Shown: piece after piece, positions 1 through 52,530 of the stretch
How positions within the stretch are numbered: position 1 is the stretch's first letter
How the letters are laid out: every line of letters starts with the position of its first letter
Virus record (IMG/VR): IMGVR_UViG_3300033512_000519
Span: 1 to 52,530 of that record
DNA length: 52,530 bases
Reading direction: 5' to 3' (one strand)
DNA from: a virus
Lineage: Duplodnaviria; Caudoviricetes
Made by a program: the position numbers and the translations under genes
Notes under the pieces: model-generated
What the model was told of the DNA's origin: nothing
The model's database searches: none
The model's input: only the letters and a program-made list of their open reading frames with translations

Positions 1-62
1 AAATTTATGTATAATATTTAGAAAAGGAGAATGGTGTGAAAGTCGTTCGGCTACATCCAGCT

Positions 63-114
63 AGCCTGAAGGCTCTTGAAAAATCAATTTTGATTTTTCA
101 ATCCTGCTACGCAG
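63..114. repeat. Cluster of three hairpins, possible IS200/IS605-like end remnant
   Basis: AGCC-TGAA-GGCT (63-74), 12-bp inverted repeat TTGAAAAATCAA-tt-TTGATTTTTCAA (76-101), CTGC-TAC-GCAG (104-114). They lie between an RBS (AAGGAG, ~24-29) and a 5'-truncated gene. Confidence 0.45.
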
Positions 115-132
115 TATGGGTTTCACGCCTCA

Positions 133-369
133 CATTATGAAAATAACAGTAATCATTCAGAACACTTCACTAACGGTATCAACGGTATGACACTGATAGA
201 TGTAATAGAAATGTTTTGCGATTGGAAGTGTGCATCAGAAAGACATGCAGACGGAGATATATTAAAATCAATAGAAATTAATTGCAAAAGATTTAACATT
301 GATCAACAATTAAGGCAGATCATATTAAACACTGCTGAATTATTTAACTGCAAAGAGAGTGTAATTTGA
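133..369 (+). pseudogene. 5'-truncated DUF5662-like protein
   Basis: The frame upstream of ATG 187 reads HYENNSNHSEHFTNGING, then MTLIDVIEMFCDWKCASERH, matching the C-terminal half of DUF5662. In-frame TGA at 91-93; N-terminal half absent. Confidence 0.65.
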
Positions 370-644
370 AAAAAATAATTATTAGTGAAGGATGTTTGGC
401 ATTTTATACAACAGTTGATGGCAAAATGTTATACGGAGAAGATTTTCAAAAGGATGTAATGTCTGAACAAGAGAGAGGAGAACTAATAGACTACCTTCTT
501 GTTAAAGTTAAAGAAAATGTAAAACAAGGAAGCATAGCGATTAACAGTTTAATTGAATTATTTCAATATGACAATTATGAATCAGGAGACGAACCTTGCG
601 ATCAATGCGGGGACACTGTAAGTAAAACTTATTATGAGATTTAA
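366..644 (+). CDS. Hypothetical protein with C-terminal CxxC
   Basis: 92-aa ORF, TTG start overlapping the upstream stop, PCDQCGD motif. Confidence 0.6.
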   Translation: MKKIIISEGCLAFYTTVDGKMLYGEDFQKDVMSEQERGELIDYLLVKVKENVKQGSIAINSLIELFQYDNYESGDEPCDQCGDTVSKTYYEI

Positions 645-645
645 C

Positions 646-749
646 TTGCTTTTATTCAAAAATACAATATAATATTAAAATAATAGTGGTGAAATAATAA
701 TATAAGGAGGACGATCGTGAAATTCATAAAGACAACTTACTTAAAATAA
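646..749 (+). pseudogene. Promoter, RBS and 10-codon gene stub (MKFIKTTYLK*)
   Basis: TTGCTT-N16-TATAAT (646-673), AAGGAGG (704-710), GTG 717, TAA 747-749. Runs head-on into the truncated methyltransferase. Confidence 0.5.
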
Positions 750-1107
750 ACATATATTCAAATATTTGATGATACCTGTCAGTACTAGGATTTGCCATTC
801 CTGATTTTTCGTAAATCATCGTATCATGAATATTAAACCCAATTTCTTTGAAATATAATGCTTGTTTAAATGAAGTTAATGTCTCACATCCATCAATTGT
901 AGAATCTCCAACTACCCAAACAACCATTCCTCCATTTTTAGTAATCCGATAAAGTTCATTGGCAACTTGTTTAAAGTCAAACGAATATCCATTATAATCT
1001 CTTAAATTATCATATGGTGGGCTAGTCAAAACTAAATCAATATAATTATCGTCCATTTTAGACATTGTATCAATACAGTTCTCATTATATATTTGATTTG
1101 TTTTCAT
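724..1107 (-). pseudogene. 3'-truncated beta-class DNA methyltransferase (N6_N4_Mtase family)
   Basis: IDLVLTSPPY catalytic motif and HDTMIYEK...FEYMFILSK are present. The ORF ends at 127 aa with no DPFxGxG SAM-binding motif. Confidence 0.8.
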
Positions 1108-1145
1108 GTTTTCTATTATACAATATGGAAATATAGAAAAAATAG

Positions 1146-1182
1146 AAAAAAAGAGGCTCAGGCGAACCTGAACCTCTTTTCT
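1146..1182 (-). terminator. Rho-independent terminator after the duplicated capsid-gene end
   Basis: Minus strand GAGGTTCAGG-TTCG-CCTGAGCCTC followed by T7. Confidence 0.8.
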
Positions 1183-1183
1183 G

Positions 1184-1252
1184 TTTTAATCAGTTAGATT
1201 AAGAACCAGCAGTTACTGCAACTTTCACACAGGCATAGCTGTTGATAATTAC
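1184..1252 (-). repeat. 69-bp direct repeat copy A (duplicate of capsid gene 3' end)
   Basis: 66/69 identical to 1899-1967, offset 715 bp. Confidence 0.95.
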
Positions 1253-1536
1253 TCGTATTGACTTACATATTCATCCCCTTCGTGTCCGAAACCCATCGAT
1301 GATAATATCTCAATAACTTGATTTCTTTGATTCTCTGCTCTTTGCTTAAGTTCTGGAGTAATCAATCTTGTATCCTCTTCTAAAGAACTGTTCATTTCGT
1401 CGGTTTCATCTTCTGATAAATCTTCTGAACCCGGATACATAAACCCAAATCCCCAAGGGAAATAAGAATTTGAATTTACACTATATACATCATCGCCTAT
1501 TTGGGACTGGAGTTTCGATCTCACAGATTCAAACAT
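1249..1536 (-). CDS. Acidic hypothetical protein, probably the frameshifted C-terminal half of 1529-1825
   Basis: MFESVRSK... begins right after an A8 run. Removing one A fuses it to the upstream ORF (191 aa). Confidence 0.6.
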   Translation of the reverse strand: MFESVRSKLQSQIGDDVYSVNSNSYFPWGFGFMYPGSEDLSEDETDEMNSSLEEDTRLITPELKQRAENQRNQVIEILSSMGFGHEGDEYVSQYE

Positions 1537-1825
1537 TTTTTTTCTCATTTTTTGAAAGTTTACTAACGGCTCCGCCGTAAGCATCCTCGCAAGCCTCTTT
1601 AACAAAAAACATAATACCAGTACTAGATCCGTATGGAGCCATATCGACATCTCCAACTCCAAAATAATATTCTTGCGGATTAAGGAATTCTTTTTCTTCT
1701 TTAATAACTCTCTCAATTGTATATAAAGCTTTTTTGTTCCATCCCGCTTTTTTACCAATTGATTCCCATTCACTCTTCGATATCTTAATGGTTTTCTTAC
1801 CACTCGCCTTTTTTACTATTTTCAT
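1529..1825 (-). CDS. Leader-bearing putative internal head protein, N-terminal part
   Basis: First 33 aa are 26/33 identical to the N-terminus of 19761-20129. RBS GGAG upstream. Confidence 0.75.
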   Translation of the reverse strand: MKIVKKASGKKTIKISKSEWESIGKKAGWNKKALYTIERVIKEEKEFLNPQEYYFGVGDVDMAPYGSSTGIMFFVKEACEDAYGGAVSKLSKNEKKNV

Positions 1826-1858
1826 AGCTACTCCGTCTTAGTTTATTTACATTGTGAT

Positions 1859-1892
1859 AAAAAGAAAAGGTAGGGGAAACCCCTACCTTTTC
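1859..1892 (-). terminator. Rho-independent terminator of the capsid operon
   Basis: GC-rich stem AAAAGGTAGGGG / CCCCTACCTTTT followed by a T tract. Confidence 0.85.
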
Positions 1893-1898
1893 TAAAGC

Positions 1899-1967
1899 TT
1901 TTAATCAGTTAGATTAAGAACCAGCAGTTACTGTAATTTTCGCACAGGCATAGCTGTTGATAATTAC
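1899..1967 (-). repeat. 69-bp direct repeat copy B (capsid gene 3' end plus 15 nt)
   Basis: Matches 1184-1252 with 3 mismatches. Confidence 0.95.
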
Positions 1968-2780
1968 AATACCGATTTCCTCATATATAACCCAGCCGAG
2001 GCGGAGTTTCTTAGGATCGTCCGCTGGGAGAACAGTGATGTCCTGACGAATCGGGAAAGCACCAACGTACTCAGCAGGGGCGAGCAAGAATACCGTATCG
2101 GTAGGGCATTTTGAAGACACATGAATGTCAGCCGTGAACAAGTGTCCGAAGAGACCTGTTGTCAGAACTTCTTTCTGTGTTGCTTCATCGTACACCGTTT
2201 TACCGAAGTTACGGATATCCGCATAACGAAGAGCGTGGCAAATGATCTTACCAACGGTAAGGTCATGCTGCTCGATTGTTGCAAACGCCTGATTCAATGC
2301 GTTAAGTGTTAATGTGCCACCAGTTGAAACAACTGTATGAGCGGCATCAACTGCTGCATTAATAGCGTTGAAGATGTTCAGGTCTTCTTCCTTCTGGATC
2401 GCTTCTTTCGCCTTGATCTGCGCACGGTCTACAATGTAGAAACGGCGAGCCTTGATTTCAGAAAGACGAATCGTAGGATTCGTTGCGATTTCGAAAGTAG
2501 GAACCAAGATTTCCTCACCTTCTGTGATCATATCAGGAACGGCACCACGACGTGAAATCACGTGGGCTGTAGCTCTGACATCCTTCTCATAACGTGCATA
2601 AGCACCCTGAGGAAGCTCATCAACCATAAGCAGTTTACGACCAACCGCTTGATATTCCAAAGCTCTACGAATAGGTTCAACCATTGCCTGTGCAAGTGCC
2701 ACACGACCTTGAGGTGTATCTAACGCCTGAGCGATGAGCTTTTCTCTTTCAGCATTTACTGCTCTTTTATCTATAGCCAT
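1914..2780 (-). CDS. Major capsid protein (HK97 fold, no delta domain)
   Basis: LEYQAVGRKLLMVDELPQGA...EKDV and GWVIYEEIGIVIIN motifs. Follows protease and decoration genes; strong RBS and terminator. Size and order recall Bacillus phage G-type heads. Confidence 0.9.
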   Translation of the reverse strand: MAIDKRAVNAEREKLIAQALDTPQGRVALAQAMVEPIRRALEYQAVGRKLLMVDELPQGAYARYEKDVRATAHVISRRGAVPDMITEGEEILVPTFEIATNPTIRLSEIKARRFYIVDRAQIKAKEAIQKEEDLNIFNAINAAVDAAHTVVSTGGTLTLNALNQAFATIEQHDLTVGKIICHALRYADIRNFGKTVYDEATQKEVLTTGLFGHLFTADIHVSSKCPTDTVFLLAPAEYVGAFPIRQDITVLPADDPKKLRLGWVIYEEIGIVIINSYACAKITVTAGS

Positions 2781-2843
2781 TTTATTCTCTCCTTTAAGTT
2801 GTTATAGGGGTTTCCTATAAAGAACTAGTTATTGTTATTTACC

Positions 2844-3359
2844 TTAGATGGTAAGTTTGATTTCCAGATATGTATTGCTGTTATCACCACTAAGTGCCTG
2901 ATCGCCATTGATGTCAACGCCCGGTACGCCCGTAGGATAAGTACCCGCAGCCTGAATCAAACGACCAACCACGCCAGATGTGATTGATTCTGCCGCTGTG
3001 CAAAGCAAACCATTGTTTGCATAGAGAGCATCACCAATTGTCGCAGAAGCTACATTCGCACTGAACTGGTCAGTAGCAAATTCACCACCGCTATGATATA
3101 CTGTCATTTTGCCAGAAGCTTTTGTTTCATCGAAATAATCCGACGCTCTGGACTGCCAACCTGCTACAATGCCGGGCATTGCAGATGCGCTTGTTGATTT
3201 AGTGTCACCAGCAATACCATAAGGGGCAGTGAAGGTAGCGCTTTGCAGAACTACTTCGCCAGATGCGTTCAAAGACACAATCTGTCCTTTATTAATTGTT
3301 TGACCTGAGGCAACAGCTCTCTCAGCAGCGACTACATGATATCTTTCTATAAGAGCCAT
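2844..3359 (-). CDS. Head decoration/cement protein
   Basis: 171 aa, beta-rich, G/A/T-rich (KGQIVSL, GKMTVY, GDALY), directly upstream of the capsid gene. Confidence 0.75.
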   Translation of the reverse strand: MALIERYHVVAAERAVASGQTINKGQIVSLNASGEVVLQSATFTAPYGIAGDTKSTSASAMPGIVAGWQSRASDYFDETKASGKMTVYHSGGEFATDQFSANVASATIGDALYANNGLLCTAAESITSGVVGRLIQAAGTYPTGVPGVDINGDQALSGDNSNTYLEIKLTI

Positions 3360-3516
3360 AATTTAATCTCCTTTTTTGTTTTTGTTACGTTTCTTTCTAT
3401 TGGCTGATTTGTCTTCGGTTTAATTAAATTCAATAATACTTTTCGTTTCAAACTATATTACTTCTTTTTAGTGCATTCTAATTTACAACAGTGTCTATGC
3501 CAACTTTCGCTATTTG

Positions 3517-3543
3517 TATTCTATGAATAAATGTGAAATCCCT
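3517..3543 (-). promoter_or_regulatory. AGG-N19-GAATA putative late promoter for decoration and capsid genes
   Basis: Same motif and spacing recur upstream of more than a dozen genes in this window. Confidence 0.7.
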
Positions 3544-3565
3544 TTTTTTATTTTCATTTTTCCAC

Positions 3566-3600
3566 AAAAAAAGCCTATCCAATTAAGGATAGGCTTTTTT
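3566..3600 (-). terminator. Bidirectional-type terminator after the protease/scaffold gene
   Basis: AAAAAAGCCTATCC-aattaa-GGATAGGCTTTTTT. Confidence 0.85.
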
Positions 3601-3617
3601 ATTGTTATATTGTTAGA

Positions 3618-6600
3618 TTATTTTTCACCATATATTGTCAATTCTTTATCAAACTTAGAATTTCCAATTGTAAATGAACTTGCTAATCTTGTTGCCAAAT
3701 TGTCGCTATCGCTACCCATTGGTTTTGATTCCTGAACGATTGCTGGTATACCATGACCAGTTACAACAGTCTTTTCAGCAGAAGCCGTTTTAACTGTTTT
3801 CTCTGGGAACATGCGACCTGCTACGACCTGTATCTGATCGGTTTCAAATCCCATCAAAGATTGAACAACTGTGTCAAAGGTTTCTTTGTCGCTAGCTATT
3901 CTTTTATTTGAAGCCAACCATGCTGCTGTTTGAATCGCTTCGTTTTTGCGAGCATTGGCGATACGATCCATCTGGACTTGACGTTTCTGCTGTACCTGTT
4001 TTAACATTTCGTCATTAATTGCAGGCATATCTTTCTGCATTTCCTTTTTATGACCCATGTAAGAACTATCGACTGGTACATCTGGTGCATCAGCCTTAGG
4101 ATTAATATTGTCAGCTCCTTCATTTCCCATTTCCGCATTGCCACGAGGAATGCTTGGTTTAGCCATAGGAACATCAATATTATCCGCACCTTCATTTCCT
4201 ATAGTTGCTTTGGAACGAGGAACACCAGCTTCCACATCGCCTTCTACTGAATCAACTTCTTGCAATTTTTTGGCTTCTTTATTAAGCAGTTCCAAAATTG
4301 ATTCTTTTGAAACGCCTGCTACTTTGGCTAATTTTGTCGCAATACTATCAGCTACCTCTGCAATTACAGTACCTTTCATTTGGTTATTAATTTCGGGCAT
4401 TCCTTTACCTTTGTTAGCATGATCATATCCGCCTTGGATTTCTTTTTCATGCCCCATATAAGAGCTATCAACAGCTACTTCTGGAAGTCCAATTTTAGGA
4501 TTGATATTTTCTGCACTTTCGTTACCCATCTGTGCATTGGAACGAGGAATGCTTGGTTTGGCCATAGGAACATCGATATTATCGGCACCTTCGTTACGAA
4601 TAGTCGCCTTTGAACGAGGAACGCCAGCTTCTACATTCCCTTCGATGTCATTAACCAGTTTAGGTGTACTTGCCATCTTAAAAACCTCCTTATTTGTATT
4701 TCTTACTCTTTTACCATTCATAGCAAGTGCTATTTGTTTATTATCTTCGGTATTTTCTGTAACAACAGAATCTAATACCGTTTGATTAGATTGAGAAGAT
4801 TCTTTTTCTATTTTTTCTTCTTTGTCGTCGTCTTTTTCCTCTTTATCGTCTTTTGGACATTCGCAAGGATCGCATTCGCATTTTGCACATTCCTTACAAT
4901 CCTTACCAGCTTCTACTATTTCATTTTCAACTTCGGCTTCGATTTCAATAAAATCGGCTGGTGGTAAAGCAGATCCGATATCCGCTTCATCCGCTTCAGC
5001 TAATTTTCTTTGTCTAGCTTCCATCTTGGCTACCTTTTGCTGCTCCATCATACGATTAAGAGTTGACAAGTCTTCAACCTTTATGCCGATCTCTAAATCT
5101 TTTTCAATATCTTCAGCAAAAGCATGAACATAGACGTTATCTGTCATTTCTGACGCAAAACGTTTCTTAACGCAATTGCAAATCGCTTCCGCTTCTTTCA
5201 AGCCATGTCCTTCATTTTTAGTCTGATCTTCGATGCATTCATCCCAAGGATCTTTTTCCATTGATATTGAAGCCATTTTATTTAAATGACGTATTTTACG
5301 GAATCCTAATCTTTGAAGTTCGCCGCATACGCAATCAGCCATCAATTTGCCTTTGCAAGGTCCGAATGAAGCAACAGTGTCACCACCGTATTTTCTCGCT
5401 AAACGTTCCATACATGCGCTTTTTGGGAAGCTATCTGAATTAGCTGATGCTGTTTTCAACATTTTAGCAACTCTTAATTCAGAAGCAAATTTCAAAGCCT
5501 CTTCTTTGCATGACTCACAATTTTCAACATCTGGGAATATATCCCATTGCACTCTTAATACTCCAACCTCAGGATTGCTTGCGCTAACCATGAAATCTTT
5601 TTCTACAGGAGTTCCGCATGCATGACAAGAGAATTCGGTATGTCCGTCAGCCTCAACAGCAGGCTTGCAATGTTTAGCACCGCATGATGGGCAAACGTGT
5701 CCATGTGCCTTCTGGTTATTGGCAATTCTAACGATAGAACCTTTACCAATATTAGTCTGAGCCGCTACTGGAAGTGCAGGAACTTCTGGTGCTTCTGGAG
5801 AGTCTGGAGATTCTGCTCCCTCTTCTCCAACGCTCTTTGTAGGCTTGATTATCTTGAACTCAACTGTCTTCTTGAGAAGAGCTTCGTATTCTGCCGTACA
5901 AGCGTTGCAAGAACCTTTGATGTCTCCACCTTCGTTTGTAACATCAACGTCTGTACTTCCGCATTCTGGACAAACAGTCCAAGGCATTTGACGTTCTCCG
6001 TCAGTAGGAATATCAGTGTCATCCATTCCAGCCGCTGGGTCTGTGGTTAACGCCTGAACTGGATCTCCTCCGGGCATTGCACCGGGCAATCCTTGTTCTG
6101 GAGCACCCTGAGCACCCTGATCCATCCCCGGCATTCCGCCACCCATAGGTGATTGAGCCTTGCGATTTATTTTTGAAGATACTTTGCTAGACTGCTTGCT
6201 CATTTTCTTTTCAGATGATGCCCATGAGTTACCAAGACCTTCGCCAGACATATCGCCCTCTGGAACTGTTTCGTCAGCTGGAGGAGCCATATCTGCTCCG
6301 CCAATAGGAATTTCAGTTGTTCCTGTGCCAGTGTCGATATTCACTTCATTTTCCTCTGTATCCGTTTGAACAGCGATTTGAATAGTATCGCCATTGATTG
6401 TTACATTGGTAATAGAAGCCATACGGAGATTTTGAGAAGCAAGAGCGCCTTTTGCAAACGCTACAACATCCTTCTTAAATGAAGGGTTGTTTTTCGTTGT
6501 ACCCATCTCGCTAAACGAAGTCTGGATTACAGTGTCAGCCTTGCCCAAGCCTTCTTTATTAACTATCTCATTGGTATTATCTTTTTTTTCAACTGAAGCT

Positions 6601-9230
6601 AATATTTGCTTTCTTTCAGCATCTCTTTCTTCTCTAGAGGATTTAGCTTTTTTTGTTTGAAGAGCGGCACGTAATTCAGCTTTACGATTAACCTTAGCTG
6701 TTTTCTCTTGAGTTGCAGAAGCCAAAACTTCTTCAATTTTTTGAGAAACACTATCAATACCGTCCTGTCCTTCAGAAATAATATCTAAAGCATCAATCAA
6801 GATATCAGGATTGATTGTTTGATCGGCGGCATAAGTTCTCAAGCCATCGACAATTGAATTTGCGATGTCTTTATTACCAGCACTAGCAACCTTGAGGTTT
6901 TTATTCTGCCAGAAAGCTACTCTCTTGGCATAATCAATTTCTTCTCTTGGTTTAGAATCTTCAATTAAAGAAGTCGCCAAATTGTAACGGTTTTCTAAGG
7001 AATCAACTAAGCCAGCAGAAACTGAGCAAGCCTCATCAGGTGTACATCCAGTTTGAATAGCAGACTCGGCGATAACCTTGATTACGCATTCCATATGTTC
7101 GGAAGCACTTTTGAACATTGCAGCATTACGCTTGGCAGATCTAGCCCAAGGAGCGGAAGTGTTTTTAAGTTGATTTTCAGTTACCGTATCGGGTTCAGAA
7201 TTAACTCTTTTCTCATCTAATTGCTTTTGAGTAATCATATGGAGATCGGCGTTCTCTCTGTAATTACCTAACTGGTGCTCTTGAACACGATCAACAGTCT
7301 CATTTAGTCTTGGGTGATGTTTAATCCCCTCGTCGAGTTGAGCTTCAGTTAATTCGTCTTCTTCACCTGTACGCAAATCCTCTAATTGTTTTTGCGTGGT
7401 TGAATGTTTATCATCTTTCTGTCTAGCATGATAAAGATCTGAACGTTCCAGCTGTCCTTCCTGAACTTGATCTGGAGTTGTTTGAACTGTAATTGCTCCA
7501 GCTTTTCTACTGATATCGATCATCTTATTTACTCCTTCTTTTTGTTTGTTTAGATTATTCGCAAATGTATCCAGTAAGTTTATTGCTGCATCCTTAGGCG
7601 ACTCTATAATTTCATTTCTTTCTTCTTCTGTTAAATCCTCATATGTCCACACTCTTTTTTCCGACGATCCTTTATCTTCGGCGACAATGATGAATGATTC
7701 ACCTGTTTTGTTTACAGACAAACGATGTTCGTTGTTTTGTATTGACGGTACTTTCTTTATATACTCAAAAAATGATTGTTTTTCCTCCCACGAATTTGAT
7801 AAAACTTCAATTGCCTTCTGTTTTTGAGCTTTTTTCTCTGAAATAGTTCTTCTAGCCGCCATATCTATATCTCCTGTTTTATTAATTCTTTCACAAATAT
7901 TCAATGCTTTTCGTAAAAACTCCTTCCCATCTGCTAGTCTTTGATCATAAGGAACACTCTTTATTCTACAACTTACGTCAGAAATTCTTTGTATAGAACG
8001 ACTATCTTCTATTTCAGACGTTCTAGGTTTTACCGGAGCTGTTATTGGCAAATTAGGTGAAGACGCAGATGGTTTACTAGGCGATCCGCTTACTTTACCA
8101 ACTGCCATCGCCGTTTCAGAAGCCGCTGGAGTAGGCATAGGTGCTCCCTGAGGAGGTTGCATACCTGCTACTGGCGGTTCCATTCCTAAAGTTACATTAT
8201 CTGCTGCCCCCGCTGCTCCTGCTGCTCCACCACCTTCCATATTACCAACTGTACCGGGAACTTCTGCACCTTGTACATTACCATAACCAGCACCTACAAG
8301 TTCTTCCAACCAAGTTTGCAAATCGGACATTATTTTTACTAAGTCGCTAGAAAATTCCATCTCAACTTGCTTACGATTCTGAATAAGACTAACTGCAATT
8401 TGCTCTAATGTTTCAAGACACTGTTCTATCTGATCAATTTCTTCTTGACTGGCTTCCTTGTGAATTGCCGCTGTTTTAATCATACGAAATTCATTTTCCA
8501 TTGAAGCAACTCTTGACAAGAAATTATCGTTTGGTATAATTCCCTCAATATGACAATTAGGACAGGCAGGATCTACAACTGCACTTAATTCTATAAATTT
8601 CAAACCATGATTGTACTCAAATACAGTCTCGTCTTTAAATTGTTTTTCCTCGCCAGTCTTAACATTGCGAGCTTTTCCTGAGAATTTTCTGCCTTTTCTA
8701 TTTCTAATATGACTGCAATAGTCCTCAGTTCTTTCAGCTCTATTTCCGCAAATATTACAGCAGCTATATTCAACGCTACATCCCATTGAAACGCCTGTTA
8801 CATACTCTTCTTCAATTGACCGACATATGTGAGGATAAGCATCTCTATCAATGAAACAAATTGTATATATGGCTTTCTCTTCTGGAACAGCTTCTGCAAA
8901 AATAACTTTACCACGAGCATTTTCTACGTTTTGATTGTCGTGATTTGTAAAGAAAGGGACGCCTTCGAAACTCTTATATGAACCTAAAAGTTCTTCCCAA
9001 GAAAAATAATCGCCATTTGTATTAGGACAATCTGCCTCGATAGCTTTGGCTCTGAAAAACAACGCATTTGGATGCTTTTTGATCTCAGCTAGAACAATAT
9101 TTTCTTTTTCGCTTCCCGGCTCAATAATAACACGACCACCAGCGGTACGCATCATTTTATCTCCACCTTCATTAGCTTTAGCAAATGGATTAATTTCTGT
9201 AAACTTAAATGAGGCTTTTTTTAGTATCAT
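3618..9230 (-). CDS. Prohead maturation protease/scaffold polyprotein (1870 aa)
   Basis: N-terminal protease domain (NxNGDYF, FTNHDN, GVSMGC, CxxC...CxH, FIELSAVVDPA). Then ExQL repeats, zinc ribbons, a duplicated 67-aa unit and a coiled-coil scaffold-like C-terminus. Upstream of decoration and capsid genes. Confidence 0.85.
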   Translation of the reverse strand: MILKKASFKFTEINPFAKANEGGDKMMRTAGGRVIIEPGSEKENIVLAEIKKHPNALFFRAKAIEADCPNTNGDYFSWEELLGSYKSFEGVPFFTNHDNQNVENARGKVIFAEAVPEEKAIYTICFIDRDAYPHICRSIEEEYVTGVSMGCSVEYSCCNICGNRAERTEDYCSHIRNRKGRKFSGKARNVKTGEEKQFKDETVFEYNHGLKFIELSAVVDPACPNCHIEGIIPNDNFLSRVASMENEFRMIKTAAIHKEASQEEIDQIEQCLETLEQIAVSLIQNRKQVEMEFSSDLVKIMSDLQTWLEELVGAGYGNVQGAEVPGTVGNMEGGGAAGAAGAADNVTLGMEPPVAGMQPPQGAPMPTPAASETAMAVGKVSGSPSKPSASSPNLPITAPVKPRTSEIEDSRSIQRISDVSCRIKSVPYDQRLADGKEFLRKALNICERINKTGDIDMAARRTISEKKAQKQKAIEVLSNSWEEKQSFFEYIKKVPSIQNNEHRLSVNKTGESFIIVAEDKGSSEKRVWTYEDLTEEERNEIIESPKDAAINLLDTFANNLNKQKEGVNKMIDISRKAGAITVQTTPDQVQEGQLERSDLYHARQKDDKHSTTQKQLEDLRTGEEDELTEAQLDEGIKHHPRLNETVDRVQEHQLGNYRENADLHMITQKQLDEKRVNSEPDTVTENQLKNTSAPWARSAKRNAAMFKSASEHMECVIKVIAESAIQTGCTPDEACSVSAGLVDSLENRYNLATSLIEDSKPREEIDYAKRVAFWQNKNLKVASAGNKDIANSIVDGLRTYAADQTINPDILIDALDIISEGQDGIDSVSQKIEEVLASATQEKTAKVNRKAELRAALQTKKAKSSREERDAERKQILASVEKKDNTNEIVNKEGLGKADTVIQTSFSEMGTTKNNPSFKKDVVAFAKGALASQNLRMASITNVTINGDTIQIAVQTDTEENEVNIDTGTGTTEIPIGGADMAPPADETVPEGDMSGEGLGNSWASSEKKMSKQSSKVSSKINRKAQSPMGGGMPGMDQGAQGAPEQGLPGAMPGGDPVQALTTDPAAGMDDTDIPTDGERQMPWTVCPECGSTDVDVTNEGGDIKGSCNACTAEYEALLKKTVEFKIIKPTKSVGEEGAESPDSPEAPEVPALPVAAQTNIGKGSIVRIANNQKAHGHVCPSCGAKHCKPAVEADGHTEFSCHACGTPVEKDFMVSASNPEVGVLRVQWDIFPDVENCESCKEEALKFASELRVAKMLKTASANSDSFPKSACMERLARKYGGDTVASFGPCKGKLMADCVCGELQRLGFRKIRHLNKMASISMEKDPWDECIEDQTKNEGHGLKEAEAICNCVKKRFASEMTDNVYVHAFAEDIEKDLEIGIKVEDLSTLNRMMEQQKVAKMEARQRKLAEADEADIGSALPPADFIEIEAEVENEIVEAGKDCKECAKCECDPCECPKDDKEEKDDDKEEKIEKESSQSNQTVLDSVVTENTEDNKQIALAMNGKRVRNTNKEVFKMASTPKLVNDIEGNVEAGVPRSKATIRNEGADNIDVPMAKPSIPRSNAQMGNESAENINPKIGLPEVAVDSSYMGHEKEIQGGYDHANKGKGMPEINNQMKGTVIAEVADSIATKLAKVAGVSKESILELLNKEAKKLQEVDSVEGDVEAGVPRSKATIGNEGADNIDVPMAKPSIPRGNAEMGNEGADNINPKADAPDVPVDSSYMGHKKEMQKDMPAINDEMLKQVQQKRQVQMDRIANARKNEAIQTAAWLASNKRIASDKETFDTVVQSLMGFETDQIQVVAGRMFPEKTVKTASAEKTVVTGHGIPAIVQESKPMGSDSDNLATRLASSFTIGNSKFDKELTIYGEK
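4035..4634 (-). repeat. Two 201-bp (67-aa) internal repeats in the protease/scaffold gene
   Basis: 4434-4634 and 4035-4235, VEAGVPRSKATI...DSSYMGHxKExQ, 55/67 aa identical. Confidence 0.9.
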
Positions 9231-9234
9231 AATC

Positions 9235-11205
9235 TTATTTCCCTTGATATCTCTTAATTACCATCTCAACCCCTATGGCACTTCGATTTTTACCATGAGA
9301 CCTTAAATCTTTTGCAATTTTAATTAACGCATTTAATGTTCTAGCAACCGCAATTCCCTTTTTGGCTTCTTCCTCTTCTTCATCTTGCGAAACTTCAGAC
9401 AAATCTGGCAACGTTTTTACAGAAGGCATACTAACATCTACCATCTCATCTTCTGGAGTTTCTTCCACAACATCAAATCCTAATAATTCTTGTTCTTGTT
9501 GTGTAAGGTAATCTCCTTTATTTTCTTCATTAATGTCTACAATTTCTTCTTCATCTTCCAAAATTGATTCTTCATCTTCCACAAACGTTCCATTTTGTAT
9601 ATCTTCGAGTTCAAAACTAGTAAAGTTGCGATCCAGTTTATGAGTATCAAATATTTCAGGAACTTTAATTAATTTAGCTCCAGTTATAGGGTCAACCAAT
9701 TTTTTAGCAGATTGATTTTCAAACGGTAAAGCACTATCTATTGCACTACTTACATACAAAGACGCAGCTCTCATTGCAGAATCCATGTCAAAAAATCCTC
9801 TTTCTCCGATTATTGACTCCAAATCCGATTCAAATTCAGGAAGTACTTCTTCATATTTTTTCTGACTAACTATATTTCCTTGATCATCTTTTACCAAGGA
9901 ATAATTTTTAATATCATTTGTTAAATAAACAACAAATTCTTCATCAATAGGCTTAAATGACGCCTGTTGTTTTTTACCAAGTTTTGAAAATCTATCTTTG
10001 TTGATAAAGTCAGTTACAGCTTTTGGGTCATCTGTTCCAACACTAATAATAGCAGCTAATACTTCTTTTTCAAGCGTCAACGTGTTTATAACGTCATCAG
10101 AAGTCTTTAATGCTGTTGTTTGTTGAGCACCAAATGTTTTTTCGCTATATATTCCAGAAACAGATGGATTAGAATTACCATATAACGAACAAAATTCATC
10201 GGCGAATTTCTGATCATTTTGTAAATACTTGGATATTTCACTGTTGGCTATATTATATTTTTTGGCTAAATGAATGCCAATTGTCTGAATCGTTTTAGCT
10301 TGATCTGGTTGTGCTGAAAAAGCTTTGATGATTTTAAAAATTCCAGATGGTTTTAATTTCCATTTACTGCCGGTTCCAATAACAGTACTATATGGAGTCT
10401 CTTGATTATTGTTGATTGCAGCCTCGTAATCATTTTTTGCAAGATAATTCTTATCTATATCAATTACATCATAAACCATTCTTTCCCACTGATCACCATC
10501 TTCTGAATCAGATCCTCTTTTTGCTCCAGTCCTATGCTTTACAGTCATTTTGAAATCAGTTTCGTCCAAAATCTTCCAAATCCCCTCTCTTTTCATCTCT
10601 CCAGTCCATTTACCATTAGGATCTCTAACTTTGGTCAAAACAGATGTGCCAGTAATACGATCATTATAAACGTCATCTTTGCTTTTTATTCCTGATGGTA
10701 AATTTATATTTTTCTTCCTGTTGGTTTCAGAAAGTCCAAGGTCACGTTCAATTTTCGCAAAGTTATTCTCTTTTGAATTTACAAAGAAAGATAAGAAATT
10801 TCGTATACTATCTGAATCTGTACTAGTTAATCGTTGCGTAAAATATCCAAATCTGTTCTCGTTTATTTCAGGTTTGTTTCCCTTGTAAGGTCCGATAGAC
10901 ATAAGATATAAGCCGTATGCAGGATGATAACCAACATATATTTTAAAAAACCTTTCAATCATTTCTGGAGATGTATTAAAACGATCTTGATAATAATCCG
11001 TATACTTATCTTTAAAAACCAGAGAAAACTCTTTAATAGCTGAATTTAAAGAAGGATTTAAAGCACTAAAGTCGTTCCATTCCCTATTTGATCCATTTTG
11101 TATATCATCTAAACTCATCCATGTAAATTCGGGTCTGTAATTCATGGATTTAACACCCATGGATTCTTTATGAAGATTAAATGTATTATTAGCTTTCGTC
11201 TTCAT
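9235..11205 (-). CDS. Hypothetical head-region protein with acidic tail
   Basis: Likely start at 11205 (MKTKANNTFNLHKES). C-terminal LIKIAKDLRSHG...A..VE helical motif. Confidence 0.7.
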   Translation of the reverse strand: MKTKANNTFNLHKESMGVKSMNYRPEFTWMSLDDIQNGSNREWNDFSALNPSLNSAIKEFSLVFKDKYTDYYQDRFNTSPEMIERFFKIYVGYHPAYGLYLMSIGPYKGNKPEINENRFGYFTQRLTSTDSDSIRNFLSFFVNSKENNFAKIERDLGLSETNRKKNINLPSGIKSKDDVYNDRITGTSVLTKVRDPNGKWTGEMKREGIWKILDETDFKMTVKHRTGAKRGSDSEDGDQWERMVYDVIDIDKNYLAKNDYEAAINNNQETPYSTVIGTGSKWKLKPSGIFKIIKAFSAQPDQAKTIQTIGIHLAKKYNIANSEISKYLQNDQKFADEFCSLYGNSNPSVSGIYSEKTFGAQQTTALKTSDDVINTLTLEKEVLAAIISVGTDDPKAVTDFINKDRFSKLGKKQQASFKPIDEEFVVYLTNDIKNYSLVKDDQGNIVSQKKYEEVLPEFESDLESIIGERGFFDMDSAMRAASLYVSSAIDSALPFENQSAKKLVDPITGAKLIKVPEIFDTHKLDRNFTSFELEDIQNGTFVEDEESILEDEEEIVDINEENKGDYLTQQEQELLGFDVVEETPEDEMVDVSMPSVKTLPDLSEVSQDEEEEEAKKGIAVARTLNALIKIAKDLRSHGKNRSAIGVEMVIKRYQGK

Positions 11206-11596
11206 GCTCGGATTTCCACTTTTCAACTTTATCACCAACCCCATATAATTGACTAGAAGTATAAGGTCTCAATTCTCTAGGCGTATCTACTCCCCAAGTA
11301 TCCTTCGCATAATTAGCAGCTTCGTCCATACTATCAAAATACTTGCCGCCTGCTGAATAAGTTGCTGGCAATCTTCTTACACCAGCAAAAAATTTAGGTC
11401 TTGGGTGATGTACGTCTGCTGGTCCTAAAATGCAAAAATACCATACGCCATCTTCAGATTCACCTTCAAAACGGAAATAGCTGCCAGTCCCAATAACTTC
11501 TTCAAACATATCTTTTAGGAACTGAGTTTTTTGAGTATAAACCTGTTCCCATTTTATATTCTTTTCAATAAGTTTTTGTCGTGCTTCTTTGTTCAT
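11189..11596 (-). CDS. Hypothetical protein (135 aa)
   Basis: Clean ORF downstream of an AGG-N19-GAA promoter. Confidence 0.75.
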   Translation of the reverse strand: MNKEARQKLIEKNIKWEQVYTQKTQFLKDMFEEVIGTGSYFRFEGESEDGVWYFCILGPADVHHPRPKFFAGVRRLPATYSAGGKYFDSMDEAANYAKDTWGVDTPRELRPYTSSQLYGVGDKVEKWKSEHEDES

Positions 11597-11614
11597 AATA
11601 TGTTAAGATATTTA

Positions 11615-11660
11615 ATAGCCGTTTATTCTAATATTTTCAATAGAATAAGCGGCTATCCCT
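11615..11660 (-). promoter_or_regulatory. 16-bp-arm inverted repeat overlapping an AGG-N19-GAAAATA promoter
   Basis: ATAGCCGTTTATTCTA (11615-30) / TAGAATAAGCGGCTAT (11641-56), one mismatch. Promoter 11632-11660. Confidence 0.6.
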
Positions 11661-11677
11661 CTTTATAAAATAATCTT

Positions 11678-13948
11678 TTATTGTTTTTGAGCGTTATGGT
11701 CGTCTTTATATTCCTGAAGATTCTTTTTCATCCACATTTTCTTTCGCATAACCTCTTGCAACACTGTACGGGAAATTTTCGGTCCGTCATGATCAATTTC
11801 TGTATCTGTGAATCTCAATATAGTCCAACCTTGTTGTTGTAACTTTGCATCTCTAGCGTTGTCTCTCTCAATTTGATCGGGAGAACCATGGAATACCTCT
11901 CCGTCAGCCTCAATTCCTATTTTCAACTCAGGTATTCCAAAATCTAATGCGTATTCTTGACCTGCCGCCTGAACCCTATATTGTGGGTATATAGTCTCAG
12001 TCAGTAATCCTTGAGTTTGAGCTTGACGCAATATAGGAATTAAATCTCTTTCCGCCTTTGTAAACATAATACGACCTTTCTCGTCTCTCATCTGTCCATT
12101 AGCATCCTTTTGACCTCTAACTCCTTGCGTTTCTTGTTGTCTAAAGATTTTTTGTTGATCTGATTTGATTCTGTCTCTCGTCTTCTGCTTTAAAACTTTA
12201 CCGCCAAATTGACTTGGATCGGCAATCTCAGCCGTTACGCTAGAACTTTTGGGCATTGGTCCGCCTACCCCGCCGCCAACTGGAGATGGAATTCCACCTT
12301 CAGCTCCACCGCCGGGAGCACCAATTGGAGGTTCGCCCATGTCGCCTCCGCCACCGCCACCAAGAGGAGGCATAGATGGTGCTCCACCACCTCCACCAAA
12401 TCCGCCTCCGCCAGCCCCGCCAGCAGCATCACCAAAACCTTGTCCAATTGCCATAAATTGTAAAGCATCATATCTTTTTCTTTCGATTTCCATATCTGGA
12501 TCAAGATCAAACGCTTCAAGTACAGTTTGGGCACTCAATAATCCCTTATCATAAAGCTGAATTATAAACGTTCTATACTGTTGCTGATCACGAAGATGCA
12601 TTGATCCCCATTTTATTTTAGGATAAATTAAATCTTCTTCGCCTGTATCTGGATTAACATCTACAAAACCTTGTCGTTTCGCCTCTGGAAGATATAAATT
12701 CTTTTCAATCCATCTTGCAACCTCGCCACGGAACGTTTCGAGCCTTTGTATCATCGCCTCAATACCAACGGCTGCACTTGAGAAATTCGGTCCCTCGCCA
12801 TTTAGCAATGCATTATTAATCATCATACCGTCTAGTACTTCTTGATTAATAAATTCAAATTCGTTAGATAATGTCAAAACTCTACCTGCGGCTCCAACGA
12901 AATCTAGTTCAAAAGCATGATGTGTTACAATGGTAAGATTTGGGTCATTGGCTGTTTGAGATAACTGAGATTGAACGTCTGCAATGTCGGCTGGACCCGC
13001 TGGACGCTCATCACTTCCCACTTTTACAATTTTAATAGGCACAATTAATCTTTCTGCAACAATCCATTGAGCAACCATCAATTTTGTTTTATATGAAAGT
13101 ATAGGGAATAATCTTCTAACCATACCTACGCCAAATTTCTGATACCCGCACTCTCCGTATTTCAAATGAGATACATTACGATTATCTAATGGTATGGGTT
13201 GACCAGAAGAAATTAAAGCTACTACATCTGGAGATAGCCTTTCGTAACCCGGCATTTTACGTTGTACCATGTTAATAAGTTCTTCGTCTGGACGCAATGC
13301 AATTCTAGGATCTGGATTTATAGAACTAGATTCAACCTCGATATAATCAGGATTTAATATTACTACCCGACGAATTGTTCCGCCTTCATGTTCGCATATC
13401 TCGTCACCAACTCTTCCAGTTCCATAACAAATTGGACATTCTATTTCAATGAATGGGAAACAATCTCCGAGCAAATGGACTTCATGGCTTATTAATCGAC
13501 ACCATTTAGGTAGTTCTAATTTGTCTTTAAGTTTATCAAAATGTAATTTAACATCTCTGTTTTTACATTCATGCTCAAAATTACTCATTGGAAAGTCGCT
13601 ATAAAAGTCAATAGCAGAAGCAACTTTTGGTTCGTTTTCATAAAAAAATCTAGACCATTGATATTGTTCTAGTCTTTTTGAAGGTATCTGCCAATTTATA
13701 GGGGTATGAACTGGTGAGAAGAATTGAGGTTGACCATAAATAATTCCATTATTGGTCGCCGCCGTTCTCATCATTCCAGAACCCCAAGAGCCAGTCGAAA
13801 CTGCGGCAGTTGGAGCATAATTATGTGAAGGAACTCTTTTATAATCAGGATGATTTGTTATTACTTGTCGGCTTACTTTTGCTGGATCTCTGCTTCTAAG
13901 TGCCTGAAATGCTTGATTCAATCCTGATGTTATTATTTCTTCTGACAT
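11678..13948 (-). CDS. Portal protein with C-terminal DUF559/Vsr-like endonuclease domain
   Basis: Portal-like core (FFYENEPKVASAIDFY, LLGDCFP, ILNPDYIEV, PIKIVKVGS), Gly/Pro linker, then PQYRV...ALDFGIPELKIGIEADGEVFH...DNARDAKLQQQGWTILRF. Confidence 0.85.
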   Translation of the reverse strand: MSEEIITSGLNQAFQALRSRDPAKVSRQVITNHPDYKRVPSHNYAPTAAVSTGSWGSGMMRTAATNNGIIYGQPQFFSPVHTPINWQIPSKRLEQYQWSRFFYENEPKVASAIDFYSDFPMSNFEHECKNRDVKLHFDKLKDKLELPKWCRLISHEVHLLGDCFPFIEIECPICYGTGRVGDEICEHEGGTIRRVVILNPDYIEVESSSINPDPRIALRPDEELINMVQRKMPGYERLSPDVVALISSGQPIPLDNRNVSHLKYGECGYQKFGVGMVRRLFPILSYKTKLMVAQWIVAERLIVPIKIVKVGSDERPAGPADIADVQSQLSQTANDPNLTIVTHHAFELDFVGAAGRVLTLSNEFEFINQEVLDGMMINNALLNGEGPNFSSAAVGIEAMIQRLETFRGEVARWIEKNLYLPEAKRQGFVDVNPDTGEEDLIYPKIKWGSMHLRDQQQYRTFIIQLYDKGLLSAQTVLEAFDLDPDMEIERKRYDALQFMAIGQGFGDAAGGAGGGGFGGGGGAPSMPPLGGGGGGDMGEPPIGAPGGGAEGGIPSPVGGGVGGPMPKSSSVTAEIADPSQFGGKVLKQKTRDRIKSDQQKIFRQQETQGVRGQKDANGQMRDEKGRIMFTKAERDLIPILRQAQTQGLLTETIYPQYRVQAAGQEYALDFGIPELKIGIEADGEVFHGSPDQIERDNARDAKLQQQGWTILRFTDTEIDHDGPKISRTVLQEVMRKKMWMKKNLQEYKDDHNAQKQ

Positions 13949-13972
13949 AAATTACTCCAAATATTTAATCTC

Positions 13973-13980
13973 ATTATACA
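13973..13980 (-). promoter_or_regulatory. TGTATAAT promoter (-10 class) for portal
   Basis: Same octamer precedes several other genes. Confidence 0.6.
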
Positions 13981-14008
13981 ATATTATTGAGATTCTGTGT
14001 CTTTTATC

Positions 14009-15376
14009 TTATTGGAGATCCGTAACCGGAAAATCTTGGTTAGGAGATGTATATCCTTCATCAACATTCGCTGATTGTTGCTGCTGTTGTACGGCATCGG
14101 CAACTTGAGAAATGTCATCTTCATTAAGACCTAATTCAGCAGCAGCATCTTGTATCGGCATTGTTGAACTAACTTGGAAGTCCATACTTGGAAAACTAAC
14201 TCTATTGCCTACAAATTGGGCATTAGCGGGATGGTCAACAATTTCAAATGTATTTGGTGAATTAGGTACGCTAACAATTACTGTACCTGTATCTAATTGC
14301 ACCGTCTGATTATTGCTACCTACTAACGTTGCATTTGCCCCATTCGGATCACTTATCTGCAAATTTCCAGTGTTACTAACTAATTCAGATAACATCTGTG
14401 CTTTTTTAATCATCATTGAGTAGCCAATACCAGCATGTTTAGCAACAAGCTTTTGTGCTTTTTGATCAATTTGAGCTACACCCATGACAGAAGCCCCATA
14501 ATGTTCAGAAATAGCATCAATCATTGTTTCATATTCAATGCCAGCCTCTCTCATATCCAAAGTATCTCTGAATATATTGTAAACTCTATCATTCTGAGCT
14601 TCATCTAAATTTTTAACAGACGCAACCTTGATAACTTTTTCGAACTTTTTAGTTGAAGCTGTTAGATCAGTCATCTTTGTTCCTCTTGCTTCTTCCAATC
14701 TTCTTTCTGTTGAATACTGATGAGGTCTTGGCTGTCTGGTTCTTTCTCCATCGGCTAATTCCATTGGATTACCACCATCTCTAGGAACATCTGGATTAGC
14801 AGGAGTTCCAGCTGTCGGAAAAACATGGAAACGGTCATTAATATAACCGCCAACAACATGTCCGCTCTTGTCTTGGTAATCTCGGTAGAATTTATCCATT
14901 ACATATGTTCTCCATATAGATTCGCCGCTATATATATGATTAGGATCTTCGTCAAATTTTATCTCATCAGTAGCATAATGCGTAAAGTCATAATATTTAT
15001 CTCTTCCAACTCTCCATGGTGTATTTTCGTTATATGCATCAACAACTCGATTCCATTTGTTGCGGGTATTTCTTGTCCAATCGTTTCTTTGACGTGATTC
15101 TTCTGCCTGTTTTCTCATATTTTTAGCCTGCTTTGTCAACTTTGTAATATTATGCTTAGCCAATACGCCAAACAACACTTCTGATGCGTTTTCTGTCCCT
15201 TCATTTCCAAAAATTGCATTAACAGAATCAAAAATATCCTGTTGATCATCTGGTATTTTAGAAAAATCTGGAGAAGTATCAATCATCGTCATCAACTCTT
15301 GTGCAGCCATTGACGCCGATCCACGTGACTTTACCCATGCATGTAGGTCTTCTGGATTATTAAAATATTCTGCCAT
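14009..15376 (-). CDS. Putative head protein (455 aa)
   Basis: AAGGAG RBS. Multiple [KR]xA sites (RKQA, IKVAS, KKAQ) and a TERRLEEAR motif. Confidence 0.7.
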   Translation of the reverse strand: MAEYFNNPEDLHAWVKSRGSASMAAQELMTMIDTSPDFSKIPDDQQDIFDSVNAIFGNEGTENASEVLFGVLAKHNITKLTKQAKNMRKQAEESRQRNDWTRNTRNKWNRVVDAYNENTPWRVGRDKYYDFTHYATDEIKFDEDPNHIYSGESIWRTYVMDKFYRDYQDKSGHVVGGYINDRFHVFPTAGTPANPDVPRDGGNPMELADGERTRQPRPHQYSTERRLEEARGTKMTDLTASTKKFEKVIKVASVKNLDEAQNDRVYNIFRDTLDMREAGIEYETMIDAISEHYGASVMGVAQIDQKAQKLVAKHAGIGYSMMIKKAQMLSELVSNTGNLQISDPNGANATLVGSNNQTVQLDTGTVIVSVPNSPNTFEIVDHPANAQFVGNRVSFPSMDFQVSSTMPIQDAAAELGLNEDDISQVADAVQQQQQSANVDEGYTSPNQDFPVTDLQ

Positions 15377-15397
15377 CGCATCACTCCTTTTTTGAAT

Positions 15398-16396
15398 TTA
15401 TTTTTTAAAATGAGAAGCTAATGATTCAGCAAACAAATCTGAAATTTGACGTGAACTCTCTCTTGATGGAGTCTCCCAAACGTCAGCATCTCTATGACGC
15501 TGAATAGACGATTTTCGCTCTTCATTATTAGAAGAAATCTGTTCACCAGCTGTCAAATCAGGAATATCATTAACATTACCATATACGCCGCCGTGAACAG
15601 GCTGATGACCCAATCCCGTACTTGCGTTTAAGCTCTCTGTAGGAAATACTGTTCCTCTTGGAATTATATCAGAGCCTTTCATTCCGTCAACCTTCTCCTG
15701 TTGCCAAGCTTTATGCTCTTTCAACTTCTGAGTCTCTTTTGCCACTATTTGTTTGCGAAGTCTTTCTCCATTATCCATTACTTTGCTTTCTGCCAGTTGT
15801 TTAATAGCGTCTGGATTAGTAATACTATTCTGATTACGAGCTGGATTAACGTCTGAATTCAGGTAATAATCTTCGCCGCCGCCGATAGATCGAATACCAT
15901 TATTTACAGCAGTTGGTTTTGCAAGTGTTGATTGAGGTTTAACCTGTTCCCAATTTGATTGATCCATATGGGATGTATTTGATCTTTCATCGATATTAAA
16001 AGGGTCTTTCCACAGTTCTTTTAACTCTTGACCAACAGACAATGGAGCATCTAACTCAACACTAGCCGTTTTAACTAAAGGCTTTACAGTTGAAGCTTTA
16101 AGCGTTGACACATCGCATGACTTGAATTTATTTAAATCAAGACCGCATGCAATAGCGTACTCACGTAAATGACCAACAACTTCCTTGTCCCATTGAGAAT
16201 TGTAATGATATGGGCTTCTATTAGATGCACATACTTCTATTTTGTCGCATTCTTGTGCTAAAACTGTCTCATCGACTTCTTCCGATATATTGACATTTTC
16301 AACCAATTCCTGTTGTACCTGATTAATAGTAGGCTTTGTTTCTTCCTCCATAAACCAAGGAATTCTTGTTTCATCTGCGACTCTTAAAATATTCAT
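15398..16396 (-). CDS. Putative head protein (332 aa)
   Basis: MNILRVA start, VKTAS site, head-module context. Confidence 0.7.
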   Translation of the reverse strand: MNILRVADETRIPWFMEEETKPTINQVQQELVENVNISEEVDETVLAQECDKIEVCASNRSPYHYNSQWDKEVVGHLREYAIACGLDLNKFKSCDVSTLKASTVKPLVKTASVELDAPLSVGQELKELWKDPFNIDERSNTSHMDQSNWEQVKPQSTLAKPTAVNNGIRSIGGGEDYYLNSDVNPARNQNSITNPDAIKQLAESKVMDNGERLRKQIVAKETQKLKEHKAWQQEKVDGMKGSDIIPRGTVFPTESLNASTGLGHQPVHGGVYGNVNDIPDLTAGEQISSNNEERKSSIQRHRDADVWETPSRESSRQISDLFAESLASHFKK

Positions 16397-16498
16397 AAAT
16401 ATTTCCTTTTTTGTTTTGATTACTGCTCGAATCTGAATATATATTATTTCCTTCTAATATTATTTACATATGTCCTGCAAATATCCTTTTTTTAAAAA

Positions 16499-16533
16499 AT
16501 AAACCCGAACTTATTTAATTAAGAACGGGTTTA
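16499..16533 (-). terminator. Terminator after the AAA+ ATPase
   Basis: TAAACCCG...CGGGTTTA imperfect stem, followed by a T-rich tract on the minus strand. Confidence 0.6.
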
Positions 16534-16553
16534 CAAATATTTATGTAGTCTGA

Positions 16554-18521
16554 TTATAGCTGTTTGAAACCATTTTGAATCTTATTACCTGTCTTATCAA
16601 AATCAATTTCTGTTTGCATATCTTTATTATCATCTCTACGCATAAATATTTCCCTATCTCCTAAGACCAACTCTCCCGTTGAATCGTCATCTTTCATAGA
16701 CCCCTGACTATACTCTAAAACTTCGACAAAGTTTTTAGTATTCCATGACAACCCTTCTTTCCCAAGCTTAAAATAATAATCATGAGCTGCCATTTCCATC
16801 ACTAATGTTTCTACATCTCGTACTGTAAATCCTTTCATAGTACATAATTCTGACAGTTGGTCTAAATCCAGACTATCTATAGCTTTCTGCAAATCCTTCT
16901 GATTATCAAAGCCCAAAACCTTAATACCTCTATTGCCCATTCGTCTAGCAGTTGTTTTTAATGTTTCTTTCATGCTTTCTGAATCGAAATTATCTATATC
17001 TATAACCAAATCAACTCGACCTGACCTAAGCATTGGTCCCGTAATATTCTCTTTGTGATTGGTGGTAAGAACAACAAATATGTTTTTCTTCATAAATTGA
17101 TTTTCTTCTTGTCCATTTTGAAGCCAAGACATAAATTCAGATTCTACTTGTTTGTGAGCTTCATGCATCCCTTCCGCACCACCGCCTGTAGACCCCATAG
17201 CCCTGTCATATTCATCAATACGAACTATAACGTGGGATGAACTCATTATCGCATCAATAGATTTTCGTGCCTGTTCAGAACCTTGCCCAATCCATTTTGA
17301 ATGAACAGAATTCACATTAAAATCCCAAACATCAAACCCTAACAATCCAGCTAAGTGGACGGGGAAAGCAGATTTTCCAGTACCGCCCTTGCCATATAAA
17401 ACCATTACATGCGGCATTCTTGTTTCTATTCTTTCGATAAGATCTTCGTATTTAGATTCGTCTTCTCCGTTTTTCACAGCGTTATTGGATTTTTCTCGAA
17501 GAATCTTGACTTCGTTAAAATCTCGCAATAATTTCTTTACATCCCACGTAAATTTACTAGATTCTGGACAAATATAATCTTCCCAAGGTCTAGAAGTCAA
17601 TTGAGTTAAACCAAAACCCTTTTCCATAAATTTTGAATTAATATTTTTCCGTAACGCAGAAATCAATTTGATCGGATCAATTATTTTGGATTTTGAATTG
17701 ACACCCGAAGTTGACAAAGACGCTCCAAAAACATCTCCAGCTTCAGTATATGTCAAACCAGTAAGCTTTCTTATAATTTGCTCTGTCTGAGAAGCACTAA
17801 ATGATATATCATATTTTGCATTCCTAAACAAATAGGTGAAACTATTAATTATATGATTTGCTTCGTCTCTAGAAACAGGGCTTATTTTAACTGTTCTAAT
17901 TTGAAAAGGAAGTTTTAATGGAGCATTGGTAATTAATAACAAATTACATCCGTTTTTAACAGTTGGGTTTCTAAAATTATCCAATAAGTTTAGTGCCTTA
18001 GCCCCTACTTCTCCCGGCGTTTCTCTATCGCAAAAATCAACCGCATAATCCAGATTCCTTATAATTAGAATTTTATCTTTACATTCTCCCAAGATAGCTT
18101 CTTTACGATTAACAAATCCATTTGAGTTTCGTTTTCTCTTTCCTGTTTGAGGGTCAATTTTTGGAATTGGTATATCTAAATCGGCATTTTGTTCGACTTC
18201 AAAGGAACCATATATTAATTCATCAAGATATTTGTAACTGTTTCCTTTGCCGGGACTTCCATGCTGCAATTCTACGGCATCTATATCAATTGTACTATTA
18301 TATAGATTCTGCGTTTTAAAACATTCTTTCAAAAAAACATTAACAATATGCGGATCTTCATAATTAACAACAAAATTTGTTATGCCTGTTAAAGATAGCT
18401 TTACAGCAATTTGCAATTCAGCCTTGATTCGCTGAAATGCCTCGCTGTTTTTTATTAGAAATGAATGATTAATGGATGTACCATTATCAACACCTTGAGA
18501 TTCTATATCGTTTCTGTCCAT
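16554..18521 (-). CDS. AAA+ ATPase, Ycf46-like architecture
   Basis: Walker A GKGGTGKS, Walker B IVRIDEYD, sensor TTN, arginine finger LRSGRVD. Degenerate N-terminal AAA-like half. Confidence 0.85.
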   Translation of the reverse strand: MDRNDIESQGVDNGTSINHSFLIKNSEAFQRIKAELQIAVKLSLTGITNFVVNYEDPHIVNVFLKECFKTQNLYNSTIDIDAVELQHGSPGKGNSYKYLDELIYGSFEVEQNADLDIPIPKIDPQTGKRKRNSNGFVNRKEAILGECKDKILIIRNLDYAVDFCDRETPGEVGAKALNLLDNFRNPTVKNGCNLLLITNAPLKLPFQIRTVKISPVSRDEANHIINSFTYLFRNAKYDISFSASQTEQIIRKLTGLTYTEAGDVFGASLSTSGVNSKSKIIDPIKLISALRKNINSKFMEKGFGLTQLTSRPWEDYICPESSKFTWDVKKLLRDFNEVKILREKSNNAVKNGEDESKYEDLIERIETRMPHVMVLYGKGGTGKSAFPVHLAGLLGFDVWDFNVNSVHSKWIGQGSEQARKSIDAIMSSSHVIVRIDEYDRAMGSTGGGAEGMHEAHKQVESEFMSWLQNGQEENQFMKKNIFVVLTTNHKENITGPMLRSGRVDLVIDIDNFDSESMKETLKTTARRMGNRGIKVLGFDNQKDLQKAIDSLDLDQLSELCTMKGFTVRDVETLVMEMAAHDYYFKLGKEGLSWNTKNFVEVLEYSQGSMKDDDSTGELVLGDREIFMRRDDNKDMQTEIDFDKTGNKIQNGFKQL

Positions 18522-18566
18522 TATGCCTCCATTGAGTATTTATCAATAAGTTATGTATAATTATAC

Positions 18567-18609
18567 AAAAAAAAGCGGGACGCATAAATATATTTACGCA
18601 TCCCGCTTT
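18567..18609 (-). terminator. Terminator after 18630-19427, abutting palindromic TGTATAATTATACA (18554-18567)
   Basis: AAAGCGGGA...TCCCGCTTT stem with a T tract on the minus strand. Confidence 0.7.
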
Positions 18610-18629
18610 GAAACTATCTTCTGTTCGAT

Positions 18630-19427
18630 TTATTTTTCGTAATCAGTGGTCATCAGTTTTGCATAATCTGCGACATATCCCAGATCGTCCTTCCAGAACT
18701 TCAAGACCTTCTTGCGAGTCGTTGGGCTAATCTTGCTTGTTTTTACTAACTGATCTGCACCAGCTAATTTCTTGAGATCATCCTTGACAGATGCAGCCAT
18801 TGCTCCGCAACATCCAGACCCAGGGTTAGATTCGACAACGATATCTTCGCCGCCAAGGTCTTCTCCGCCAAGACCTTCTGAATCGTCAGTTATTTCGATT
18901 TCTACAACTTCCTCATCAGCAGCATCGCCAACCATGTCTTCAACAGCTTCAACGGCTTCGCCACCAACAGCATTTTTAACTTCTGTTACTGCCTGTTCTA
19001 CTTTCTCAACAGCCTCACTAACAGCTTCGGCGAGTTGATCAGCAGCTTCTGCTTTTTCAACTAACTCAGCAACAGCTTCTTGAACATCTCCTGCTACCGC
19101 TTCTGCGCCATCTATTTCGCCGTCTTCCGCCATGTCGTCTTTTTTGTCAGCACCTTCGATATCATCAACGATATCTTCGGCTACGTCAGCTACATCTTCA
19201 ACTGCGTCATCCGTAGCAACATCTTCTTCAACTTCGGTGTCGCCAAACTGTGCCATAACGTTTTTAGCCGCCTCATACAGCAAATCTTTGCTTGTTTTTG
19301 CAACGACTTTAGGTTTTGCCTTGCCGTTCGCAGAAGCTGTCTTCACGATCTCTTCTTTCGATTCGGTTGCTTTAGGAACCCAATCAAAATCAAACTTACC
19401 AACTGGTGTAATAACTGCCATTTTCAT
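18630..19427 (-). CDS. Highly acidic scaffold/core-like head protein
   Basis: D/E/A-rich coiled coil, VKTAS site, own AGG-N18-GAAATA promoter (19462-19488) and terminator. Confidence 0.7.
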   Translation of the reverse strand: MKMAVITPVGKFDFDWVPKATESKEEIVKTASANGKAKPKVVAKTSKDLLYEAAKNVMAQFGDTEVEEDVATDDAVEDVADVAEDIVDDIEGADKKDDMAEDGEIDGAEAVAGDVQEAVAELVEKAEAADQLAEAVSEAVEKVEQAVTEVKNAVGGEAVEAVEDMVGDAADEEVVEIEITDDSEGLGGEDLGGEDIVVESNPGSGCCGAMAASVKDDLKKLAGADQLVKTSKISPTTRKKVLKFWKDDLGYVADYAKLMTTDYEK

Positions 19428-19490
19428 TCTCCTTTTGTGTGTTTAAACTACAGTTCTATTTTATTTCTAAACTGAGCCGTTAATTCCTCT

Positions 19491-19718
19491 TTATTTTTTT
19501 ACTTTTGATGAAGCATACTTTAAAGACCAATCAGAACTATTACTCTTTTGATATTCTTCCATACAAGAAAAAATTGCTTCTTGGGCTGGCATTCCAGTTG
19601 ATACCTTTGTTTTATAACAATTCATCCAACCTCTACTTTGCCCCTTCATTAACGCCTTCGCATCTTCATAATACGCTTTCTTACGAAACGATTTTAAATT
19701 AAATGTAACTGTTTTCAT
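19491..19718 (-). CDS. Small head-region protein with FNL leader and WxxC...C motif
   Basis: MKTVTFNLKSFRKKA start. Promoter 19726-19751 ends 7 nt from the ATG. Confidence 0.7.
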   Translation of the reverse strand: MKTVTFNLKSFRKKAYYEDAKALMKGQSRGWMNCYKTKVSTGMPAQEAIFSCMEEYQKSNSSDWSLKYASSKVKK

Positions 19719-19760
19719 ATAATTTTATTCTCTAATTATAAATAGAAACCTTTTTCTATT

Positions 19761-20129
19761 TTAAGATAATTTAGTAACCTTTGTTTTTTTGGAAGCGGTT
19801 TGTGGCGGTTGAACTTGTTGAGGTTGAGCCTGCTGTGGTTGAACCGGCTGAGCTTGCTGAGGTTGAGCCTGCTGACCTTTGTAATTTGCCGCCGCATCAT
19901 TTTGATCCGCTTGGTTTAACCATTGAGCTAAATAACTCAAAACAGCCTGAGACATCTGTCCGTTTTGTATTGCTGCCATAATTGGTTGAATATATTTTTT
20001 AGCTTCGATATCTGGATCGATTTCGACTTGCGCTTTTTTATTCCATCCTGCTTTCTTGCCAACATTCTGCCATTCACTTTTGCTCATCTTTAATGTCTTT
20101 TTGCCGCTTGCTGTCTTAACTAATTTCAT
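19761..20129 (-). CDS. Leader-bearing Gln/Pro-rich putative internal head protein
   Basis: MKLVKTASGKKTLKMSKSEWQNVGKKAGWNKKA leader, AAGGAG RBS, QQAQP repeats. Confidence 0.75.
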   Translation of the reverse strand: MKLVKTASGKKTLKMSKSEWQNVGKKAGWNKKAQVEIDPDIEAKKYIQPIMAAIQNGQMSQAVLSYLAQWLNQADQNDAAANYKGQQAQPQQAQPVQPQQAQPQQVQPPQTASKKTKVTKLS

Positions 20130-20140
20130 ATTTCTCCTTT

Positions 20141-20962
20141 TTACTGAACAAACTCCAACACTTCTAATGCAATTATATTATTAAACAAGAATCTCTTTAT
20201 TTGATTCCCTAAAATTTCCCAATCTCCTCCTATTATATTTGGAGACGAATCATAAGCCACAAAATATTCCCCACCTTCTCCTACTCTTATTGGATACCCT
20301 TCTCCAGAAACAGGTATTAACTTTCTAGGAGGCAACGTCTGACCACTTTGTTTGGATTGGTAAATAATCTGCATAGCTAAATTATGCATTTCAGCATATT
20401 TAACTTTTGATTTGTTGTCTAATTCAACCTGAACATTAGGGGAAGTTTGATTATTTTGTTGATTGTTTTCTTGATCATTTTGGTTACTTTGATCTGGCGT
20501 TGCATTAGGCGGACTAATTGCTGGATCTGGCTGCGGTTGAGCGGTATTATTCTGGGGATATAACGTTTTTGCATTAGCAGGAAAAGCTGGATTTCCAATA
20601 GTAGACTGAGCAGCCCTATATGTTTTATTGGCTATTTCTAAACCTCCAACTTTATCACCAACCCCTAATTTATTCTTATCAAACCATCCGTGATTTACCT
20701 CTAGCGCCATTTTGCAGGGCTTATGAGAAGCAACTAAACGAGTACTAAGAGGATACATTTCGGCAATTTGAAAAATAACTCCGTTTTCATCTAAAAAAGC
20801 AATGTCAAGTGGTATATAGGTGTTTTTCATCCAAAATCGCAAATAATCAGAATGAGTAAATTGGAATAACATTCCAGAGTCTTCTGGCAAAGTTTTTCTG
20901 TCCATTAAACCATTCGCTCTGGTAGATGGAGTATTAGCTATTTCAACAGATAATTTTTTCAT
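20141..20962 (-). CDS. DUF192 domain fused to a WYL-like domain
   Basis: VEIANTP...GLMDR...GMLF...FWMKNTYIPLDIAF...ALEVNHGWF (DUF192). C-terminal IIYQSK...RKLIP...YFVAYD...IKRFLFNNI resembles WYL. Confidence 0.8.
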   Translation of the reverse strand: MKKLSVEIANTPSTRANGLMDRKTLPEDSGMLFQFTHSDYLRFWMKNTYIPLDIAFLDENGVIFQIAEMYPLSTRLVASHKPCKMALEVNHGWFDKNKLGVGDKVGGLEIANKTYRAAQSTIGNPAFPANAKTLYPQNNTAQPQPDPAISPPNATPDQSNQNDQENNQQNNQTSPNVQVELDNKSKVKYAEMHNLAMQIIYQSKQSGQTLPPRKLIPVSGEGYPIRVGEGGEYFVAYDSSPNIIGGDWEILGNQIKRFLFNNIIALEVLEFVQ

Positions 20963-20968
20963 TTTTTG

Positions 20969-21229
20969 CTAATTCTCCTGCCATACTATAAAACTATTAT
21001 CCAAACCATCCTTTAATTCATTAGCACACTCGACAGTATCACAATCAAAATGAAGACCCCTTGATCCACTTTTATTCTTCATTGTAACGCCATAAGGAAT
21101 TTCCATGGTAACTTCACCTTTCAAAATCTTATCGTACTGCTTACGGCTTAATTCAGCATAAACATGAATAGATTTGTCACGTTCATACGCTTTTCTCTCT
21201 AGATTTGAAACTATTTGATCAATATGCAT
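20969..21229 (-). CDS. Hypothetical protein (86 aa)
   Basis: Tightly packed in the operon. Confidence 0.7.
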   Translation of the reverse strand: MHIDQIVSNLERKAYERDKSIHVYAELSRKQYDKILKGEVTMEIPYGVTMKNKSGSRGLHFDCDTVECANELKDGLDNSFIVWQEN

Positions 21230-21231
21230 GA

Positions 21232-21696
21232 TTAAAGACTTAATAAATGGGAATGTTCGTCGTATACACTTGCCATCCTATATCCCCTCTTGCCTCTTTT
21301 ATCCATACTGGCAAGTATTTCAGTATAACTTTTTTCTTTCTTGTTTTTCAAAAAGCTATTGTTTTCTCCAAGCGTCATTGTCTTTACAACTGTCTTGCCT
21401 TTCTGAGTAAATTTTATTTGATTAGCTCCACCAACTATTAATCCTCTTGACTTCAATCGTATAACATCACGACTTTCTATATTAATATCAGAAAGATCAA
21501 ATGTTTCACTATCTACTTTTTTAGCATGCAACCAAATATCCATAACGCTATCCGCATCCTGATCAGACAATGCAACAGAAAAATCAGAAGCCTCTTTCGG
21601 CATATAATTGGCAAGAAATGAAATATCTAATAATCCATTACCTTGCTGTCTTTTTTCTGAAGGATTCCCACTCACTAAATTAATTGGAACTGGCAT
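21232..21696 (-). CDS. Winged-helix-like hypothetical protein
   Basis: LKSRGLIV...IKFTQKGK wing motif. KEAS and RMAS sites. AAGGAG RBS. Confidence 0.65.
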   Translation of the reverse strand: MPVPINLVSGNPSEKRQQGNGLLDISFLANYMPKEASDFSVALSDQDADSVMDIWLHAKKVDSETFDLSDINIESRDVIRLKSRGLIVGGANQIKFTQKGKTVVKTMTLGENNSFLKNKKEKSYTEILASMDKRGKRGYRMASVYDEHSHLLSL

Positions 21697-21707
21697 AATA
21701 TATCTCC

Positions 21708-21986
21708 TTAATCTTTCATCGGCTTATGTAAACCTAATTTTTCTGAATAAATTTCTAATAAATTCCTGATAAAGTAATGCCCCTCATCTAATTTTTCTTT
21801 AAATAATGGACTCAAATTTGTTTCTAATGTCATTAATTCATCAAACAAATTAGCTATTTTAGATACCACGTCGTATTTTCTCTGAACATCTGATTCAGCT
21901 ATACTGCCTTCTTGACTAATCTTCAAGAATAATTGATTTAAAGCAATTGCCATTTCCTTTTCAGAACCAGCTGTTATTATTTTCAT
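21708..21986 (-). CDS. Hypothetical helical protein (92 aa)
   Basis: Operonic ORF with RBS. Confidence 0.65.
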   Translation of the reverse strand: MKIITAGSEKEMAIALNQLFLKISQEGSIAESDVQRKYDVVSKIANLFDELMTLETNLSPLFKEKLDEGHYFIRNLLEIYSEKLGLHKPMKD

Positions 21987-21998
21987 GTTGTCCCTTAA

Positions 21999-24446
21999 CT
22001 AATTGAGCTTTTTTAATTTCCACAATCCATATTCATCAAAAATTGCATCCGCCTCTTTATTTCCTTCAGAACGTATACTTTCCCTTGCAAATAATAATTC
22101 AAACTCGGAATAACCTCCTTTAAATAAAGAATTTGAATTAGTAATCATGGCATATTCCAAATCCTTGTCTATATCCATTCCGTATTTTAATTTCAATTTT
22201 AATGCTCTCAAAATAATAAATGGATTGTTTTTAACCAGATTTTTTGGATTATAATATGTCTTTATAACATTGTCTCGTATAGCTTTCTTGGCAACACGCA
22301 ATGGGTCAATAACTATATCTTGGATTATATTGTAAGCGAACATGTTTATTGTAAAATCTCTTCTTAAAATATCAATTACCATCTGGTTATGTAAATGCTT
22401 ATTCAATAAAGACAACTGAGCAATCTCTTTTTTATTTACGTTCAAGCTTAATTCTACTTTTATCCCTTTGTAAATAAATACCAAATCACTACCAACTGAA
22501 TATTGAACTCCCAAGCGAGAGGCAAGTAACTCTCCGAATTGAGCGTTAGATCGTTTGCAAGAAGTGGATATATCTAATTGTTCAACATCAGGATTGTCAA
22601 CGCCGAAAACCTTCTCTCTAGCGTACATACCTACAGCAAAAACATCAGATATTCCCATTTTCATAGCCAAAGACCTAGCCATAGTAATAATTTCTTCTAC
22701 TATTTTAGATCTGTAATTTGAAAATCCTAATAAATCCTCGATCAACTCGTCCAAATCTTCAGAGACTTTATCACTTTGAAATCTAGATTCAGCCTGTCTA
22801 AGAGTATCGGTAGGAATAGATGGATCTGTAATCCACACCGCATAGATAAGTTCTCCGCTATCTGTTTTACCGAATGAAAATGTTTTTACATTAACTCCAT
22901 CGCATGCAACAACACTTTTCAGCATAGGATATAAATCACTCGTTATTACAAGTCTTGAAGCTTTCATGTTTTTGGTTAAAATTCGATCCTTTATGGTCTC
23001 TAGAACCCTTAATATCTGTGGAACATCTGATTCCACACCAACTTCAGCTTGAGCAAATCTCTTGGCAGGATGTGTATTAGCTAAATCTTGCGTCATGTCG
23101 TCCCATAACTGCGGCTTTAGTTTTGGGTCAATCCATTTATAATAAAATCCCTTGATATCATAAGTCGGATTATAACGTGGTTGTGCTTTTATCCAATCTT
23201 CTTCGGCTGCAAATGATTCATCTCTATCATCCCATGCCATGACTCTGTCGCCCAATCCCGGTATTGTTGAACCGTCAGAAATATCTAGATTGTTGTACCA
23301 TCCAAACAAAGTCGCCTCTTTCTTAAGATTTGATGCTGTTTTTTCAAGTGGAACCATAAGAGGCTGTGGTCGTTTTTCTTCCAATAATTGCTCTAATGTT
23401 TTATATCCAGAAGACGTATCCCAATCCTTTGATAAAAGCTCTTCATAAATAAGCTCGACATTAGGAACGTAATCATTTGCAAATTGTTTTCTAAGTTGTT
23501 TTTCTATTATATCGCTGGCTTGGTTCAAACCTTTAGCTAATGGACTCATAAACTCTCGACCTAATCTGTTTTCAATTGGCTCGCTTTGATTCTGCTGAAG
23601 AAGCATACTCCATCCAGCCATAGTCCCGCCTACATATTGTTTGCCACCATGTCTTCCGCTTAAATCAGAACCATTAGGCTCATTTCTCGTATAAGATGGT
23701 AAATAATTAACATACTGTGCGTATTTATACCAATTCGTTCCTTTTGCAGTAACTCCAAGATCTACTGGTAAGTCCTCACCCGATTCTGACTGGTATTTTT
23801 GTTTTATTGTATCAATCATCTTGTTGACGAAATCTCTTTCCATACTTTGAGAGGCGGATTCGTCTCCACCACGAGAGTGTTCCCATTCATGGACAATAGT
23901 TGCTCCTAATTCCAGCATAATCAACATATCCCATAGTAAATTTGGATTGGCAATAGTTACTCCATTTGCTTGAGACTCATTGACTATACTTTGCATGTTC
24001 TGCTGAGTAGCACTTTTAACTTTATTGATATTTACACCAATAACTTCGCTTTTTCCAGCATTAATCTGATCCCATAATTGTTTGATCTCGTCTTGAACTA
24101 AAGAATCGTCTTTTTCAGAATCTTTAGGATAAGCAACTAACATGCCGCCTTCATCTTTAATTTCATAACCAGCCTGATTTAATCTGGTTTTTAGTTCATT
24201 GGTCTTTATTTCTTCCACTAAAGCAGGGATATATACTCCATATGCTCCCTGATTGGAAAAATCAAATATATAAGAAACATCCTGAGAAATTTGAGGAGCG
24301 TACTGATATACCAACTGCATAGTTTCTGGAGTTCTTGAAAACACAGAGGATAATTGAGAGTAATCAATATTGCCACCAACACTATATTGTGGCAGTGCTC
24401 CCTGATAATAAGATGAATAATCCTGATTTTGAGATATTTTCTGCAT
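21999..24446 (-). CDS. Multidomain protein: HExxH zincin-like domain, ExQL repeats, degenerate CCA-adding/poly(A) polymerase-fold domain
   Basis: TIVHEWEH; VFAVGMYARE...QLDIST; DILRRDFTINMFAY; NPFIILRALK. Confidence 0.8.
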   Translation of the reverse strand: MQKISQNQDYSSYYQGALPQYSVGGNIDYSQLSSVFSRTPETMQLVYQYAPQISQDVSYIFDFSNQGAYGVYIPALVEEIKTNELKTRLNQAGYEIKDEGGMLVAYPKDSEKDDSLVQDEIKQLWDQINAGKSEVIGVNINKVKSATQQNMQSIVNESQANGVTIANPNLLWDMLIMLELGATIVHEWEHSRGGDESASQSMERDFVNKMIDTIKQKYQSESGEDLPVDLGVTAKGTNWYKYAQYVNYLPSYTRNEPNGSDLSGRHGGKQYVGGTMAGWSMLLQQNQSEPIENRLGREFMSPLAKGLNQASDIIEKQLRKQFANDYVPNVELIYEELLSKDWDTSSGYKTLEQLLEEKRPQPLMVPLEKTASNLKKEATLFGWYNNLDISDGSTIPGLGDRVMAWDDRDESFAAEEDWIKAQPRYNPTYDIKGFYYKWIDPKLKPQLWDDMTQDLANTHPAKRFAQAEVGVESDVPQILRVLETIKDRILTKNMKASRLVITSDLYPMLKSVVACDGVNVKTFSFGKTDSGELIYAVWITDPSIPTDTLRQAESRFQSDKVSEDLDELIEDLLGFSNYRSKIVEEIITMARSLAMKMGISDVFAVGMYAREKVFGVDNPDVEQLDISTSCKRSNAQFGELLASRLGVQYSVGSDLVFIYKGIKVELSLNVNKKEIAQLSLLNKHLHNQMVIDILRRDFTINMFAYNIIQDIVIDPLRVAKKAIRDNVIKTYYNPKNLVKNNPFIILRALKLKLKYGMDIDKDLEYAMITNSNSLFKGGYSEFELLFARESIRSEGNKEADAIFDEYGLWKLKKLN

Positions 24447-24453
24447 GTTCTCT

Positions 24454-24481
24454 TATTTCTAATAAATAATTTAAAAATCCT
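24454..24481 (-). promoter_or_regulatory. AGG-N19-GAAATA promoter, likely leaderless transcript
   Basis: The -10 ends 7 nt before ATG 24446; no RBS. Confidence 0.7.
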
Positions 24482-24483
24482 AC

Positions 24484-24519
24484 AAAAAAGAGGCTATAAT
24501 TTACTTTAGCCTCTTTTTT
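24484..24519 (-). terminator. Terminator after the DUF2997-like gene
   Basis: AAAAAAGAGGCTA...TAGCCTCTTTTTT. Confidence 0.8.
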
Positions 24520-24536
24520 ATAAATTTTTGAATTTA

Positions 24537-24848
24537 TTAAACCCCAAAACCAAGACCTAAATCTTGCTTTCGAGACTTTACTTTTTCTTCTTCATCTTCA
24601 TATTCGTTGTATTTATATTTTGACGGTTGGTTTTTGGACTGCTTTTCCTCAAAATACTCACTGGTTTTTCCAGAGTCTTCTTGAATCGCCATATCCCCAA
24701 ATCCCGGAACTTCGGCTTCCAACAAATCTCTTAAAATACGCTCATCTAAACCGTCTGAACATGTCGATCCGCCCTCATGACCAATAACCTTTGTCTCATA
24801 AGTCCCATTCTTTTTGTTAACGCTCATCCTAACAATAACGTCCCCCAT
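24537..24848 (-). CDS. DUF2997-like protein
   Basis: NGTYETKVIGHEGGSTC...KTSEYF pattern. AAGGAG RBS. TGTATAAT at 24899-24906. Confidence 0.6.
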   Translation of the reverse strand: MGDVIVRMSVNKKNGTYETKVIGHEGGSTCSDGLDERILRDLLEAEVPGFGDMAIQEDSGKTSEYFEEKQSKNQPSKYKYNEYEDEEEKVKSRKQDLGLGFGV

Positions 24849-24876
24849 AATGATTCTCCTTTGTAATTCAGCAAAA

Positions 24877-25932
24877 TTAATTCGTTGTTATATTGTTCAT
24901 TATACAGAAATTTCGAATATAATAAGATGGCAATCCTACATTTAATCCGTATTCTCCACTCTGTGCAACGATTGATGTCAACATTCCAATAACCTCTCCG
25001 CTTTCTATTTTTACAATCGGTCCTCCGCTATTCCCTTGAAAGACAGGAGCGTCAATAAAGAAGTATTTAGGAGCACCTTCATGTCCATAAATCTGACGCC
25101 CAACAGCACCAATATTTCCAAAAGAAGCATTATTTTCAAATCCATGAGGACTGCCTATTGTTAAAATATCGTCTCCGACCTGCATAGACGAAACATCTAG
25201 AGAGAAAGGATCTACATCAACTTCAGCCTTTAATATAGCAATATCCAAAGCTGCATTCATTGATATAACTTGAGCAGGAACTTTATGTCCATTTTGAATT
25301 ATAAATACATGAAGCCTATCTTTATAATCATCTATATCAAACTCCGAATCAAGACTTTTATCATACCTAACAATAACATGAGCACAAGTTGCAAAATAAT
25401 AAGGAGCGACACAAAATGCAGCTCCAGTCTCTTTTATAGAATTATATGTATCAATTGATTCAACTTTGAAAGTCCTTTTTAGGGAAGATGATACAACTTG
25501 AACTCTATCTTGTTTTGCGGCAACTCTAGAAACCCACTTTATAGGTATCCCCTTCTGCCTCATTCGTTCCCGATATTTTTGAGCTAAATCAAACGAAGGA
25601 AATGTTTTAGAACCGCCCGGCAATTTTACTTTCCATTTTTCACTCTGATCTTCTCTCGGCGTTAATAGTTTATTGATAATTGCAAAATCTCGTTCTTCTC
25701 TCTTGTAATCTCCACCTTCTTCCATATAAGAATTAGTAACATCTTCTCCTTCACTCCAACTTCCTCCAGCGCCGGGAACTTTATAACTACGACCATCCAT
25801 AACGTCTTGAATTGTATGAACGTTATTAGTTGGGATTACAGATTTATTAGTAGTGGGAGTTAGACCTGTGCCCGGAGCAATTATCTCAGGCATAAATGTT
25901 CTAGATTCCTTTTTGATTCTATTGATATTCAT
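24877..25932 (-). CDS. Trypsin-like (HtrA-type) serine protease with N-terminal extension
   Basis: Intact triad: TCAHV, LDIAIL, GNSGGP. TIGSPHG motif. No PDZ domain. Promoter 25939-25966. Confidence 0.9.
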   Translation of the reverse strand: MNINRIKKESRTFMPEIIAPGTGLTPTTNKSVIPTNNVHTIQDVMDGRSYKVPGAGGSWSEGEDVTNSYMEEGGDYKREERDFAIINKLLTPREDQSEKWKVKLPGGSKTFPSFDLAQKYRERMRQKGIPIKWVSRVAAKQDRVQVVSSSLKRTFKVESIDTYNSIKETGAAFCVAPYYFATCAHVIVRYDKSLDSEFDIDDYKDRLHVFIIQNGHKVPAQVISMNAALDIAILKAEVDVDPFSLDVSSMQVGDDILTIGSPHGFENNASFGNIGAVGRQIYGHEGAPKYFFIDAPVFQGNSGGPIVKIESGEVIGMLTSIVAQSGEYGLNVGLPSYYIRNFCIMNNITTN

Positions 25933-25966
25933 ATTAGATATTTCGGAATATCAATTGTGAATTCCT

Positions 25967-26890
25967 CTAAACCTCTAGAAAATCGTCGTCTTCTGTTTTC
26001 GGATCTATTTCTGATTTGTTGCTAATATCTGGAGAAGCTTCATGGTCTATGAAATCCTCCAAATCTTCAGCATCAACCTCATCATCAACAAATTTAACAG
26101 CCCTGTCCTTAATTTGAGAAGCCTCTGGAAGAACCGAACTCTGCATTGCGATTTTTAATAGCTTTTCACCAGAAGATACAATAGCAGAAAGTCCGTTTTG
26201 CTCAGATAAATCTAAATTTTTATCACAAAATTTAACGTCATTATCGATATCACTTTCTTCTGCCTCGATTCTTTTCATAGCTTCCAATGACGCTTTAGTC
26301 GCCTCGTTATCGTCGATTTCACCAGACGCACTTCTAGACATATTGCCGCCTTTTGCCCCTGATGTTGTCATAATTACAACTCTAGATTCAATATCATCAG
26401 TTGATTTTATTTCAGGATCGGAATTAGATAACTTTACAATCTTTTTAGGTTCGACTGCATTTGCATTTTCTCTTTCAATTGTTTTTCTGTTCTTAGCTCC
26501 TTTTGGTCTTCCTCTTCCTTTTGCAGAATCTTGTTCATTTTCTGGAATAGGCTTGGAAGGAGCGTCTTCGATATCGTTATCGTCATCTATTTTAGTAGCA
26601 ACTGGAGCTGAAGCAACTGGAGCTGAAACTAATTTAGACACAGATTGAAACTTTGAAATAACAGGAGTTGGAATTTCGTTAACTCCGCCTACTGTTTCAA
26701 CTTCAATAGAAATAAGACCAGCATTGACTAATGAATTAACTTCCGACAACTGATCTTCATTAACCACATCTATATGTCTCGCAATGCTTTCTTTATACAG
26801 GTGTGGATTTTTACTGTCTCCACGAATAACGATTCCTAATGAATTAAACGCAATTGTGGACGCAGTCATACCTTTAATAGTTAATCTCAT
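25967..26890 (-). CDS. Hypothetical protein with AT-hook
   Basis: KGRGRPKGAKN motif, acidic C-terminus, 15-bp tandem repeat (SAPVA x2), AAGGAGG RBS, TGTATAAT at 26914-26921. Confidence 0.7.
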   Translation of the reverse strand: MRLTIKGMTASTIAFNSLGIVIRGDSKNPHLYKESIARHIDVVNEDQLSEVNSLVNAGLISIEVETVGGVNEIPTPVISKFQSVSKLVSAPVASAPVATKIDDDNDIEDAPSKPIPENEQDSAKGRGRPKGAKNRKTIERENANAVEPKKIVKLSNSDPEIKSTDDIESRVVIMTTSGAKGGNMSRSASGEIDDNEATKASLEAMKRIEAEESDIDNDVKFCDKNLDLSEQNGLSAIVSSGEKLLKIAMQSSVLPEASQIKDRAVKFVDDEVDAEDLEDFIDHEASPDISNKSEIDPKTEDDDFLEV

Positions 26891-26937
26891 AGATTCCTCC
26901 TTGATTTTTAACTATTATACAGAAAAGCGATAATGTT

Positions 26938-27150
26938 TTAACTAAATTCTAAACAATCCAAAGACAAACCTTGACGAGAAAGTTCTTTTTTAACCTTTGC
27001 GAATAGCTTAATCTTTTCCTGAGATGTAAGTTGTAAAAAACTAACCAGCTCTTGTAATTCAGTATTGGCACGGTCAAGATTATCAATATCTAAATGATTT
27101 AGAAAATTGTTGGCGACCTTATCTACTCGACCCTGATCTAATTTTTTTTT
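26938..27150 (-). other. Start-less -1 frame ORF, candidate frameshift extension of 27138-28337
   Basis: A9 run just before TAG. The -1 frame stays open (KLDQGRVDKVANNF...LDCLEFS*) and fills the whole intergenic gap. Confidence 0.7.
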
Positions 27151-28337
27151 GTGTCAGACAGAACTACAATATCAAAATCTGTAGAAGCTATTGGAGCGCC
27201 TTTTACATTTTCCCAACTTTCGGGACCACGTTTTTTCTTGGGCTGAGTTTGCTGACCAACGAAATTAATTATACCGCTGCTCATCTTATCTAGATCGATA
27301 CCGTCATCTTCGATATTTAATTCTGGATATTCATCAAGAATCGCTTCTCTAACTTGAGCTAACAGTTCTTGGGAATCCATATCCTGAGTAAACGCCAAAT
27401 CCTCTGGATCTACATTAACAGTTCCTAATACAATGCCTTCGACCTCTGTTTTCTGAAGATCTGATACGGTAAATGGGCTGCTCTCTGTTTGTTCAACTAA
27501 ATTGTCGGTTGTAACATTGCCAGACGGATAAAATTCATCACCTATTAATCGGGCAACCAAAGTATCTCCCTTCATACGGAATACTTCAGGCGTAAAACCA
27601 GCAACATTATCAAGATAACCGTATCCTTCCGCTAAAACAGCATCATACGCCGCCTGTTGCAGTTCGTTAATTCCCAATTGACTTCCCGATGGAGATATGT
27701 CAACAGAGATATAAAGCCCCTTAGCTATAGGAGAATCAACAGGACGTATTTCATCTATAGTTATTGGTTTTTCTCCAAGTTCCTCTATAAATGAATCTTC
27801 TGGCAATTGAACATCCTTTTCAACATTTACACCCTCTTCATCATTCCATCCTTGCTCGATACGCCCCCAACGATCCCCTTCCTCGAAATCTAACTCATCA
27901 ACTTGATCGAGATCTTGTGCTATTTGAGACGTTACTAATTTTTTTGCAGATGCAGCTTTTAAATCGTCCCACCATCTTTTAGATTTAGGAGTCTTAGATG
28001 CCAATTCATATTTTTCTTCTTCTTGCTTCTTTTGAGCGATTCTTTTTTCTTCAACCTTGTTAATATCGCCTTTATAAGCAGCAGTATTACGATGTTTATG
28101 AAATCCGCCCTTCGCCTCGTTTAGACTTTTTTCGATAATGGTTGCATCCCCGCCTTTTCGAGATTCTTCAAGCTGTTTCTCTATTGTAACTGTCTTTTCT
28201 GGAACACGATCTTTTTCAAGCTGTTTCTGAGTTACAACATCTGGTGCTACACTATGTTCTTTCTGAAGTCTCTTCTCGTTATGTATATCACCATCGTTAA
28301 CTTTCTTTTCAGCATATCTTTTTAAATTAAATTTCAT
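27138..28337 (-). CDS. Putative head protein with ExQL repeats and acidic C-terminal domains
   Basis: MKFNLKRYA leader, TQKQLEKDR/IEKQLEESR repeats, AAGGAG RBS, promoter 28376-28403. Confidence 0.75.
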   Translation of the reverse strand: MKFNLKRYAEKKVNDGDIHNEKRLQKEHSVAPDVVTQKQLEKDRVPEKTVTIEKQLEESRKGGDATIIEKSLNEAKGGFHKHRNTAAYKGDINKVEEKRIAQKKQEEEKYELASKTPKSKRWWDDLKAASAKKLVTSQIAQDLDQVDELDFEEGDRWGRIEQGWNDEEGVNVEKDVQLPEDSFIEELGEKPITIDEIRPVDSPIAKGLYISVDISPSGSQLGINELQQAAYDAVLAEGYGYLDNVAGFTPEVFRMKGDTLVARLIGDEFYPSGNVTTDNLVEQTESSPFTVSDLQKTEVEGIVLGTVNVDPEDLAFTQDMDSQELLAQVREAILDEYPELNIEDDGIDLDKMSSGIINFVGQQTQPKKKRGPESWENVKGAPIASTDFDIVVLSDTKKN

Positions 28338-28422
28338 AATAATCTCCTTTCAGTTTTAAAAATCAACTTGCTATTTTTTTCTTTATAAATGCAAAAAAAA
28401 CCTTTTTGATATTTTTTAATTG

Positions 28423-31400
28423 TTAAACCCATCCCGTCCTAACTAGAATTGGAGCTGGTAAAGCCATCCTTAATCCTTCGTTTGCCGCCCATGTAGCTCC
28501 CGCCAAACAATCGCTCAAATCGTCCAACCCAACATCGCCATTTTTATCAGGTAATATAGTATATCCTCTTTTTGTTTTCTTAAACTTAAGCTCTTTCAAT
28601 TCACCAAGCAATAAATTTGTCTCTGAACAATTATCATACAGTAATATTTCCGGCTCAGGCTGATACAGCATCATATTACGTAAATTCTGATACACTTTAC
28701 ATTTAACTCTATCATTAAACGCTATTTGGTGACAATTAATTCCATGTCCTCTTAACTTTTGTACACTATGAACTGAATGATAATCGTCATATGTTACGGA
28801 CATTGGGTGAAATCTTGCACAAATTTTTATCATTTCATTATCAATATCATCAAACAACAGTCCTAATCCGGGCATTGGCTTCCATAACCAAACACCAGCT
28901 AACGAGCATCTTATTCTTTTTTGACCCTGCGGAGTAACATATCTCTGCTTCGCAACCATAACTGCCGCATAATTATTGCTTTTCTTAGCTGGGTCAACGT
29001 GTATATAATAATTAGTGGCTGGCATTGGTCTGGTATGAGGTCCAATATCGAACTTCAAACATCTATCTACAGCCCCCTCTTCAAAATAATTACCATACGC
29101 ACCGCTAGTTGACCATTGTGCTCCAAATTCTATAGTAAACATTTCTGGATTTGCATTGCGTTCCTTCATCATTTCTGGATCTGAATAAGAAACGTCCAAA
29201 TTTATATCCCAAGTAGGCAATTGGAATGATATACATGAATCTGCAATTGATTTTTCACTCGACGTTGCCTCGTTAAAAGCATCATAAAAGGCTCCATTTC
29301 GACTATTTGGAGAAGATATCATCACTACCTTGCCAGCTTTATATTTATAAAACTTTGATAATGAGGGCTTTAAACGATTAACAAAATATTTCCCTGTTAC
29401 CTTTCCTGTTTCATCATAGAACGCAATTTCGTCAAAAAGCAACAAAATAGCACTATATCCAGCTAATGAGTCAGGATTACTATGTCCGCACAGCAGTAAA
29501 ATTGACCCCGGAATACTAAGATTTGCTCCAGACTGCTTCTTTTGTAAATCACGGTCTGTATATAACCTAACTGAATCGGCTGTTTCCTTTGCGACACGAT
29601 TTTGGAAGAATGGCGAGTTTCTTATTCTTGCCTGAACTTGACCGAACAGACGCCCCGCTTGTTTTTGAGACAAAGCGACGTTGATTATTGCTATTTCGTC
29701 ATCATCTGGCAAGTTGTAATATCTATGTGGATCTCCGTTGTTAATAACTAATAATTTATAAGCCTCGTAAGCAGTAATAATCGATGCCATGAAAGTATTA
29801 TGTGAAATTATATCTCCACCTATAATATGATGAGGATCAACTTGTAAATCAACGGTTTTCGTTATCCCAACATGAATAACTTCATCAACAGTATCCCATT
29901 TCAAATCAGACTTAGCGCTATTTACAATAAATTCATTTCCGTAATTTTCACCAATTTCAATCAATTTGTCACGATTAGCTGAATACTCTTGTCTTAAACG
30001 TCCACTGATTGTTGTCGTTAATGCATTAATGGAAATGTTTTTATCATTTGATTCTTTTTTCAAAGCGTTCCATATTCCATGGGGGATGTTGTCAAATGGA
30101 CTTTTAGGTTTTGATCTTAGTTGTGATATTTCAACCACTTGATTGACTATTTGCTCTTTGGAAAAAATATTGATTTCATCTCTGAATTTTTTTAAACAAT
30201 CTTTTCTAACAATCGACAATCTCCAACTATCTTTATATCCGTCTTGATATTTTGCTTTAGAATATCGAACTGTAGCATGTATACCAAATTTTAAAAGCAA
30301 ATGTCTTATATCCATAACCAATTGTTTTGATGCCAAAGTACATCCGATAAGCGTTTTTTTAATTTTGTGTTCAGAATCAAGAAAACTATCAACAGATCCC
30401 CATCCATCACATCCGAAAAAACGAGACAAAAATGCCGATACTTCCGCCTTGGAACCTTCAAGTATACATTGTGGAACCCTCTTGTCTACAGATTTTTTTC
30501 CATAAACGCCCTCTGCTTTTAACCACTCCTTGACTTCATTCTGCTGGCTTCCTTTTTGATTGAATCGTCCACTGTCTTTAACTACCACATAATCATAATT
30601 TTCACGATGATTTACTGAATATCCTATGAACTCCTCGTTTATTAATCTTTTAAAATCTTGCAACATGACATCTGAACCAGTTGAATAACCAATATGATGC
30701 GTAATACCTCCATCTCCTTGAAAATGTCCTAGTAAAGCCGCTCTATTAGATCCTACCCTACCACGACCAAATAATTCTGTTTTATCTGCAACTGCAATTT
30801 TGTCGCCAATTTTTATATCCTTTAATTTTAAGAATTTTGGTTCGTTAAAATCGTCTCTCCATACCAAATAAGGATGATTCCACGATGATGTCTCTTCGAT
30901 TCCCCTTGACGTTCTTAATGTATAGCATTCAACCGCTCCATTATCTTTAGCCTTAACGTCATATGTAACCGATCTTTTCCAAATAGTTGTGTCATACGTA
31001 CAAATCCCTATTTTCTCTCCAGCACTAAGCCTGTCGCATAAAGATCGAAAAGTTAAAGAACCTTCCGTTGTTGCTATTAAATCATCCTCGCTTCTGCATT
31101 TCGATCCACGTCTTCCGAGTACCAAAACTAATTGCGTAAATGGATTATATTTTGCAGCTTTCTCTTTTTCGTGCAATTTAGTAATAACATCTCTTAGATT
31201 TCGTTCATAGGTAATTCCATCTAATTCTATATTGTCTTGTCTCTCATATAGCCATTCCCATTCGGATTGCGATAATTTTAGATCTTCGTTACCGATAGTA
31301 CCTTTATAAAAAGCCTTTAATATAACTGATTGACCGGGATAAATCTTAAATTCAATTTCCTCCATATTGAATTCATCAGTCTCTTCTTCTTTCTTAGCAT

Positions 31401-31587
31401 TCTCTTTTGCGTTTCTGTCCTCGTCATATGGAATACCTAAAAACTTAGGGTCGCTACAAAACGTCATTATGTCAACTATATTGTAGCGATCATCGTTCTC
31501 AACAAGTTCAGGATTATCACATTCTATCTTCCTAAGAGCTTCAAATAACGGGTTTCTTTTTGTTTCTTCTGTTTTTATCTTAGGCAT
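28423..31587 (-). CDS. terL: Terminase large subunit containing an intein
   Basis: Walker A GRRGSK|T, Walker B LLLFDEIAF, ISSP coupling motif, nuclease HVDPA and DDLSD. Likely start MPKIK at 31587 after GGAGG. Confidence 0.92.
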   Translation of the reverse strand: MPKIKTEETKRNPLFEALRKIECDNPELVENDDRYNIVDIMTFCSDPKFLGIPYDEDRNAKENAKKEEETDEFNMEEIEFKIYPGQSVILKAFYKGTIGNEDLKLSQSEWEWLYERQDNIELDGITYERNLRDVITKLHEKEKAAKYNPFTQLVLVLGRRGSKCRSEDDLIATTEGSLTFRSLCDRLSAGEKIGICTYDTTIWKRSVTYDVKAKDNGAVECYTLRTSRGIEETSSWNHPYLVWRDDFNEPKFLKLKDIKIGDKIAVADKTELFGRGRVGSNRAALLGHFQGDGGITHHIGYSTGSDVMLQDFKRLINEEFIGYSVNHRENYDYVVVKDSGRFNQKGSQQNEVKEWLKAEGVYGKKSVDKRVPQCILEGSKAEVSAFLSRFFGCDGWGSVDSFLDSEHKIKKTLIGCTLASKQLVMDIRHLLLKFGIHATVRYSKAKYQDGYKDSWRLSIVRKDCLKKFRDEINIFSKEQIVNQVVEISQLRSKPKSPFDNIPHGIWNALKKESNDKNISINALTTTISGRLRQEYSANRDKLIEIGENYGNEFIVNSAKSDLKWDTVDEVIHVGITKTVDLQVDPHHIIGGDIISHNTFMASIITAYEAYKLLVINNGDPHRYYNLPDDDEIAIINVALSQKQAGRLFGQVQARIRNSPFFQNRVAKETADSVRLYTDRDLQKKQSGANLSIPGSILLLCGHSNPDSLAGYSAILLLFDEIAFYDETGKVTGKYFVNRLKPSLSKFYKYKAGKVVMISSPNSRNGAFYDAFNEATSSEKSIADSCISFQLPTWDINLDVSYSDPEMMKERNANPEMFTIEFGAQWSTSGAYGNYFEEGAVDRCLKFDIGPHTRPMPATNYYIHVDPAKKSNNYAAVMVAKQRYVTPQGQKRIRCSLAGVWLWKPMPGLGLLFDDIDNEMIKICARFHPMSVTYDDYHSVHSVQKLRGHGINCHQIAFNDRVKCKVYQNLRNMMLYQPEPEILLYDNCSETNLLLGELKELKFKKTKRGYTILPDKNGDVGLDDLSDCLAGATWAANEGLRMALPAPILVRTGWV
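29797..31098 (-). mobile_element. Intein with LAGLIDADG homing endonuclease (434 aa)
   Basis: Starts CRSEDD, block B SWNHPY, LLGHFQGDGG and FLSRFFGCDG motifs, ends IISHN, followed by Thr. Confidence 0.92.
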
Positions 31588-32446
31588 TTTGTTCCTCCAA
31601 GATATAAATACCGTTTGATTCATCAGTCATAATACCTTTTAATTTTTCACTTTCATATATCGAACCATTACTCAATTTATTATCACGAATAGAAAATGTA
31701 TAAATTCCATTGCTACACATAATATATAATATGTCTTTTTTGAACATCAGTTTTTTCGGCTCTATTAATATTTTTTCGGATGGATGACCTGCAATTATAG
31801 ATATACTGTTTTTATCAACCTTTCTAACTAATCCGCAAAATGAATCTGACATAAACACACTACCATTATATGTAACCATTCCCGATGGAATTCCAATAGA
31901 TGTGTTTTTTAATGTATCTCCAATAGAAAATCTACACTTTCCATCTCCAGTTATATGATAAAAAGCAGAGCTATGATAGAAAAACAACTTATGTAAATCA
32001 GGATAGGCAATAAAAAAATTCTCATTACCAGCTGGCGACAACAAAGCTTTTGAATCAAAAGGAACGTTTTTAAGCATTTGGGATACAGAAGATTTAATAA
32101 CACCTCTGAAACTATTACTGGTTTTATTATTTTTTATTTTAATTGTTCGAACATCTCTTCCGCCATCTTCACATATAAATATGGTTTTTGTACCGTGATT
32201 ATAACCTATTCCAGATAAACTGCCAAAAGTAGGGTTGTCTCCATTACGGATTTTCCCATCAGATCCCTTCCAAAAAGGATTGTTGACGCCTTTTTCGGTT
32301 AACAAACCCAATTTATTACCATGAGTATACACTATACCTAGATCGTTTACCCAACACGCATCTTGTATTTCGGTATCGGTTTCAATTGTTTTTATTAAAT
32401 CTATTTTTTTAGTACCGACTGTTTTTTTAGAAATATTATATTTCAT
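31580..32446 (-). CDS. NHL-like beta-propeller protein
   Basis: Repeated blades (PSGMVTYNGSVFMSDSFCGLVRKV, IFICEDGGRDVRTI). Confidence 0.65.
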   Translation of the reverse strand: MKYNISKKTVGTKKIDLIKTIETDTEIQDACWVNDLGIVYTHGNKLGLLTEKGVNNPFWKGSDGKIRNGDNPTFGSLSGIGYNHGTKTIFICEDGGRDVRTIKIKNNKTSNSFRGVIKSSVSQMLKNVPFDSKALLSPAGNENFFIAYPDLHKLFFYHSSAFYHITGDGKCRFSIGDTLKNTSIGIPSGMVTYNGSVFMSDSFCGLVRKVDKNSISIIAGHPSEKILIEPKKLMFKKDILYIMCSNGIYTFSIRDNKLSNGSIYESEKLKGIMTDESNGIYILEEQNA

Positions 32447-33755
32447 CCACGATTTCCACTTGATCTTGAGCTAATCTAACTATTTTTCTTCCAAAATTTA
32501 CATCTATCTCAAATCCTATTCCCGAATTAATAGGGATAACCTGAACAACCTCTCCGATATTACCATATAAGTTAAGTTTAGCATCGATACACTTAACTCT
32601 TGTTGGCTGATTCTTTATGAAATCTTCTTCTGTATATTGTTTTTTAGCTACAAATGCGGTTTTAACACAATCGGTTCTTTTCGAAAACGACCACATCGGC
32701 TTATCGTTCTTAAATGAAACGCTCAATGGAACTTCCTTGGTATCAAAAGGACTCCACCCAGTTACATTAAAATCACCATTATTGTTTGGCATATCTGGCA
32801 ACGCATTTTTTGATGGTATTATTAAAGCGTCCATGTCATCCAAAAAGAAATGCCCGACTGCTTCAACTATCGGTTTCCAATATCTTTGATAAAACTTAGG
32901 ACTATTAGAAGTCATAATTTCAGAAACGCTAGAACAAGGCACTATATTATCGACATGAAGTTTATCATTTATATGAATTTTAAACAAATCCGATTTACTA
33001 TCTAACCCAACTATTTCGATATTGCCATCATCAACAGCGGATTTACATATTGCATCAGGATGATGTTTTGATATAGCGGAACAAATTTTATTACCATAAT
33101 GTTCCATCAATTCTATCATCTCTTCATCTGACAAAATGTCTTTTTTACGAGAAGCCATTGTTAAATTACCTCCCATAGCTCCACCTAAACCGTCTCCTTG
33201 ACTTGGAGCAGCTGGAGCCTGTGGAGCAACTTGAGGTGGAGCAGCGTCATTAACTGCTTCCTTTTCAGCCTTGTCTTTTGCTAAATAATCGCTGAAATAT
33301 TTTCTAGTTATTTTACGATATTGATTAATTAATCTATTAACTTCAGAAATCACATTATCACTGTCAACCGAATCTTGAATTCTCAATAAATCCTCAACTT
33401 GGGATTTTATCAGCATATATGTCATCTTTTTTTCTTCATCGGTATTATCTTCGATTCCCATAACCCTGTTTGACATATCTTGCATAACCTTCTTATAATG
33501 ATCCAACAACAAGTCCTCAGGCTCTGGATCAACAGAAATAGATTTAAAATTATCTTCTACTGCATATTTGCTTAGGTACAAAGACGCAATTGTTATTGGG
33601 CTTTTTCTGAAAATATCTTTGGCATCTCTCATTGCTTCCCACGCATAATCGTAAACAGGCTTAATGGATGGAATCAATCTATAATGATGCATTGAAGAGA
33701 ACCCATCAACCGCAAAAGCATATTTACCAGATGTCTTATATATTTTTAATTTCAT
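32436..33755 (-). CDS. Hypothetical head-region protein with C-terminal SH3/KOW-like domain
   Basis: GNIGEVVQVIP...IDVNFGRKIVRL. KYA/KTA sites. TGTATAAT at 33803-33810. Confidence 0.7.
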   Translation of the reverse strand: MKLKIYKTSGKYAFAVDGFSSMHHYRLIPSIKPVYDYAWEAMRDAKDIFRKSPITIASLYLSKYAVEDNFKSISVDPEPEDLLLDHYKKVMQDMSNRVMGIEDNTDEEKKMTYMLIKSQVEDLLRIQDSVDSDNVISEVNRLINQYRKITRKYFSDYLAKDKAEKEAVNDAAPPQVAPQAPAAPSQGDGLGGAMGGNLTMASRKKDILSDEEMIELMEHYGNKICSAISKHHPDAICKSAVDDGNIEIVGLDSKSDLFKIHINDKLHVDNIVPCSSVSEIMTSNSPKFYQRYWKPIVEAVGHFFLDDMDALIIPSKNALPDMPNNNGDFNVTGWSPFDTKEVPLSVSFKNDKPMWSFSKRTDCVKTAFVAKKQYTEEDFIKNQPTRVKCIDAKLNLYGNIGEVVQVIPINSGIGFEIDVNFGRKIVRLAQDQVEIVDEI

Positions 33756-33809
33756 AAAAAACTATTCCTAATAGAAGTAAAATTACCCTTTTTCAATAAC
33801 ATATTATAC

Positions 33810-33843
33810 AAAAAAATCCACTTATATTTTATTATAAGTGGAC
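33810..33843 (-). terminator. Terminator after the ribonucleotide reductase
   Basis: TCCACTTATA-N7-TATAAGTGGA followed by a T run on the minus strand. Confidence 0.65.
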
Positions 33844-33862
33844 TTTATGAATCAACATTACG

Positions 33863-36463
33863 TTATGAGCATTTATTATACATACAACTGCTGCATTTTA
33901 TACACCCTTCGTAACGAATCAACTCCGAACTGCATTCTGGACATTTTTCTCCAGATACATGAGTTCCATCTGGTATATATTTCTTTAATGTTCTTGCCAA
34001 CGCCTTTGCAAACGAAATTAATTCCCCCTGTGTCTTTTCAAGTTGATGGACAATAAAAGAGATATCCGCTCCATGACGCAAAGCTGTGCTAATCATCCTA
34101 GTTAAAGCGTCTGCATTATCATCAGAATGTCCATTTGTCAATATACAACTGAAATTATCACTACTTAATTCGTAAGCGGAACGTTTCTTTTTAGTAACAA
34201 TACCTTTGTCTAATTTTTTTGGTATAAACAAATCATGCATGTTATATTCGCCTCTTACTTTACAATTCTCTCCTGTAAATATCTCGTAGGGATCGTTACC
34301 AATCATTCCTACAACAACATAATATGGTATTCCCTTTACAACTGCATGGTGAATATTTGCATCTAAAACCAAAGGTCTTTTCACAGCTTGCGTTTTTACT
34401 ATCTTGTTATCTGAACTTGACTGTTTAGATTCCTTTTTATCGTCAACTGTATTTAATACTGTCGCCATTGTACCGGCACGATATGTTGTCAAACCTTTTG
34501 CAATCTTTGAAGAATACATATCAATATAAATATCTTTGAATGCTTCGTATGAATACTCGTTTGGAATATTAATGGTTTTTGAAATACTTGAGTCGATCCA
34601 TTTGTACCAGCCTTTCATATCTGCTATATGATCTTGCGAACTTAAACTTAATGTTGTACAAGCCCAATCAGCTTTGCTATCCCACTCTCCCAATTCTTTT
34701 AATATTTTAACTGAATAATCTTCGCATAAAATTTCTTTTGTCAAACCCCTGTTTGCATCGATTTTATAAACAATACCATTCTCGTCAATACCTTTCAATA
34801 TCTTTTCGTCGCCTTCTTTGGTAAATTTAAACATGGAAGTCTCTTCTAATTCTCCTTGCCAAAATTTTGGAGTAACGCTTAAAATATTATCTGGAGTAAT
34901 TGGAACGATGCATGTCCTTACATATTCACTCATAAATAGTGGCTCACATCCGCCTGAAACTATGTTGGATAAAATACTTGTATTGCCTGTTGGTTGAATT
35001 GAAAACAATGCACTGTTTCTAATACCATGCGATTTCATTTTCGCTCTAGTTTCCTCTGGCAAACCAATCATGTCCCAAAACATAGCTTTAGAATGTTTTT
35101 CTGGATCGCACCCGTCAAACATTCCTTTTTCAATCGCCAATTCAACTGATTGATCGGCTACGCTATGGGTTATTTTCTGCATTAATTTGACCTTAAAATC
35201 TTCTGCTTCTTTTGATGCAAAACGAATTTTCATAAGATAGAGCAACGACCCCCACCCCATAACTCCCATACCAATTCTTCTTCTCTTTCTAAGATTTTCG
35301 GTGTACTCAGGCAACGGAGCATTAGAATAATCATTGACATTATCTGAAAACCTAGTAGCTATGCGGACATACTTCTCTAATTTTTCAAAGTTAAAAGTTC
35401 TTGATGTCATATCGAAATATTCAACCAAATTTATTGAAAGTAAATTACAGCAGCCGCCGAATGGTAAACTTTGTTCTCCACATGGATTAGTTGTTGCGAT
35501 CCAAGCTTTTGAGCCTCCGTAATTCCAGCAATGAGTTCTGTTGGCATTATCTAGGAATAAAACGCCGGGTTCATTACGATTATATGTGGATGACATTATT
35601 GTTTCCCACAATTTATAAGCCGATACTGTGCGATATACGTTAACGGGATAACCTTTTTCTTTCCATAATTTAATATTGCCGTCCCATTCCTTTTTATATT
35701 TATCGAATGTTGTTTCAGGAAATATCAAATCCCATTTATCATCTTGGTACGACTCCAGATCTTCTATTTTCAATTCTCCGCTGTTAATTTTATTACGTAT
35801 ATCAGTAATTTTTGTCATAAAATCATCACTGCAATTTACAGACATATTGAATTTTGTTAATCTTTCTGGAGTTTGCTTTGCGGTTATAAATTCCTCGATA
35901 TCTGGATGCCAAATATCTAGAATACCCATCATGGCACCTTTTCGTATTTTCCCTTTGGCTTTTTTGTTTTTTGATTTTAAACCTGAGCCAGCCGTTACTA
36001 TTTCAGAACTTTTGTCAAAAATCTCCATATACTTGACAGAGCCGGGGGTTTCAACACCAATGCCATAAATAAAAGCCCCTCTAGGACGTATAAACGAAAA
36101 GTTCATTCCCCATCCGCCTTCTGATTTAAGTGTTTGGGCTTGATCTTTTAAAACCTTAAGTATACCATCCAAAGAATCTATATCCTGTTCACCTCTTGGT
36201 CCGACAAAACAATTTATTAATGTTGTTCCTTTGAATTCAGTGCCAGCGTTAGAATAAATCCTACCTCCTGCTGTAATTTTAAAATCAGACAACATATCAT
36301 AAAACTTTTCTTCCCATTCCGCTTTTAAAATTTGGGTTTTTTCAACCGATGCAATAGCTTTAGCAACCCTTCTGAATGTATCATCTACTGTATTATCTTC
36401 GTTGTATTTATACGTTGTTTTCCACACTTCCTCAGAGAATTCATTAGTAAATTTGGTTGACAT
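33863..36463 (-). CDS. nrdJ: Class II (adenosylcobalamin-dependent) ribonucleotide reductase
   Basis: AGGRI...NCF, TNPCGEQ, SIQPTG, SISKTIN, GLTTYR, C-terminal TSCPD-like domain and CPEC...CxxC ribbon. No nrdB nearby. Confidence 0.92.
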   Translation of the reverse strand: MSTKFTNEFSEEVWKTTYKYNEDNTVDDTFRRVAKAIASVEKTQILKAEWEEKFYDMLSDFKITAGGRIYSNAGTEFKGTTLINCFVGPRGEQDIDSLDGILKVLKDQAQTLKSEGGWGMNFSFIRPRGAFIYGIGVETPGSVKYMEIFDKSSEIVTAGSGLKSKNKKAKGKIRKGAMMGILDIWHPDIEEFITAKQTPERLTKFNMSVNCSDDFMTKITDIRNKINSGELKIEDLESYQDDKWDLIFPETTFDKYKKEWDGNIKLWKEKGYPVNVYRTVSAYKLWETIMSSTYNRNEPGVLFLDNANRTHCWNYGGSKAWIATTNPCGEQSLPFGGCCNLLSINLVEYFDMTSRTFNFEKLEKYVRIATRFSDNVNDYSNAPLPEYTENLRKRRRIGMGVMGWGSLLYLMKIRFASKEAEDFKVKLMQKITHSVADQSVELAIEKGMFDGCDPEKHSKAMFWDMIGLPEETRAKMKSHGIRNSALFSIQPTGNTSILSNIVSGGCEPLFMSEYVRTCIVPITPDNILSVTPKFWQGELEETSMFKFTKEGDEKILKGIDENGIVYKIDANRGLTKEILCEDYSVKILKELGEWDSKADWACTTLSLSSQDHIADMKGWYKWIDSSISKTINIPNEYSYEAFKDIYIDMYSSKIAKGLTTYRAGTMATVLNTVDDKKESKQSSSDNKIVKTQAVKRPLVLDANIHHAVVKGIPYYVVVGMIGNDPYEIFTGENCKVRGEYNMHDLFIPKKLDKGIVTKKKRSAYELSSDNFSCILTNGHSDDNADALTRMISTALRHGADISFIVHQLEKTQGELISFAKALARTLKKYIPDGTHVSGEKCPECSSELIRYEGCIKCSSCMYNKCS

Positions 36464-36499
36464 AAAACACTACCTCCATTCAATTTTGTTTTGTTTTTT

Positions 36500-37648
36500 T
36501 TAAATATTAATTGTTATTTTGCAAGACAACATACCTTTTACATATTGATCGGAAACTTCCTGCAAAAATTTTAAAAGATCATCCTTGAAAACCTGTAAGT
36601 CCTTGATATCGTTACTACATGCATGGAGAAGTTTTTTCCCATATTGCCGTAACATATCGTAATCTCCACCATCTAATCCATCCAGTTTGTATAATGCGTC
36701 TTCAATTTCATCAATAACCCGATATCGCCATGGTTGTTCTCTTAATATTGCGTCAGCGTGAATGACTCTCAAATCATATATTTGAGACCTTCTTTTTATA
36801 CTTCGAGTCATACGATAGCTGTGTGTGGTTGAAAATATTTGACTATCTGGATAACACTTTTGCATAGCTTCAATTAATGCAATATGCTTACCCAACGCTA
36901 CATGCATAGCAATATCGTCAATCAATATCACCCTAGGGGACATTTCCAAATTCAATAACGTCGAAAATGATTTTATAACTTTCTTCTCGCCATTGCTACA
37001 AGCTCTATGATGAATTGTTTCAAAAGGCTTTTTAACTGTAAAGCCTAAAACATATTTTTTCATCATAGAAGCTTCAACTGGATCGGAACTTGAAGAGAAG
37101 ATGTCACTTATTTCATTAATTTCGTAATTTGTTACAGATTCAAAAAGACTCTTGAAATCACTCCATTTGTCACGAACAAGCTGAAACTGATCTAACTCCT
37201 TGTCAAACCTTGCATAATAACACAAGCGATATAAAATGTTCTTTATTTCGACTGGATGATCTTGAATAAAACCTTTCTTATTCATACTGACGGTGTAATC
37301 GCCAATTGAAGATGATATATCTGCTTCTAACAAAAAGTCGTCTTTAGAATCTATATTGATTTTGCCATACTCGTTTGCCCGAATGCATTTTAAAAATTTA
37401 GCAACCATTCTTTCTTCCGTATATCCGTCATAACGTTGAAACAACATTTGTATAGCATTAAGTGCCGTCGATTTACCTGTTCCGTTTTCGCCTATAAAGC
37501 AAATAAATGGCTTAATATCATTTTTATCTGAGAAATCAAAAGTATGATCATCGTAAGCTTTGAAATTTTGCATACGAATTTTTTTAACTTTTATTTCTGG
37601 CAATTCAGAAACTATAAAGTTAGGCTGACTAATCACGTTTTCGACCAT
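36500..37648 (-). CDS. ABC/SMC-superfamily ATPase (AAA_15/AAA_21-like)
   Basis: MQNFKAY, GENGTGKST, SNGEK signature, ILIDD, STTHS H-loop. Confidence 0.85.
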   Translation of the reverse strand: MVENVISQPNFIVSELPEIKVKKIRMQNFKAYDDHTFDFSDKNDIKPFICFIGENGTGKSTALNAIQMLFQRYDGYTEERMVAKFLKCIRANEYGKINIDSKDDFLLEADISSSIGDYTVSMNKKGFIQDHPVEIKNILYRLCYYARFDKELDQFQLVRDKWSDFKSLFESVTNYEINEISDIFSSSSDPVEASMMKKYVLGFTVKKPFETIHHRACSNGEKKVIKSFSTLLNLEMSPRVILIDDIAMHVALGKHIALIEAMQKCYPDSQIFSTTHSYRMTRSIKRRSQIYDLRVIHADAILREQPWRYRVIDEIEDALYKLDGLDGGDYDMLRQYGKKLLHACSNDIKDLQVFKDDLLKFLQEVSDQYVKGMLSCKITINI

Positions 37649-37793
37649 ATATTCCTCCGATGAACTTCTTTACAGCATTTATATCAAAACGTGATTTGGT
37701 TTTTTCATATTGAGTTTTAGGATCTTCCAACGGCTTGTTTTCAATATTTATCTTTGCTCCGCTTGGAATATAAACAACGGTTTTGTTACTCAT
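37629..37793 (-). CDS. Small 54-aa protein missing from the ORF track
   Basis: MSNKTVVYIPSGAKINIENKPLEDPKTQYEKTKSRFDINAVKKFIGGIYGRKRD*. ATGA overlap with the upstream stop; overlaps the ATPase start. Confidence 0.7.
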   Translation of the reverse strand: MSNKTVVYIPSGAKINIENKPLEDPKTQYEKTKSRFDINAVKKFIGGIYGRKRD

Positions 37794-38233
37794 CCTAAAG
37801 ACTCTCTTAAATTTTCCATTAACAATTCTTTCAAAAACGATACATGAAATTCAAAAAACAATCTACCTTTGGTTGTACTTACTCCAAATCTTTTATGGCT
37901 ACCGTGTTCTTCAACTATCGAATTGTAATCATTTATACTATACTCTTGCAATTTTTCAACAAATAACGGCAAATTTTCTCTTACGATAAGTTCTCCTATG
38001 AAATCAACAATGAAATAAGAAAAGAATTCATTTGAGAAAACAGAATAATCTTTATATTTCAAACCAATATCTGTCATGGAAATAGAAAACTTGATATCGC
38101 CTTCTTTATCCCAATCTCCTAAAATGATATCATTAGGGGGATTATTGATTATTGATTTCAATATTTTTCTATAATTCGAATCTTTATTTGCAATGAACTG
38201 TTGCAATTTTTTAACTTCTCCAAACGAATCCAT
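37790..38233 (-). CDS. Hypothetical protein (147 aa)
   Basis: AGGAGG RBS. TGTATAAT at 38261-38268. Confidence 0.75.
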   Translation of the reverse strand: MDSFGEVKKLQQFIANKDSNYRKILKSIINNPPNDIILGDWDKEGDIKFSISMTDIGLKYKDYSVFSNEFFSYFIVDFIGELIVRENLPLFVEKLQEYSINDYNSIVEEHGSHKRFGVSTTKGRLFFEFHVSFLKELLMENLRESLG

Positions 38234-38299
38234 AAAACCTCCTATCCGTTAATTTGGGTTATTATACAAATAGGTCTGGTTTAATAACGAGAAAACGCT

Positions 38300-38491
38300 T
38301 TAAAAACGCCATTTTATTTTAACACCAAAGACTATACTTTCTTTCACTTTGTCTTTCCATTCTTCAATTTTGTCTTTGTTTTCTTCGTGACTATCATCTG
38401 TCGAATCAGGTTGACTTATCCAATCAAAATGTGGTCGGACGTGATTCTTTATCCAATTGACTATTTTTTTATTTAAAGGATGTTTATTCAT
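38300..38491 (-). CDS. Small protein (63 aa) ending GVKIKWRF
   Basis: AGG-N19-GAATA promoter at 38503-38529 favours the ATG at 38491. Confidence 0.55.
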   Translation of the reverse strand: MNKHPLNKKIVNWIKNHVRPHFDWISQPDSTDDSHEENKDKIEEWKDKVKESIVFGVKIKWRF

Positions 38492-38529
38492 GATAATAGA
38501 ATTATTCTTCAAAATGGAGTAAAAGTCCT
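38477..38529. promoter_or_regulatory. Overlapping opposite-strand pair of AGG-N19-GAA promoters
   Basis: Plus 38477-38504 (GAATTA) and minus 38503-38529 (GAATA). Confidence 0.65.
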
Positions 38530-39330
38530 ATGTATTATAATTGGTATAAAGTAGCGAAGATGCAGCAAGAAGCTGGAATAAAAGATTATATTCCGGCTTC
38601 ATTAATGTCTGCTATCGTTTCAGTAATGAGTGGTTCCGCTATTTGGAATGCTGCTGAAAGATTTAAAGTTGACCCATCAGATATTGAAAACGCTTTGAAT
38701 AACCCTCAGCTTATACAATATGTACAAAATGATAAACCGAAATTAAATATGCAAAATTATCAATCAAACTTACAACCAAAACCAAACTTACAGCCAAAAC
38801 CAACGCTACAACCTAAACAAAACCTTACTAAAAACAAAACAACCCCTTTAGTTACTCAAGCTACTTTGACTACTGAATTGCTAAATAGCTTGAAAAAATT
38901 AGAAGGAACCCTTGAATATCAAAAATCTATTGGCAATTTCAGAGGTGGCAAATTTTATCCTTACAAAGATAAGAATGGGTTTTCAACAATTGGATACGGA
39001 CATAAAATAATCAATGGGGAAAACTTTGCAAAAGGTATAACTCCAGAAAAAGCAGATCAGTTATTGAAACAAGACGCTCAAAAATCAATAGATCAAACAA
39101 ATCGTTTAATTTCAACAATACCTGTAACTCCAGATGCTGCTCAAATTTTAGCTAATATGGTTTTTCAAATGGGTGAAATTGGTGTAACAAATTTTAGCGG
39201 TATGTTGAAATCTCTAAAAAACCAAGATTATCAAACTGCTGCTATAGAAATGTTAGATAGTAAATGGGCAAAACAAGATTCTCCAACTAGAGCAAAAGAG
39301 TTAGCAAGTCTTATGTCCAAACAAAAATAA
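38530..39330 (+). CDS. GH24/T4-like lysozyme with N-terminal NWYKxA leader and LQPKP repeat linker
   Basis: KKLEG...YPYKDKNGFSTIGYGH, NMVFQMG, EMLDSKWAKQ...RA. Confidence 0.88.
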   Translation: MYYNWYKVAKMQQEAGIKDYIPASLMSAIVSVMSGSAIWNAAERFKVDPSDIENALNNPQLIQYVQNDKPKLNMQNYQSNLQPKPNLQPKPTLQPKQNLTKNKTTPLVTQATLTTELLNSLKKLEGTLEYQKSIGNFRGGKFYPYKDKNGFSTIGYGHKIINGENFAKGITPEKADQLLKQDAQKSIDQTNRLISTIPVTPDAAQILANMVFQMGEIGVTNFSGMLKSLKNQDYQTAAIEMLDSKWAKQDSPTRAKELASLMSKQK

Positions 39331-39570
39331 AAATCATAAAAATCACCGTAATGCCTATTCTATTATAAATATTTAGTGGACCACTATAGAGAACTTAATT
39401 AATAGGCTCAACTCAAACAAAACGTTAAGTTTCTAATCAACAAGCATTTACAAAGATAATACACAGATTCATTTGAGTAATTTTTACTGATGCTTTTGAC
39501 GTGATTTTATAGTTTTCACATCAAATCAACGTTGTAAAAAGTAAAAATTACTAAAATCATTTTTAAACAA

Positions 39571-39621
39571 AAATACATTTCAAAAAATTTTATTATTATT
39601 TTTGAAATGTATTTGTATAAT
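39571..39621 (+). promoter_or_regulatory. Perfect 16-bp inverted repeat abutting a TGTATAAT promoter
   Basis: AAATACATTTCAAAAA (39571-86) / TTTTTGAAATGTATTT (39599-614). TGTATAAT at 39614-39621. Confidence 0.65.
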
Positions 39622-39669
39622 GACAATGTTAAAACAAATCGGTTTTAATCCCTTCCATGTAGGGAATAC

Positions 39670-40626
39670 ATGAGTGCGAGTAAAAAGGAGTATAGTATGA
39701 CGACAAACACATCAAACCTACCCATATCTTGGGAAGACAGAATTAATCAGTTCTCGAAAATTATCGGACTGACAGAAGCTCAAGTAGAGAGTGCATTAGC
39801 AGAGAAACCTCTTGAATTAACTAAAGAAACCCCATACGTATTGGAAATGCTTTCAGATGATAGTATTGTTCCATTTGGCGATTTGAGAAAAATATTTTCA
39901 GATGATCGAAACGTTTCTTTACCAAAATTAAGATTGGGAGTTAAATATTTAAGAGGACCGAAAGAAGTTCGTGATATCGGGACAGAAGAAGTTGATCCAG
40001 ATTTAGTAGAGCTTCAAACCAAATATGGAATTAAAACAAGATTTGAAGATCTTGGGGCAGAGGATCTGATTCCATGTTACAACCCTTCTAAACAAAATCG
40101 AATCACAAAAGCATTGCAAGCTATATTTGGTGACAAACCAGTTATCGCATTCAAGCCTGATTCTAAACAAATTGCAATAGAAGAAACCATTAATTATATT
40201 ATCGATATTAATGACGGATTACCCGAAGAAGATGCTATAGAAGTTAATGGAGAATTAGTTCAATTATATCCAATCGGTAAACTTCCGAATCAAACGATAG
40301 ACGAAGATCCGCTTTTTGAAGGACAACCATTAAAAAGAAATCGTTCCATTGTAAACAGATTCAATTGGGATGGCATATCTAAAGAAATTAGACAAATGGC
40401 ACGTATTCTTGTTAATCGCAATGATATTGACGCTAATGATAGAATGAAAATACGTTCATTGTTTGATTCGTCAACAACGATGGGAACAATTAAGAAAATA
40501 TTTCCAGAGGCATATATGCAGTTCAAGCAACTTAGCAGAACTGATGAACTACCAAAGCTGATTCTAACAATGGATCAAGCTATTAGTAAAAACAACAACC
40601 CTTTTGGTATTAATAGAAAATACTAA
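39670..40626 (+). CDS. Hypothetical protein (start probably 39697 after AAGGAG)
   Basis: 318-aa ORF, first gene of a three-gene operon. Confidence 0.75.
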   Translation: MSASKKEYSMTTNTSNLPISWEDRINQFSKIIGLTEAQVESALAEKPLELTKETPYVLEMLSDDSIVPFGDLRKIFSDDRNVSLPKLRLGVKYLRGPKEVRDIGTEEVDPDLVELQTKYGIKTRFEDLGAEDLIPCYNPSKQNRITKALQAIFGDKPVIAFKPDSKQIAIEETINYIIDINDGLPEEDAIEVNGELVQLYPIGKLPNQTIDEDPLFEGQPLKRNRSIVNRFNWDGISKEIRQMARILVNRNDIDANDRMKIRSLFDSSTTMGTIKKIFPEAYMQFKQLSRTDELPKLILTMDQAISKNNNPFGINRKY

Positions 40627-40683
40627 TTTAAAAAGACAACGTACTCTTGGCGATTGCATCAATAAGAGGATTTAATAAGGTAT

Positions 40684-41871
40684 ATGCTTATGAAAAATAA
40701 TTACAATTTCAATACATCATGGGATTCCGATTATTGGATGGAGTCAAATGGACTTTTTTGTGGATTCAATATGGTAGACGCTTTAAAATCTAAACAAAAT
40801 AACGGAGAAGAGATATTACAAGGTTTGCCGCCTTACAACTGGAGATCATCATTTTTAGTTGATGAATATCCTGCTTGTCCTTCAAGTTGGATGAGAAGTT
40901 CAGCTAAACTTTCAAGTTATTTTGTTCCAGTCAAAGAAGGTCATGGGATATGGTTGGACTTTAATAAAAATAGCAATAATAAATATGACGTTGCGATTGT
41001 CGTATCGGTTCAAGGAATAAATGCTATTACTGGACTTCCATGTAACGATCCTCAGCTAGAGCAATATATAGATGAGTGTCCTATTCATAAAACTCCATTC
41101 GGTAGAAATCGTTTATGCGAGAAATGCGGCTTTAAATGGCCTAAACAAAATTATATTTCAACTACATCAACGTCATTTGATCGTTTATGGATAGATGGCT
41201 TTAGAGCTGCTAACGGCGTAGTTCAACAATATATTTTGACAGAAAAAACAATGAAAGGTGTTGCTGCAAACATTATAGGTTCGGATAGGGTATACGCAAT
41301 CGGTGTTAGCTTTTTCTTATCTAAAAATACGAAACAATATCAATTCAGTTCTACTTTTGCGAGAATAGCGGATTCAACAGATTGGACTGTTATAGGTCCT
41401 AGAGGAACCATTGAACCTGTAACTTATACCACTCATCACGCCTTTGATATACAAAACATGGATATTTTAGATACTAATCTAGTTGACAATATAAATCTAG
41501 TTGACAATATAAATATTTCTACGCCGACAACAACTCAATATTCAACAATGGATACAAGCACTTATATTAACAACTATATTGACGCTGGAATTAAAAGCAG
41601 TAATAGTTCGTGTATTAAGAATAAGAATAGTTTTTCAAATAACGTAACAAAAGCGGTTGCCAAAAAAATAGAAATCGGTGCTGGAGCAAGTATAGATCAG
41701 ACGTTGGGAGATGATCCAGAATCTCTCGATTTTTGGAGAGATACGCCTGAAGCATTACTGTGCATTAATTATTGTTTAGAAGAAGATTGTCAAAATATCT
41801 TAAACAAGGGTAAAGTTTCAAAACAAGGTCACGATAAGGGGTTTTTAAAAGATATACCTCACGGAAATTAA
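40684..41871 (+). CDS. Uncharacterised beta-sandwich-like protein with zinc-ribbon insert
   Basis: YFVPV...IWLDF, INAITG, QNYI...WIDGF...GVVQQY, IGAGASIDQ...DP...FW, CPIH...CEKC. 18-bp tandem duplication at 41476-41511. Confidence 0.7.
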   Translation: MLMKNNYNFNTSWDSDYWMESNGLFCGFNMVDALKSKQNNGEEILQGLPPYNWRSSFLVDEYPACPSSWMRSSAKLSSYFVPVKEGHGIWLDFNKNSNNKYDVAIVVSVQGINAITGLPCNDPQLEQYIDECPIHKTPFGRNRLCEKCGFKWPKQNYISTTSTSFDRLWIDGFRAANGVVQQYILTEKTMKGVAANIIGSDRVYAIGVSFFLSKNTKQYQFSSTFARIADSTDWTVIGPRGTIEPVTYTTHHAFDIQNMDILDTNLVDNINLVDNINISTPTTTQYSTMDTSTYINNYIDAGIKSSNSSCIKNKNSFSNNVTKAVAKKIEIGAGASIDQTLGDDPESLDFWRDTPEALLCINYCLEEDCQNILNKGKVSKQGHDKGFLKDIPHGN

Positions 41872-41884
41872 AACAAGGAGAAAA

Positions 41885-42541
41885 ATGAGCAAAAAAAACT
41901 ACACGCATATTATATCATTAATAGATTGTTCTGGTTCAATGTCATCAATTAAGACAGATATGGAAGGTGGATTCGATGTCTTTATAAAAAAACAGCAAGA
42001 AGTTGAAGGGGAAGCAACGTCTACGCTAATTCAATTCGACGACGCATATGAAGTCTTACACGAAAACATTGCTATTAAACAAGTCCCTAAATTTAATCTA
42101 GTGCCAAGAGGAATGACAGCCCTATTGGATGCTATTGGAAAAACGCTGGAAAATGAACGAAAAAGAATTAAAGCTATGGATGAATCTGAGCAACCCGAAA
42201 AAGTTGTTTGTATTATAATTACAGATGGACACGAGAATGCTTCAAGAACGTATAATCGTGAACGTATATTTACTATGATTTCCGATTTAGAAGGACAAGA
42301 AGATCCTCAATGGGATTTTATATTCTTGGGAGCCAATCAAGACGCAATAAAGGAAAGTGCTAATTTAGGTATACGTGCTGGATCGACAATGACTTATGAT
42401 ACCAGCAGTATAGGAACACAATCTCTGTTTCACTCTCTAAGCGAGAATATGACGACCTATCGTTGCTGTTCGACAAAAAGCAAATATTCATTTTCTGAAG
42501 AGGATAAGGCTATACAAGAAGATTTACTCAGTAAAAAATAA
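41885..42541 (+). CDS. Stand-alone von Willebrand factor A domain protein
   Basis: MIDAS DCSGSM, GMTALLDAIG, ITDGHEN, FIFLGAN. Confidence 0.92.
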   Translation: MSKKNYTHIISLIDCSGSMSSIKTDMEGGFDVFIKKQQEVEGEATSTLIQFDDAYEVLHENIAIKQVPKFNLVPRGMTALLDAIGKTLENERKRIKAMDESEQPEKVVCIIITDGHENASRTYNRERIFTMISDLEGQEDPQWDFIFLGANQDAIKESANLGIRAGSTMTYDTSSIGTQSLFHSLSENMTTYRCCSTKSKYSFSEEDKAIQEDLLSKK

Positions 42542-42549
42542 TAAAAGTA

Positions 42550-43182
42550 CTAATATATGCTTATGAGGCGATAGTACATATTTGTAATGATATCGCCATC
42601 CCATATATTTGTTCCATTTACTGGTTGTATTTTTTGTGCCAAAGTCCATATACCGCTTGTAAGATTAGTGGTATATTGAATTTGAATATTCGTAATAGAT
42701 TGATGTGTATATTGGTGTTTCCATAATATTTTGCATGAATTGTTTGTCCTCTGCATTGAAGTTATTTTTAAAAATGACTCGTTGTTTTGCGGATTAGTGG
42801 CACTCCAAAACTCCTGTATATTGGAAAAGCCATCATAATCCCAATCATTTGTTACGATTAATTCAAAATTGCTATTAGTCCAGTTTGCTAACCATTCATA
42901 AGGAACGTTCCCTATAGTAGTGGTAATTGCACTAAAAGCGGCAGTTATAGAAATTGAATTTGTAACGCTCAATGTTATTTGGTTATTTAATATTGAAGCG
43001 TTATTCGTGTTTCCGTGCCATTGTGTGAACTTGCTATATTGTATTGGAGTAGCGATTATAGTTATATTTGTTCCAGCGGCATACCATCCACTATTGACAT
43101 TTAATGTTCCTCTTTGGGCATTTGAGCGTGTCGGGAAGATAATTAATATTAATATCGCCGCAACATAATGAATTATTTTCAT
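42550..43182 (-). CDS. Secreted protein: InlB B-repeat-like domain plus DxDxDG..N..E...TNP module
   Basis: Signal peptide ending SNA; GWYAAGTNITIIATP...FTQWHG; DWDYDGFSNIQEFWSATNP; YTTNLTSGIW...YYRL. Promoter 43189-43215. Confidence 0.75.
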   Translation of the reverse strand: MKIIHYVAAILILIIFPTRSNAQRGTLNVNSGWYAAGTNITIIATPIQYSKFTQWHGNTNNASILNNQITLSVTNSISITAAFSAITTTIGNVPYEWLANWTNSNFELIVTNDWDYDGFSNIQEFWSATNPQNNESFLKITSMQRTNNSCKILWKHQYTHQSITNIQIQYTTNLTSGIWTLAQKIQPVNGTNIWDGDIITNMYYRLISIY

Positions 43183-43390
43183 TATTTATTTTTCTTTTAC
43201 TAATCGCACAATCCTTTCTTTAATTGCTTTTTAGTCAACAACTAAAGAATATTTTATGTTACATAAATATAATAAATATTGATTGATTTACAATATATTA
43301 TGTTAAATACAAAAGGAATAAAAAGAAAAAACATAGAGTATTATTATGTCCACAATGTATTAAAAATAAAACAGTAAAGGAGATATAAAC

Positions 43391-43915
43391 GTGAAAAGTA
43401 AAAAAGTAATTAAAATCGAATGTATTATAAAAGTTTTAGCATCTTTGGTTATGATTTGCATTTTATCATGCAGTGGCTGTAAAACATTAGAGTATCTTGT
43501 GGATTTATTGCCTGAAAAAGAAGATGTTCAGCCACCACCGCCACCGCCTCAACCGCCTGTTATCGATGAAGCTGAAAAATACAAAGATGGACCAAGCACA
43601 ATATCTCATGGCAAATCTGGATTCTTGTGGAAACCAATTTCTGACAACACAGGTTTTCCAGTATTATTGCTTCCTCCAAGATTCACAAACAAAACACAGG
43701 CAGTTACTTGTAATGATATATTGATTTATTGCAGTGCTGTAGCGAACGGTTACAGAGGGCATTATAGATTAAATCAGCATTATACAGGAGCGTTAACTAT
43801 TAAAGCAGTTGCAACAGACGGAATCGGTGGAGCATCATATCTATGGACATGGATTATACCGGACGCAAGCCAGAGATATGATAGTAATGTAACGCCAACA
43901 ATTGAAAAACTATGA
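43391..43915 (+). CDS. Lipoprotein with poly-Pro linker
   Basis: Hydrophobic stretch plus LSCSGC lipobox; GFLWKPISD...VLLLP and ANGYRGHYR motifs; AAGGAG RBS. Confidence 0.75.
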   Translation: MKSKKVIKIECIIKVLASLVMICILSCSGCKTLEYLVDLLPEKEDVQPPPPPPQPPVIDEAEKYKDGPSTISHGKSGFLWKPISDNTGFPVLLLPPRFTNKTQAVTCNDILIYCSAVANGYRGHYRLNQHYTGALTIKAVATDGIGGASYLWTWIIPDASQRYDSNVTPTIEKL

Positions 43916-43926
43916 AAGAATACGTT

Positions 43927-44496
43927 TTAAATAAAATCTGTATTTATAACATCATTTGAATTTGGTAGTAATTTAACAGGGTTGCCTAATATTACATCAT
44001 AATGGGTCATGTGTTCTTTATCATTTTGTACTATTATGTTTCTACCTGTCACTTCCCTACCAAGTTTCCAATATTCAAAACAATTATCAAATCTTTCATC
44101 ATGCCCATCTATATGTTTGTTCTTCCAAAGAATGTGATGCCCCATCTCGTGATTCATAACTTGGTGTTGAGTTTGCCCTTGTGGACCTATCGCCGTAAAT
44201 ACTTTGCCATCAAGATTATATAGTCCTCTTACCCACATATTGTTTAACTCAGGAGCTTTCCATGCATATATGCCGTTGCCAAAATCAGCTTGGGCGGGTA
44301 TATCATAAGCTTTAACTATATAATCATCTAATTTCCAACCTGTTGCACTTTTAATTGATTTTTTAGCTTCGTCATAAGCTTTTATCCATTTTTTTTCTGT
44401 TTTTGAAGGTGCTTTAACTACAGATTCACCTCCATCTGCAAACATATTGATGAATAATTGTCCTAATCCTGCTGGTAATGTATAAAGAAAATTCAT
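43927..44496 (-). CDS. Zinc metallopeptidase-like protein
   Basis: NHEMGHHIL...GHD (HExxH plus a downstream His). Confidence 0.7.
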   Translation of the reverse strand: MNFLYTLPAGLGQLFINMFADGGESVVKAPSKTEKKWIKAYDEAKKSIKSATGWKLDDYIVKAYDIPAQADFGNGIYAWKAPELNNMWVRGLYNLDGKVFTAIGPQGQTQHQVMNHEMGHHILWKNKHIDGHDERFDNCFEYWKLGREVTGRNIIVQNDKEHMTHYDVILGNPVKLLPNSNDVINTDFI

Positions 44497-44990
44497 GATT
44501 GTTCCTCTTTGTTAAATATTGACGATATGTTTTGCCATAATTTACCAAAAAGTCTAACTCCTTTGTAATATAATCCAGACAAACAGAAATTAAATTGAAT
44601 CAATATATGGTAAAATATTAAGTCTGCAAATTTTCTGACAATTTTTGAATTAAGATTGGTGATCTTGCTTATTTCATATAAAAATTGATACAGGAAATCA
44701 TGAACAATGGTAGCAACTGTAGTATCTCTCATATGTTCACTTTGCTCTTGAAGAATCGGCATATTGGCTATTGGGTAATCCTTTTGCTCTATTTCTTTAC
44801 CCTGCCATACATGTCCACTAGCACCATTCCATGCATAATTTTTATATATAATTATTTTATCTGAATATATTTCTCCCCATTCTGTTTTTATACATACATT
44901 ATCCGTATTTATAAATAATGGTGAAAAATCATAAAAATATGTGTAATTTTCTTTAAGGTAATATCTATATTTTGATTTTTTGGCAGTCAT
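44493..44990 (-). CDS. DUF1353-like protein
   Basis: YAWNGAS, ATIVHDFLYQ, RKFADLIF, YKGVRLFG. Confidence 0.8.
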   Translation of the reverse strand: MTAKKSKYRYYLKENYTYFYDFSPLFINTDNVCIKTEWGEIYSDKIIIYKNYAWNGASGHVWQGKEIEQKDYPIANMPILQEQSEHMRDTTVATIVHDFLYQFLYEISKITNLNSKIVRKFADLIFYHILIQFNFCLSGLYYKGVRLFGKLWQNISSIFNKEEQS

Positions 44991-45113
44991 GCGTATTAAT
45001 TCTGATATATTTGTTAAAAACCTTTTGGTAAAATAATAAAAAGAAAAAGGATCAACAACTTTTATAATGGAATGATAATAAAAACAATTATCTTGAAAAT
45101 AAAGGAGAAAAAA

Positions 45114-48100
45114 ATGATATATTGTAAATATGCGGTGATGTTTCTGATGTGGCTATTTGTCTCTAACATTGCTTTTGCAGCTACTTATATAAATGGAAAA
45201 GAAGTTATAGAGGCATATAGTGTAACAACAGAAACAGTTGTAACAGATACAATTACTGTTGATGGACAAATAATTGATGCTGGTACAGTTAGTAGTTGGA
45301 ATGCATGTATTACTAATCTGTCTGAATTAGAAATAAGTCTGGCTGATACAACATTAGGTAGCGAAGGAATTAGATTAATTGGAGCTTTTTGTGGTTATAC
45401 GCTTGAAGAATTCTTTGAAGATACCTATTTGTCTGGACCAAGCAGAGATAAACCAACATGGACTTATTCAATGTATCCTGTTGCTAATTTAAACATATCA
45501 TACACGGATGGAGATGTATATTCGCCTTCACATGGATATTTTAAACTTATAGATGGAACGAAAACATTAACTGATAATGCAAACAACTTCGCTTACTGGA
45601 GCACAAATACACCTACTATAATTCAATGGGCTGCCTCTCGTCCCACAGGCGATTCTATTATATTGGCTCGTTTTACTACTGCAATGGGATCAATCATATC
45701 CGTTGATGAAACTCGTGCAATTGGTGAAGCCACATTAGATATGTTGGTTGCAAATGCCGATATAATTCCTAGTTTAGTTATTACTCCATCAGGAATCTTA
45801 GCCTATTCAACTGGAACAGCTCTTTCAAATGTGGCTATGACGGCAGGCTTTGAGTATCAAGATATGATTAATAAAATGGAACATTATAATCAAAATCTAT
45901 CTGATACGAACATTACAACACGATTATTAGCATATAGCAAGACAAACGGTAATTATATAGTAACATATACCAATATAGTCCCTGTTGGATATTGGGGTGA
46001 TGGAACAAATGTAGTAGCTTGTGACACTAATTTATGGTATAGAGGTTTATTTTTATCAAAAGCTACGAATAGAGAAATGCATTGGGTTTACCCGCAAGCT
46101 TCATATACTAGTGAGGTAGATGCAATTAATGGAACTGATCCCGTTAAGCCTACTGGTTTTGAGCCATATGTAATTTCTTCTACAGCATATATTTTCAAGG
46201 GCAACGAAACAGAACTAAGCCTAGATACAGCCAGATGGATTGACCGTAGAACTATGATACGTTCAGGCTCAAGCACAGGCGGTGGTGGCGGTGGCGGACC
46301 AACTTCAATTCCTGCACTTAGTCAGGTTATGGCGGCAGGTAGTTCTTTAGGTGGAATATTGCCTCATGACGCTCCACTCCCTACTGATCCTGATGAATTA
46401 GCAAGTAAAGAATATGTAGATTCTACGGTTAATAATATAAATTCGGGCAAAGCATATGTTGATACTAACGGAGACGACTTAACGGCACAGGTTGGGAGTT
46501 CGATTAATCCTTTCAAAACAATTCAAGCTGCTATTGATGCATGTGCTGCTGTGGCTACAGATAATAATCGATATGTTGTGAGCGTCAGTCCCGGTCATTA
46601 TAATGAAAATTTAACTATGAAGAATTATATTAGTCTTCAAGGCATTGATATTGAAGCAACGATAATTCATGGTTATATAACGTTTCCGTCTAGTTATACA
46701 GATATTACTGGTACTGGAATTCAATTATTTACGGTTGTTACTGAAAATTCACCAGTTATTACATTTAACTTAGGTGCTGACGACGCATATGCCGGAATAA
46801 GATCATGTTATCTTATATCAAATTATGACGATAATAGTATAACAAATAAAAGTCTCATAGTTGCTAATAGAGGACTGGTTGAAATATATGGGACTACTTA
46901 TAATGAATTGAATGTAAATGGGACAAACACAGAAACATTTATTGGTAATGAACAAATATATGAACACTTTGCCAATCCCTCCAATGATGGATTATCTCAA
47001 CTTATTGCATATTCTGCCTCTAGTATTATTACATCTAAAAACACCAGAGATAATGTTTCAATATTCTATAATCACAATAATTTAGATACTAGATGTTTCA
47101 ATATTGTACAAGCTGGCGTTGATAGAATATTTCTCGACAATACTGACGAACATAGTAACACTGTAAGTCTCGTAAGAGCTATTAATTCTAAAGGGGTTAC
47201 TTTATGTCAAGGTAAAATGACGAAATTAGAATTACCTAGTACTAATAGCGTAAAGATTGTTTTGGGATATATCGCCAATAGTGTTGATAAAGGTTTAATT
47301 ACACTAAAAGACAATAATATAAGAGTTATCTGTGACGAAGTACTTGAAAATGTATTTTTTGGTTCAGCTACGTCAACTAATGACAATATAAAGATAATCA
47401 ACACGACAATAATAACAGGTATAGACCCAATTGAAATTAATTATCCTGAAAGATATATCGATGATGGTTCAGATGGCAATTATGATATCAATACTACTTG
47501 TGAGAATGGAGACACTATTCTCGGTGGACCTATAGATATGTCAGACGCAAATAGAACATCTGTTCTTACGCCATCCACAGGACATTTAAAAGTATTCCAG
47601 TCCCCTTATGCGGGTCTTGAAAACCTAATGCTGAAAGATTCTTCTGGTAATGTAATTAGATTGGCAAGAGATAATTTTTATAACGGTTACAACGGTGACG
47701 TATCGGCTCTTGCAGTCGGTGAAGCTGTTTATTTCGCACCGGGTATTTCTCCTGATAATACCCCAATAGTAAAACGATGTATTGCCAGTGATATCTCTAC
47801 GATGCCGTGTATTGGTCTTGTTTCACAAATAGGAGGTATTGCTACCGGATCTATTGGTAGAATAATGTTAATTGGACGATTAGAAAACCCATGTAACACA
47901 GCTTCATTCTCTCCCGGCGATAAATTATATGTTAGTGCAACTATCGCTGGTGGGATTACAAACGTTGCGCCGACAGGTACTAATATTGTACAAGTCATCG
48001 GGAATTGTCATATATCTTCAACGAATGGATATATCAATGTTCGTCCGTGGAGACCTGATACTCTTGGTGGGTTAACTGCTGAATCATATGCTCTTGCTAC

Positions 48101-48413
48101 AAATATTAATGTTTCGTTTAAAACAACTTATGAATTAGTAAGTTCTCCTACTGTAACTGTAACAAGAGCGATGGGAAATGAGTTAAGTCTTTTTATGACA
48201 AATAATGTAGAACTAACATATAGTCAGGCTGATTTTCCGACTAATGGAGTTTCTAGGTTTGGAGTGTCATTATATAAAGGAGCGTTTACTTTAACAATAA
48301 ATACTAATTTAATTGATTCTGTTTCATTTGGAGCCTTGACGCTTAGCACAACAAATTGGAATTACATTGTTATTAATAAAGGATTTGGGCAAACCAAGGC
48401 GGAGGTAAGATAG
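45114..48413 (+). CDS. Tail fibre/spike-like protein with an N-terminal signal peptide
   Basis: Start at 45114 after AAGGAG. MIYCKYAVMFLMWLFVSNIAFA signal; LSQVMAAG; LASKEYVD; GSSINPFKTIQAAID beta-helix entry; GEAVYF...IGLV...GDKLYVS fibre domain. Confidence 0.75.
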   Translation: MIYCKYAVMFLMWLFVSNIAFAATYINGKEVIEAYSVTTETVVTDTITVDGQIIDAGTVSSWNACITNLSELEISLADTTLGSEGIRLIGAFCGYTLEEFFEDTYLSGPSRDKPTWTYSMYPVANLNISYTDGDVYSPSHGYFKLIDGTKTLTDNANNFAYWSTNTPTIIQWAASRPTGDSIILARFTTAMGSIISVDETRAIGEATLDMLVANADIIPSLVITPSGILAYSTGTALSNVAMTAGFEYQDMINKMEHYNQNLSDTNITTRLLAYSKTNGNYIVTYTNIVPVGYWGDGTNVVACDTNLWYRGLFLSKATNREMHWVYPQASYTSEVDAINGTDPVKPTGFEPYVISSTAYIFKGNETELSLDTARWIDRRTMIRSGSSTGGGGGGGPTSIPALSQVMAAGSSLGGILPHDAPLPTDPDELASKEYVDSTVNNINSGKAYVDTNGDDLTAQVGSSINPFKTIQAAIDACAAVATDNNRYVVSVSPGHYNENLTMKNYISLQGIDIEATIIHGYITFPSSYTDITGTGIQLFTVVTENSPVITFNLGADDAYAGIRSCYLISNYDDNSITNKSLIVANRGLVEIYGTTYNELNVNGTNTETFIGNEQIYEHFANPSNDGLSQLIAYSASSIITSKNTRDNVSIFYNHNNLDTRCFNIVQAGVDRIFLDNTDEHSNTVSLVRAINSKGVTLCQGKMTKLELPSTNSVKIVLGYIANSVDKGLITLKDNNIRVICDEVLENVFFGSATSTNDNIKIINTTIITGIDPIEINYPERYIDDGSDGNYDINTTCENGDTILGGPIDMSDANRTSVLTPSTGHLKVFQSPYAGLENLMLKDSSGNVIRLARDNFYNGYNGDVSALAVGEAVYFAPGISPDNTPIVKRCIASDISTMPCIGLVSQIGGIATGSIGRIMLIGRLENPCNTASFSPGDKLYVSATIAGGITNVAPTGTNIVQVIGNCHISSTNGYINVRPWRPDTLGGLTAESYALATNINVSFKTTYELVSSPTVTVTRAMGNELSLFMTNNVELTYSQADFPTNGVSRFGVSLYKGAFTLTINTNLIDSVSFGALTLSTTNWNYIVINKGFGQTKAEVR

Positions 48414-50404
48414 TGCGAAAATATTTAATATTTATTTTAGCTATAATTTTTTGTTCCAGTATTGCAAAATCTGATTCTTTAATGGCTTTATGGTATGAAA
48501 GAGCATTGATTGTAAACGATGGAACTTGGATAGGAACATCAGGGAATTGGAGCGATACAACAAAATGGACAAATGGAGTAGTTGCAAGTGGAGTTGATAA
48601 AATTGCCACTCTTGGTAATTATATAACAAGTTCCTGTACGGTAACATTGGATGTTTCTCGTACTGTAGGTAATATTTATGCATTAGATACAACTCATAAT
48701 TACACTATCGGAGACTCAAACACGATTACAACTATTACTATGGATCGCACTAGTGGTACTCCTGTTATCTCTGTTGTGGCTAATAGAACTCTTACTATCA
48801 ATTCTATAGTTGCTGGAAATGATGGATTTAGTAAGCAAGGCGTTGGAATTTTAGCTTTGACAGCAACCAACACATACAGCGGTGATACTACATTGCTTGC
48901 GGGGATGCTGAATACTTATCAAGGATTCCACTTCGGATCAAGTACAAATCTATTGGTGACAGGCACAGCTATATGGAGGGCTGGAGAGGGAGTGTCGGCA
49001 ACATATAATATTGGTATTAATATAGCGGAAACGGCTAATCTTCAACTTCAAAGTGGAAACGCTGTCAAAATAATAACAGGAGTTCTTTCGGGGTCTGGCT
49101 CAATGACTAACGTCACTACTACCGGATTCACATTTTCCAACACGAACAATACGTTTACAGGTATACTATATAACGGGTATCAGATGACCCTTAGCAGCCT
49201 TGGCGATTCTACTAATGCCGTGAATCTTAATGGAAGTAACAGCCAATTCATATGGGCTGGTACAAACATGACTTTTGCGTTGCGAAAGTTTACGCTTAAT
49301 CAGCCGCTTGCAGCATCGAACTCCGGTAAGATTCACTCCAACGGAACAGGACCAATTTTTATTAGTCAACCTCTCTCTATTACTGGTACTGCTGGTGCGA
49401 GAACACTTGAATTAGGCGGTAGCAATACGAGTTCTAATACATTTGCAGGAGCGATTTCAAATGGAGTCGGTTCAGTGGTAAGTTTAACTAAATCAGGAAA
49501 TGGATATTGGTACTTGCGTGGTACGAATACATATAGCGGCAATACTACATTTATTCAAGGACTTGGAAGAGTTATATTCCAAGGTACTCAATCAATATCT
49601 CCATCTACGACATTTGACTTACGGCAAATGTCTACACCATCATTTCAATTCTATATTCTTGACGATGGCGTAGGAACTATAAACTTTGGGAATAACATTG
49701 AATTCGTTACTGTTAACAGTATTATGAAAGGCACAATAGTGATAGGCAACAATAATATTAGCAATGGAGGATTCAGCGAAGGGACAACTACGGGATCAAA
49801 AATGGTATTTGGAAATGTTACATTTTCTCCTCAGAACGCAATTCCATCTGGTCCCGCATCAATTAGTTCTCCGGATGGGTACAGTATCCAATTTAGCAAC
49901 CTCATTTTTGGAGCAACTCCCGCAGTTTCCATATGGTCGCCATCGTTGGGGAATGGTAACGCAGATATAACTATTACAGGTACGATACAGCAGAACAGCG
50001 GACAGTCTGTTGGGAATAGGCGAATAATTTATATATTGAGCGGAACTAGCACTAATAATCTAATATCTGGAAATATTTTAAACGCTTCAGACTATCCTGC
50101 AAATACAAATACGGCTCCGCTAGGAATTACAAAACAAGGATCAGGAACTTGGACACTATCCGGCACAAATACATTTAGCGGAACAAACACAATTAGCGTA
50201 GGTAAATTAATTATGCAAGGTGCTTCGGCGGTATCAACTTCTTCTCCTATAAGTATTGCTACGGCAGCTAGAATTGAATTGAATTATAGTGGAGGCGTAA
50301 CAATACCATCATTAATCAGCAATAACGTAGCTATGGCGTCAGGAGCATACAGTATAACAAACATGAGTCAGATTTTAGGAACAGGATATTTAATAGTCCC
50401 GTAA
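48413..50404 (+). CDS. Secreted autotransporter-associated beta-strand repeat (PATR) protein without a beta-barrel
   Basis: Signal peptide MRKYLIFILAIIFCSSIAKS. Three (L/I/F)xKxGxGxxxLxxTNT(Y/F)SGxxT repeats. Confidence 0.8.
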   Translation: MRKYLIFILAIIFCSSIAKSDSLMALWYERALIVNDGTWIGTSGNWSDTTKWTNGVVASGVDKIATLGNYITSSCTVTLDVSRTVGNIYALDTTHNYTIGDSNTITTITMDRTSGTPVISVVANRTLTINSIVAGNDGFSKQGVGILALTATNTYSGDTTLLAGMLNTYQGFHFGSSTNLLVTGTAIWRAGEGVSATYNIGINIAETANLQLQSGNAVKIITGVLSGSGSMTNVTTTGFTFSNTNNTFTGILYNGYQMTLSSLGDSTNAVNLNGSNSQFIWAGTNMTFALRKFTLNQPLAASNSGKIHSNGTGPIFISQPLSITGTAGARTLELGGSNTSSNTFAGAISNGVGSVVSLTKSGNGYWYLRGTNTYSGNTTFIQGLGRVIFQGTQSISPSTTFDLRQMSTPSFQFYILDDGVGTINFGNNIEFVTVNSIMKGTIVIGNNNISNGGFSEGTTTGSKMVFGNVTFSPQNAIPSGPASISSPDGYSIQFSNLIFGATPAVSIWSPSLGNGNADITITGTIQQNSGQSVGNRRIIYILSGTSTNNLISGNILNASDYPANTNTAPLGITKQGSGTWTLSGTNTFSGTNTISVGKLIMQGASAVSTSSPISIATAARIELNYSGGVTIPSLISNNVAMASGAYSITNMSQILGTGYLIVP

Positions 50405-50422
50405 TACCATAAAGGAGATAAG

Positions 50423-50902
50423 ATGAATTATTGCAATATAATAACTAAAATAGAATCAGATGAACTTCCAACCAAGTATGGATATATTCATGCTGGCAAT
50501 TGGGAAAACGCAAAAGACCTTCATAAAGAAAATGGATGGAGATTATTAATTCCATCTGACCCAATTCAAGAAGGATATACTGTTACTGATATTTCATATA
50601 TAGATAATGGAGATACAGCAACAAAAGTCGTCACTACCAAATTAACCGCCGAAATAGAAGCTGAAGCGATGACCCAAAATCTAATTAAATATGGTCAAAA
50701 AATTGGGACATTTGGTGCTTTACTTGGTGTTTTTGGATTATCCTTCCCTACAACTCAAGAAGAAGCCTCGCCTGTTATATATGCAGCATTAAAAGCAAAT
50801 CCTAACCTTGCCGCCGACAGTCTTTTGTTATTAACTGTTTATCAGGATCTTTTAACAGAATTAACCGACGCCCAAATGTATGAAATAAGTAAATATCTGT
50901 AG
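50423..50902 (+). CDS. Possible tail-fibre-associated/chaperone protein
   Basis: ENGWRLL...GYTV pattern and position after fibre genes. AAGGAG RBS. Confidence 0.55.
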   Translation: MNYCNIITKIESDELPTKYGYIHAGNWENAKDLHKENGWRLLIPSDPIQEGYTVTDISYIDNGDTATKVVTTKLTAEIEAEAMTQNLIKYGQKIGTFGALLGVFGLSFPTTQEEASPVIYAALKANPNLAADSLLLLTVYQDLLTELTDAQMYEISKYL

Positions 50903-50976
50903 TTTAAAAAGGATATTTTACGATTGATATTGAAATAGTATTTGAAAAAGATTTTTAAAACGAACAAGGAGAGCGT

Positions 50977-51720
50977 ATGGCTATAGTATATTACCCAAAT
51001 AGAGTTTATAAAAAAAATTCTTCGCCGATTGATGTCTTGATGAAAGAACCGCAGATTATTTCAGTCAAAAAACGTCAAGATATTTCGTCAACGGCAATGG
51101 ATGAAATTATTTACAGGAACAATGATTGGACACAGAATTCATTAAGGTTTAATTTTAGCAACGCAACTGCAAGAAATTATTCAGCGAAAATATTAACTGG
51201 AACAAACGTCATACAAAACCTAAATGATTATTTTTGGATGGAATATTCTGAGGTTGGAAAACAAAAAATAACATTAGACTCTGGATTTTATAATAGCGGA
51301 ACAACCCTATCCGCAGAAATAAAAAGCAAATTAGACAATAATGCTGCATTTTTGGCGGCTGGAGCTGTCTTTACTGTAACTTACTCGGTAACAACTGGAT
51401 TATTTTCAATAACTGTTAATACTGGAACTATTAGATATTTAAATGTTAATCTATCACAAACAGTAAGTAACAGAGATAGTATTGGTGGACATTTATTTGG
51501 ATTTAATAGCGATTCTGCTTTAGCGAGTACAATAACCAGCGATACAGCGGTATTTGGTCTTGGCGACGAGGTTGCTTTCATTAACCAGACTAACGAAACA
51601 GCATTAGAACATTTGTTTGATGATGTTAAATATTTCAACGTTGATCAAGCTTTACATATTGCTGCGAACGTTGCTGGAGTCGCTATAAGTTTTGAAGTAA
51701 ATTCTCGGGACATAAACTAA
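50977..51720 (+). CDS. Putative virion structural protein
   Basis: Beta-rich; ITLDSGFY...LSAEIKSKL...FTVTYS...TGLFSI. Promoter AGG-N19-GAAATA at 50910-50937. Confidence 0.6.
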   Translation: MAIVYYPNRVYKKNSSPIDVLMKEPQIISVKKRQDISSTAMDEIIYRNNDWTQNSLRFNFSNATARNYSAKILTGTNVIQNLNDYFWMEYSEVGKQKITLDSGFYNSGTTLSAEIKSKLDNNAAFLAAGAVFTVTYSVTTGLFSITVNTGTIRYLNVNLSQTVSNRDSIGGHLFGFNSDSALASTITSDTAVFGLGDEVAFINQTNETALEHLFDDVKYFNVDQALHIAANVAGVAISFEVNSRDIN

Positions 51721-51777
51721 AATATTTATTCTGATTATATATACTTTTGTATAATTAAAAAAACAAAAGGAGAAATT

Positions 51778-52347
51778 ATGTCAGCAGAACCTACCCCAAT
51801 GGAAAAAAACAGAATTGTATTTTTAAGCGGAGCTTTTAACGAAGATAAGTCGAAAGAAATCATAAACAATATTCTTAATCTTGAAACAAAAGATCCAACT
51901 TCAGATATTCTTCTTATCATTGATTCTTACGGCGGATATGTGCATAGCTTAATGGCAATCCATGACGTTATTAAACACGTTTGCCGATGCGATATTGTTA
52001 CCTTGGGAATAGGTAAACAAATGAGCTGTGGACAAATGCTTTTAATGTCCGGAACAAAAGGAAAAAGATTTGTTACGCCAAACTCAAGGGTTTTAATTCA
52101 TCAATTAAGTAGCGTAACATTTGGTAAACTTTCTGAAATGGAAGTAGACATTAATGAAAGTAAGGCTTTGCAAAAAATGCTAGACGATCTTATTGTAAAG
52201 TATACAAATATAACTCGAAAACAACTTCCAGAAATAATGAGCAAGGATTCATTCTTTTCAGCTGAAGAAGCGGTTAAACTTGGTATTGTAGACGGTATAG
52301 TCAATAGCCCAAGAGATTTATATAAGAATCCAAAAATAAAGCTGTAA
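51778..52347 (+). CDS. clpP: ClpP protease proteolytic subunit
   Basis: RIVFLSG, IDSYGG, catalytic Ser (QMSCG), His (LIHQ), Asp (KDSFFSAEEA). TGTATAAT at 51748-51755. Confidence 0.92.
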   Translation: MSAEPTPMEKNRIVFLSGAFNEDKSKEIINNILNLETKDPTSDILLIIDSYGGYVHSLMAIHDVIKHVCRCDIVTLGIGKQMSCGQMLLMSGTKGKRFVTPNSRVLIHQLSSVTFGKLSEMEVDINESKALQKMLDDLIVKYTNITRKQLPEIMSKDSFFSAEEAVKLGIVDGIVNSPRDLYKNPKIKL

Positions 52348-52530
52348 TCTTATCTATTAATGAACAAGCAACTCTTGATTATTAATGTTTTTATTTTTTG
52401 GTGAGCAGAAAACCCAAACATCTTCAGTGTTTGGGATGAATGCGAACGAAGTAAATATTTAAATGTAATTTTTTCACAATATTTTGTATAATATATTTAA
52501 GCTCTTTGAAAAAGTGATTATGGTTCTGAA

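Follow-up and report, generated by a model that had tools for sequence, protein, structure and literature searches.

A gene can be restored by the very element that enters its 3' end, as with integrative elements and integron cassettes. The locus described here has its closest match in another system, the mobile-ORF elements of fungal mitochondria, as these appear in the sections of the literature cited here. According to those sections, C-terminal duplications flank endonuclease mobile ORFs in atp6 of Allomyces macrogynus and in atp6, atp9, cox2 and nad3 of Glomus sp., and the resulting hybrids have an inserted C-terminus and the endonuclease ORF ahead of the native C-terminus, which has been displaced (PMC3630166); partial duplications of cob and atp6 are also described from fungal mitochondria (PMC6279837). 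For phages, the corresponding sections place the free-standing endonuclease segD of T4 between genes 23 and 24 (PMC2988022), report an enrichment of HEGs at exchange boundaries and in the neighbourhood of capsid genes (PMC10448857), and describe a capsid targeting sequence on the internal proteins of T4 (PMC9026906). We present a 69-base duplication of the 3' end of a phage major capsid gene that is, in our judgment, probably a recombination scar rather than the two ends of a self-moving cassette.

The stretch of DNA that was analysed (the window) comprises all 52,530 bases of one IMG/VR record, whose completeness is rated at 12%. Relatives of its capsid gene sit on IMG/VR records of 460-550 kb, and we thus take the window to be a piece of a megaphage. 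The labels of the runs point to microbial mats. At the left end the minus strand carries, in order, a decoration-like gene (2844-3359), the major capsid protein gene (1914..2780), the repeat-bounded feature, and a truncated N6/N4 DNA methylase gene (724..1107). The HK97-like capsid protein (288 aa) was assigned by its match to phrog_2522, major head protein (E 2.7e-72), while its match to the Pfam Phage_capsid was weak and below cutoff. The methylase gene (127 aa) covers only positions 1-106 of the 221 in its profile, and no continuation was found in any frame; the methylase region is also the only part of the window with DNA similarity to named phages. A tRNA search found none, and an Rfam search gave only terminator-like rows, all sub-threshold, with no intron match. 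A group I intron or an alternative 3' exon was rejected on this last ground and because the capsid gene is complete without splicing.

The segments at 1184-1252 and 1899-1967 are identical at 66 of 69 bases, with a start-to-start spacing of 715 and a longest identical run of 35 bases. Two repeat-end probes, allowed up to three mismatches, hit exactly two sites in the window and were matched by none of 100 shuffles. The repeat is thus as an initial sequence-only reading had described it; that reading had also raised further copies in the genome, and the window holds none beyond these two. A 30-base repeat probe had no exact IMG/VR match outside the window's own record, in a scan that may omit that record. 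The proximal copy, R1 (1899..1967, minus strand), comprises the working last 17 codons of the capsid gene, its stop and 15 trailer bases, and its residues agree with the pattern of 80 capsid relatives. The distal copy, R2 (1184..1252, minus strand), appears to be an untranslated relic of the same 3' end: as read from the sequence, its capsid frame meets a TGA 8 codons upstream and has no start codon, and would not be translatable. Translation of R2 through a -1 shift from the cassette frame was considered and dropped for want of supporting evidence. The mismatches, at 1219, 1222 and 1227, are GCG>GTG, ATT>GTT and ACA>GCA, so that all three R1-to-R2 changes are non-synonymous and ACAKITV becomes ACVKVAV, in agreement with the sequence-only reading. 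The alanine replaced by valine occupies a position where all 80 capsid relatives have A or S. The closest relative differs at about 15 of the 54 coding bases of the repeat region, and the 15-base trailer, identical in both window copies, is shared by no relative. Neither copy folds better than its shuffles (z -1.2 and -1.9). A transposon target-site duplication was rejected: the repeat is 69 bases long, and there is no flanking inverted repeat pair and no transposase family.

Each copy is followed by a strong hairpin terminator of its own, another feature that had been noticed from the letters. T1 (1863..1893, minus strand) has a 14-pair stem and then a T run (-23.7 kcal/mol, z -4.9) and is part of the insert; T2 (1147..1182, minus strand), with a 16-pair stem (-24.1 kcal/mol, z -6.0), is probably the resident capsid terminator. 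They are different hairpins, with likeness confined to a short AGAAAAG..GGT start. The methylase gene comes after T2, the same order as in the related locus L005, where a capsid gene whose product is 97% identical is followed by a terminator and a methylase gene with nothing between, that is, by an empty site; over 95 aa, the window methylase and its L005 counterpart immediately after the capsid gene share 82% identity. Because L005 has this order, the R2-T2-methylase junction is the older one in the window, and because it resembles the empty site, R2 is most simply the resident capsid tail.

The terminators bear directly on a purely local origin of the duplication, by replication slippage or unequal sister exchange within a single parent. 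Such an origin finds support in the 96% identity of the copies and in the trailer that both carry and relatives lack. Unequal exchange, however, would have duplicated the terminator too, and T1 and T2 differ; the empty site in L005 furthermore shows T1 and the cassette to be added material. Since T1 differs from T2, a simple tandem duplication within the genome is excluded, and two parents differing behind the trailer are needed. We consider a local event highly improbable.

A more practical objection is that the arrangement is an assembly artefact, in which strain variants were merged or a chimeric join was made through the 35-base identical run near a contig end. The feature does lie 1.2-2 kb from the contig end, and the contigs of the two closest relatives, L004 and L005, also end near this site. 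We checked the window against Logan contigs of four runs, at a depth of about 5; such contigs miss rare forms and circles. A 745-base contig from run X1 corresponds to window positions 1189-1933 with no differences; on it are the variants peculiar to R2, the whole cassette and T1, and also the part of R1 that is common to both copies. It thereby runs from copy to copy, whereas the sequence-only reading had named a lack of sequence across both copies as the sign of misassembly. A 254-base X1 contig (1904-2157) joins R1's variants to the capsid body, and run X2, from another study, covers 1272-1678 and 1722-1892 without differences. The identity of the longer X1 contig with the window lends independent support to the cassette/relic and repeat/T1 junctions. 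With the R2 variants joined to the cassette, T1 and the start of R1 on one contig, and the R1 variants joined to the capsid gene on another, the two diverged copies must have been on real molecules; and because the cassette/R2 junction has no long word in common with the sequence upstream in the capsid gene, it is not a k-mer chimera. A misjoin would be possible only beyond R2. There, no contig of X1 or X2 covers 1030-1188, so that the window's own assembly is the one source for the join of relic, T2 and methylase gene, and the methylase contig has a depth of 15.5 against 5.44 for the cassette contig, a difference of about threefold. Taken together, these observations leave an artefact little probability.

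The 715 bases between the copy starts hold a gene whose product begins with a 30-residue leader. The sequence-only reading saw here one gene that takes its stop codon from the repeat. The stop is indeed a TAA inside R2 (1249-1251), in a frame different from that of the capsid gene, but the single open frame did not hold up, since the gene is split at a run of eight A (A8; 1536..1543, minus strand), located by sequence and by alignment with homologues. Part 1 (1529..1825, minus strand) encodes 98 aa, the leader plus the N-terminal half of the body; it starts at 1825, with GGAG 7 bases before the ATG and the opening sequence MKIVKKASGKKTIKISKSEWESIGKKAGW, and ends at a TGA created by the frameshift. 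Part 2 (1249..1560, minus strand) lies in the +1 frame and was recognized by its matches to proteins P0010 and P0011. These two were the only proteins found in an exhaustive search with part 2: P0010 (175 aa) at E 6.3e-11 over its residues 78-166, and P0011 (165 aa) at E 1.1e-8 over its residues 60-157. The body of part 1 also aligns to both. P0010 and P0011 cover both cassette parts in one frame, reading EKNMF and EKKMF at the break, and A7 instead of A8 would give EKKMF in the window gene. From these one-frame homologues we conclude that the A8 run has one base too many. Its length is identical, with no indels, in the X1 and X2 contigs from two studies, and the 98-aa product is on record from three contigs; the frameshift is thus not a one-off assembly error.

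The cassette protein belongs to no Pfam or PHROG family, and an atlas search with it gave best matches no higher than 0.81. An AlphaFold model of the homologue P0010 had a pLDDT of 66; with this model Foldseek returned nothing at E <= 0.001, and a wide VIA fold search gave a best Z of 6.7, within the usual background. The G+C fraction of the cassette equals the window mean (0.356), which indicates a donor phage of the same kind. No cassette was found elsewhere in IMG/VR with the cassette queries p1 and p2 or the homologues P0010 and P0011, nor in metagenome contigs searched with the alignment A3 and P0010. The frameshifted cassette gene fits decay better than it fits a maintained cargo slot, and together with the truncated methylase gene it suggests that the region is in decay.

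This apparent decay also weighs on the idea that the duplication is kept for a function, be it as an off-switch for the cassette, as a means of exchanging the capsid C-terminus, or as a slippage switch at A8. Recombination between direct repeats of 69 bases is possible, some transcriptional slippage is permitted at A8 runs, and two studies have yielded runs with an unchanged A8 state and cassette sequence, all of which would suit a retained function. The adjoining methylase gene, however, is broken as well, the arrangement is unique among the loci compared, and the contigs of the four runs show no deleted form. The sequence-only reading had proposed that excision could swap the capsid C-terminus; such a swap looks harmful, since it would place V where relatives have A or S throughout. 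Its proposed check, a search for the junction that skips the 715 bases, gave no such joined form in the contigs of four runs, in which rare forms can be missed. One apparent joint, 'skips 3224', was disregarded because one of its sides measures only 21 bases. We give a retained function only a slim chance.

To place the arrangement among its relatives, we took the 175 capsid relatives in IMG/VR and compared the best 80 loci, a set that includes the near-identical pairs L010/L014, L033/L034 and L050/L054. The slot behind the capsid gene was counted at the 77 loci with enough downstream DNA, as the largest ORF starting within 1.2 kb. The slot ORFs fall into 25 clusters with 16 singletons, in keeping with the recombination-prone variable slot that had been supposed from the window sequence. 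The sequence-only reading had also suggested looking in relatives for an empty site or other leader-tagged genes, and both occur. Besides the empty L005, L003, L009 and L010/L014 have leader-tagged genes at 0.6-1.3 kb past the capsid stop, and the 476-kb genome G001 has five leader matches, three of them no more than 7 kb behind its capsid gene; four other complete genomes with about 70% capsids had no leader matches. A LAGLIDADG_2 endonuclease ORF lies directly behind the capsid terminator in 19 of the 77 loci, a total composed of four of four tested, one further locus, and 14 of 20 cluster members tested. ORFs with DUF7487 only occupy the slot in seven further loci, and DUF7487 is fused to LAGLIDADG_2 in L029 and L057. 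At the nucleotide level, none of the 80 related loci has a direct repeat of at least 30 bases involving the capsid coding 3' end, which makes the 69-base arrangement unique among 81 loci. The arrangement expected of a donor (capsid gene, T1 and cassette, with no relic) was not found in the IMG/VR or metagenome-contig searches.

Relics of capsid ends do appear at the protein level. A scan of each locus against its own capsid protein (E <= 0.05) gave six downstream matches, in the window, L079, L069, L043, L041 and L025, and we inspected those in L043, L041 and L079. L043 has 13 capsid codons and a stop, at 81% DNA identity with mostly synonymous third-position changes, about 1.9 kb downstream of the capsid gene, beyond a DUF7487 ORF and followed by a terminator of its own. 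In L041, codons 264-275 of the capsid gene recur immediately behind a LAGLIDADG_2 ORF (E 3.4e-14), again with third-position divergence. The L079 relic was not convincing in the frame inspected. The relic boundaries fall at codon 272 in the window, 276 in L043 and 275 in L041, a clustering seen in three loci only, with two of the relic matches short and at E 0.007 and 0.015 within their loci. The L041 relic is the stretch upstream of codon 276, which a simple graft model does not predict.

These comparisons allow us to judge a site-specific gene cassette, for which the 69-base repeat would be att-like and the recombinase would be encoded in the unseen 88% of the genome. One ORF does stand between direct repeats beside an intact target gene, relatives show a gathering of leader-tagged genes after the capsid gene, and the window amounts to about 12% of the genome. 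Among the 45 window ORFs scanned, however, none was assigned to an integrase or recombinase family, and the sequence-only reading had already remarked that no integrase was visible. The repeat occurs twice in the window, and its 30-base probe has no exact match in IMG/VR outside the window's own record; related loci lack a comparable capsid-end repeat even where they hold leader-tagged genes; the repeat folds like its shuffles; the L043 and L041 relics differ in length and boundary, unlike a fixed att site; and no excised form appears in the contigs of the four runs. Of the integrated module restoring its target gene, as first read from the sequence, the geometry stands, with a working 3' end followed further on by the second copy; for a dedicated 715-bp module capable of excision we found no support. 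We regard a site-specific cassette as very unlikely.

A recombination scar, the reading we prefer, would have arisen as follows. The resident genome would have had the order capsid gene, T2, methylase gene, as in L005, while a closely related phage would have carried another post-capsid module, composed of a capsid 3' end, T1 and a leader-tagged accessory gene. This donor module would have been copied into the resident genome. On its upstream side the exchange would have run through capsid-gene homology; on its downstream side an illegitimate closure, at or beside the accessory TAA, would have joined it onto resident capsid codon 272 (GTAATTA...), the cassette end ...GAG TAA meeting capsid GTAATTA in a microhomology join. 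The resident's last 17 codons, stop and trailer would have been kept before T2 as the untranslated R2. The likely trigger would have been a double-strand break near the capsid 3' end, that is, intronless homing with a sloppy distal junction. Drift of the relic, the frameshift in the accessory gene and truncation of the methylase gene may have come afterwards. Of these steps, we infer which way the event ran, the join by microhomology and the triggering by an endonuclease.

Several observations speak to this proposal. The endonuclease genes in the slot of related loci, and the L041 relic beside one of them, make an origin in break repair plausible; since the cassette gene is not itself an endonuclease, any endonuclease would presumably have acted in trans. 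That all three R2 changes are non-synonymous is better explained by drift of a copy no longer in use than by two working genes diverging. Counting against a scar is the 66/69 identity of R1 and R2, which would call either for a donor and recipient of almost the same strain or for later homogenisation of the copies; the copies in fungi and in L043, unlike the near-identical pair in the window, are clearly foreign. Also against it stand the failure of the searches to find a donor arrangement and the gap in contig cover over the relic-to-T2 join.

The leader itself forms a family that extends beyond this locus. The 30 conserved N-terminal residues of the cassette product are common to a second window ORF and to eight database proteins (P0002-P0009) whose bodies are mutually unrelated. 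The second window gene (19761..20129, minus strand) lies in the head-gene block, is 62% identical to the cassette gene product over the first 50 residues, and has an orthologous position present in the L005 contig. Twelve leaders could be aligned with a mean column identity of 78%, again on unrelated bodies. Over 34 codons the two window leader copies differ synonymously at 15 and non-synonymously at 8, which indicates that the leader is conserved as a peptide under selection and not as a DNA site. Alone, it has no Pfam family match even at E 10. The homologue P0010 carries a short form of the leader, and P0011 has MTNWYKTA on the same body. Starts of the MNWYK- and MKIYR- types occur on many unrelated genes in the fetched related loci (21 and 9 ORFs), and tags are also borne by enzymes such as lysozyme and nucleotidyltransferase. 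The string KTAS occurs six times against 0.36 expected, always in head-block ORFs and once inside a leader; it is the one hint that the prohead protease might remove the leader, or that the leader might carry proteins into the head as the cargo idea of the sequence-only reading would have it. A literature search with tag strings of the MNWYK, MKIYRLA and MKIVKTAS types found no relevant description. That one set of 30 residues heads unrelated bodies, and that a single body occurs with two tags, bears on how megaphages address their proteins.

A broader proposal, which we offer as a long shot, is that the capsid 3' end serves this megaphage clade as a portable homology arm, in units of capsid tail, terminator and tagged gene. 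If so, genes with interchangeable N-terminal address tags (the 30-residue leader, MNWYKKA or MKIYRL) would pass between co-infecting phages, driven by endonuclease cuts in the conserved capsid 3' end. Proteins delivered with the virion would then be exchanged naturally at the slot that follows the strongest late gene, and in the 69-base relic one such exchange would have been caught in the act. As a recombination scar, the duplication would be a concrete, datable footprint of an accessory gene's entry into the most conserved late operon of giant phages, a donor tail and terminator having come along with it. Taken with the endonuclease genes at this slot in 19 of 77 loci, the scar predicts that the slot LAGLIDADG enzymes cut around capsid codons 263-276. 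Its practical value is modest, as the cassette gene looks to be decaying.

Set beside the known systems, the locus resembles integrative elements and integron cassettes in its insert flanked by direct repeats and its intact target gene; it differs from them in that no recombinase was found among the 45 ORFs, the site is neither structured nor reused, and the relic boundaries vary. The leader recalls the T4 capsid targeting sequence as the cited sections present it, since in both cases the N-terminal peptide is conserved although the bodies behind it are unrelated, and the genes lie among the head genes or next to them; the leader differs in its length (30 residues against 10), in being known here from sequence alone, in the use of another tag on the same body (MTNWYKTA in P0011), and in the presence of tags on enzymes.

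With the intronless homing of T4-type phages (seg, mob), so far as those sections cover it, the loci have in common the endonuclease genes directly behind the capsid gene in 19 of 77 cases and a mosaic neighbourhood, and flanking DNA is expected to travel with repair. The sections on homing speak of co-conversion tracts and not of kept duplicates of the target end (PMC2988022, PMC10448857), unlike our locus, and the window slot itself is without an endonuclease gene.

The fungal mobile ORFs, again within the sections cited, come closest in their order of host gene, working inserted 3' end, ORF and displaced native 3' end, in the empty site of a close relative, and in the disuse of the native copy. 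The differences are that a phage, with its major capsid gene, is the host here, that the insert encodes a leader-tagged protein with no endonuclease family found, that a terminator stands between capsid gene and insert, which are therefore not in phase, and that the copies are 96% identical and not clearly foreign. Of the marks by which mobile ORFs are known, the window itself has the duplicated 3' end, the apparently unused distal copy and the empty-site relative; an endonuclease ORF, absent from the window insert, is present in L041, and a foreign inserted copy, absent from the window, is present in L043. As far as the cited accounts go, the pattern described for mitochondrial mobile ORFs is here extended to a phage structural gene, and in those mobile ORFs, as in L041, an enzyme of the same family, LAGLIDADG, stands beside the relic.

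The DNA methylase gene behind the capsid-end duplication (724-1107 of the window) matches only positions 1-106 of its 221-position profile, and no continuation of it was found in other frames; we therefore recognize a second rearrangement scar at about position 724. Nearer still to the contig end, in assembled contigs of two sequencing runs from different studies (X1 and X2), summed contig depth rises to 130-166 over positions 30-141, compared with 5-20 in the flanks, and several differing continuations appear in these contigs at 141-145. Segment 30-141, at this end of the contig, may be an element that is repeated or shared.

The trailer/terminator region is duplicated in L004, the capsid locus of another close relative: a direct repeat of 51 bases (86%; 4872-4922 and 5181-5231) has its first copy beginning 5 bases past the capsid stop codon and its second 309 bases further. 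Within the window, the 1870-aa ORF contains an internal 209-base direct repeat (79%; 4036-4244 and 4435-4643). A separate piece of capsid sequence was observed in the 476-kb genome G001, where capsid residues 12-85 recur in diverged form (60% identity, E 4e-22) within a 137-aa ORF (3589-4002 of locus L084, at about 193.6 kb). This ORF is 230 kb away from the real capsid gene of that genome and is adjoined by two leader-tagged genes.

The 30-residue leader is not the only N-terminal tag found on unrelated genes. Among the fetched loci of the clade (best 80 of 175 relatives), 21 ORFs start with MNWYK(K)A and nine with MKIYR(L/I), on genes that are unrelated; these encode, for example, a nucleotidyltransferase, a Nudix protein and a kinase-like protein. 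Tag-bearing loci include L003, L004, L008, L010, L011, L015, L018 and L020, along with others, and also the window itself, where MYYNWYKVA forms the N-terminus of a lysozyme-domain ORF (38530-39330). One body family, that of the cassette protein, can carry either tag, the 30-residue leader in homolog P0010 and the NWYK tag in P0011. In the window (1108-1146) and in L003, L005, L006 and L008, the gene that follows the capsid terminator has a TATAAT-like box only 5-7 bases upstream of its ATG, which may point to leaderless transcripts of these genes.

The tetrapeptide KTAS occurs six times in the window ORFs against 0.36 expected, a count reached in none of 300 shuffles. Every case falls in the head-gene block (21999-24446, 19761-20129, 18630-19427, 15398-16396, and two copies in 3618-9230), usually with V or L as the preceding residue, and KTAS could be a maturation-protease site. 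The head block also bears further selfish-nuclease footprints, namely an intein with a LAGLIDADG_3 domain in a 1066-aa ORF (28423-31623) and a DUF559/REase-like domain at the end of a 756-aa ORF (11678-13948).

Finally, direct-repeat arrays are found behind the capsid region in relatives L062 (5830-6655), L050 and L054 (both 8163-8460); with exact repeats of 36-40 bases spaced about 66-72 bases, they look like CRISPR arrays.

Follow-up and report, generated by a model that had tools for sequence, protein, structure and literature searches.

Short tags ending in lysine-x-alanine on head proteins of a megaphage, with a probable role in capsid loading and trimming

Overview

The window analysed here, 52,530 nucleotides of IMG/VR record IMGVR_UViG_3300033512_000519, is the part of an uncultivated megaphage that serves head morphogenesis, about 12% of the whole; the phage is related to Bacillus phage G (Donellivirus). 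Many unrelated proteins carried short common tags ending in lysine-x-alanine, which, judging from the sequences, probably serve in capsid loading and are then trimmed. We favour, with a probability of roughly 0.55, the explanation that tags and motif represent capsid-targeting propeptides that can be removed and the sites where a head protease cuts, resembling the capsid targeting sequences of phage T4, on a polyprotein whose layout is like that of herpesvirus pUL26. An earlier note had proposed address tags with a cut site after Ala, based on a shared leader, an N-W-Y-K-x-A tag, FNL leaders and recurrent [KR]-x-A sites. All four observations were real and beyond chance. Tag modularity, selection at the protein level, and motif enrichment and conservation in the head module spoke for its reading; the parts on the FNL tags, the lysozyme and the leader junction had to be revised.

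The 33-residue leader and its cargo

The leader was present in two full copies in the window, at 1727-1825 and 20031-20129 (both minus strand), with 26 of 33 residues identical. The many synonymous differences described before were borne out: 11 of the 33 codons were identical, 15 differed synonymously and 7 non-synonymously. Similarity did end at K-K-A, nucleotide identity being 70/99 in the leader versus 28/99 in the following 99 nt; upstream it was 12/60. The first copy opened a 98-amino-acid protein (1529..1825, minus strand) whose cargo had no relatives, encoded 88 bp downstream of the capsid gene, past a terminator-like hairpin (1893-1863). The second opened a 122-amino-acid protein (19761..20129, minus strand) with K-K-A-Q at residues 31-34. 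A single terminal cut site had been assumed; the junction site stood, and since a second consensus site, V-K-T-A-S, lies at the leader's own start (residues 4-8), the leader may be cut at both ends. By eye, this N-terminal site would fall in an apparent beta-hairpin turn.

A leader profile matched 1767 protein clusters (E<=1e-3, among 1.84 billion representatives). The leader was confirmed on all 39 word-index candidates and on none of 43 candidate stretches in GTDB genomes. Across 49 loci and the window there were 106 unique leader proteins, which gave 89 cargo clusters, and the sampled cargo was mostly unrelated, small and acidic. ART-PolyVal exceeded the Pfam cut-off on one leader protein. 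The membrane domain TMEM65 was another cargo, which would be odd as capsid content unless it were an ejection or conduit protein. Leader genes formed arrays of 2–7 in head modules, and cassette content varied among syntenic genomes, with one gene in the window, two at the same site in genome G004 and six at another site in G001.

In 88 genes, codon-position entropy was 0.59/0.44/1.14 in the leader versus 1.88/1.88/1.82 right after it, Ser alternated between AGY and TCN codons, and the DNA upstream was not conserved. The leader is therefore under protein-level selection. Even within one array, 37% of conserved leader residues differed in the codon used.

A rather unlikely alternative accepts the motif as a true cut site and takes the leader as a retained or regulatory module, not an address: a small beta-beta-alpha domain that would bind DNA or the capsid or oligomerise, or a pro-piece that would mask the acidic cargo, with packaging, if any, through other features. 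It would explain why both the length of the leader and, by a wide margin, its conservation exceed what a cut site requires, why its charge (+6.8) is opposite to that of the cargo (−6.3), and why it also occurs internally, in 2–3 copies per protein. Such internal, repeated leaders fit a retained domain as well as a polyprotein. The junction is a further point in its favour: the tags had been said to end mostly in [KR]-x-A, and the site was missing in 35 of 104 leaders (about one third). A retained module accounts poorly, however, for a leader that is almost always at residue 1, has consensus sites at both ends and loses similarity exactly at the second, or for 7-residue short tags that hold the same position on other proteins.

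The [KR]-x-A motif in head-module proteins

Enrichment and conservation of the motif were specific to head-module proteins. The 25 minus-strand ORFs of the head block (10,251 amino acids) contained 37 [KR]-x-A-[SQ] sites versus 10.0 ± 3.2 in within-protein shuffles, none of 2000 shuffles reaching 37, in agreement with the recurrence reported earlier for head-region ORFs. The narrower pattern K[TKEV]AS occurred 13 times (1.2 expected). The 21 other ORFs had 2 sites versus 3.6 expected; NrdJ had one site, and two ATPases, ClpP and an intein-bearing 1066-amino-acid protein had none. Because the motif had been defined on these same window sequences, it was re-tested on relatives, by residue-order controls and conservation. 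Among 12 residue orders of equal composition, only [KR]-x-A-[SQ] was enriched (4.8-fold versus 0.6–1.8-fold). Conservation was 0.80 for the P1 Ala versus 0.46 for other Ala (p 6e-5), and 0.85 for the P3 Lys/Arg versus 0.53 for other Lys/Arg (p 5e-5). The P1' residue was variable (S 297, A 83, Q 62, G 56, N 36, K 29, E 27).

Orthologues retained sites of the portal and of other head proteins; several window sites were not retained. The portal protein (11678..13948, minus strand), with a C-terminal DUF559/endonuclease-like region, had K-V-A-S at residue 108, of which K-V-A was retained in 4/4 orthologues. Two head-block proteins of 455 and 332 amino acids (14009..16396, minus strand) both had sites, and that at residue 109 of the latter was [KR]-T-A-[SQ] in 3/3 orthologues. 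A very acidic 265-amino-acid protein (18630..19427, minus strand), a candidate scaffold or core protein, contained V-K-T-A-S at residues 28-32 ([KR]-T-A-[SG] in 3/3 orthologues). In the DUF192 protein (20141..20962, minus strand), R-A-A-Q came immediately behind the domain (residue 116), and the gene is followed downstream by the leader cassette site. A 154-amino-acid protein (21232..21696, minus strand) had two sites, with R-x-A at residue 140 in 4/4 orthologues, and the six-gene cassette of G001 lies directly upstream of its orthologue there. In a two-enzyme protein of 815 amino acids (21999..24446, minus strand), three sites preceded the nucleotidyltransferase head domain (residues 606-728): N-W-Y-K-Y-A-Q (23715-23735), K-T-A-S at 369 and R-F-A-Q at 463. 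An HExxH motif was seen by eye in its G001 orthologue, and the zincin is a putative reading. A cement or decoration-like protein (2844..3359, minus strand; weak Phage_cement_2 and phrog_1731 matches) had no sites.

The protease-scaffold polyprotein

The 1870-amino-acid protease-scaffold polyprotein (3618..9230, minus strand; phrog_18299 head maturation protease, 1.4e-16) contained 16 [KR]-x-A-[SQ] sites. Three orthologues had 15, 17 and 17 (about 2.4 expected), and 120 homologues averaged 11.6 (2.44 expected). The protease domain (about residues 7-242, 8505-9212) had a site on either side, at residues 4-7 and 240-243, and late sites at 1814 and 1848 came ahead of a conserved C-terminal tail. 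H97 and S148 were invariant and fell on H65 and S114 of HK97 gp4, and inteins interrupted the Ser motif in homologues. The domain aligned with phage G gp19 at E 6.5e-38 (hhalign), and family assignment was weak (Pfam Peptidase_S78_2, E 0.085; HK97 gp4 by hhalign, E 0.071). The placement of the motif around this domain and at the leader end is as would be expected of a maturation cut site, and the HK97/XkdF-type Ser/His domain at the start of the polyprotein is the likeliest enzyme to cut there. A trypsin-like serine peptidase of 351 amino acids (24877..25932, minus strand; Trypsin_2 at 2.2e-19; no sites) is an alternative candidate. With a ClpP-like protease (51778..52347, plus strand; CLP_protease at 5.8e-46; no sites), its third protease gene, the window encodes three proteases.

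The abundance of motif copies in a scaffold-like protein, a conservation that peaks at P3 and P1 and is lax at P1', and a capsid protein of the HK97 fold family would also suit uncleaved anchors. Multivalent [KR]-x-A-S of the polyprotein and single copies on cargo would then dock, encapsulin-like, to the interior of the shell or to the portal. We regard this as quite improbable. Encapsulin cargo-loading peptides are usually C-terminal, and in two lineages the sites flank the protease domain, as autoprocessing sites do. Moreover, the fixed N-terminal register and the Ala-then-small pattern match the sites of the herpesvirus protease-scaffold fusion, which has the same domain order.

Short N-terminal tags

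Motif starts were 3.2 times commoner within the first 12 residues than elsewhere (p 1e-6). In relatives, the motif with Ala at residue 7 occurred on many unrelated proteins (15/259 ORFs), and phage G had 8 exact M-K-R-L-[IVM]-K-K starts versus none for a control pattern. The major capsid protein (288 amino acids without a delta domain; 1914..2780, minus strand; phrog_2522, E 2.7e-72), 55% identical to phage G gp27, had K-R-A with Ala at residue 7 (2760-2768); this N-terminus was the same in G001 and G004 and differed in G003 and phage G. Weak matches to the ADP-ribosyltransferase clan came right after the tag in short-tagged proteins of G004 and phage G.

N-W-Y-K-x-A was found, as previously noticed, in the lysozyme (residues 4-9, 38539-38556) and in the 815-amino-acid protein (residues 238-243; the interval given above includes the following Gln), and [NS]WY[KR]xA began further unrelated proteins in G001, G002 and G004. 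The lysozyme (38530..39330, plus strand; Phage_lysozyme, 2.6e-14) had been counted as head cargo. Its tag, N-W-Y-K-V-A, is there; it need not be capsid cargo, because a hydrophobic segment follows and its PHROG matches include endolysins as well as tail or internal-virion lysozymes.

FNL was likewise confirmed near the N-terminus of three proteins, in all of which it was conserved in orthologues: one of 656–669 amino acids (9235..11244, minus strand; FNL at 11173-11181, retained in G001 and G004), one of 75 (19491..19718, minus strand; tag residues 1-15, 19674-19718; conserved in G001, G002, G003 and G004) and one of 399 (27138..28337, minus strand; tag at the extreme N-terminus, 28311-28337). 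The last has T-[EQ]-K-Q-L-E-like repeats resembling those of the polyprotein, and a fourth FNL protein, of 1116 amino acids, occurred in G001. The FNL leaders had been grouped with the K-x-A tags; they instead resemble the L27/Prp motif, and are probably a second, L27/Prp-like N-terminal motif served by another protease.

It is highly improbable that the N-terminal tags act as degrons, read by ClpXP or another AAA+ protease of the phage to time the turnover of accessory proteins, and have no capsid role. Some ClpX N-terminal signals are Met-basic-hydrophobic, and the window encodes AAA ATPases beside ClpP. ClpP and ClpX were also detected in phage G particles (PMC12484599, a paper that does not discuss the tags). 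Degrons would nevertheless leave unexplained the 16 conserved internal polyprotein sites, the restriction to head-block ORFs and the cassette location inside head operons. That the common N-termini serve no purpose of their own and simply arose as cassettes recombined or as gene starts were shared for optimal expression is scarcely credible and was already disfavoured, since tandem arrays and a codon identity slightly higher within loci (0.63) than between them (0.52) are set against free third codon positions under fixed amino acids, Ser codon switching, unconserved upstream DNA and conservation of the leader across 1767 clusters.

Proposed loading and processing

Under the preferred explanation of removable targeting propeptides, the common linear motif would consist of a hydrophobic residue, Lys or Arg, any residue and Ala, followed by a small residue such as Ser or Gln, and the head protease would cut after the Ala during maturation. 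Many unrelated proteins begin with this motif in a constant register, with Ala as residue 7, and it would act there as well as at both ends of the basic leader fused to mostly unrelated small acidic proteins in variable head-module cassettes. We infer that the tags would bind a component of the assembling core, either the protease-scaffold polyprotein or an acidic core protein, carry cargo into the prohead and then be cut off. Cargo left free in the capsid would exit with the DNA, as T4 internal proteins do.

Comparison with known systems

Besides its similar capsid protein, phage G has a homologous protease domain, after which gp19 carries K-V-A-S at 248 and K-I-A-S at 274; a loose pattern gives M-K-R-L-I-K-K-type starts on about 13 ORFs, 8 of them exact and some before ADP-ribosyltransferase-like domains. 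It differs in that gp19 is a separate 300-amino-acid protease with no giant polyprotein, motif enrichment is modest (15 versus 5.7 in the head module, 94 versus 75.6 elsewhere) and the 33-residue leader had no match there in a search that included positive controls.

Herpesvirus proteases have a hydrophobic residue at P3 of their consensus, whereas P3 is basic here, and 16 sites contrast with 2–3. pUL26, in which protease and scaffold are fused, is cleaved after Ala, and the pseudorabies virus sites Y-L-Q-A/T and V-Q-A/S are cut before Ser or Thr (PMC4498786). Both systems join a serine protease at the N-terminus to scaffold; candidate sites here come right after the protease, like the release site, and about 20–55 residues from the C-terminus before a conserved tail, like the maturation site.

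In the L27 motif MLxx(D/N)LQ(F/L)F'A(S/H)KK, a cysteine protease cuts between Phe and Ala, and the capsid and scaffold proteins of staphylococcal phage 80alpha also use this N-terminal motif (PMC9405229). The FNL tags, which head-module proteins carry at their very N-terminus, have N-L, an aromatic residue, Ala and K-K at the spacing of this motif, most clearly in the 399-amino-acid protein; they match in part only, several having Arg or another residue for Ala.

Phage polyvalent proteins (Iyer et al. 2017; PMC5512222) are enzymatic effectors encoded among virion genes and predicted to be injected. ART-PolyVal and the combination of a metallopeptidase (putative here) with a nucleotidyltransferase in one protein, among virion genes, recall them. 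Cargo here is, in contrast, mostly small, single-domain and unannotated, and delivery would use removable tags instead of the MuF or portal fusions described there.

The T4 prohead protease gp21 cleaves after Glu, whereas the cut here would follow [KR]-x-A and precede a small residue. The leader is a folded-looking basic 33-residue module with sites at both ends, the tag set differs, and the protease is fused to a 1600-residue scaffold-like region. T4 capsid targeting sequences are 10–19 residues long, and T4 internal proteins are basic where cargo here is acidic (PMC9026906). The two systems nevertheless share short N-terminal propeptides (putative here) that recur on unrelated proteins and have the protease motif as their end, the presence of that motif in core, scaffold and shell proteins too, and cargo genes poorly conserved between relatives. 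Both also have an ADP-ribosyltransferase among the cargo, the injected Alt of T4 losing a 7-residue propeptide (PMC9026906).

Genomic setting and relatives

The window (52.5 kb) comprised the whole IMG/VR record and was 12% complete according to CheckV, which implies a source genome of ~400–450 kb. A head-morphogenesis block on its minus strand (~1.5–33.8 kb) encoded the major capsid protein (1914–2780; phrog_2522, E 2.7e-72), a cement-like protein, an 1870-aa protein (3618–9230) with an N-terminus matching head maturation proteases (phrog_18299, 1.4e-16), a portal protein, an AAA ATPase, a trypsin-like peptidase (24877–25932) and an intein-bearing 1066-aa protein (28423–31623), taken as the terminase by position only. 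The closest cultivated relative was Bacillus phage G (497.5 kb), whose capsid protein gp27 was 55% identical to that of the window. Nearer kin were four IMG/VR fragments (G001–G004, 8–20% complete) and many metagenome contigs; gene order in G001, G002 and G004 was largely syntenic with the window. A megablast search with 20 kb of the window gave no match in the phage collection. Two DNA sequencing runs, both from microbial-mat metagenomes, were listed as containing the sequence, and no RNA run was.

Several features of the window stood apart from the tags. Portal residues 626–732 (gene at 11678–13948, minus strand) were DUF559/endonuclease-like (E 1.5e-10); the portal was far longer in G001 (1143 aa) and G002 (1833 aa), which suggests further insertions. 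The 1066-aa protein contained LAGLIDADG and intein-splicing domains; its orthologues in G001, G002 and G004 (~600 aa) were short enough to be without the intein insert. Strong terminator-like hairpins followed the capsid gene (1863–1893), the polyprotein gene (3567–3600) and the gene of an acidic 265-aa protein (18572–18609); the hairpin total in that region was not in excess over shuffled sequences. Coding strand and GC skew flipped near 38.5 kb. From there, the plus strand encoded two large (1113 and 663 aa) and several small proteins with signal-peptide-like N-termini (e.g. 42550–50404), all devoid of [KR]-x-A-[SQ]. ClpP was encoded at 51778–52347; ClpP and ClpX have been found in purified phage G particles, according to an excerpt of the phage G study (PMC12484599).

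A [KR]-x-A-[SQ] motif enriched in head proteins

The earlier note had described recurrent [KR]-x-A-[SQ] sites in head-region proteins, and the counts bore this out. The 25 head-block ORFs contained 37 sites, with 10.0 ± 3.2 expected (0 of 2000 shuffles reached 37), while the other 21 window ORFs contained 2, with 3.6 expected. Sixteen sites, every one in its own sequence context, lay within the 1870-aa protein, hereafter the polyprotein. Its orthologues in G001, G002 and G004 contained 15, 17 and 17 sites (2.5, 2.4 and 2.2 expected, respectively), and 120 homologues averaged 11.6 sites each versus 2.44 expected. Enrichment in phage G was modest.

Since the homologues are not independent, controls for residue order and conservation were added. 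Among 12 arrangements of the four motif elements, [KR]-x-A-[SQ] was the only one enriched (4.8-fold), the next best reaching 1.8-fold and the rest 0.6–1.2-fold; the window polyprotein contained 16 motif sites versus 0–5 for the other orders. An artefact of composition or of helical structure was rejected as the source of the motif on the basis of the shuffles and the residue-order control. In a 56-homologue alignment, the Ala at the 16 sites (P1) was conserved at 0.80, the remaining 163 Ala reaching 0.46 (p 6e-5), and the Lys/Arg (P3) at 0.85 versus 0.53 (p 5e-5). Small residues predominated at the next position (P1'; S 297, A 83, Q 62, G 56, N 36). The polyprotein site at residue 1023 was retained in 38 of the 39 sequences of a second alignment. 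Beyond the polyprotein, orthologues retained the portal site at residue 108 (4/4) and the sites in a 332-aa and a 265-aa protein (3/3), as well as two of the three sites in an 815-aa protein; other sites were not retained. Across head-protein orthologues, P3 was kept at 0.80 versus 0.56 and P1 at 0.65 versus 0.49. We infer that [KR]-x-A may be a protease motif, with cutting after Ala.

The putative polyprotein and its protease domain

Candidate sites with a conserved Ala were located at polyprotein residues 240, 258, 1814 and 1848 of 1870, the last two followed by a conserved C-terminal tail. At the very start, K4 and A6 were each at least 90% conserved among the sequences. If all sites were cut, the first pieces would comprise 6, 236 and 18 residues, and the protease domain would be freed as residues 7–242.

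Within this domain, H97 and S148 were invariant in 56 sequences. Its homologue in phage G was gp19 (hhalign E 6.5e-38), where K-V-A-S at 248 and K-I-A-S at 274 likewise come after the domain. The hhalign match to HK97 gp4 was weak (E 0.071) and aligned H97 and S148 with H65 and S114, the catalytic residues of the HK97 protease. A shallow alignment of the domain gave no hhalign match to HK97 gp4, a PDB sequence search with the domain found nothing, and Pfam Peptidase_S78_2 was matched weakly in one relative (E 0.085). The cutting enzyme could also be the trypsin-like peptidase instead of the HK97-like domain.

Polyprotein homologues occurred, for example, on contigs of 340–512 kb. Many of the homologues (P0045, P0048 and others; L055 and L063) were interrupted by an intein exactly at the conserved serine motif, G-V-S-M-G. 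The protease domain opened, at residues ~27–40, with a stretch resembling the leader (consensus K-T-A-S-G-x-I-x-I-E-P) that aligned with L-V-K-T-A-A-K-V-V-K-I-A-P at gp19 residues 41–53; the stretch may be an additional site of N-terminal processing or a shared docking strand. Repeats resembling T-[EQ]-K-Q-L-E occurred both at polyprotein residues ~590–690 and in an FNL-tagged 399-aa protein (27138–28337). The C-terminal third of the polyprotein contained a duplicated block of ~80 aa and several Cys-x-x-Cys pairs.

A 33-aa leader on unrelated proteins

The two window copies of a basic N-terminal leader (1727–1825 and 20031–20129, minus strand), reported earlier as a shared module that ends abruptly, did share 26 of 33 residues, with 11 codons identical, 15 differing synonymously and 7 non-synonymously. 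Between the copies, 70 of the 99 leader nucleotides were identical, compared with 28 of the following 99 nt and 12 of the 60 nt upstream. All 39 candidates from a word-index search (67–214 aa) started with the leader and continued with unrelated sequence, as did one longer protein (241 aa). The proposed scan with a leader HMM yielded 130 instances in 49 fetched loci and the window; removal of three duplicate loci, truncated genes and partial matches left 106 unique leader proteins of 67–570 aa (median about 130 aa). A profile built from 85 leaders and scored against 1.84 billion representative proteins matched 1767 clusters at E ≤ 1e-3, of which 549 reached E ≤ 1e-10. Among the best 150 of these 1767 matches, the leader almost always occupied residues 1 to 30-odd, and about 17 proteins had two or three modules, some of them internal. 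Some metagenome proteins (P0161–P0178) were ordered leader–cargo–leader–cargo, the later modules lying internally and lacking a start Met. Such multi-leader proteins fit a polyprotein of cargo units and a leader retained as a domain equally well.

In GTDB contigs (one genome per species), 0 of 43 candidate leader stretches were confirmed. The leader was also absent from phage G and from a 485-kb uncultured phage, in which positive controls were matched. A strict DNA pattern found just 2 stretches in viral contigs because it disallowed S-K-K-E-W variants. Searches of Pfam and PHROGs assigned the leader to no family, and an ESM Atlas search gave nothing above chance. A PDB profile search returned, for leader residues 15–30, only an M-S-E-S-E-W-R-N-L-G...G-W stretch of Cks1 (E about 1, not significant).

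Selection on the leader works at the protein level. The entropy at codon positions 1/2/3 was 0.59/0.44/1.14 for leader codons 1–29 and 1.88/1.88/1.82 for codons 34–50 (88 genes). Leader Ser codons switched between AGY and TCN, and the 60 nt 5' of leader genes were unconserved, except at a handful of positions close to the start codon. Even inside one array, codons differed at 37% of conserved leader residues; together with the codon entropy, this ruled out upkeep of the leader by gene conversion. The leader is basic rather than hydrophobic, and a secretion signal was rejected on that ground. A precursor of ribosomally synthesized and post-translationally modified peptides (RiPPs) would likewise combine a conserved leader with a variable, short modified core; this reading was rejected given proteins of 67–570 aa encoded in head operons, and family scans of the window ORFs, including Pfam, detected no RiPP enzymes.

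The leader usually ended in W-[MIL]-K-x-A-Q, and V-K-T-A-S at residues 4–8 resembled a short-type tag at the leader's own start. The claim that the tags mostly end in [KR]-x-A held for part of them: past the second Trp, [KR]-x-A occurred in either of two registers in 67 of 104 leaders (followed by Gln in 25 of the 67), whereas 35 of the 104 lacked it at the junction, and the FNL tags did not fit it.

Cargo and genomic setting of leader genes

The post-leader parts of the 106 proteins fell into 89 blastp clusters. While the leader was basic (mean charge +6.8), the cargo was acidic in 87% of proteins (mean −6.3), at −5.8 per 100 aa compared with −2.8 in other small ORFs (p 5e-5). Nearly all cargo was unannotated: among 149 proteins scanned, 11 Pfam families were found with one member each, including AAA, ART-PolyVal (on leader protein P0040; 35.7 bits, cut-off 31.2), LRV, zinc ribbon and TMEM65. 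The TMEM65 membrane domain counts against the capsid-cargo reading. A 570-aa leader protein of G002 (L004:10001–11710) had a weak sub-threshold match (E 0.0096) to the N-terminal domain of ArdC, an anti-restriction factor.

Leader genes formed arrays of 2–7, tightly packed among head genes and in the same orientation. Between the DUF192 gene and a 75-aa FNL gene there was one leader gene in the window, two in G004 and none in G001. Between the gene of the 815-aa protein and the next conserved gene, G001 had six leader genes, and the window and G004 a non-leader gene. The 815-aa window protein contained a nucleotidyltransferase domain, and an HExxH motif was noted by eye in its G001 orthologue. 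Domains of the polyvalent or injected-effector type were present in this virion-gene context.

Short N-terminal tags and FNL tags

In 259 complete ORFs of the window and G001–G004, the per-position frequency of motif starts was 3.2-fold higher in residues 1–12 than elsewhere (p 1e-6), and the motif Ala was residue 7 in 15 ORFs. About a dozen G004 proteins started with M-K-I-Y-R-[LI]-A-Q or near variants (ad hoc pattern). NWYKxA, first noticed on the lysozyme and inside the 815-aa protein, recurred as a tag in about six G004 proteins with [NS]-W-Y-[KR]-x-A-Q (ad hoc pattern). The lysozyme itself may be a membrane-tethered endolysin. The K-R-A reported for the capsid N-terminus was present, with Ala as residue 7; this start was identical in G001 and G004 and absent in G003 and phage G.

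Phage G had eight exact starts coding for M-K-R-L-[IVM]-K-K, versus none for a reversed control pattern, and about 13 ORFs with a looser start pattern. In several of these proteins and in several short-tagged G004 proteins, the tag was followed by an H-G-T-type segment with weak, sub-threshold matches to ADP-ribosyltransferase families (PARP 2.5e-4 to 0.16, others 0.02–0.06). At E ≤ 1e-3, Pfam gave nothing for the short-tagged G004 and G001 proteins except one sub-threshold YtzH-like match. Cargo of one kind thus follows three different tags, an argument for regarding the tags as interchangeable labels.

FNL recurred, as the earlier note had described, N-terminally in three conserved proteins of the head module, and also on a 1116-aa G001 protein; it is the fit to [KR]-x-A that failed. 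According to the excerpted text of PMC9405229, the L27 N-terminal extension, MLxx(D/N)LQ(F/L)F'A(S/H)KK, is cut between Phe and Ala by the cysteine protease Prp, and staphylococcal phage 80alpha carries the L27 motif on capsid and scaffold proteins. Compared by eye with KLNLQFFASKK from the same excerpt (PMC9405229), the tag at 27138–28337 had K, N, L, A, K and K in common, a partial likeness; several other FNL tags were without the Ala. Pfam scans of the window ORFs detected no Prp family. These sequence likenesses offer a possible lead to a second processing route in the phage and perhaps a clue to the kind of host.

Interpretation

The observations are confirmed and reach well past the window. 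From them we infer that head-region proteins would be delivered by tags and processed, a plausible interpretation that is now much better grounded. Weighing against it are the one third of leaders with no junction site, the internal and repeated leader modules, the membrane domain on one cargo, the acidic charge of the cargo, the second candidate for the cutting enzyme and the modest enrichment in phage G. The fullest reading is that the leader and its 7-residue relatives form a general capsid-delivery code of phage-G-like megaphages, by which proteins would enter the head, have their tags cut off after Ala and be injected before gene expression. We consider this tentative and give it a probability of roughly 0.3. 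If it is true, the 1767 leader clusters and the short-tagged proteins would represent a first-wave arsenal for anti-defence and takeover.

Very few megaphages have been cultivated, and functions are lacking for most of their genes. A tag that predicts capsid location would place many unknown proteins in one class, delivered with the DNA and active before phage expression, a class expected to include anti-restriction and host-takeover factors. The idea is testable in phage G, which is in culture, has a Lysinibacillus host and bears the short tag form and the same protease. If the tag works, foreign proteins could be loaded into very large capsids, as has been done with the T4 tag. Among the papers searched, none contained the motif strings or described such tags in huge phages, and no virion proteomics or N-terminomics was found for this clade. 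Passages of a 2025 phage G multi-omics paper made no mention of tags or cleavage.

Comparison with known systems

Capsid targeting combined with prohead-protease processing is a known kind of system, of which this version is new. As with the T4 capsid targeting sequence, one short N-terminal peptide was common to unrelated proteins, and here too the tag ended at a motif enriched in head proteins, putatively that of a protease. The T4 prohead protease cuts after Glu, whereas the candidate sites here have Ala at P1 and Lys/Arg at P3, at odds with homology of motif or tag. A peptide kept on its cargo would also have a precedent: the encapsulin cargo-loading peptide is short and terminal, binds inside an HK97-fold shell and is not removed.

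In passages on T4 (PMC9026906), the injected ADP-ribosyltransferase Alt is described as losing a 7-residue propeptide and the internal proteins as losing tags of 10–19 residues; the internal proteins are poorly conserved, and relatives carry other proteins with tag-like N-termini (PMC9026906). The leader loci likewise combined conserved head genes with hypervariable cassettes. Cargo charge differs from that of the T4 internal proteins, being acidic in the leader proteins.

The layout of the polyprotein fits that of herpesvirus pUL26, in which a protease precedes the scaffold and cuts after Ala fall beside the protease and near the C-terminus; in the polyprotein, the candidate sites in these places likewise have Ala at P1. 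For pseudorabies virus, the excerpted text of PMC4498786 lists Y-L-Q-A/T as the release site and V-Q-A/S as the maturation site. An Ala-then-small motif on a protease–scaffold fusion is a data point on the kinship of phage and herpesvirus maturation. On the fullest reading given above, an Ala-before-Ser cut on such a fusion would be a trait in common with herpesvirus assemblin, suggesting that this specificity and fusion architecture are ancestral in the HK97–herpesvirus lineage rather than a herpesvirus peculiarity.

Follow-up and report, generated by a model that had tools for sequence, protein, structure and literature searches.

A head-module gene of an uncultivated huge phage that probably encodes a precursor with a zincin-like domain and a degenerate class II nucleotidyltransferase fold

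An 815-residue protein of an uncultivated huge (giant) phage, encoded by a reading frame that is open throughout (P0001; positions 21,999 to 24,446 on the minus strand, as are all features given below) in the 52,530-nt stretch of viral DNA analysed here (the window), is best read as a protease-processed head precursor in which a zinc hydrolase is combined with a hyperconserved piece of 87 aa and with a nucleotidyltransferase module that is non-catalytic. We put the probability of this reading at roughly 45%. That the gene encodes a multi-part precursor, cut into pieces during head assembly, is probable. An earlier note on the same DNA had described a tagged polyprotein joining a zincin domain to an apparently inactivated CCA-adding/poly(A) polymerase fold, and each motif that it quoted was found at its place in the 815-aa translation. 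A literature search at the level of main texts met with no description of this architecture.

Among 8000 candidates scored, 144 homologues of the protein were retained at E ≤ 0.001; column counts refer to alignments of 44 members or 104 homologues, and the tree to 105 rows. No cultivated relative was found, a tblastn search against phage records returning only Lak-B phages, which match the C-terminal fold at 27% identity. Four shorter homologues were considered as possible split-gene forms and rejected as fragments, all of them lying on contigs of 1.0-1.4 kb. N-terminal extensions of at least 80 aa occur in 49 of the 104 homologues and, P0105 excepted, do not correspond to the protease encoded upstream.

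A precursor architecture is indicated by the linkers between the domains, where the earlier note had pointed to KYAQ, KTAS, KEA and RFAQ as separating sites; all four were confirmed as conserved columns. The first putative cleavage site, KYAQ within NWYKYAQ (residues 241-244; 23,715 to 23,726), precedes linker piece B (residues 245-368; 23,343 to 23,714), which is moderately conserved and mostly of low pLDDT. The second and third lie together in KTAS-NLK-KEAT (KTAS at 369-372 and KEA(T) at 376-379; 23,310 to 23,342), and are followed by the hyperconserved module D (residues 379-465; 23,052 to 23,312), at whose end stands the fourth, RFAQ (residues 463-466; 23,049 to 23,060). Four of the five K-x-A motifs in the protein are conserved in 74 to 91 of the 104 homologues: the KYAQ column (strict motif) in 90, KTAS in 84, KEAT in 91 and RFAQ in 74, the last reading mostly RFAS. 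In the predicted model, all four sites fall within segments of pLDDT below 50. The same motif recurs at the junction of the homologues' N-terminal extensions. Judged from sequence, and with statistical support, the protein looks like a precursor split at conserved [KR]-x-A-[SQT] linkers.

Module D shows a mean pairwise identity of 0.72, against 0.29-0.45 in the other parts of the protein, and some other proteins carry it as their C-terminal part, where it follows K-x-A-[SGT] immediately. A general cargo tag was considered and rejected, as HMM searches of six-frame translations of the window and of a 296-kb relative matched the target only, with one copy per genome. An atlas search gave no usable match for residues 244-470.

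The gene is located in the head-assembly module, between the intein-interrupted terminase large subunit gene (28,423 to 31,623) at one edge and the portal protein gene (11,678 to 13,948; phrog_16240, E 6.1e-43) at the other. All 10 IMG/VR loci compared show the same gene order, at identities as low as 37%; two of these loci are near-identical. Three candidate processing proteases are present in the module, namely a prohead-protease-like domain at the N-terminus of an 1870-aa polyprotein (3,618 to 9,230; phrog_18299, head maturation protease, E 1.4e-16), a trypsin-like (S1C) serine protease encoded two genes upstream (24,877 to 25,932; Pfam Trypsin_2, E 2.2e-19) and the zincin domain itself. 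The identity of the first comes from PHROG 18299 alone, Pfam and PDB sequence searches with this domain having been empty. The gene of the second is syntenic at all 10 loci, and in P0105 the trypsin-like protease is fused to a family member (49% identity). No tRNA genes were found in the 52,530-nt window.

The motif class is concentrated in this module. Its 19 proteins (7914 aa) contain 26 [KR]xAS sites against 5.0 ± 2.2 after shuffling (maximum 14 in 500 shuffles), whereas the other 23 proteins contain 1 against 3.5 expected. The excess in a 98%-complete related genome is limited to the 200-240 kb bins (26 against 5.2 expected), the rest of that genome holding 31 sites against 31.7 expected. 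The 1870-aa polyprotein has 16 [KR]xA[SQT] sites against 3.6 expected, eight of which stand in the same column of a 52%-identical ortholog, and three neighbouring proteins have hVKTAS sites that their orthologs retain (7/7, 4/4 and 2/2). The same motifs occur in a family of small proteins with a 35-aa N-terminal leader, which is 68% identical between members while the remainder is 17% identical; the leader carries VKTAS and GWxKxAQ, as in MKLVKTASGK...GWNKKAQ of one member (19,761 to 20,129), and a second member was recognised by the leader HMM (1,529 to 1,825; E 1.1e-18). By analogy, this leader family supports a targeting-plus-cleavage system like the T4 capsid targeting sequence, as far as the latter is covered by the available part of PMC9026906.

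In the scheme proposed here, a phage maturation protease would cut the precursor at the four conserved disordered [KR]-x-A-[SQT] linkers, most likely between the Ala and the next residue, the scissile bond being assumed. Four pieces would be released: a zincin-like metallohydrolase of about 27 kDa with an intact HExxHxxGxxE site, a linker piece of about 15 kDa, the hyperconserved module D of about 10 kDa, and a piece of about 40 kDa comprising an alpha/beta domain and the head and neck of a class II nucleotidyltransferase. The zinc hydrolase would be the enzymatically active part, and the nucleotidyltransferase would no longer polymerise, its remaining role being structural or the binding of nucleotides or RNA. 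The genomic context suggests that the pieces are built into proheads, and by analogy with T4 Alt and internal proteins and with the SPN3US ejection proteins they may be delivered into the host together with the DNA.

The zincin-like metallohydrolase domain (residues ~7-243; 23,718 to 24,428) was modelled at pLDDT 86-97 and compared with known folds by VIA-align. The N-terminal HEWEH seen earlier lies at residues 186-190, within HEWEHSRGGDE (HExxHxxGxxE; residues 186-196; 23,859 to 23,891). H186, E187, H190 and E196 are invariant in 44 of 44 members and in 16 of 16 distant and fused forms, and G193, three residues past the second His, is retained in 42 of the 44 members; E196, six residues past that His, is a Glu rather than the metzincin His. 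Foldseek with a model of residues 1-600 returned nothing at E ≤ 0.001. Pfam zincin families were likewise without a match at E ≤ 0.001 in the 44 members, which places the domain in no curated peptidase family, and at E ≤ 1 only DUF3810 (three members) and DUF6782 (one member) appeared. The highest VIA-align scores belonged to three YbeY structures (Z 8.0, 8.0 and 7.9), followed by the zincin-like 3e11 (Z 7.5) and Wss1 (Z 7.0), the range of Z 5-8 including archaemetzincin and deuterolysin and values below 8 being common according to the tool. The YbeY motif is H-x3-H-x5-H, with a Gly after the first His; here Glu187 follows the first His and Glu196 occupies the position of the third, which departs from the YbeY triad. 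The zinc hydrolase site looks intact from its conserved residues, and the domain looks zincin/YbeY-like. The nearest atlas feature clusters of the N-terminal domain are zincin families, at similarities of at most 0.85, and may serve as a lead only.

Such likenesses bear on a different explanation, which is unlikely and has the protein work in the cytoplasm, where it would process or repair RNA ends. In this case the zincin-like domain would be a metal-dependent RNA hydrolase of the YbeY kind, or would hydrolyse groups attached to tRNA, and it would act with the nucleotidyltransferase module on the 3' ends of tRNA or RNA. The K-x-A motifs would serve as linkers or for docking, and it would be coincidental that the gene lies in the head module. 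It fits YbeY as the best fold match and the identical H-x3-H-x2-G-x-D-[H/E] spacing, and it draws on fusions elsewhere: the zincin-like domain lies C-terminal to complete canonical CCA-adding enzymes (PolyA_pol, RNAbd, HD and tRNA_NucTran2_2) in P0213, P0218 and P0220, and partly in P0210, P0216 and P0217; P0173 combines it with a 2H phosphoesterase. Two viral loci for P0218 matched the CCA part only, without the zincin fusion, and cluster look-ups of the CCA-zincin fusions gave no source names beyond one 'hypothetical protein'. The alpha/beta domain in the middle of the protein (residues ~473-582; 22,701 to 23,030; pLDDT ~90) adds R3H-type matches (VIA-align Z 6.5-6.7) below a best match to 2guk, a structure of unknown function (Z 9.1). 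R498 of this domain is invariant, and the residue at +4 is Thr or Ser in place of the His of the R3H motif R-x3-H; its acidic character (pI 4.5) does not favour nucleic-acid binding. CCA-adding enzymes that serve in tRNA repair are known from jumbo phages (PMC7824862). Taken together, the three RNA-linked fold likenesses and the CCA fusions agree with an enzyme of RNA ends in the cytoplasm no less well than with a protease. However, the enrichment of the motif is restricted to the head module, and the fused CCA enzymes themselves carry it, beginning with a WYKTAQ leader in P0213 and P0218 and having four WYKxAQ-type motifs between the domains of P0220; related genomes already possess a separate canonical CCA enzyme; and the YbeY scores are tied with those of peptidases in a range that the tool calls common. 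Moreover, the Glu of HExxH, a hallmark of peptidases that YbeY lacks, is invariant here.

The nucleotidyltransferase part of the processed-precursor reading concerns the C-terminal ~230 residues, in which the earlier note had recognised a CCA-adding/poly(A) polymerase fold. Pfam, PHROG, phmmer, Foldseek and profile alignment agree on the head and neck of a class II nucleotidyltransferase (residues ~583-815; 22,002 to 22,700). PolyA_pol (PF01743) matched residues 606-728 (E 7.1e-6; 26.8 bits, the cut-off being 23), two PHROGs annotated as tRNA nucleotidyltransferase matched the protein, and phmmer retrieved the poly(A) polymerase of E. coli (E 1.4e-5). With the predicted model, Foldseek gave 49 PDB matches at E ≤ 0.001, of which ranks 1-45 were class II CCA- or A-adding enzymes or PAP; the top match was 4wby (E 1.3e-10), and the best matches extended over about 225-243 columns. 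The aligned span covers only 210-250 columns (~230 residues) of solved class II chains of 342-517 residues. The protein ends about 70 residues past motif D and lacks the body and tail domains, by which class II enzymes hold the tRNA; PolyA_pol_RNAbd and tRNA_NucTran2_2, both present in the fused canonical enzymes, had no Pfam match. An origin by recent duplication of the CCA enzyme that the phage itself encodes was rejected, the identity being only 26% over 80 aa.

Aligning the family profile to the A. aeolicus A-adding enzyme placed DxD on Q623-L624-D625, the very columns in which QLD had been read before. The degenerate motif A, VGMYARE...EQLD (residues 605-625; 22,572 to 22,634; VGMYARE at 605-611 and DVEQLD at 620-625), has G606-M607 where GG or GS is expected and Q623 for the first Asp of DxD. 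Motif B, RRDFTIN (residues 695-701; 22,344 to 22,364), is kept as R695-R696-D697-F-T-I-N701, with N701 in 44 of 44 members and D697 in 42. In motif D, whose EDxxR is the nucleotide-selecting template of class II nucleotidyltransferases, NNPFIILRA (residues 740-748; 22,203 to 22,229; NNPFI at 740-744) stands in place of EDxxRxLRA, and phmmer aligned it with EDPVRMLRA of the E. coli enzyme, pairing NNPFI with EDPVR. N741 is found in 43 and P742 in all of the 44 members (xNP in 43-44), with a hydrophobic residue at the Arg position, and N701, P742 and A748 are invariant in the same alignment.

The homologues, in which the state of DxD was followed, show how far these changes extend. All three carboxylates are kept in only 29 of 104 homologues, and 23 of these 104 close homologues have the canonical set G[GS]+DxD+acid, while GG+DxD+D is intact in all eight members of the distant branch. 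On the tree, 11 changes are needed in the catalytic set, at least nine of them forced by starred branches, and none of 500 shuffles reached so low a number. Because 29 of 104 homologues keep the carboxylates, at least nine changes are required and the distant branch is intact in 8/8, the fold was ancestrally catalytic and has decayed repeatedly. The catalytic columns of the query clade read M-Q-D-E; across the family, Asp-1 is replaced by Q, N, S, K, H, C or a gap, and Asp-2 by N, R, S or T. Constraint on the nucleotidyltransferase domain persists, its mean identity in the query clade being 0.49 against 0.60 for the zincin domain. On the aligned columns, the catalytic set is incomplete in the query lineage (M607, Q623, NNPFI), the fold itself being conserved, and the loss of catalytic residues is lineage-specific and repeated, not family-wide. 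The earlier proposal of an inactivated enzyme is accordingly supported by the incomplete catalytic set in the query lineage, but does not hold for the whole family, in which 23 of 104 close and 8 of 8 distant members are canonical. The replacement of EDxxR by NNPFI is real, but the variant motif D (xNP...RA), found in the distant branch alongside intact GG+DxD+D, is by the same alignments ancestral to the whole group and is therefore not, alone, a sign of inactivation.

It is decidedly unlikely that the nucleotidyltransferase is still active in the query lineage, using E622, D625 and E665 with Q623 tolerated and a non-canonical NP...RA pocket. Two of three carboxylate positions (D625 and E665) are kept with E622 adjacent, so that residual metal binding may be possible; motif B is intact, and the variant motif D coexists with an intact catalytic set in the 8 distant and 23 close members. 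Nevertheless, the Asp that is replaced here by Gln, the first of DxD, is the residue by which Pol-beta-type enzymes bridge the metals; the free variation of the catalytic columns is what one expects where catalysis imposes no constraint; and L624 would be a core strand residue, so that E622 should point away, as the strand pattern suggests.

About equally improbable is an arrangement in which the zincin domain would be the processing protease of the precursor and of related polyproteins, acting in cis or in trans at WYKxA-Q-type sites and leaving hVKTAS to the head serine protease. Its catalytic site is invariant, WYKxAQ follows the domain in 90 of 104 homologues and in 7 of 9 distant-branch members too, and motifs of this type occur in proteins ending in a zincin-like domain (four in P0220, N-terminal ones in P0213 and P0218), but GWxKxAQ also ends the leader of small proteins without a zincin domain, and K-x-A-[SQ] is common to both site types. 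The earlier note's own proposal, a pseudo-enzyme, possibly ejected, whose task would be to bind or shield the 3' ends of tRNA or to decoy defences that target tRNA, is very doubtful, for although the fold is kept without the full catalytic set, motif B is conserved, the nucleotidyltransferase piece is basic (pI 9.2) and the zincin-like domain is tied to CCA enzymes elsewhere, the domains for holding tRNA are missing.

The reading of a protease-processed head precursor can be carried further, into a proposal that is quite improbable as a whole. The huge-phage clade would load its capsids through an undescribed targeting-and-cleavage code and inject an RNA-3'-end cargo kit against tRNA attack, the transferase of the query lineage acting as a non-catalytic RNA-end binder and module D anchoring the precursor in the prohead. 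If true, the code would consist of the shared 35-aa leader and of [KR]-x-A-[SQ] sites, cut after the Ala and resembling herpesvirus assemblin sites, and the kit of a zincin/YbeY-like hydrolase and a class II nucleotidyltransferase, injected with the DNA and pre-empting host attacks on tRNA. Huge phages are nearly all uncultivated. The locus offers three testable points. The candidate code of [KR]-x-A-[SQT] and leader could predict the virion and ejected proteome of the clade from sequence, and the recurrent pairing, covered by no curated family, of a small zinc hydrolase with CCA-type nucleotidyltransferases may indicate an unrecognised phage RNA-end step. In addition, a natural series of one nucleotidyltransferase fold within one architecture, from fully equipped to degenerate, raises the question of what pseudo-enzymes are kept for.

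Likeness to known systems is partial in each case. Class II tRNA nucleotidyltransferases and PAP I (PF01743; 4wby, 1miv, 3aqk) share the head-neck fold, RRDFTIN, the LRA of motif D, Gly606 and Arg610 with the 815-aa protein, which differs from them in lacking body and tail, in having GM for GG, QLD for DxD and NNPFI for EDxxR, and in that the fold is the C-terminal third of a head-module protein. Minimal zincins and metzincins (HExxHxxGxxH) and YbeY (UPF0054) match the N-terminal domain at fold level with Z 7-8 and have the same spacing of the two His, the Gly and the presumed third ligand position; unlike in these, Glu196 replaces the third His, and unlike in YbeY, the catalytic Glu is present. 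The internal proteins and Alt of T4 and the processed head and ejection proteins of SPN3US and phiKZ (PMC9026906; PMC10052503) are alike in their head-module genes with a shared enriched motif, in small proteins with a shared leader and variable rest, and in a protease-bearing precursor with many sites. The motif there is (L/I)-x-E or (A/S/G)-x-E rather than [KR]-x-A-[SQT], there is no sequence similarity, and packaging and cleavage are only predicted for the present system. The prohead proteases of phages and the herpesvirus enzyme are homologues (PMC9026906). Herpesvirus assemblin sites likewise have Ala at P1 and Ser or Thr at P1' within a protease-scaffold precursor, whereas the phage motif prefers a basic P3 and its scissile bond is assumed; the sites of pseudorabies virus are given as YLQA-T and VQA-S (PMC4498786).

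The target is one open frame (21999-24446, minus strand; 815 aa) whose translation contains every string quoted in the earlier note, namely HEWEH (residues 186-190), KYAQ (241-244), KTAS (369-372), KEA(T) (376-379), RFAQ (463-466), VGMYARE (605-611), DVEQLD (620-625), RRDFTIN (695-701), and NNPFI (740-744). Its C-terminal part was matched by Pfam PolyA_pol (residues 606-728; E 7.1e-6, better than the cut-off), and in a phmmer alignment to E. coli poly(A) polymerase, RRDFTIN and NNPFIILRA were paired with their counterparts. An AlphaFold model based on 44 sequences had a mean pLDDT of 72 and reached ~90 in the C-terminal fold, for which 49 Foldseek matches were obtained at E <= 0.001 (best E 1.3e-10); ranks 1-45 were class II CCA-adding or A-adding enzymes or PAP, and ranks 47-50 were FAM46/TENT5. 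Because the alignments span only ~210-250 columns of 342-517-residue chains and the protein ends ~70 residues beyond motif D, the C-terminal part consists of head and neck, without body and tail domains. Alignment of the family profile to the A. aeolicus A-adding enzyme placed DxD at Q623-L624-D625 and GG at G606-M607, bearing out the degenerate motif A (QLD for DxD) noticed previously, and E665 is the strand Glu/Asp aligned with the conserved Glu of 'LEF'.

Scoring of 8000 candidates yielded 144 family members at E <= 0.001, and catalytic columns were counted over 104 close homologs. The Asp-1 column contained E (35), D (31), N (10), S (9), Q (6), gap (6), K (3), and others, and the Asp-2 column D (60), E (25), N (9), R (4), S (3), and others. 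Acidic residues occupied all three carboxylate positions in 29 of the 104, and only one or none in 26. On a FastTree tree of 105 rows, the catalytic state required 11 changes, of which well-supported branches forced at least nine, and none of 500 shuffles reached 11 or fewer changes; the G-D-D-D state was paraphyletic across one large clade, with losses nested within it. The claim of an inactivated pseudo-enzyme therefore suits the lineage of the target, whose clade has the state M-Q-D-E, but not the whole family, since 23 of the 104 close homologs keep the canonical G[GS]+DxD+acid set and a distant branch of the same architecture (~800 aa) has GG, DLD, and a third Asp in all eight members having the domain. 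Motif D reads xNP-hhh-[LT]RA in all members, distant branch included, so this variant is ancestral to the group; the loss of metal ligands is recent and repeated. Mean identity in the clade of the target was 0.49 for the nucleotidyltransferase versus 0.60 for the zincin domain (0.56 for both in the G-D-D-D clade), showing a nucleotidyltransferase domain still under constraint. In our reading of these sequences, the family descends from a catalytic, non-canonical transferase that has probably lost catalysis many times and kept its place in the protein; retention of the domain through repeated loss would imply a second, non-catalytic role.

The target gene belongs to a module bordered on one side by the terminase large subunit (28423-31623, minus; 1066 aa, including an intein that contains a LAGLIDADG homing-endonuclease domain and interrupts the protein) and on the other by the portal (11678-13948, minus), beyond which stands an 1870-aa protein (3618-9230, minus) whose N-terminus matches a head-maturation-protease PHROG (E 1.4e-16). 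The order of this module is terminase, 399 aa, 307 aa, trypsin-like protease, 103 aa, target, 154 aa, 86 aa, DUF192, 75 aa, 265 aa, AAA ATPase, 332 aa, 455 aa, and portal, and it was the same in all ten IMG/VR loci, two of them near-identical, down to 37% identity. The trypsin-like protease (24877-25932, minus) keeps its His, Asp, and GNSGGP Ser motifs, and in the homolog P0105 such a protease is fused at the N-terminus; the gene in the window also encodes a conserved ~165-aa N-terminal region without a family match, and has no [KR]xA[SQT] motif itself. Terminase orthologs in related loci have 579-632 aa and no intein, except for one locus (L009, 952 aa). A DUF559/REase_MTES_1575/HNH-endonuclease-like region at the C-terminus of the portal ORF (residues ~626-749; Pfam E 1.5e-10) may represent a fused or inserted homing endonuclease.

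The earlier description of the target as a tagged polyprotein gained strong statistical support from the enrichment of [KR].A[SQT] in this module, with no such excess elsewhere. When the motif was counted per ORF of the window and compared with shuffles, the 1870-aa protein had 16 versus 3.6 expected and the target five versus 1.04; several small module proteins had one or two each, and the plus-strand genes were almost devoid of it. The narrower [KR].AS occurred 26 times in 19 proteins (3618 to 28337) versus 5.0 +/- 2.2 (maximum 14 in 500 shuffles), and once versus 3.5 expected in the other 23 proteins of the window. As an independent control, 279 crudely called ORFs of a 296-kb relative were analyzed, in which two 20-kb module bins contained 26 versus 5.2 expected, compared with 31 versus 31.7 in the remaining genome, and the orthologous polyprotein had 11 motifs versus 1.25 (p ~1e-7). 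The 16 sites would split the 1870-aa protein into pieces of ~20-260 aa, and none of the pieces between motifs had a Pfam match.

Strict motifs were found at target positions 241, 369, 376, and 463 in 90, 84, 91, and 74 of the 104 homologs, respectively, all within segments with a model pLDDT <50 (232-276, 362-412, and 457-472), whereas KSAT at 144, inside a helix, was not conserved among them. In alignment with a 52%-identical ortholog, eight of the 16 sites of the 1870-aa polyprotein occupied shared columns. For three proteins encoded nearby, the extended consensus h-V-K-T-A-S was kept in 7/7, 4/4, and 2/2 orthologs; the remaining isolated occurrences were not conserved. N-terminal extensions of at least 80 aa were present in 49 of the 104 homologs, 16 of which had a strict motif, as ...YKTAQ(D/N), in the last 12 residues ahead of the core, and many short homologs begin M-x-x-x-K-I-A-Q (MQKISQ in the target). 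A family of small proteins, including two encoded at 19761-20129 and 1529-1825 of the window (both minus), three encoded within the region of the 296-kb relative that holds the module, and a tandem array of six copies directly downstream of the target ortholog in the related locus L001 (10451-12592), has in common a 35-aa leader, MKLVKTASGKxTIKISKxEWxxIGKKAGWxKxAQ, which contains VKTAS and GWxKxAQ and was 68% identical among nine members versus 17% in the remainder. This pattern resembles the T4 capsid targeting sequence with its hypervariable internal proteins (PMC9026906), and it also fits SPN3US head proteins, whose propeptides are cleaved multiple times (PMC10052503). The putative Ala P1 and Ser/Thr P1' are reminiscent of herpesvirus assemblin sites, given for pseudorabies virus as YLQA-T and VQA-S (PMC4498786), and phage prohead proteases have the same protease fold as assemblin (PMC9026906). 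Cleavage at the K-x-A sites, the position of the scissile bond, and the protease that acts there are all inferred.

Module D (residues 379-465) was the most conserved part of the target (mean identity 0.72 versus 0.29-0.45 elsewhere), despite low confidence in AlphaFold models. Related modules are C-terminal in other proteins (three of ~250 aa, three of ~565 aa, and one with an ATP-grasp domain), directly following K/R-x-A-[SGT] in six of the seven. Since it occurs once, in the target only, in both the window and the 296-kb relative, a multi-cargo tag was ruled out; our guess is a prohead-anchoring piece freed by cleavage on both sides.

In the N-terminal domain, H186, E187, H190, and E196 were invariant and G193 nearly so across the family alignment; the H-E-x-x-H-x-x-G-x-x-E spacing places Glu196 at the third-His position of metzincins and YbeY. 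A second model (residues 1-600, 105 sequences; pLDDT 86-97 in this domain) had no Foldseek match at E <= 0.001. A VIA-align comparison with 48,161 chains gave Z scores that the tool rates only middling: YbeY (8.0, 8.0, and 7.9), the predicted zincin-like protease 3e11 (7.5), Wss1 (7.0), and archaemetzincin, deuterolysin, and others (5-6). No Pfam zincin family was matched, and we call the domain a putative zincin-like metallohydrolase that represents a new sequence family, more likely a peptidase than a nuclease because Glu187 is invariant.

A profile of residues 1-466 retrieved 168 proteins at E <= 0.001 from 1.84 billion representatives. Outside the target family, the zincin-like domain occurred alone in ~200-aa proteins, with a 2H phosphoesterase (P0173), and C-terminal to complete canonical CCA-adding enzymes (PolyA_pol, PolyA_pol_RNAbd, HD, and tRNA_NucTran2_2) in P0213, P0218, and P0220, an arrangement seen in part in P0210, P0216, and P0217; H, E, H, and E196 were invariant in all 16 aligned sequences. 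The CCA-zincin fusions begin ...WYKTAQ. In P0220, a polyprotein-like metagenomic relative of 1653 aa, four SWYK[IT]A[QE] junctions set apart unknown domains, a CCA-adding enzyme of canonical type, and a zincin-like domain at the end. The zincin-like domain has thus become fused to class II transferases on at least two occasions and in different orders. This recurrence argues most strongly for a common function at RNA ends, and it is also the chief support for the explanation ranked second, a cytoplasmic RNA-end processing or repair factor whose position in the head module would be incidental. The earlier suggestion that the target, as a pseudo-enzyme, shields tRNA or acts as a decoy is weakened by the missing tRNA-binding (body/tail) domains. 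Four related phage records each encode a separate canonical CCA enzyme (GGW[VI]R[DN], DIDxMVD, RRD, [DE]DPLR, and an HD domain) ~32 kb from the target ortholog; its identity to the target fold is only 26% over 80 aa. In three related phages (L012, L014, and L015), the canonical CCA/HD enzymes have [KR]xA[SQ] at the same place (IRQAS, FKTAQ, and VKTAS), ahead of a helical extension at the C-terminus that spans ~110-150 aa, and may also be processed. A literature search, with supplementary files outside its reach, found no description of the target architecture; a jumbo-phage survey reports CCA-adding enzymes and makes separate mention of zincin-like peptidases that are uncharacterised (PMC7824862).

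The 52.5-kb record has an estimated completeness of 12%; relatives reach 296 kb and 476 kb (each 98%, both labelled 'provirus' in IMG/VR), and one target homolog is located on a 525-kb contig. Among 50,697 phage records searched with tblastn, the target matched only nine Lak-B megaphages (residues 601-774, 27% identity), with no close cultivated phage, and the terminase was ~26% identical to that of Microcystis phages. Genes at 724-38233 are on the minus strand and those from 38530 on mostly on the plus strand, and the sign of the GC skew flips at the same position (~38300).

Follow-up and report, generated by a model that had tools for sequence, protein, structure and literature searches.

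Textbook assembly of tailed phages is cytoplasmic throughout. Two adjoining genes in the window (the whole stretch of DNA analysed, 52,530 nucleotides) raised the question of where parts of such a particle may mature. The first encodes P0001, a 1099-aa protein (45114-48413, plus strand) built like a phage receptor-binding protein, and the second encodes P0002, a PATR beta-helix protein. Both begin with ordinary bacterial secretion signals and therefore probably mature outside the cytoplasm. An earlier sequence-only reading had proposed two fates for them: folding in the periplasm and joining virions at lysis, or display on the infected cell. The capsid protein encoded in the window, a 52.5-kb fragment, shares 55% identity with its counterpart in Bacillus phage G; judged by sequence, the fragment's source is a giant or huge phage akin to phage G. 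The probable host is a diderm from the PVC superphylum (Planctomycetota-Verrucomicrobiota-Chlamydiota), an assignment made solely through the kin of one gene.

Table 1. Features of the P0001/P0002 gene cluster (coordinates in the window; a slash in a leader marks the predicted cleavage site).
Feature	Position	Strand	Remarks
210-aa protein	42550..43182	-	putatively exported, leader ...RSNA/Q; divergent InlB B-repeat domain PF18998, 1.4e-09
174-aa protein	43391..43915	+	lipoprotein-like leader (ILSC or SGC); proline run
TATAAT hexamer	45063..45068	+	51 nt 5' of P0001 start; possible -10 element
Shine-Dalgarno AGGAG	45103..45107	+	6 nt ahead of P0001 ATG
P0001 signal peptide, Sec/SPase I type	45114..45179	+	residues 1-22, predicted cleavage AFA/ATY
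P0001 shoulder domain, residues ~99-208	45408..45737	+	resembles the N-terminal domains by which phage receptor-binding proteins and TssK dock on the baseplate
P0001 conserved N-terminal region, residues 100-380	45411..46253	+	shoulder and second beta subdomain
P0001 Gly-rich linker/neck, residues 381-443	46254..46442	+	contains PALSQV, ASKEYVD; low confidence in monomer model
P0001 right-handed parallel beta-helix, residues 445-820	46446..47573	+	tailspike/pectate-lyase-like; pLDDT about 90
P0001 beta domain, residues 850-985 (GDKLYVS region)	47661..48068	+	common to proteins in other phages' structural modules
P0001 clade-specific C-terminal region, residues 986-1099	48069..48410	+	low model confidence
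Translational coupling	48401..48415	+	GGAGG 48401-48405, then P0001 TAG and P0002 GTG overlap by one base
P0002, PATR beta-helix protein	48413..50404	+	GTG start; ends ...TGYLIVP
P0002 signal peptide	48413..48472	+	residues 1-20, predicted cleavage AKS/DSL
P0003, 159 aa	50423..50902	+	no leader; conserved with module, 81% identity in L016
247-aa protein	50977..51720	+	no leader; repeatedly adjoins P0001-family genes (divergent, upstream in L016 and L024)

The classic signal peptide that had been noticed on P0001 was borne out. Its N-terminus (MIYCKY-AVMFLMWLFVSNIAFA/ATYING) comprised a charged n-region (K5), a hydrophobic h-region (AVMFLMWLFVSNIAFA) with a mean Kyte-Doolittle value of 2.63 across 10 residues, and A-F-A at positions -3 to -1. 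The N-terminus of P0002 (MRKYLIFILAIIFCSSIAKS/DSLMAL) contained R2 and K3, the h-region YLIFILAIIFCSSIA and A-K-S; its homolog in L016 read IVFA/DSLMALWYER at the end of the leader. Both had the sequence characteristics of Sec/SPase I leaders, that is, a charged n-region, a hydrophobic h-region of 7-15 residues and small uncharged residues at -3/-1, and neither had a clean lipobox. Leaders were called with our own fixed rule plus inspection by eye, not with SignalP.

The N-terminal hydrophobic segment, on whose presence in homologs the sequence-only reading had made its proposal depend, was retained across the family. Leader-like N-termini were found in 19 of 20 P0001 homologs (the remaining one begins within the conserved core) and, by the fixed rule, in 25 of 34 close family representatives. 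The nine that failed the rule were, by eye, leader-like (four), N-terminally truncated (three) or unclear (two), giving 29 leader-like among 31 intact N-termini with rule and eye combined. As background, the same rule marked 5 of 39 ORFs in the window; four of these lay together at 42.5-50.4 kb, and outside this gene cluster only 1 of 35 was leader-like (25967-26890, borderline). On these counts, the leaders predicted in the P0001 family exceed chance. Since the leader sequences are mutually unrelated, it is the leader shape that is conserved: hydrophobic segments of 10-16 residues following Lys/Arg, with small -3/-1 residues (for example AFA, VFA, ATA, VDA, AFG) nearly throughout. Nearly every member of the P0001 subfamily had a leader, against about one in four in the wider N-domain family. 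Export of P0001 and P0002, as predicted from these N-termini, is strongly supported.

The fibre character that had been read from motifs in P0001 held at the level of the fold. LSQVxxxG and ASKEYVD found no support as general hallmarks: they were conserved within the family, with K432, Y434, V435 and D436 invariant, whereas a tblastn search of 50,697 phage records gave matches confined to residues 899-978 (phiAC-1 gp44, 43%; a P22-like phage protein, 54%) and none over these motifs. In the model of P0001, the leader and approximately 75 variable residues preceded the shoulder domain. The shoulder superposed on the docking domains of the receptor-binding proteins of lactococcal phage p2 (2wzp) and phage 1358 (4l92), the fibres of cyanophage A-1(L) (8kec) and HFTV1 (9h5b), and the type VI secretion protein TssK. 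These superpositions aligned 89-104 residues at Z 6.1-8.5, a moderate range, spanned by the best eight chains, in which the tool warns of common arrangements (8kec_A 8.5, 2wzp_A 7.8, 4l92_A 7.5, 9h5b_BG 7.3, 2xc8_A 7.0, 1yu0_A 6.4, 6n38_A 6.1; unrelated chains at most 3.0). Among the 39 chains compared, the top 13 were all phage, type VI secretion or contractile-injection baseplate or fibre chains. To our knowledge, none of the p2, 1358, A-1(L) and HFTV1 shoulder proteins or TssK has been described with a secretion leader. In addition, 33 BFVD viral models, including Mtd-N and S74 fibre proteins, matched P0001 at E<=1e-3. Pfam gave no sequence match to Caudo_bapla_N in P0001 at E<=0.01, and PF20747 was an Atlas lead only (0.78-0.82).

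The beta-helix gave Z scores of 20-24.5 to the tailspikes CBA120 TSP2 (6w4q), Sf6 (2vbk) and Fri1 gp49 (6c72) and to secreted PfbA (3zpp), PL6 alginate lyases and pectin methylesterases; the fold does not tell virion spikes from secreted bacterial proteins. Pfam Pectinesterase fell below its cut-off on this domain (E 0.0088, 15.3 bits versus 27), the sole match of the family profile in the PDB was weak (1xg2_A, E 0.09), and no catalytic residues were identified in the beta-helix. In place of the C-terminal region of P0001, other family members carried 200-700 different residues. The P0001 family had ten partly conserved cysteine columns with no cleanly co-occurring pair, so a need for disulfide bonds cannot be invoked to explain folding in the periplasm. 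The modelled structure, far from being unrelated to fibres, has the build of a receptor-binding protein, with a shoulder, a tailspike-type beta-helix and a phage-structural beta domain.

A profile of P0001 residues 100-380 retrieved 307 representatives at E<=0.001. Relatives of P0001 were located on a 125-kb viral contig and, in L027, adjoined T4-type portal, protease and capsid genes. A pattern scan of one genome per species (185,579 bacterial and archaeal species) yielded 35 pattern matches and no P0001 relative; as the scan used two short motifs, it does not prove that the family is absent from bacteria and archaea. From the sequences retrieved, the P0001 family is phage-borne. Judged by its capsid, phage G is the closest relative in culture, and its record contained no match to the N-domain at E<=0.01. 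Family proteins measured 1100-1770 aa, with at least 40% identity over 900 residues across different phage lineages, and the N-domain was 40-49% identical between phages with unlike head gene sets, G-like and T4-like. A baseplate adaptor tied to one lineage would not usually be spread as this N-domain is, a point against joining of the particle.

The claim of a coupled 663-aa PATR protein with a signal peptide and without an autotransporter barrel was upheld. The one-base overlap of the two genes recurred in L016, and PATR (PF12951) was the only Pfam family in P0002 (1.1e-16, 61 bits versus a cut-off of 27, in three stretches), the protein ending 60 residues past the last repeat. The nearest relatives of P0002 were PVC surface proteins ending in a PEP-CTERM sorting signal (Verrucomicrobiota, Planctomycetota, Lentisphaerota). 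Like P0002 they have a leader and PATR repeats, and they are 33-42% identical to it along most of P0002. In an alignment of 12 sequences including P0002 and its phage relative P0023, seven, all among the other ten, terminated in VPEP/IPEP followed by hydrophobic residues and clustered Arg. P0002 and P0023 stopped at ...TGYLIVP, aligned with the first two VPEP residues of the bacterial relatives, and thus have no PEP-CTERM anchor; the PEP motif, transmembrane stretch and Arg-rich end of exosortase substrates were all absent from the P0002 C-terminus. P0002 further differs from the bacterial proteins in being phage-encoded and coupled to a fibre gene. It had no match in the 50,697 phage records. 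A 974-aa leader-bearing protein in L017 was rejected as a P0002 homolog, having no blastp match at 1e-5 and no Pfam family. Between the window and L016, identity was 79% for P0001 and 81% for P0003 and just 44% for P0002, which on these comparisons is a modular specificity pattern.

Our favoured explanation, held tentatively and falling somewhat short of an even chance, is that P0001 and P0002 are secreted into the periplasm, where they fold, and do not reach the particle until the inner membrane has been breached. Starting from the shape and conservation of the leaders, the folds, the coupling, the loss of the anchor and the kinship with PVC proteins, we infer the following course. P0001 would be a receptor-binding, tailspike-type protein made as a Sec preprotein, from which signal peptidase I would remove residues 1-22 after AFA. 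The mature protein would fold in the periplasm with, from N- to C-terminus, the shoulder, neck, beta-helix, beta domain and a small clade-specific tail. P0002 would be translated from the same message through coupling and follow the same export route; as a descendant of host PEP-CTERM PATR surface proteins without the anchor, it would bind P0001 and serve as the fast-evolving specificity part. Neither would meet the cytoplasmic tail, or attach, before the holin opens the inner membrane or the cell lyses. A candidate precedent, from record annotation, is provided by gp085, gp086 and gp087 of Cellulophaga phage phi18:3 (NC_021794.1), large proteins with leader-like N-termini (e.g., MKKTIYILSILLLTISGVSA/Q). 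In the record of this cultured tailed phage they are listed, on MS/MS evidence, as structural or tail proteins, and none of its nine other MS/MS structural proteins was leader-like. Phage phi18:3 is a 71-kb podovirus of a Bacteroidota host, and its likeness to P0001 consists of the leader-like N-termini, with no sequence relation seen.

Periplasmic folding and late joining are compatible with all observations. Counting against them, the P0001 and P0002 genes lay approximately 31 kb away from the portal gene on the opposite strand, and were flanked by small, putatively exported proteins and a lipoprotein-like gene; the cluster looks like an envelope-directed island. Of the earlier proposal, the export part stood, given the leader conservation and the fold. 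The case for display on the infected cell is weaker: P0001 and P0002 have no device for crossing or anchoring in the outer membrane (no barrel, anchor or clean lipobox). More broadly, it is conceivable, if doubtful, that the locus represents an extracytoplasmic branch of tailed-phage assembly, in which a Sec-secreted receptor-binding class would mature in the periplasm and be loaded onto finished tails only after holin action at the inner membrane, here with a swappable tip stolen from host PEP-CTERM proteins.

The main rival, held nearly as probable as the favoured explanation, is that P0001, though derived from a receptor-binding protein, and P0002 are exported and never enter the virion, acting instead on the envelope or slime layer of the infected cell. 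They may cut or mask the receptor glycan or protein, blocking superinfection and keeping progeny from sticking to debris, or loosen a PEP-CTERM-associated matrix for release. Superinfection exclusion by exported phage proteins has examples in T5 Llp and T4 Sp. The four leader-bearing genes of the cluster are a mixed set, of which the InlB-repeat and lipoprotein-like ones are unlike virion parts, and L017 contains seven leader-like ORFs in a row, including RCC1-propeller and Laminin_G_3 lectin proteins. Tailspikes fit the beta-helix no better than do secreted bacterial lyases and esterases or the adhesin PfbA; P0002, as an anchorless copy of a host surface-protein family, could compete with host proteins; and glycosyltransferase genes adjoin the P0001 family in L016 and L027. 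However, a use for a baseplate-docking shoulder off the particle is not obvious, and a protein of 1100-1770 aa with such identity across lineages would be a costly accessory. A leader would be needless for a role after lysis, and a surface role before lysis lacks a passage across the outer membrane. The beta-helix also offered no catalytic residues and no Pectinesterase match above the cut-off.

Proteins of huge phages with leaders for the host envelope, namely sortase B substrates and outer membrane proteins, are reported in a preprint (bioRxiv 10.64898/2026.10.24.761521), a point in favour of action on the envelope. Those proteins differ from P0001 and P0002 in carrying anchors (CWSS or beta-barrel), and the preprint's main text does not mention tail fibres, autotransporters, adhesins or beta-helices. 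Our literature searches, on exported tail fibres and PEP-CTERM phage proteins, turned up no account of such an export route.

It is improbable that the hydrophobic segment of P0001 is an uncleaved membrane tether or assembly helix on a fibre built in the cytoplasm as usual. The model does render residues 2-17 helical, and approximately 70% of the wider domain family is without any such segment, so this type of protein does not need one. Against this, nearly all members combine a segment of leader length after Lys/Arg with small -3/-1 residues, a type II anchor in this orientation would still place the protein outside the cytoplasm, and the coupled P0002 comes from a family of bona fide exported proteins. 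Equally hard to sustain is a moron of a temperate or long-dwelling huge phage, whose adhesins would give the infected cell a new adhesion: P0002 is host-like, and sortase B-mediated display of phage proteins on host surfaces is proposed in the preprint (bioRxiv 10.64898/2026.10.24.761521), but no integrase or lysogeny genes were found within the 52.5 kb, P0001 and P0002 carry no anchor or surface-translocation signal, and the two-motif scan found no P0001 family in bacterial genomes.

A conserved leader on receptor-binding-like proteins would mean either that some of the virion matures outside the cytoplasm and is added late, or that phages have repeatedly converted host-recognition proteins into secreted tools for the surface of the infected cell. 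Either answer alters how metagenomic fibre genes are read for host-range prediction, depolymerase mining and superinfection exclusion. The P0001 family offers clean test material: the leader keeps one shape, the mature N-termini are predicted, the coupled partner is anchorless and of host origin, and hundreds of relatives, some with leaders and some without, can be compared.

The start assigned to P0001 was the one preceded by a Shine-Dalgarno sequence; a longer ORF starting at 45072 had no comparable AGGAG before it. The late-type promoter that had been proposed ahead of the two genes found no support. The TATAAT hexamer upstream resembled the TGTATAAT motif found 5' of eight other genes and, as these are of mixed function, nothing marks it as late. 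A sigma-70-type scan of 42000-52530 was at chance level (48 promoter-like sites observed, 50.1 expected), three terminator-like sites were observed in the same region versus 5.2 expected, and the T4-type late motif TATAAATA occurred in none of 39 upstream regions. Pfam (searched up to E<=10), PHROGs and the phage collection gave nothing for the 247-aa neighbour. P0003, which starts 18 nt after P0002, had been called chaperone-like and leaderless: it indeed has no leader, while the chaperone label was not sustained, with no chaperone family or other match in those three resources at the same Pfam limit. Its Atlas leads were weak (DUF4376 and Caudo_TAP_N, 0.82-0.84), and its only two relatives were both unannotated.

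P0001, the 1099-aa tail-fibre-like protein, is built like a receptor-binding protein and has a conserved secretion leader in a phage-G-like huge phage, and its partner P0002 is a host-derived, anchorless PATR protein of 663 aa. AGGAG lay 6 nt before the P0001 ATG, and the N-terminus (MIYCKY-AVMFLMWLFVSNIAFA, followed after the cleavage site by ATYING) showed the tripartite build of a Sec/SPase I leader. P0002 was coupled to P0001, its GTG start overlapping the P0001 TAG by one base with GGAGG 7 nt upstream, and began with MRKYLIFILAIIFCSSIAKS, with cleavage predicted before DSLMAL. Leaders were called with a fixed rule and the author's eye rather than a trained predictor; the rule required a hydrophobic 10-mer (mean ≥2.0) beginning by residue 25, a preceding Lys or Arg, at most one acidic residue and small residues after. 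It selected 5 of the 39 ORFs in the window, one of them borderline. Since the other four were grouped, P0001 and P0002 belong to a four-member exported-protein cluster that also includes an InlB B-repeat protein and a lipoprotein-like protein. Two leaderless minus-strand genes lay directly upstream of P0001: one encoded a 189-aa protein that has the HExxH-type motif HEMGH and a weak match to SprT-like proteins (E 0.036), the other a DUF1353 / phrog_1158 'tail assembly chaperone' protein. A 218-aa protein adjoining the cluster carried a DCSGS motif similar to a vWA MIDAS site.

The signal-peptide-like N-termini that the sequence-only reading had noted in both proteins are real, and the homologs put this observation on firmer ground than the sequence alone allowed. 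A word-indexed search gave 20 proteins including P0001 (39–86% identity, 82–100% of the query covered), and 19 had leader-like N-termini ending in AFA, SIA, ATA, VFA, VDA, AFG etc., the leader sequences being mutually unrelated; the start of the twentieth, P0010, lay within the conserved core. An exhaustive profile search of 1.84 billion representatives with the conserved N-terminal region of P0001 (N-domain, residues 100–380) yielded 307 proteins (threshold E ≤ 0.001), of which the top 150 were tallied. The N-terminal hydrophobic segment passed the fixed rule in 25 of the 34 close representatives (E ≤ 6e-54); four more were leader-like by eye (P0117, P0005, P0120, P0132), three were N-terminally truncated (P0010, P0134, P0135) and two ambiguous (P0129, P0133). 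Among the 116 more distant representatives 31 passed, and those failing mostly started like ordinary cytoplasmic fibre proteins. By these counts nearly every member of the P0001 subfamily has the leader, as does roughly one in four of the wider family (best 150 of 307). The family core (~76–990) was conserved, and variation was concentrated in the 50–150 residues behind the leader and in the C-terminal extension.

The expected relation to fibres was borne out by structure. The AlphaFold model of P0001 (20-sequence alignment, mean pLDDT 69.5) consisted of a confident N-terminal region (100–380), a low-confidence Gly-rich linker (381–443), a beta-helix (445–820, pLDDT about 90), a beta domain (850–985) and a poorly modelled tail (986–1099). 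The beta-helix matched the pneumococcal adhesin PfbA, alginate lyases, pectin methylesterases and many tailspikes, including CBA120 TSP2, Sf6 and Fri1 gp49 (Z 20–24.5; also by Foldseek). Because these matches include both tailspikes and secreted proteins, the fold alone does not distinguish spikes of virions from secreted enzymes. A separate model of the N-domain (14 sequences, pLDDT 74.8) was compared with 48,161 PDB representatives without Foldseek. The best chain was the cyanophage A-1(L) tail fibre (Z 8.5, 26% identity), followed by the receptor-binding proteins of lactococcal phage p2 (7.8) and phage 1358 (7.5), HFTV1 tail fibre (7.3), SPP1 gp22 (7.0), HFTV1 baseplate (6.8), Mtd (6.4) and TssK (6.1). 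Ranks 9–13 (Z 3.1–4.8) were baseplate chains too, and unrelated chains had Z ≤3.0. In this model, residues ~99–208 appear to correspond to the shoulder domain, the baseplate-docking part of such proteins (p2, TssK). Among BFVD viral models, 33 matched the N-domain at E ≤ 1e-3 and 260 the whole P0001 model, some of them named Mtd-N-domain, S74 or tail-fibre-like. By sequence, residues 899–978 matched phiAC-1 gp44, which adjoins the major head gene, and a P22-like phage protein encoded between tail genes. From these structure and sequence matches, P0001 is built like a receptor-binding protein. Its family showed no co-varying cysteine pairs.

PATR (PF12951, 1.1e-16) was the only Pfam family in P0002, which thus has no autotransporter barrel. 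The 94 relatives listed were PATR proteins, many named autotransporter-associated beta strand and some with PF07589 (PEP-CTERM). In a 12-sequence alignment, seven had a C-terminus made up of VPEP or IPEP followed by hydrophobic residues and clustered Arg; P0002 and P0023, its counterpart in the metagenomic locus L016, ended in ...TGYLIVP, aligned to the two residues that open this motif. With this end point and a gap of only 18 nt to the next gene, the lack of an anchor is built in rather than the product of a recent break. The ten loci at the top of the list from species genomes belonged to the PVC superphylum (Phycisphaerae, Akkermansiaceae, Verrucomicrobiota, Victivallales, Kuenenia, Pirellulales, Luteolibacter), and a locus of an uncultured bacterium (L046) was among the lowest E-values for P0002 matches. 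The kin of this one gene suggest that the host is a diderm of PVC type that has an exosortase system.

The P0001 family was phage-borne. One full-length relative was found in IMG/VR, on a 125-kb contig (L001), and metagenomes contained 18 loci with relatives; none appeared when 185,579 species, represented by one genome each, were scanned for a pattern of two motifs. L016 kept the order P0001-P0002-P0003 (P0003 being a 159-aa protein) and the one-base overlap, with the 247-aa neighbour upstream and divergent, as in L024. Identity between the window and L016 was 79% for P0001, 81% for P0003, 50% for the 247-aa protein and 44% for P0002, whose counterpart was longer by a repeat insertion of some 240 residues. 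Such divergence of P0002 would be expected of a specificity determinant. The PATR partner was seen only in the clade whose P0001 has the short unique C-terminal tail (986–1099), which is predicted to dock P0002; other family members had long C-terminal extensions, many finishing in a common ...NNWW.G domain. At loci L027 and L028 the member of the family directly followed T4-type Gp20 portal, S77 prohead protease and Gp23 capsid genes, so the family occurs in a T4-like phage too and crosses phage lineages; several glycosyltransferases and DUF7487 proteins came after it (L027, 1304–18395). No N-domain match was present in phage G.

The exported neighbours varied. In L017 the homolog was among seven consecutive leader-like ORFs (234–12897), which included one with Gly_rich_2 and Laminin_G_3, one with an RCC1 beta-propeller and one of 974 aa without family, and the L024 member was one of three. 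In L001, L021, L027/L028 and L030 it was the sole credible leader-like ORF nearby, a second flagged ORF in L027/L028 being the borderline Peptidase_S77 prohead protease. A caspase-domain protein lay downstream of the leader-like ORFs in L017.

We infer that P0001 and P0002 would be exported by Sec, then cleaved and folded in the periplasm. Our tentative preference is that they attach to tails late, from the periplasm, joining them either when the holin unites the periplasm with the cytoplasm or in the lysate. In principle fibres can attach after lysis, as in classical T4 in-vitro complementation. There is a precedent for particle preparations that contain leader-like proteins: in the cultured phage phi18:3 the MS/MS-annotated gp085–087 are leader-like, whereas none of its nine other MS/MS structural proteins is. 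A slightly less probable alternative is that both proteins stay off the particle and act on the envelope of the infected cell, destroying or masking the receptor or loosening the matrix. The mixed types of exported neighbours and the spread of the N-domain across phage lineages favour this alternative; tail attachment is placed slightly ahead because of the shoulder domain and the modular pattern of divergence.

Exported tail fibres were not described in the portion of the literature covered on tail fibres with signal peptides, huge phages, secreted tailspikes, and PATR or PEP-CTERM with phage. According to a preprint (10.64898/2026.10.24.761521), huge phages encode leader-bearing sortase substrates and OMPs; none of 'tail fib', 'autotransporter', 'adhesin' or 'beta-helix' occurred in its main text, and passages of PMC7162821 held no relevant content.

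Two details of the earlier annotation fell away. The 'late-type promoter' before P0001 was not supported, sigma-70-type sites in 42000–52530 being at chance level (48, with 50.1 expected), and the T4 late motif occurred in 0 of 39 upstream regions in the window. TATAAT at 45063–45068 resembled the extended −10-like motif TGTATAAT, found upstream of eight genes of mixed function (at 724, 11678, 16554, 25967, 32436, 37790, 39670 and 51778), often immediately behind a GC-rich hairpin and T-run; this motif is probably the phage's main promoter type. 'Chaperone-like' was only a guess for P0003, which had no family match and two unannotated relatives, Atlas leads to DUF4376 and Caudo_TAP_N scoring below 0.9; as previously read, no leader was detected in it.

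The window is phage DNA. It comprises the entire record, a single 52,530-base contig without terminal repeats, and is thus a genome fragment. Its head protein shared 55% identity with Bacillus phage G gp27, with further matches in other very large phages. Family searches also identified ribonucleotide reductase, ClpP and lysozyme; no tRNA genes were found in the window.

Positions of the genes discussed in the window
Feature	Position	Strand	Basis or remark
Major head protein	1914-2780	minus	phrog_2522, 2.7e-72
1870-aa protein	3618-9230	minus	first ~220 residues match head-maturation-protease families phrog_18299, phrog_2774; no family for the remainder
Portal	11678-13948	minus	family match; C-terminal DUF559 / HNH-like endonuclease domain
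Borderline leader-like ORF	25967-26890		fixed rule
1066-aa protein	28423-31623	minus	intein with LAGLIDADG endonuclease inside
Lysozyme	38530-39330	plus	PF00959, residues 137-262
218-aa protein	41885-42541	plus	phrog_7371, 3.3e-62
InlB B-repeat protein, leader-like	42550-43182	minus	fixed rule
Lipoprotein-like protein, leader-like	43391-43915		fixed rule
Leaderless gene upstream of P0001	43927-44496	minus	
Leaderless gene upstream of P0001	44493-44990	minus	
P0001	45114-48413	plus	leader-like
P0002	48413-50404	plus	leader-like
P0003	50423-50902	plus	
247-aa neighbour	50977-51720	plus	

Inteins were also present in the L001 portal and in a GT4 glycosyltransferase of L016. The lysozyme was Ala/Ser/Gly-rich and weakly hydrophobic at residues ~21–39 (IPASLMSAIVSVMSGSAIW), and its N-terminus could be of the signal-anchor-release type.
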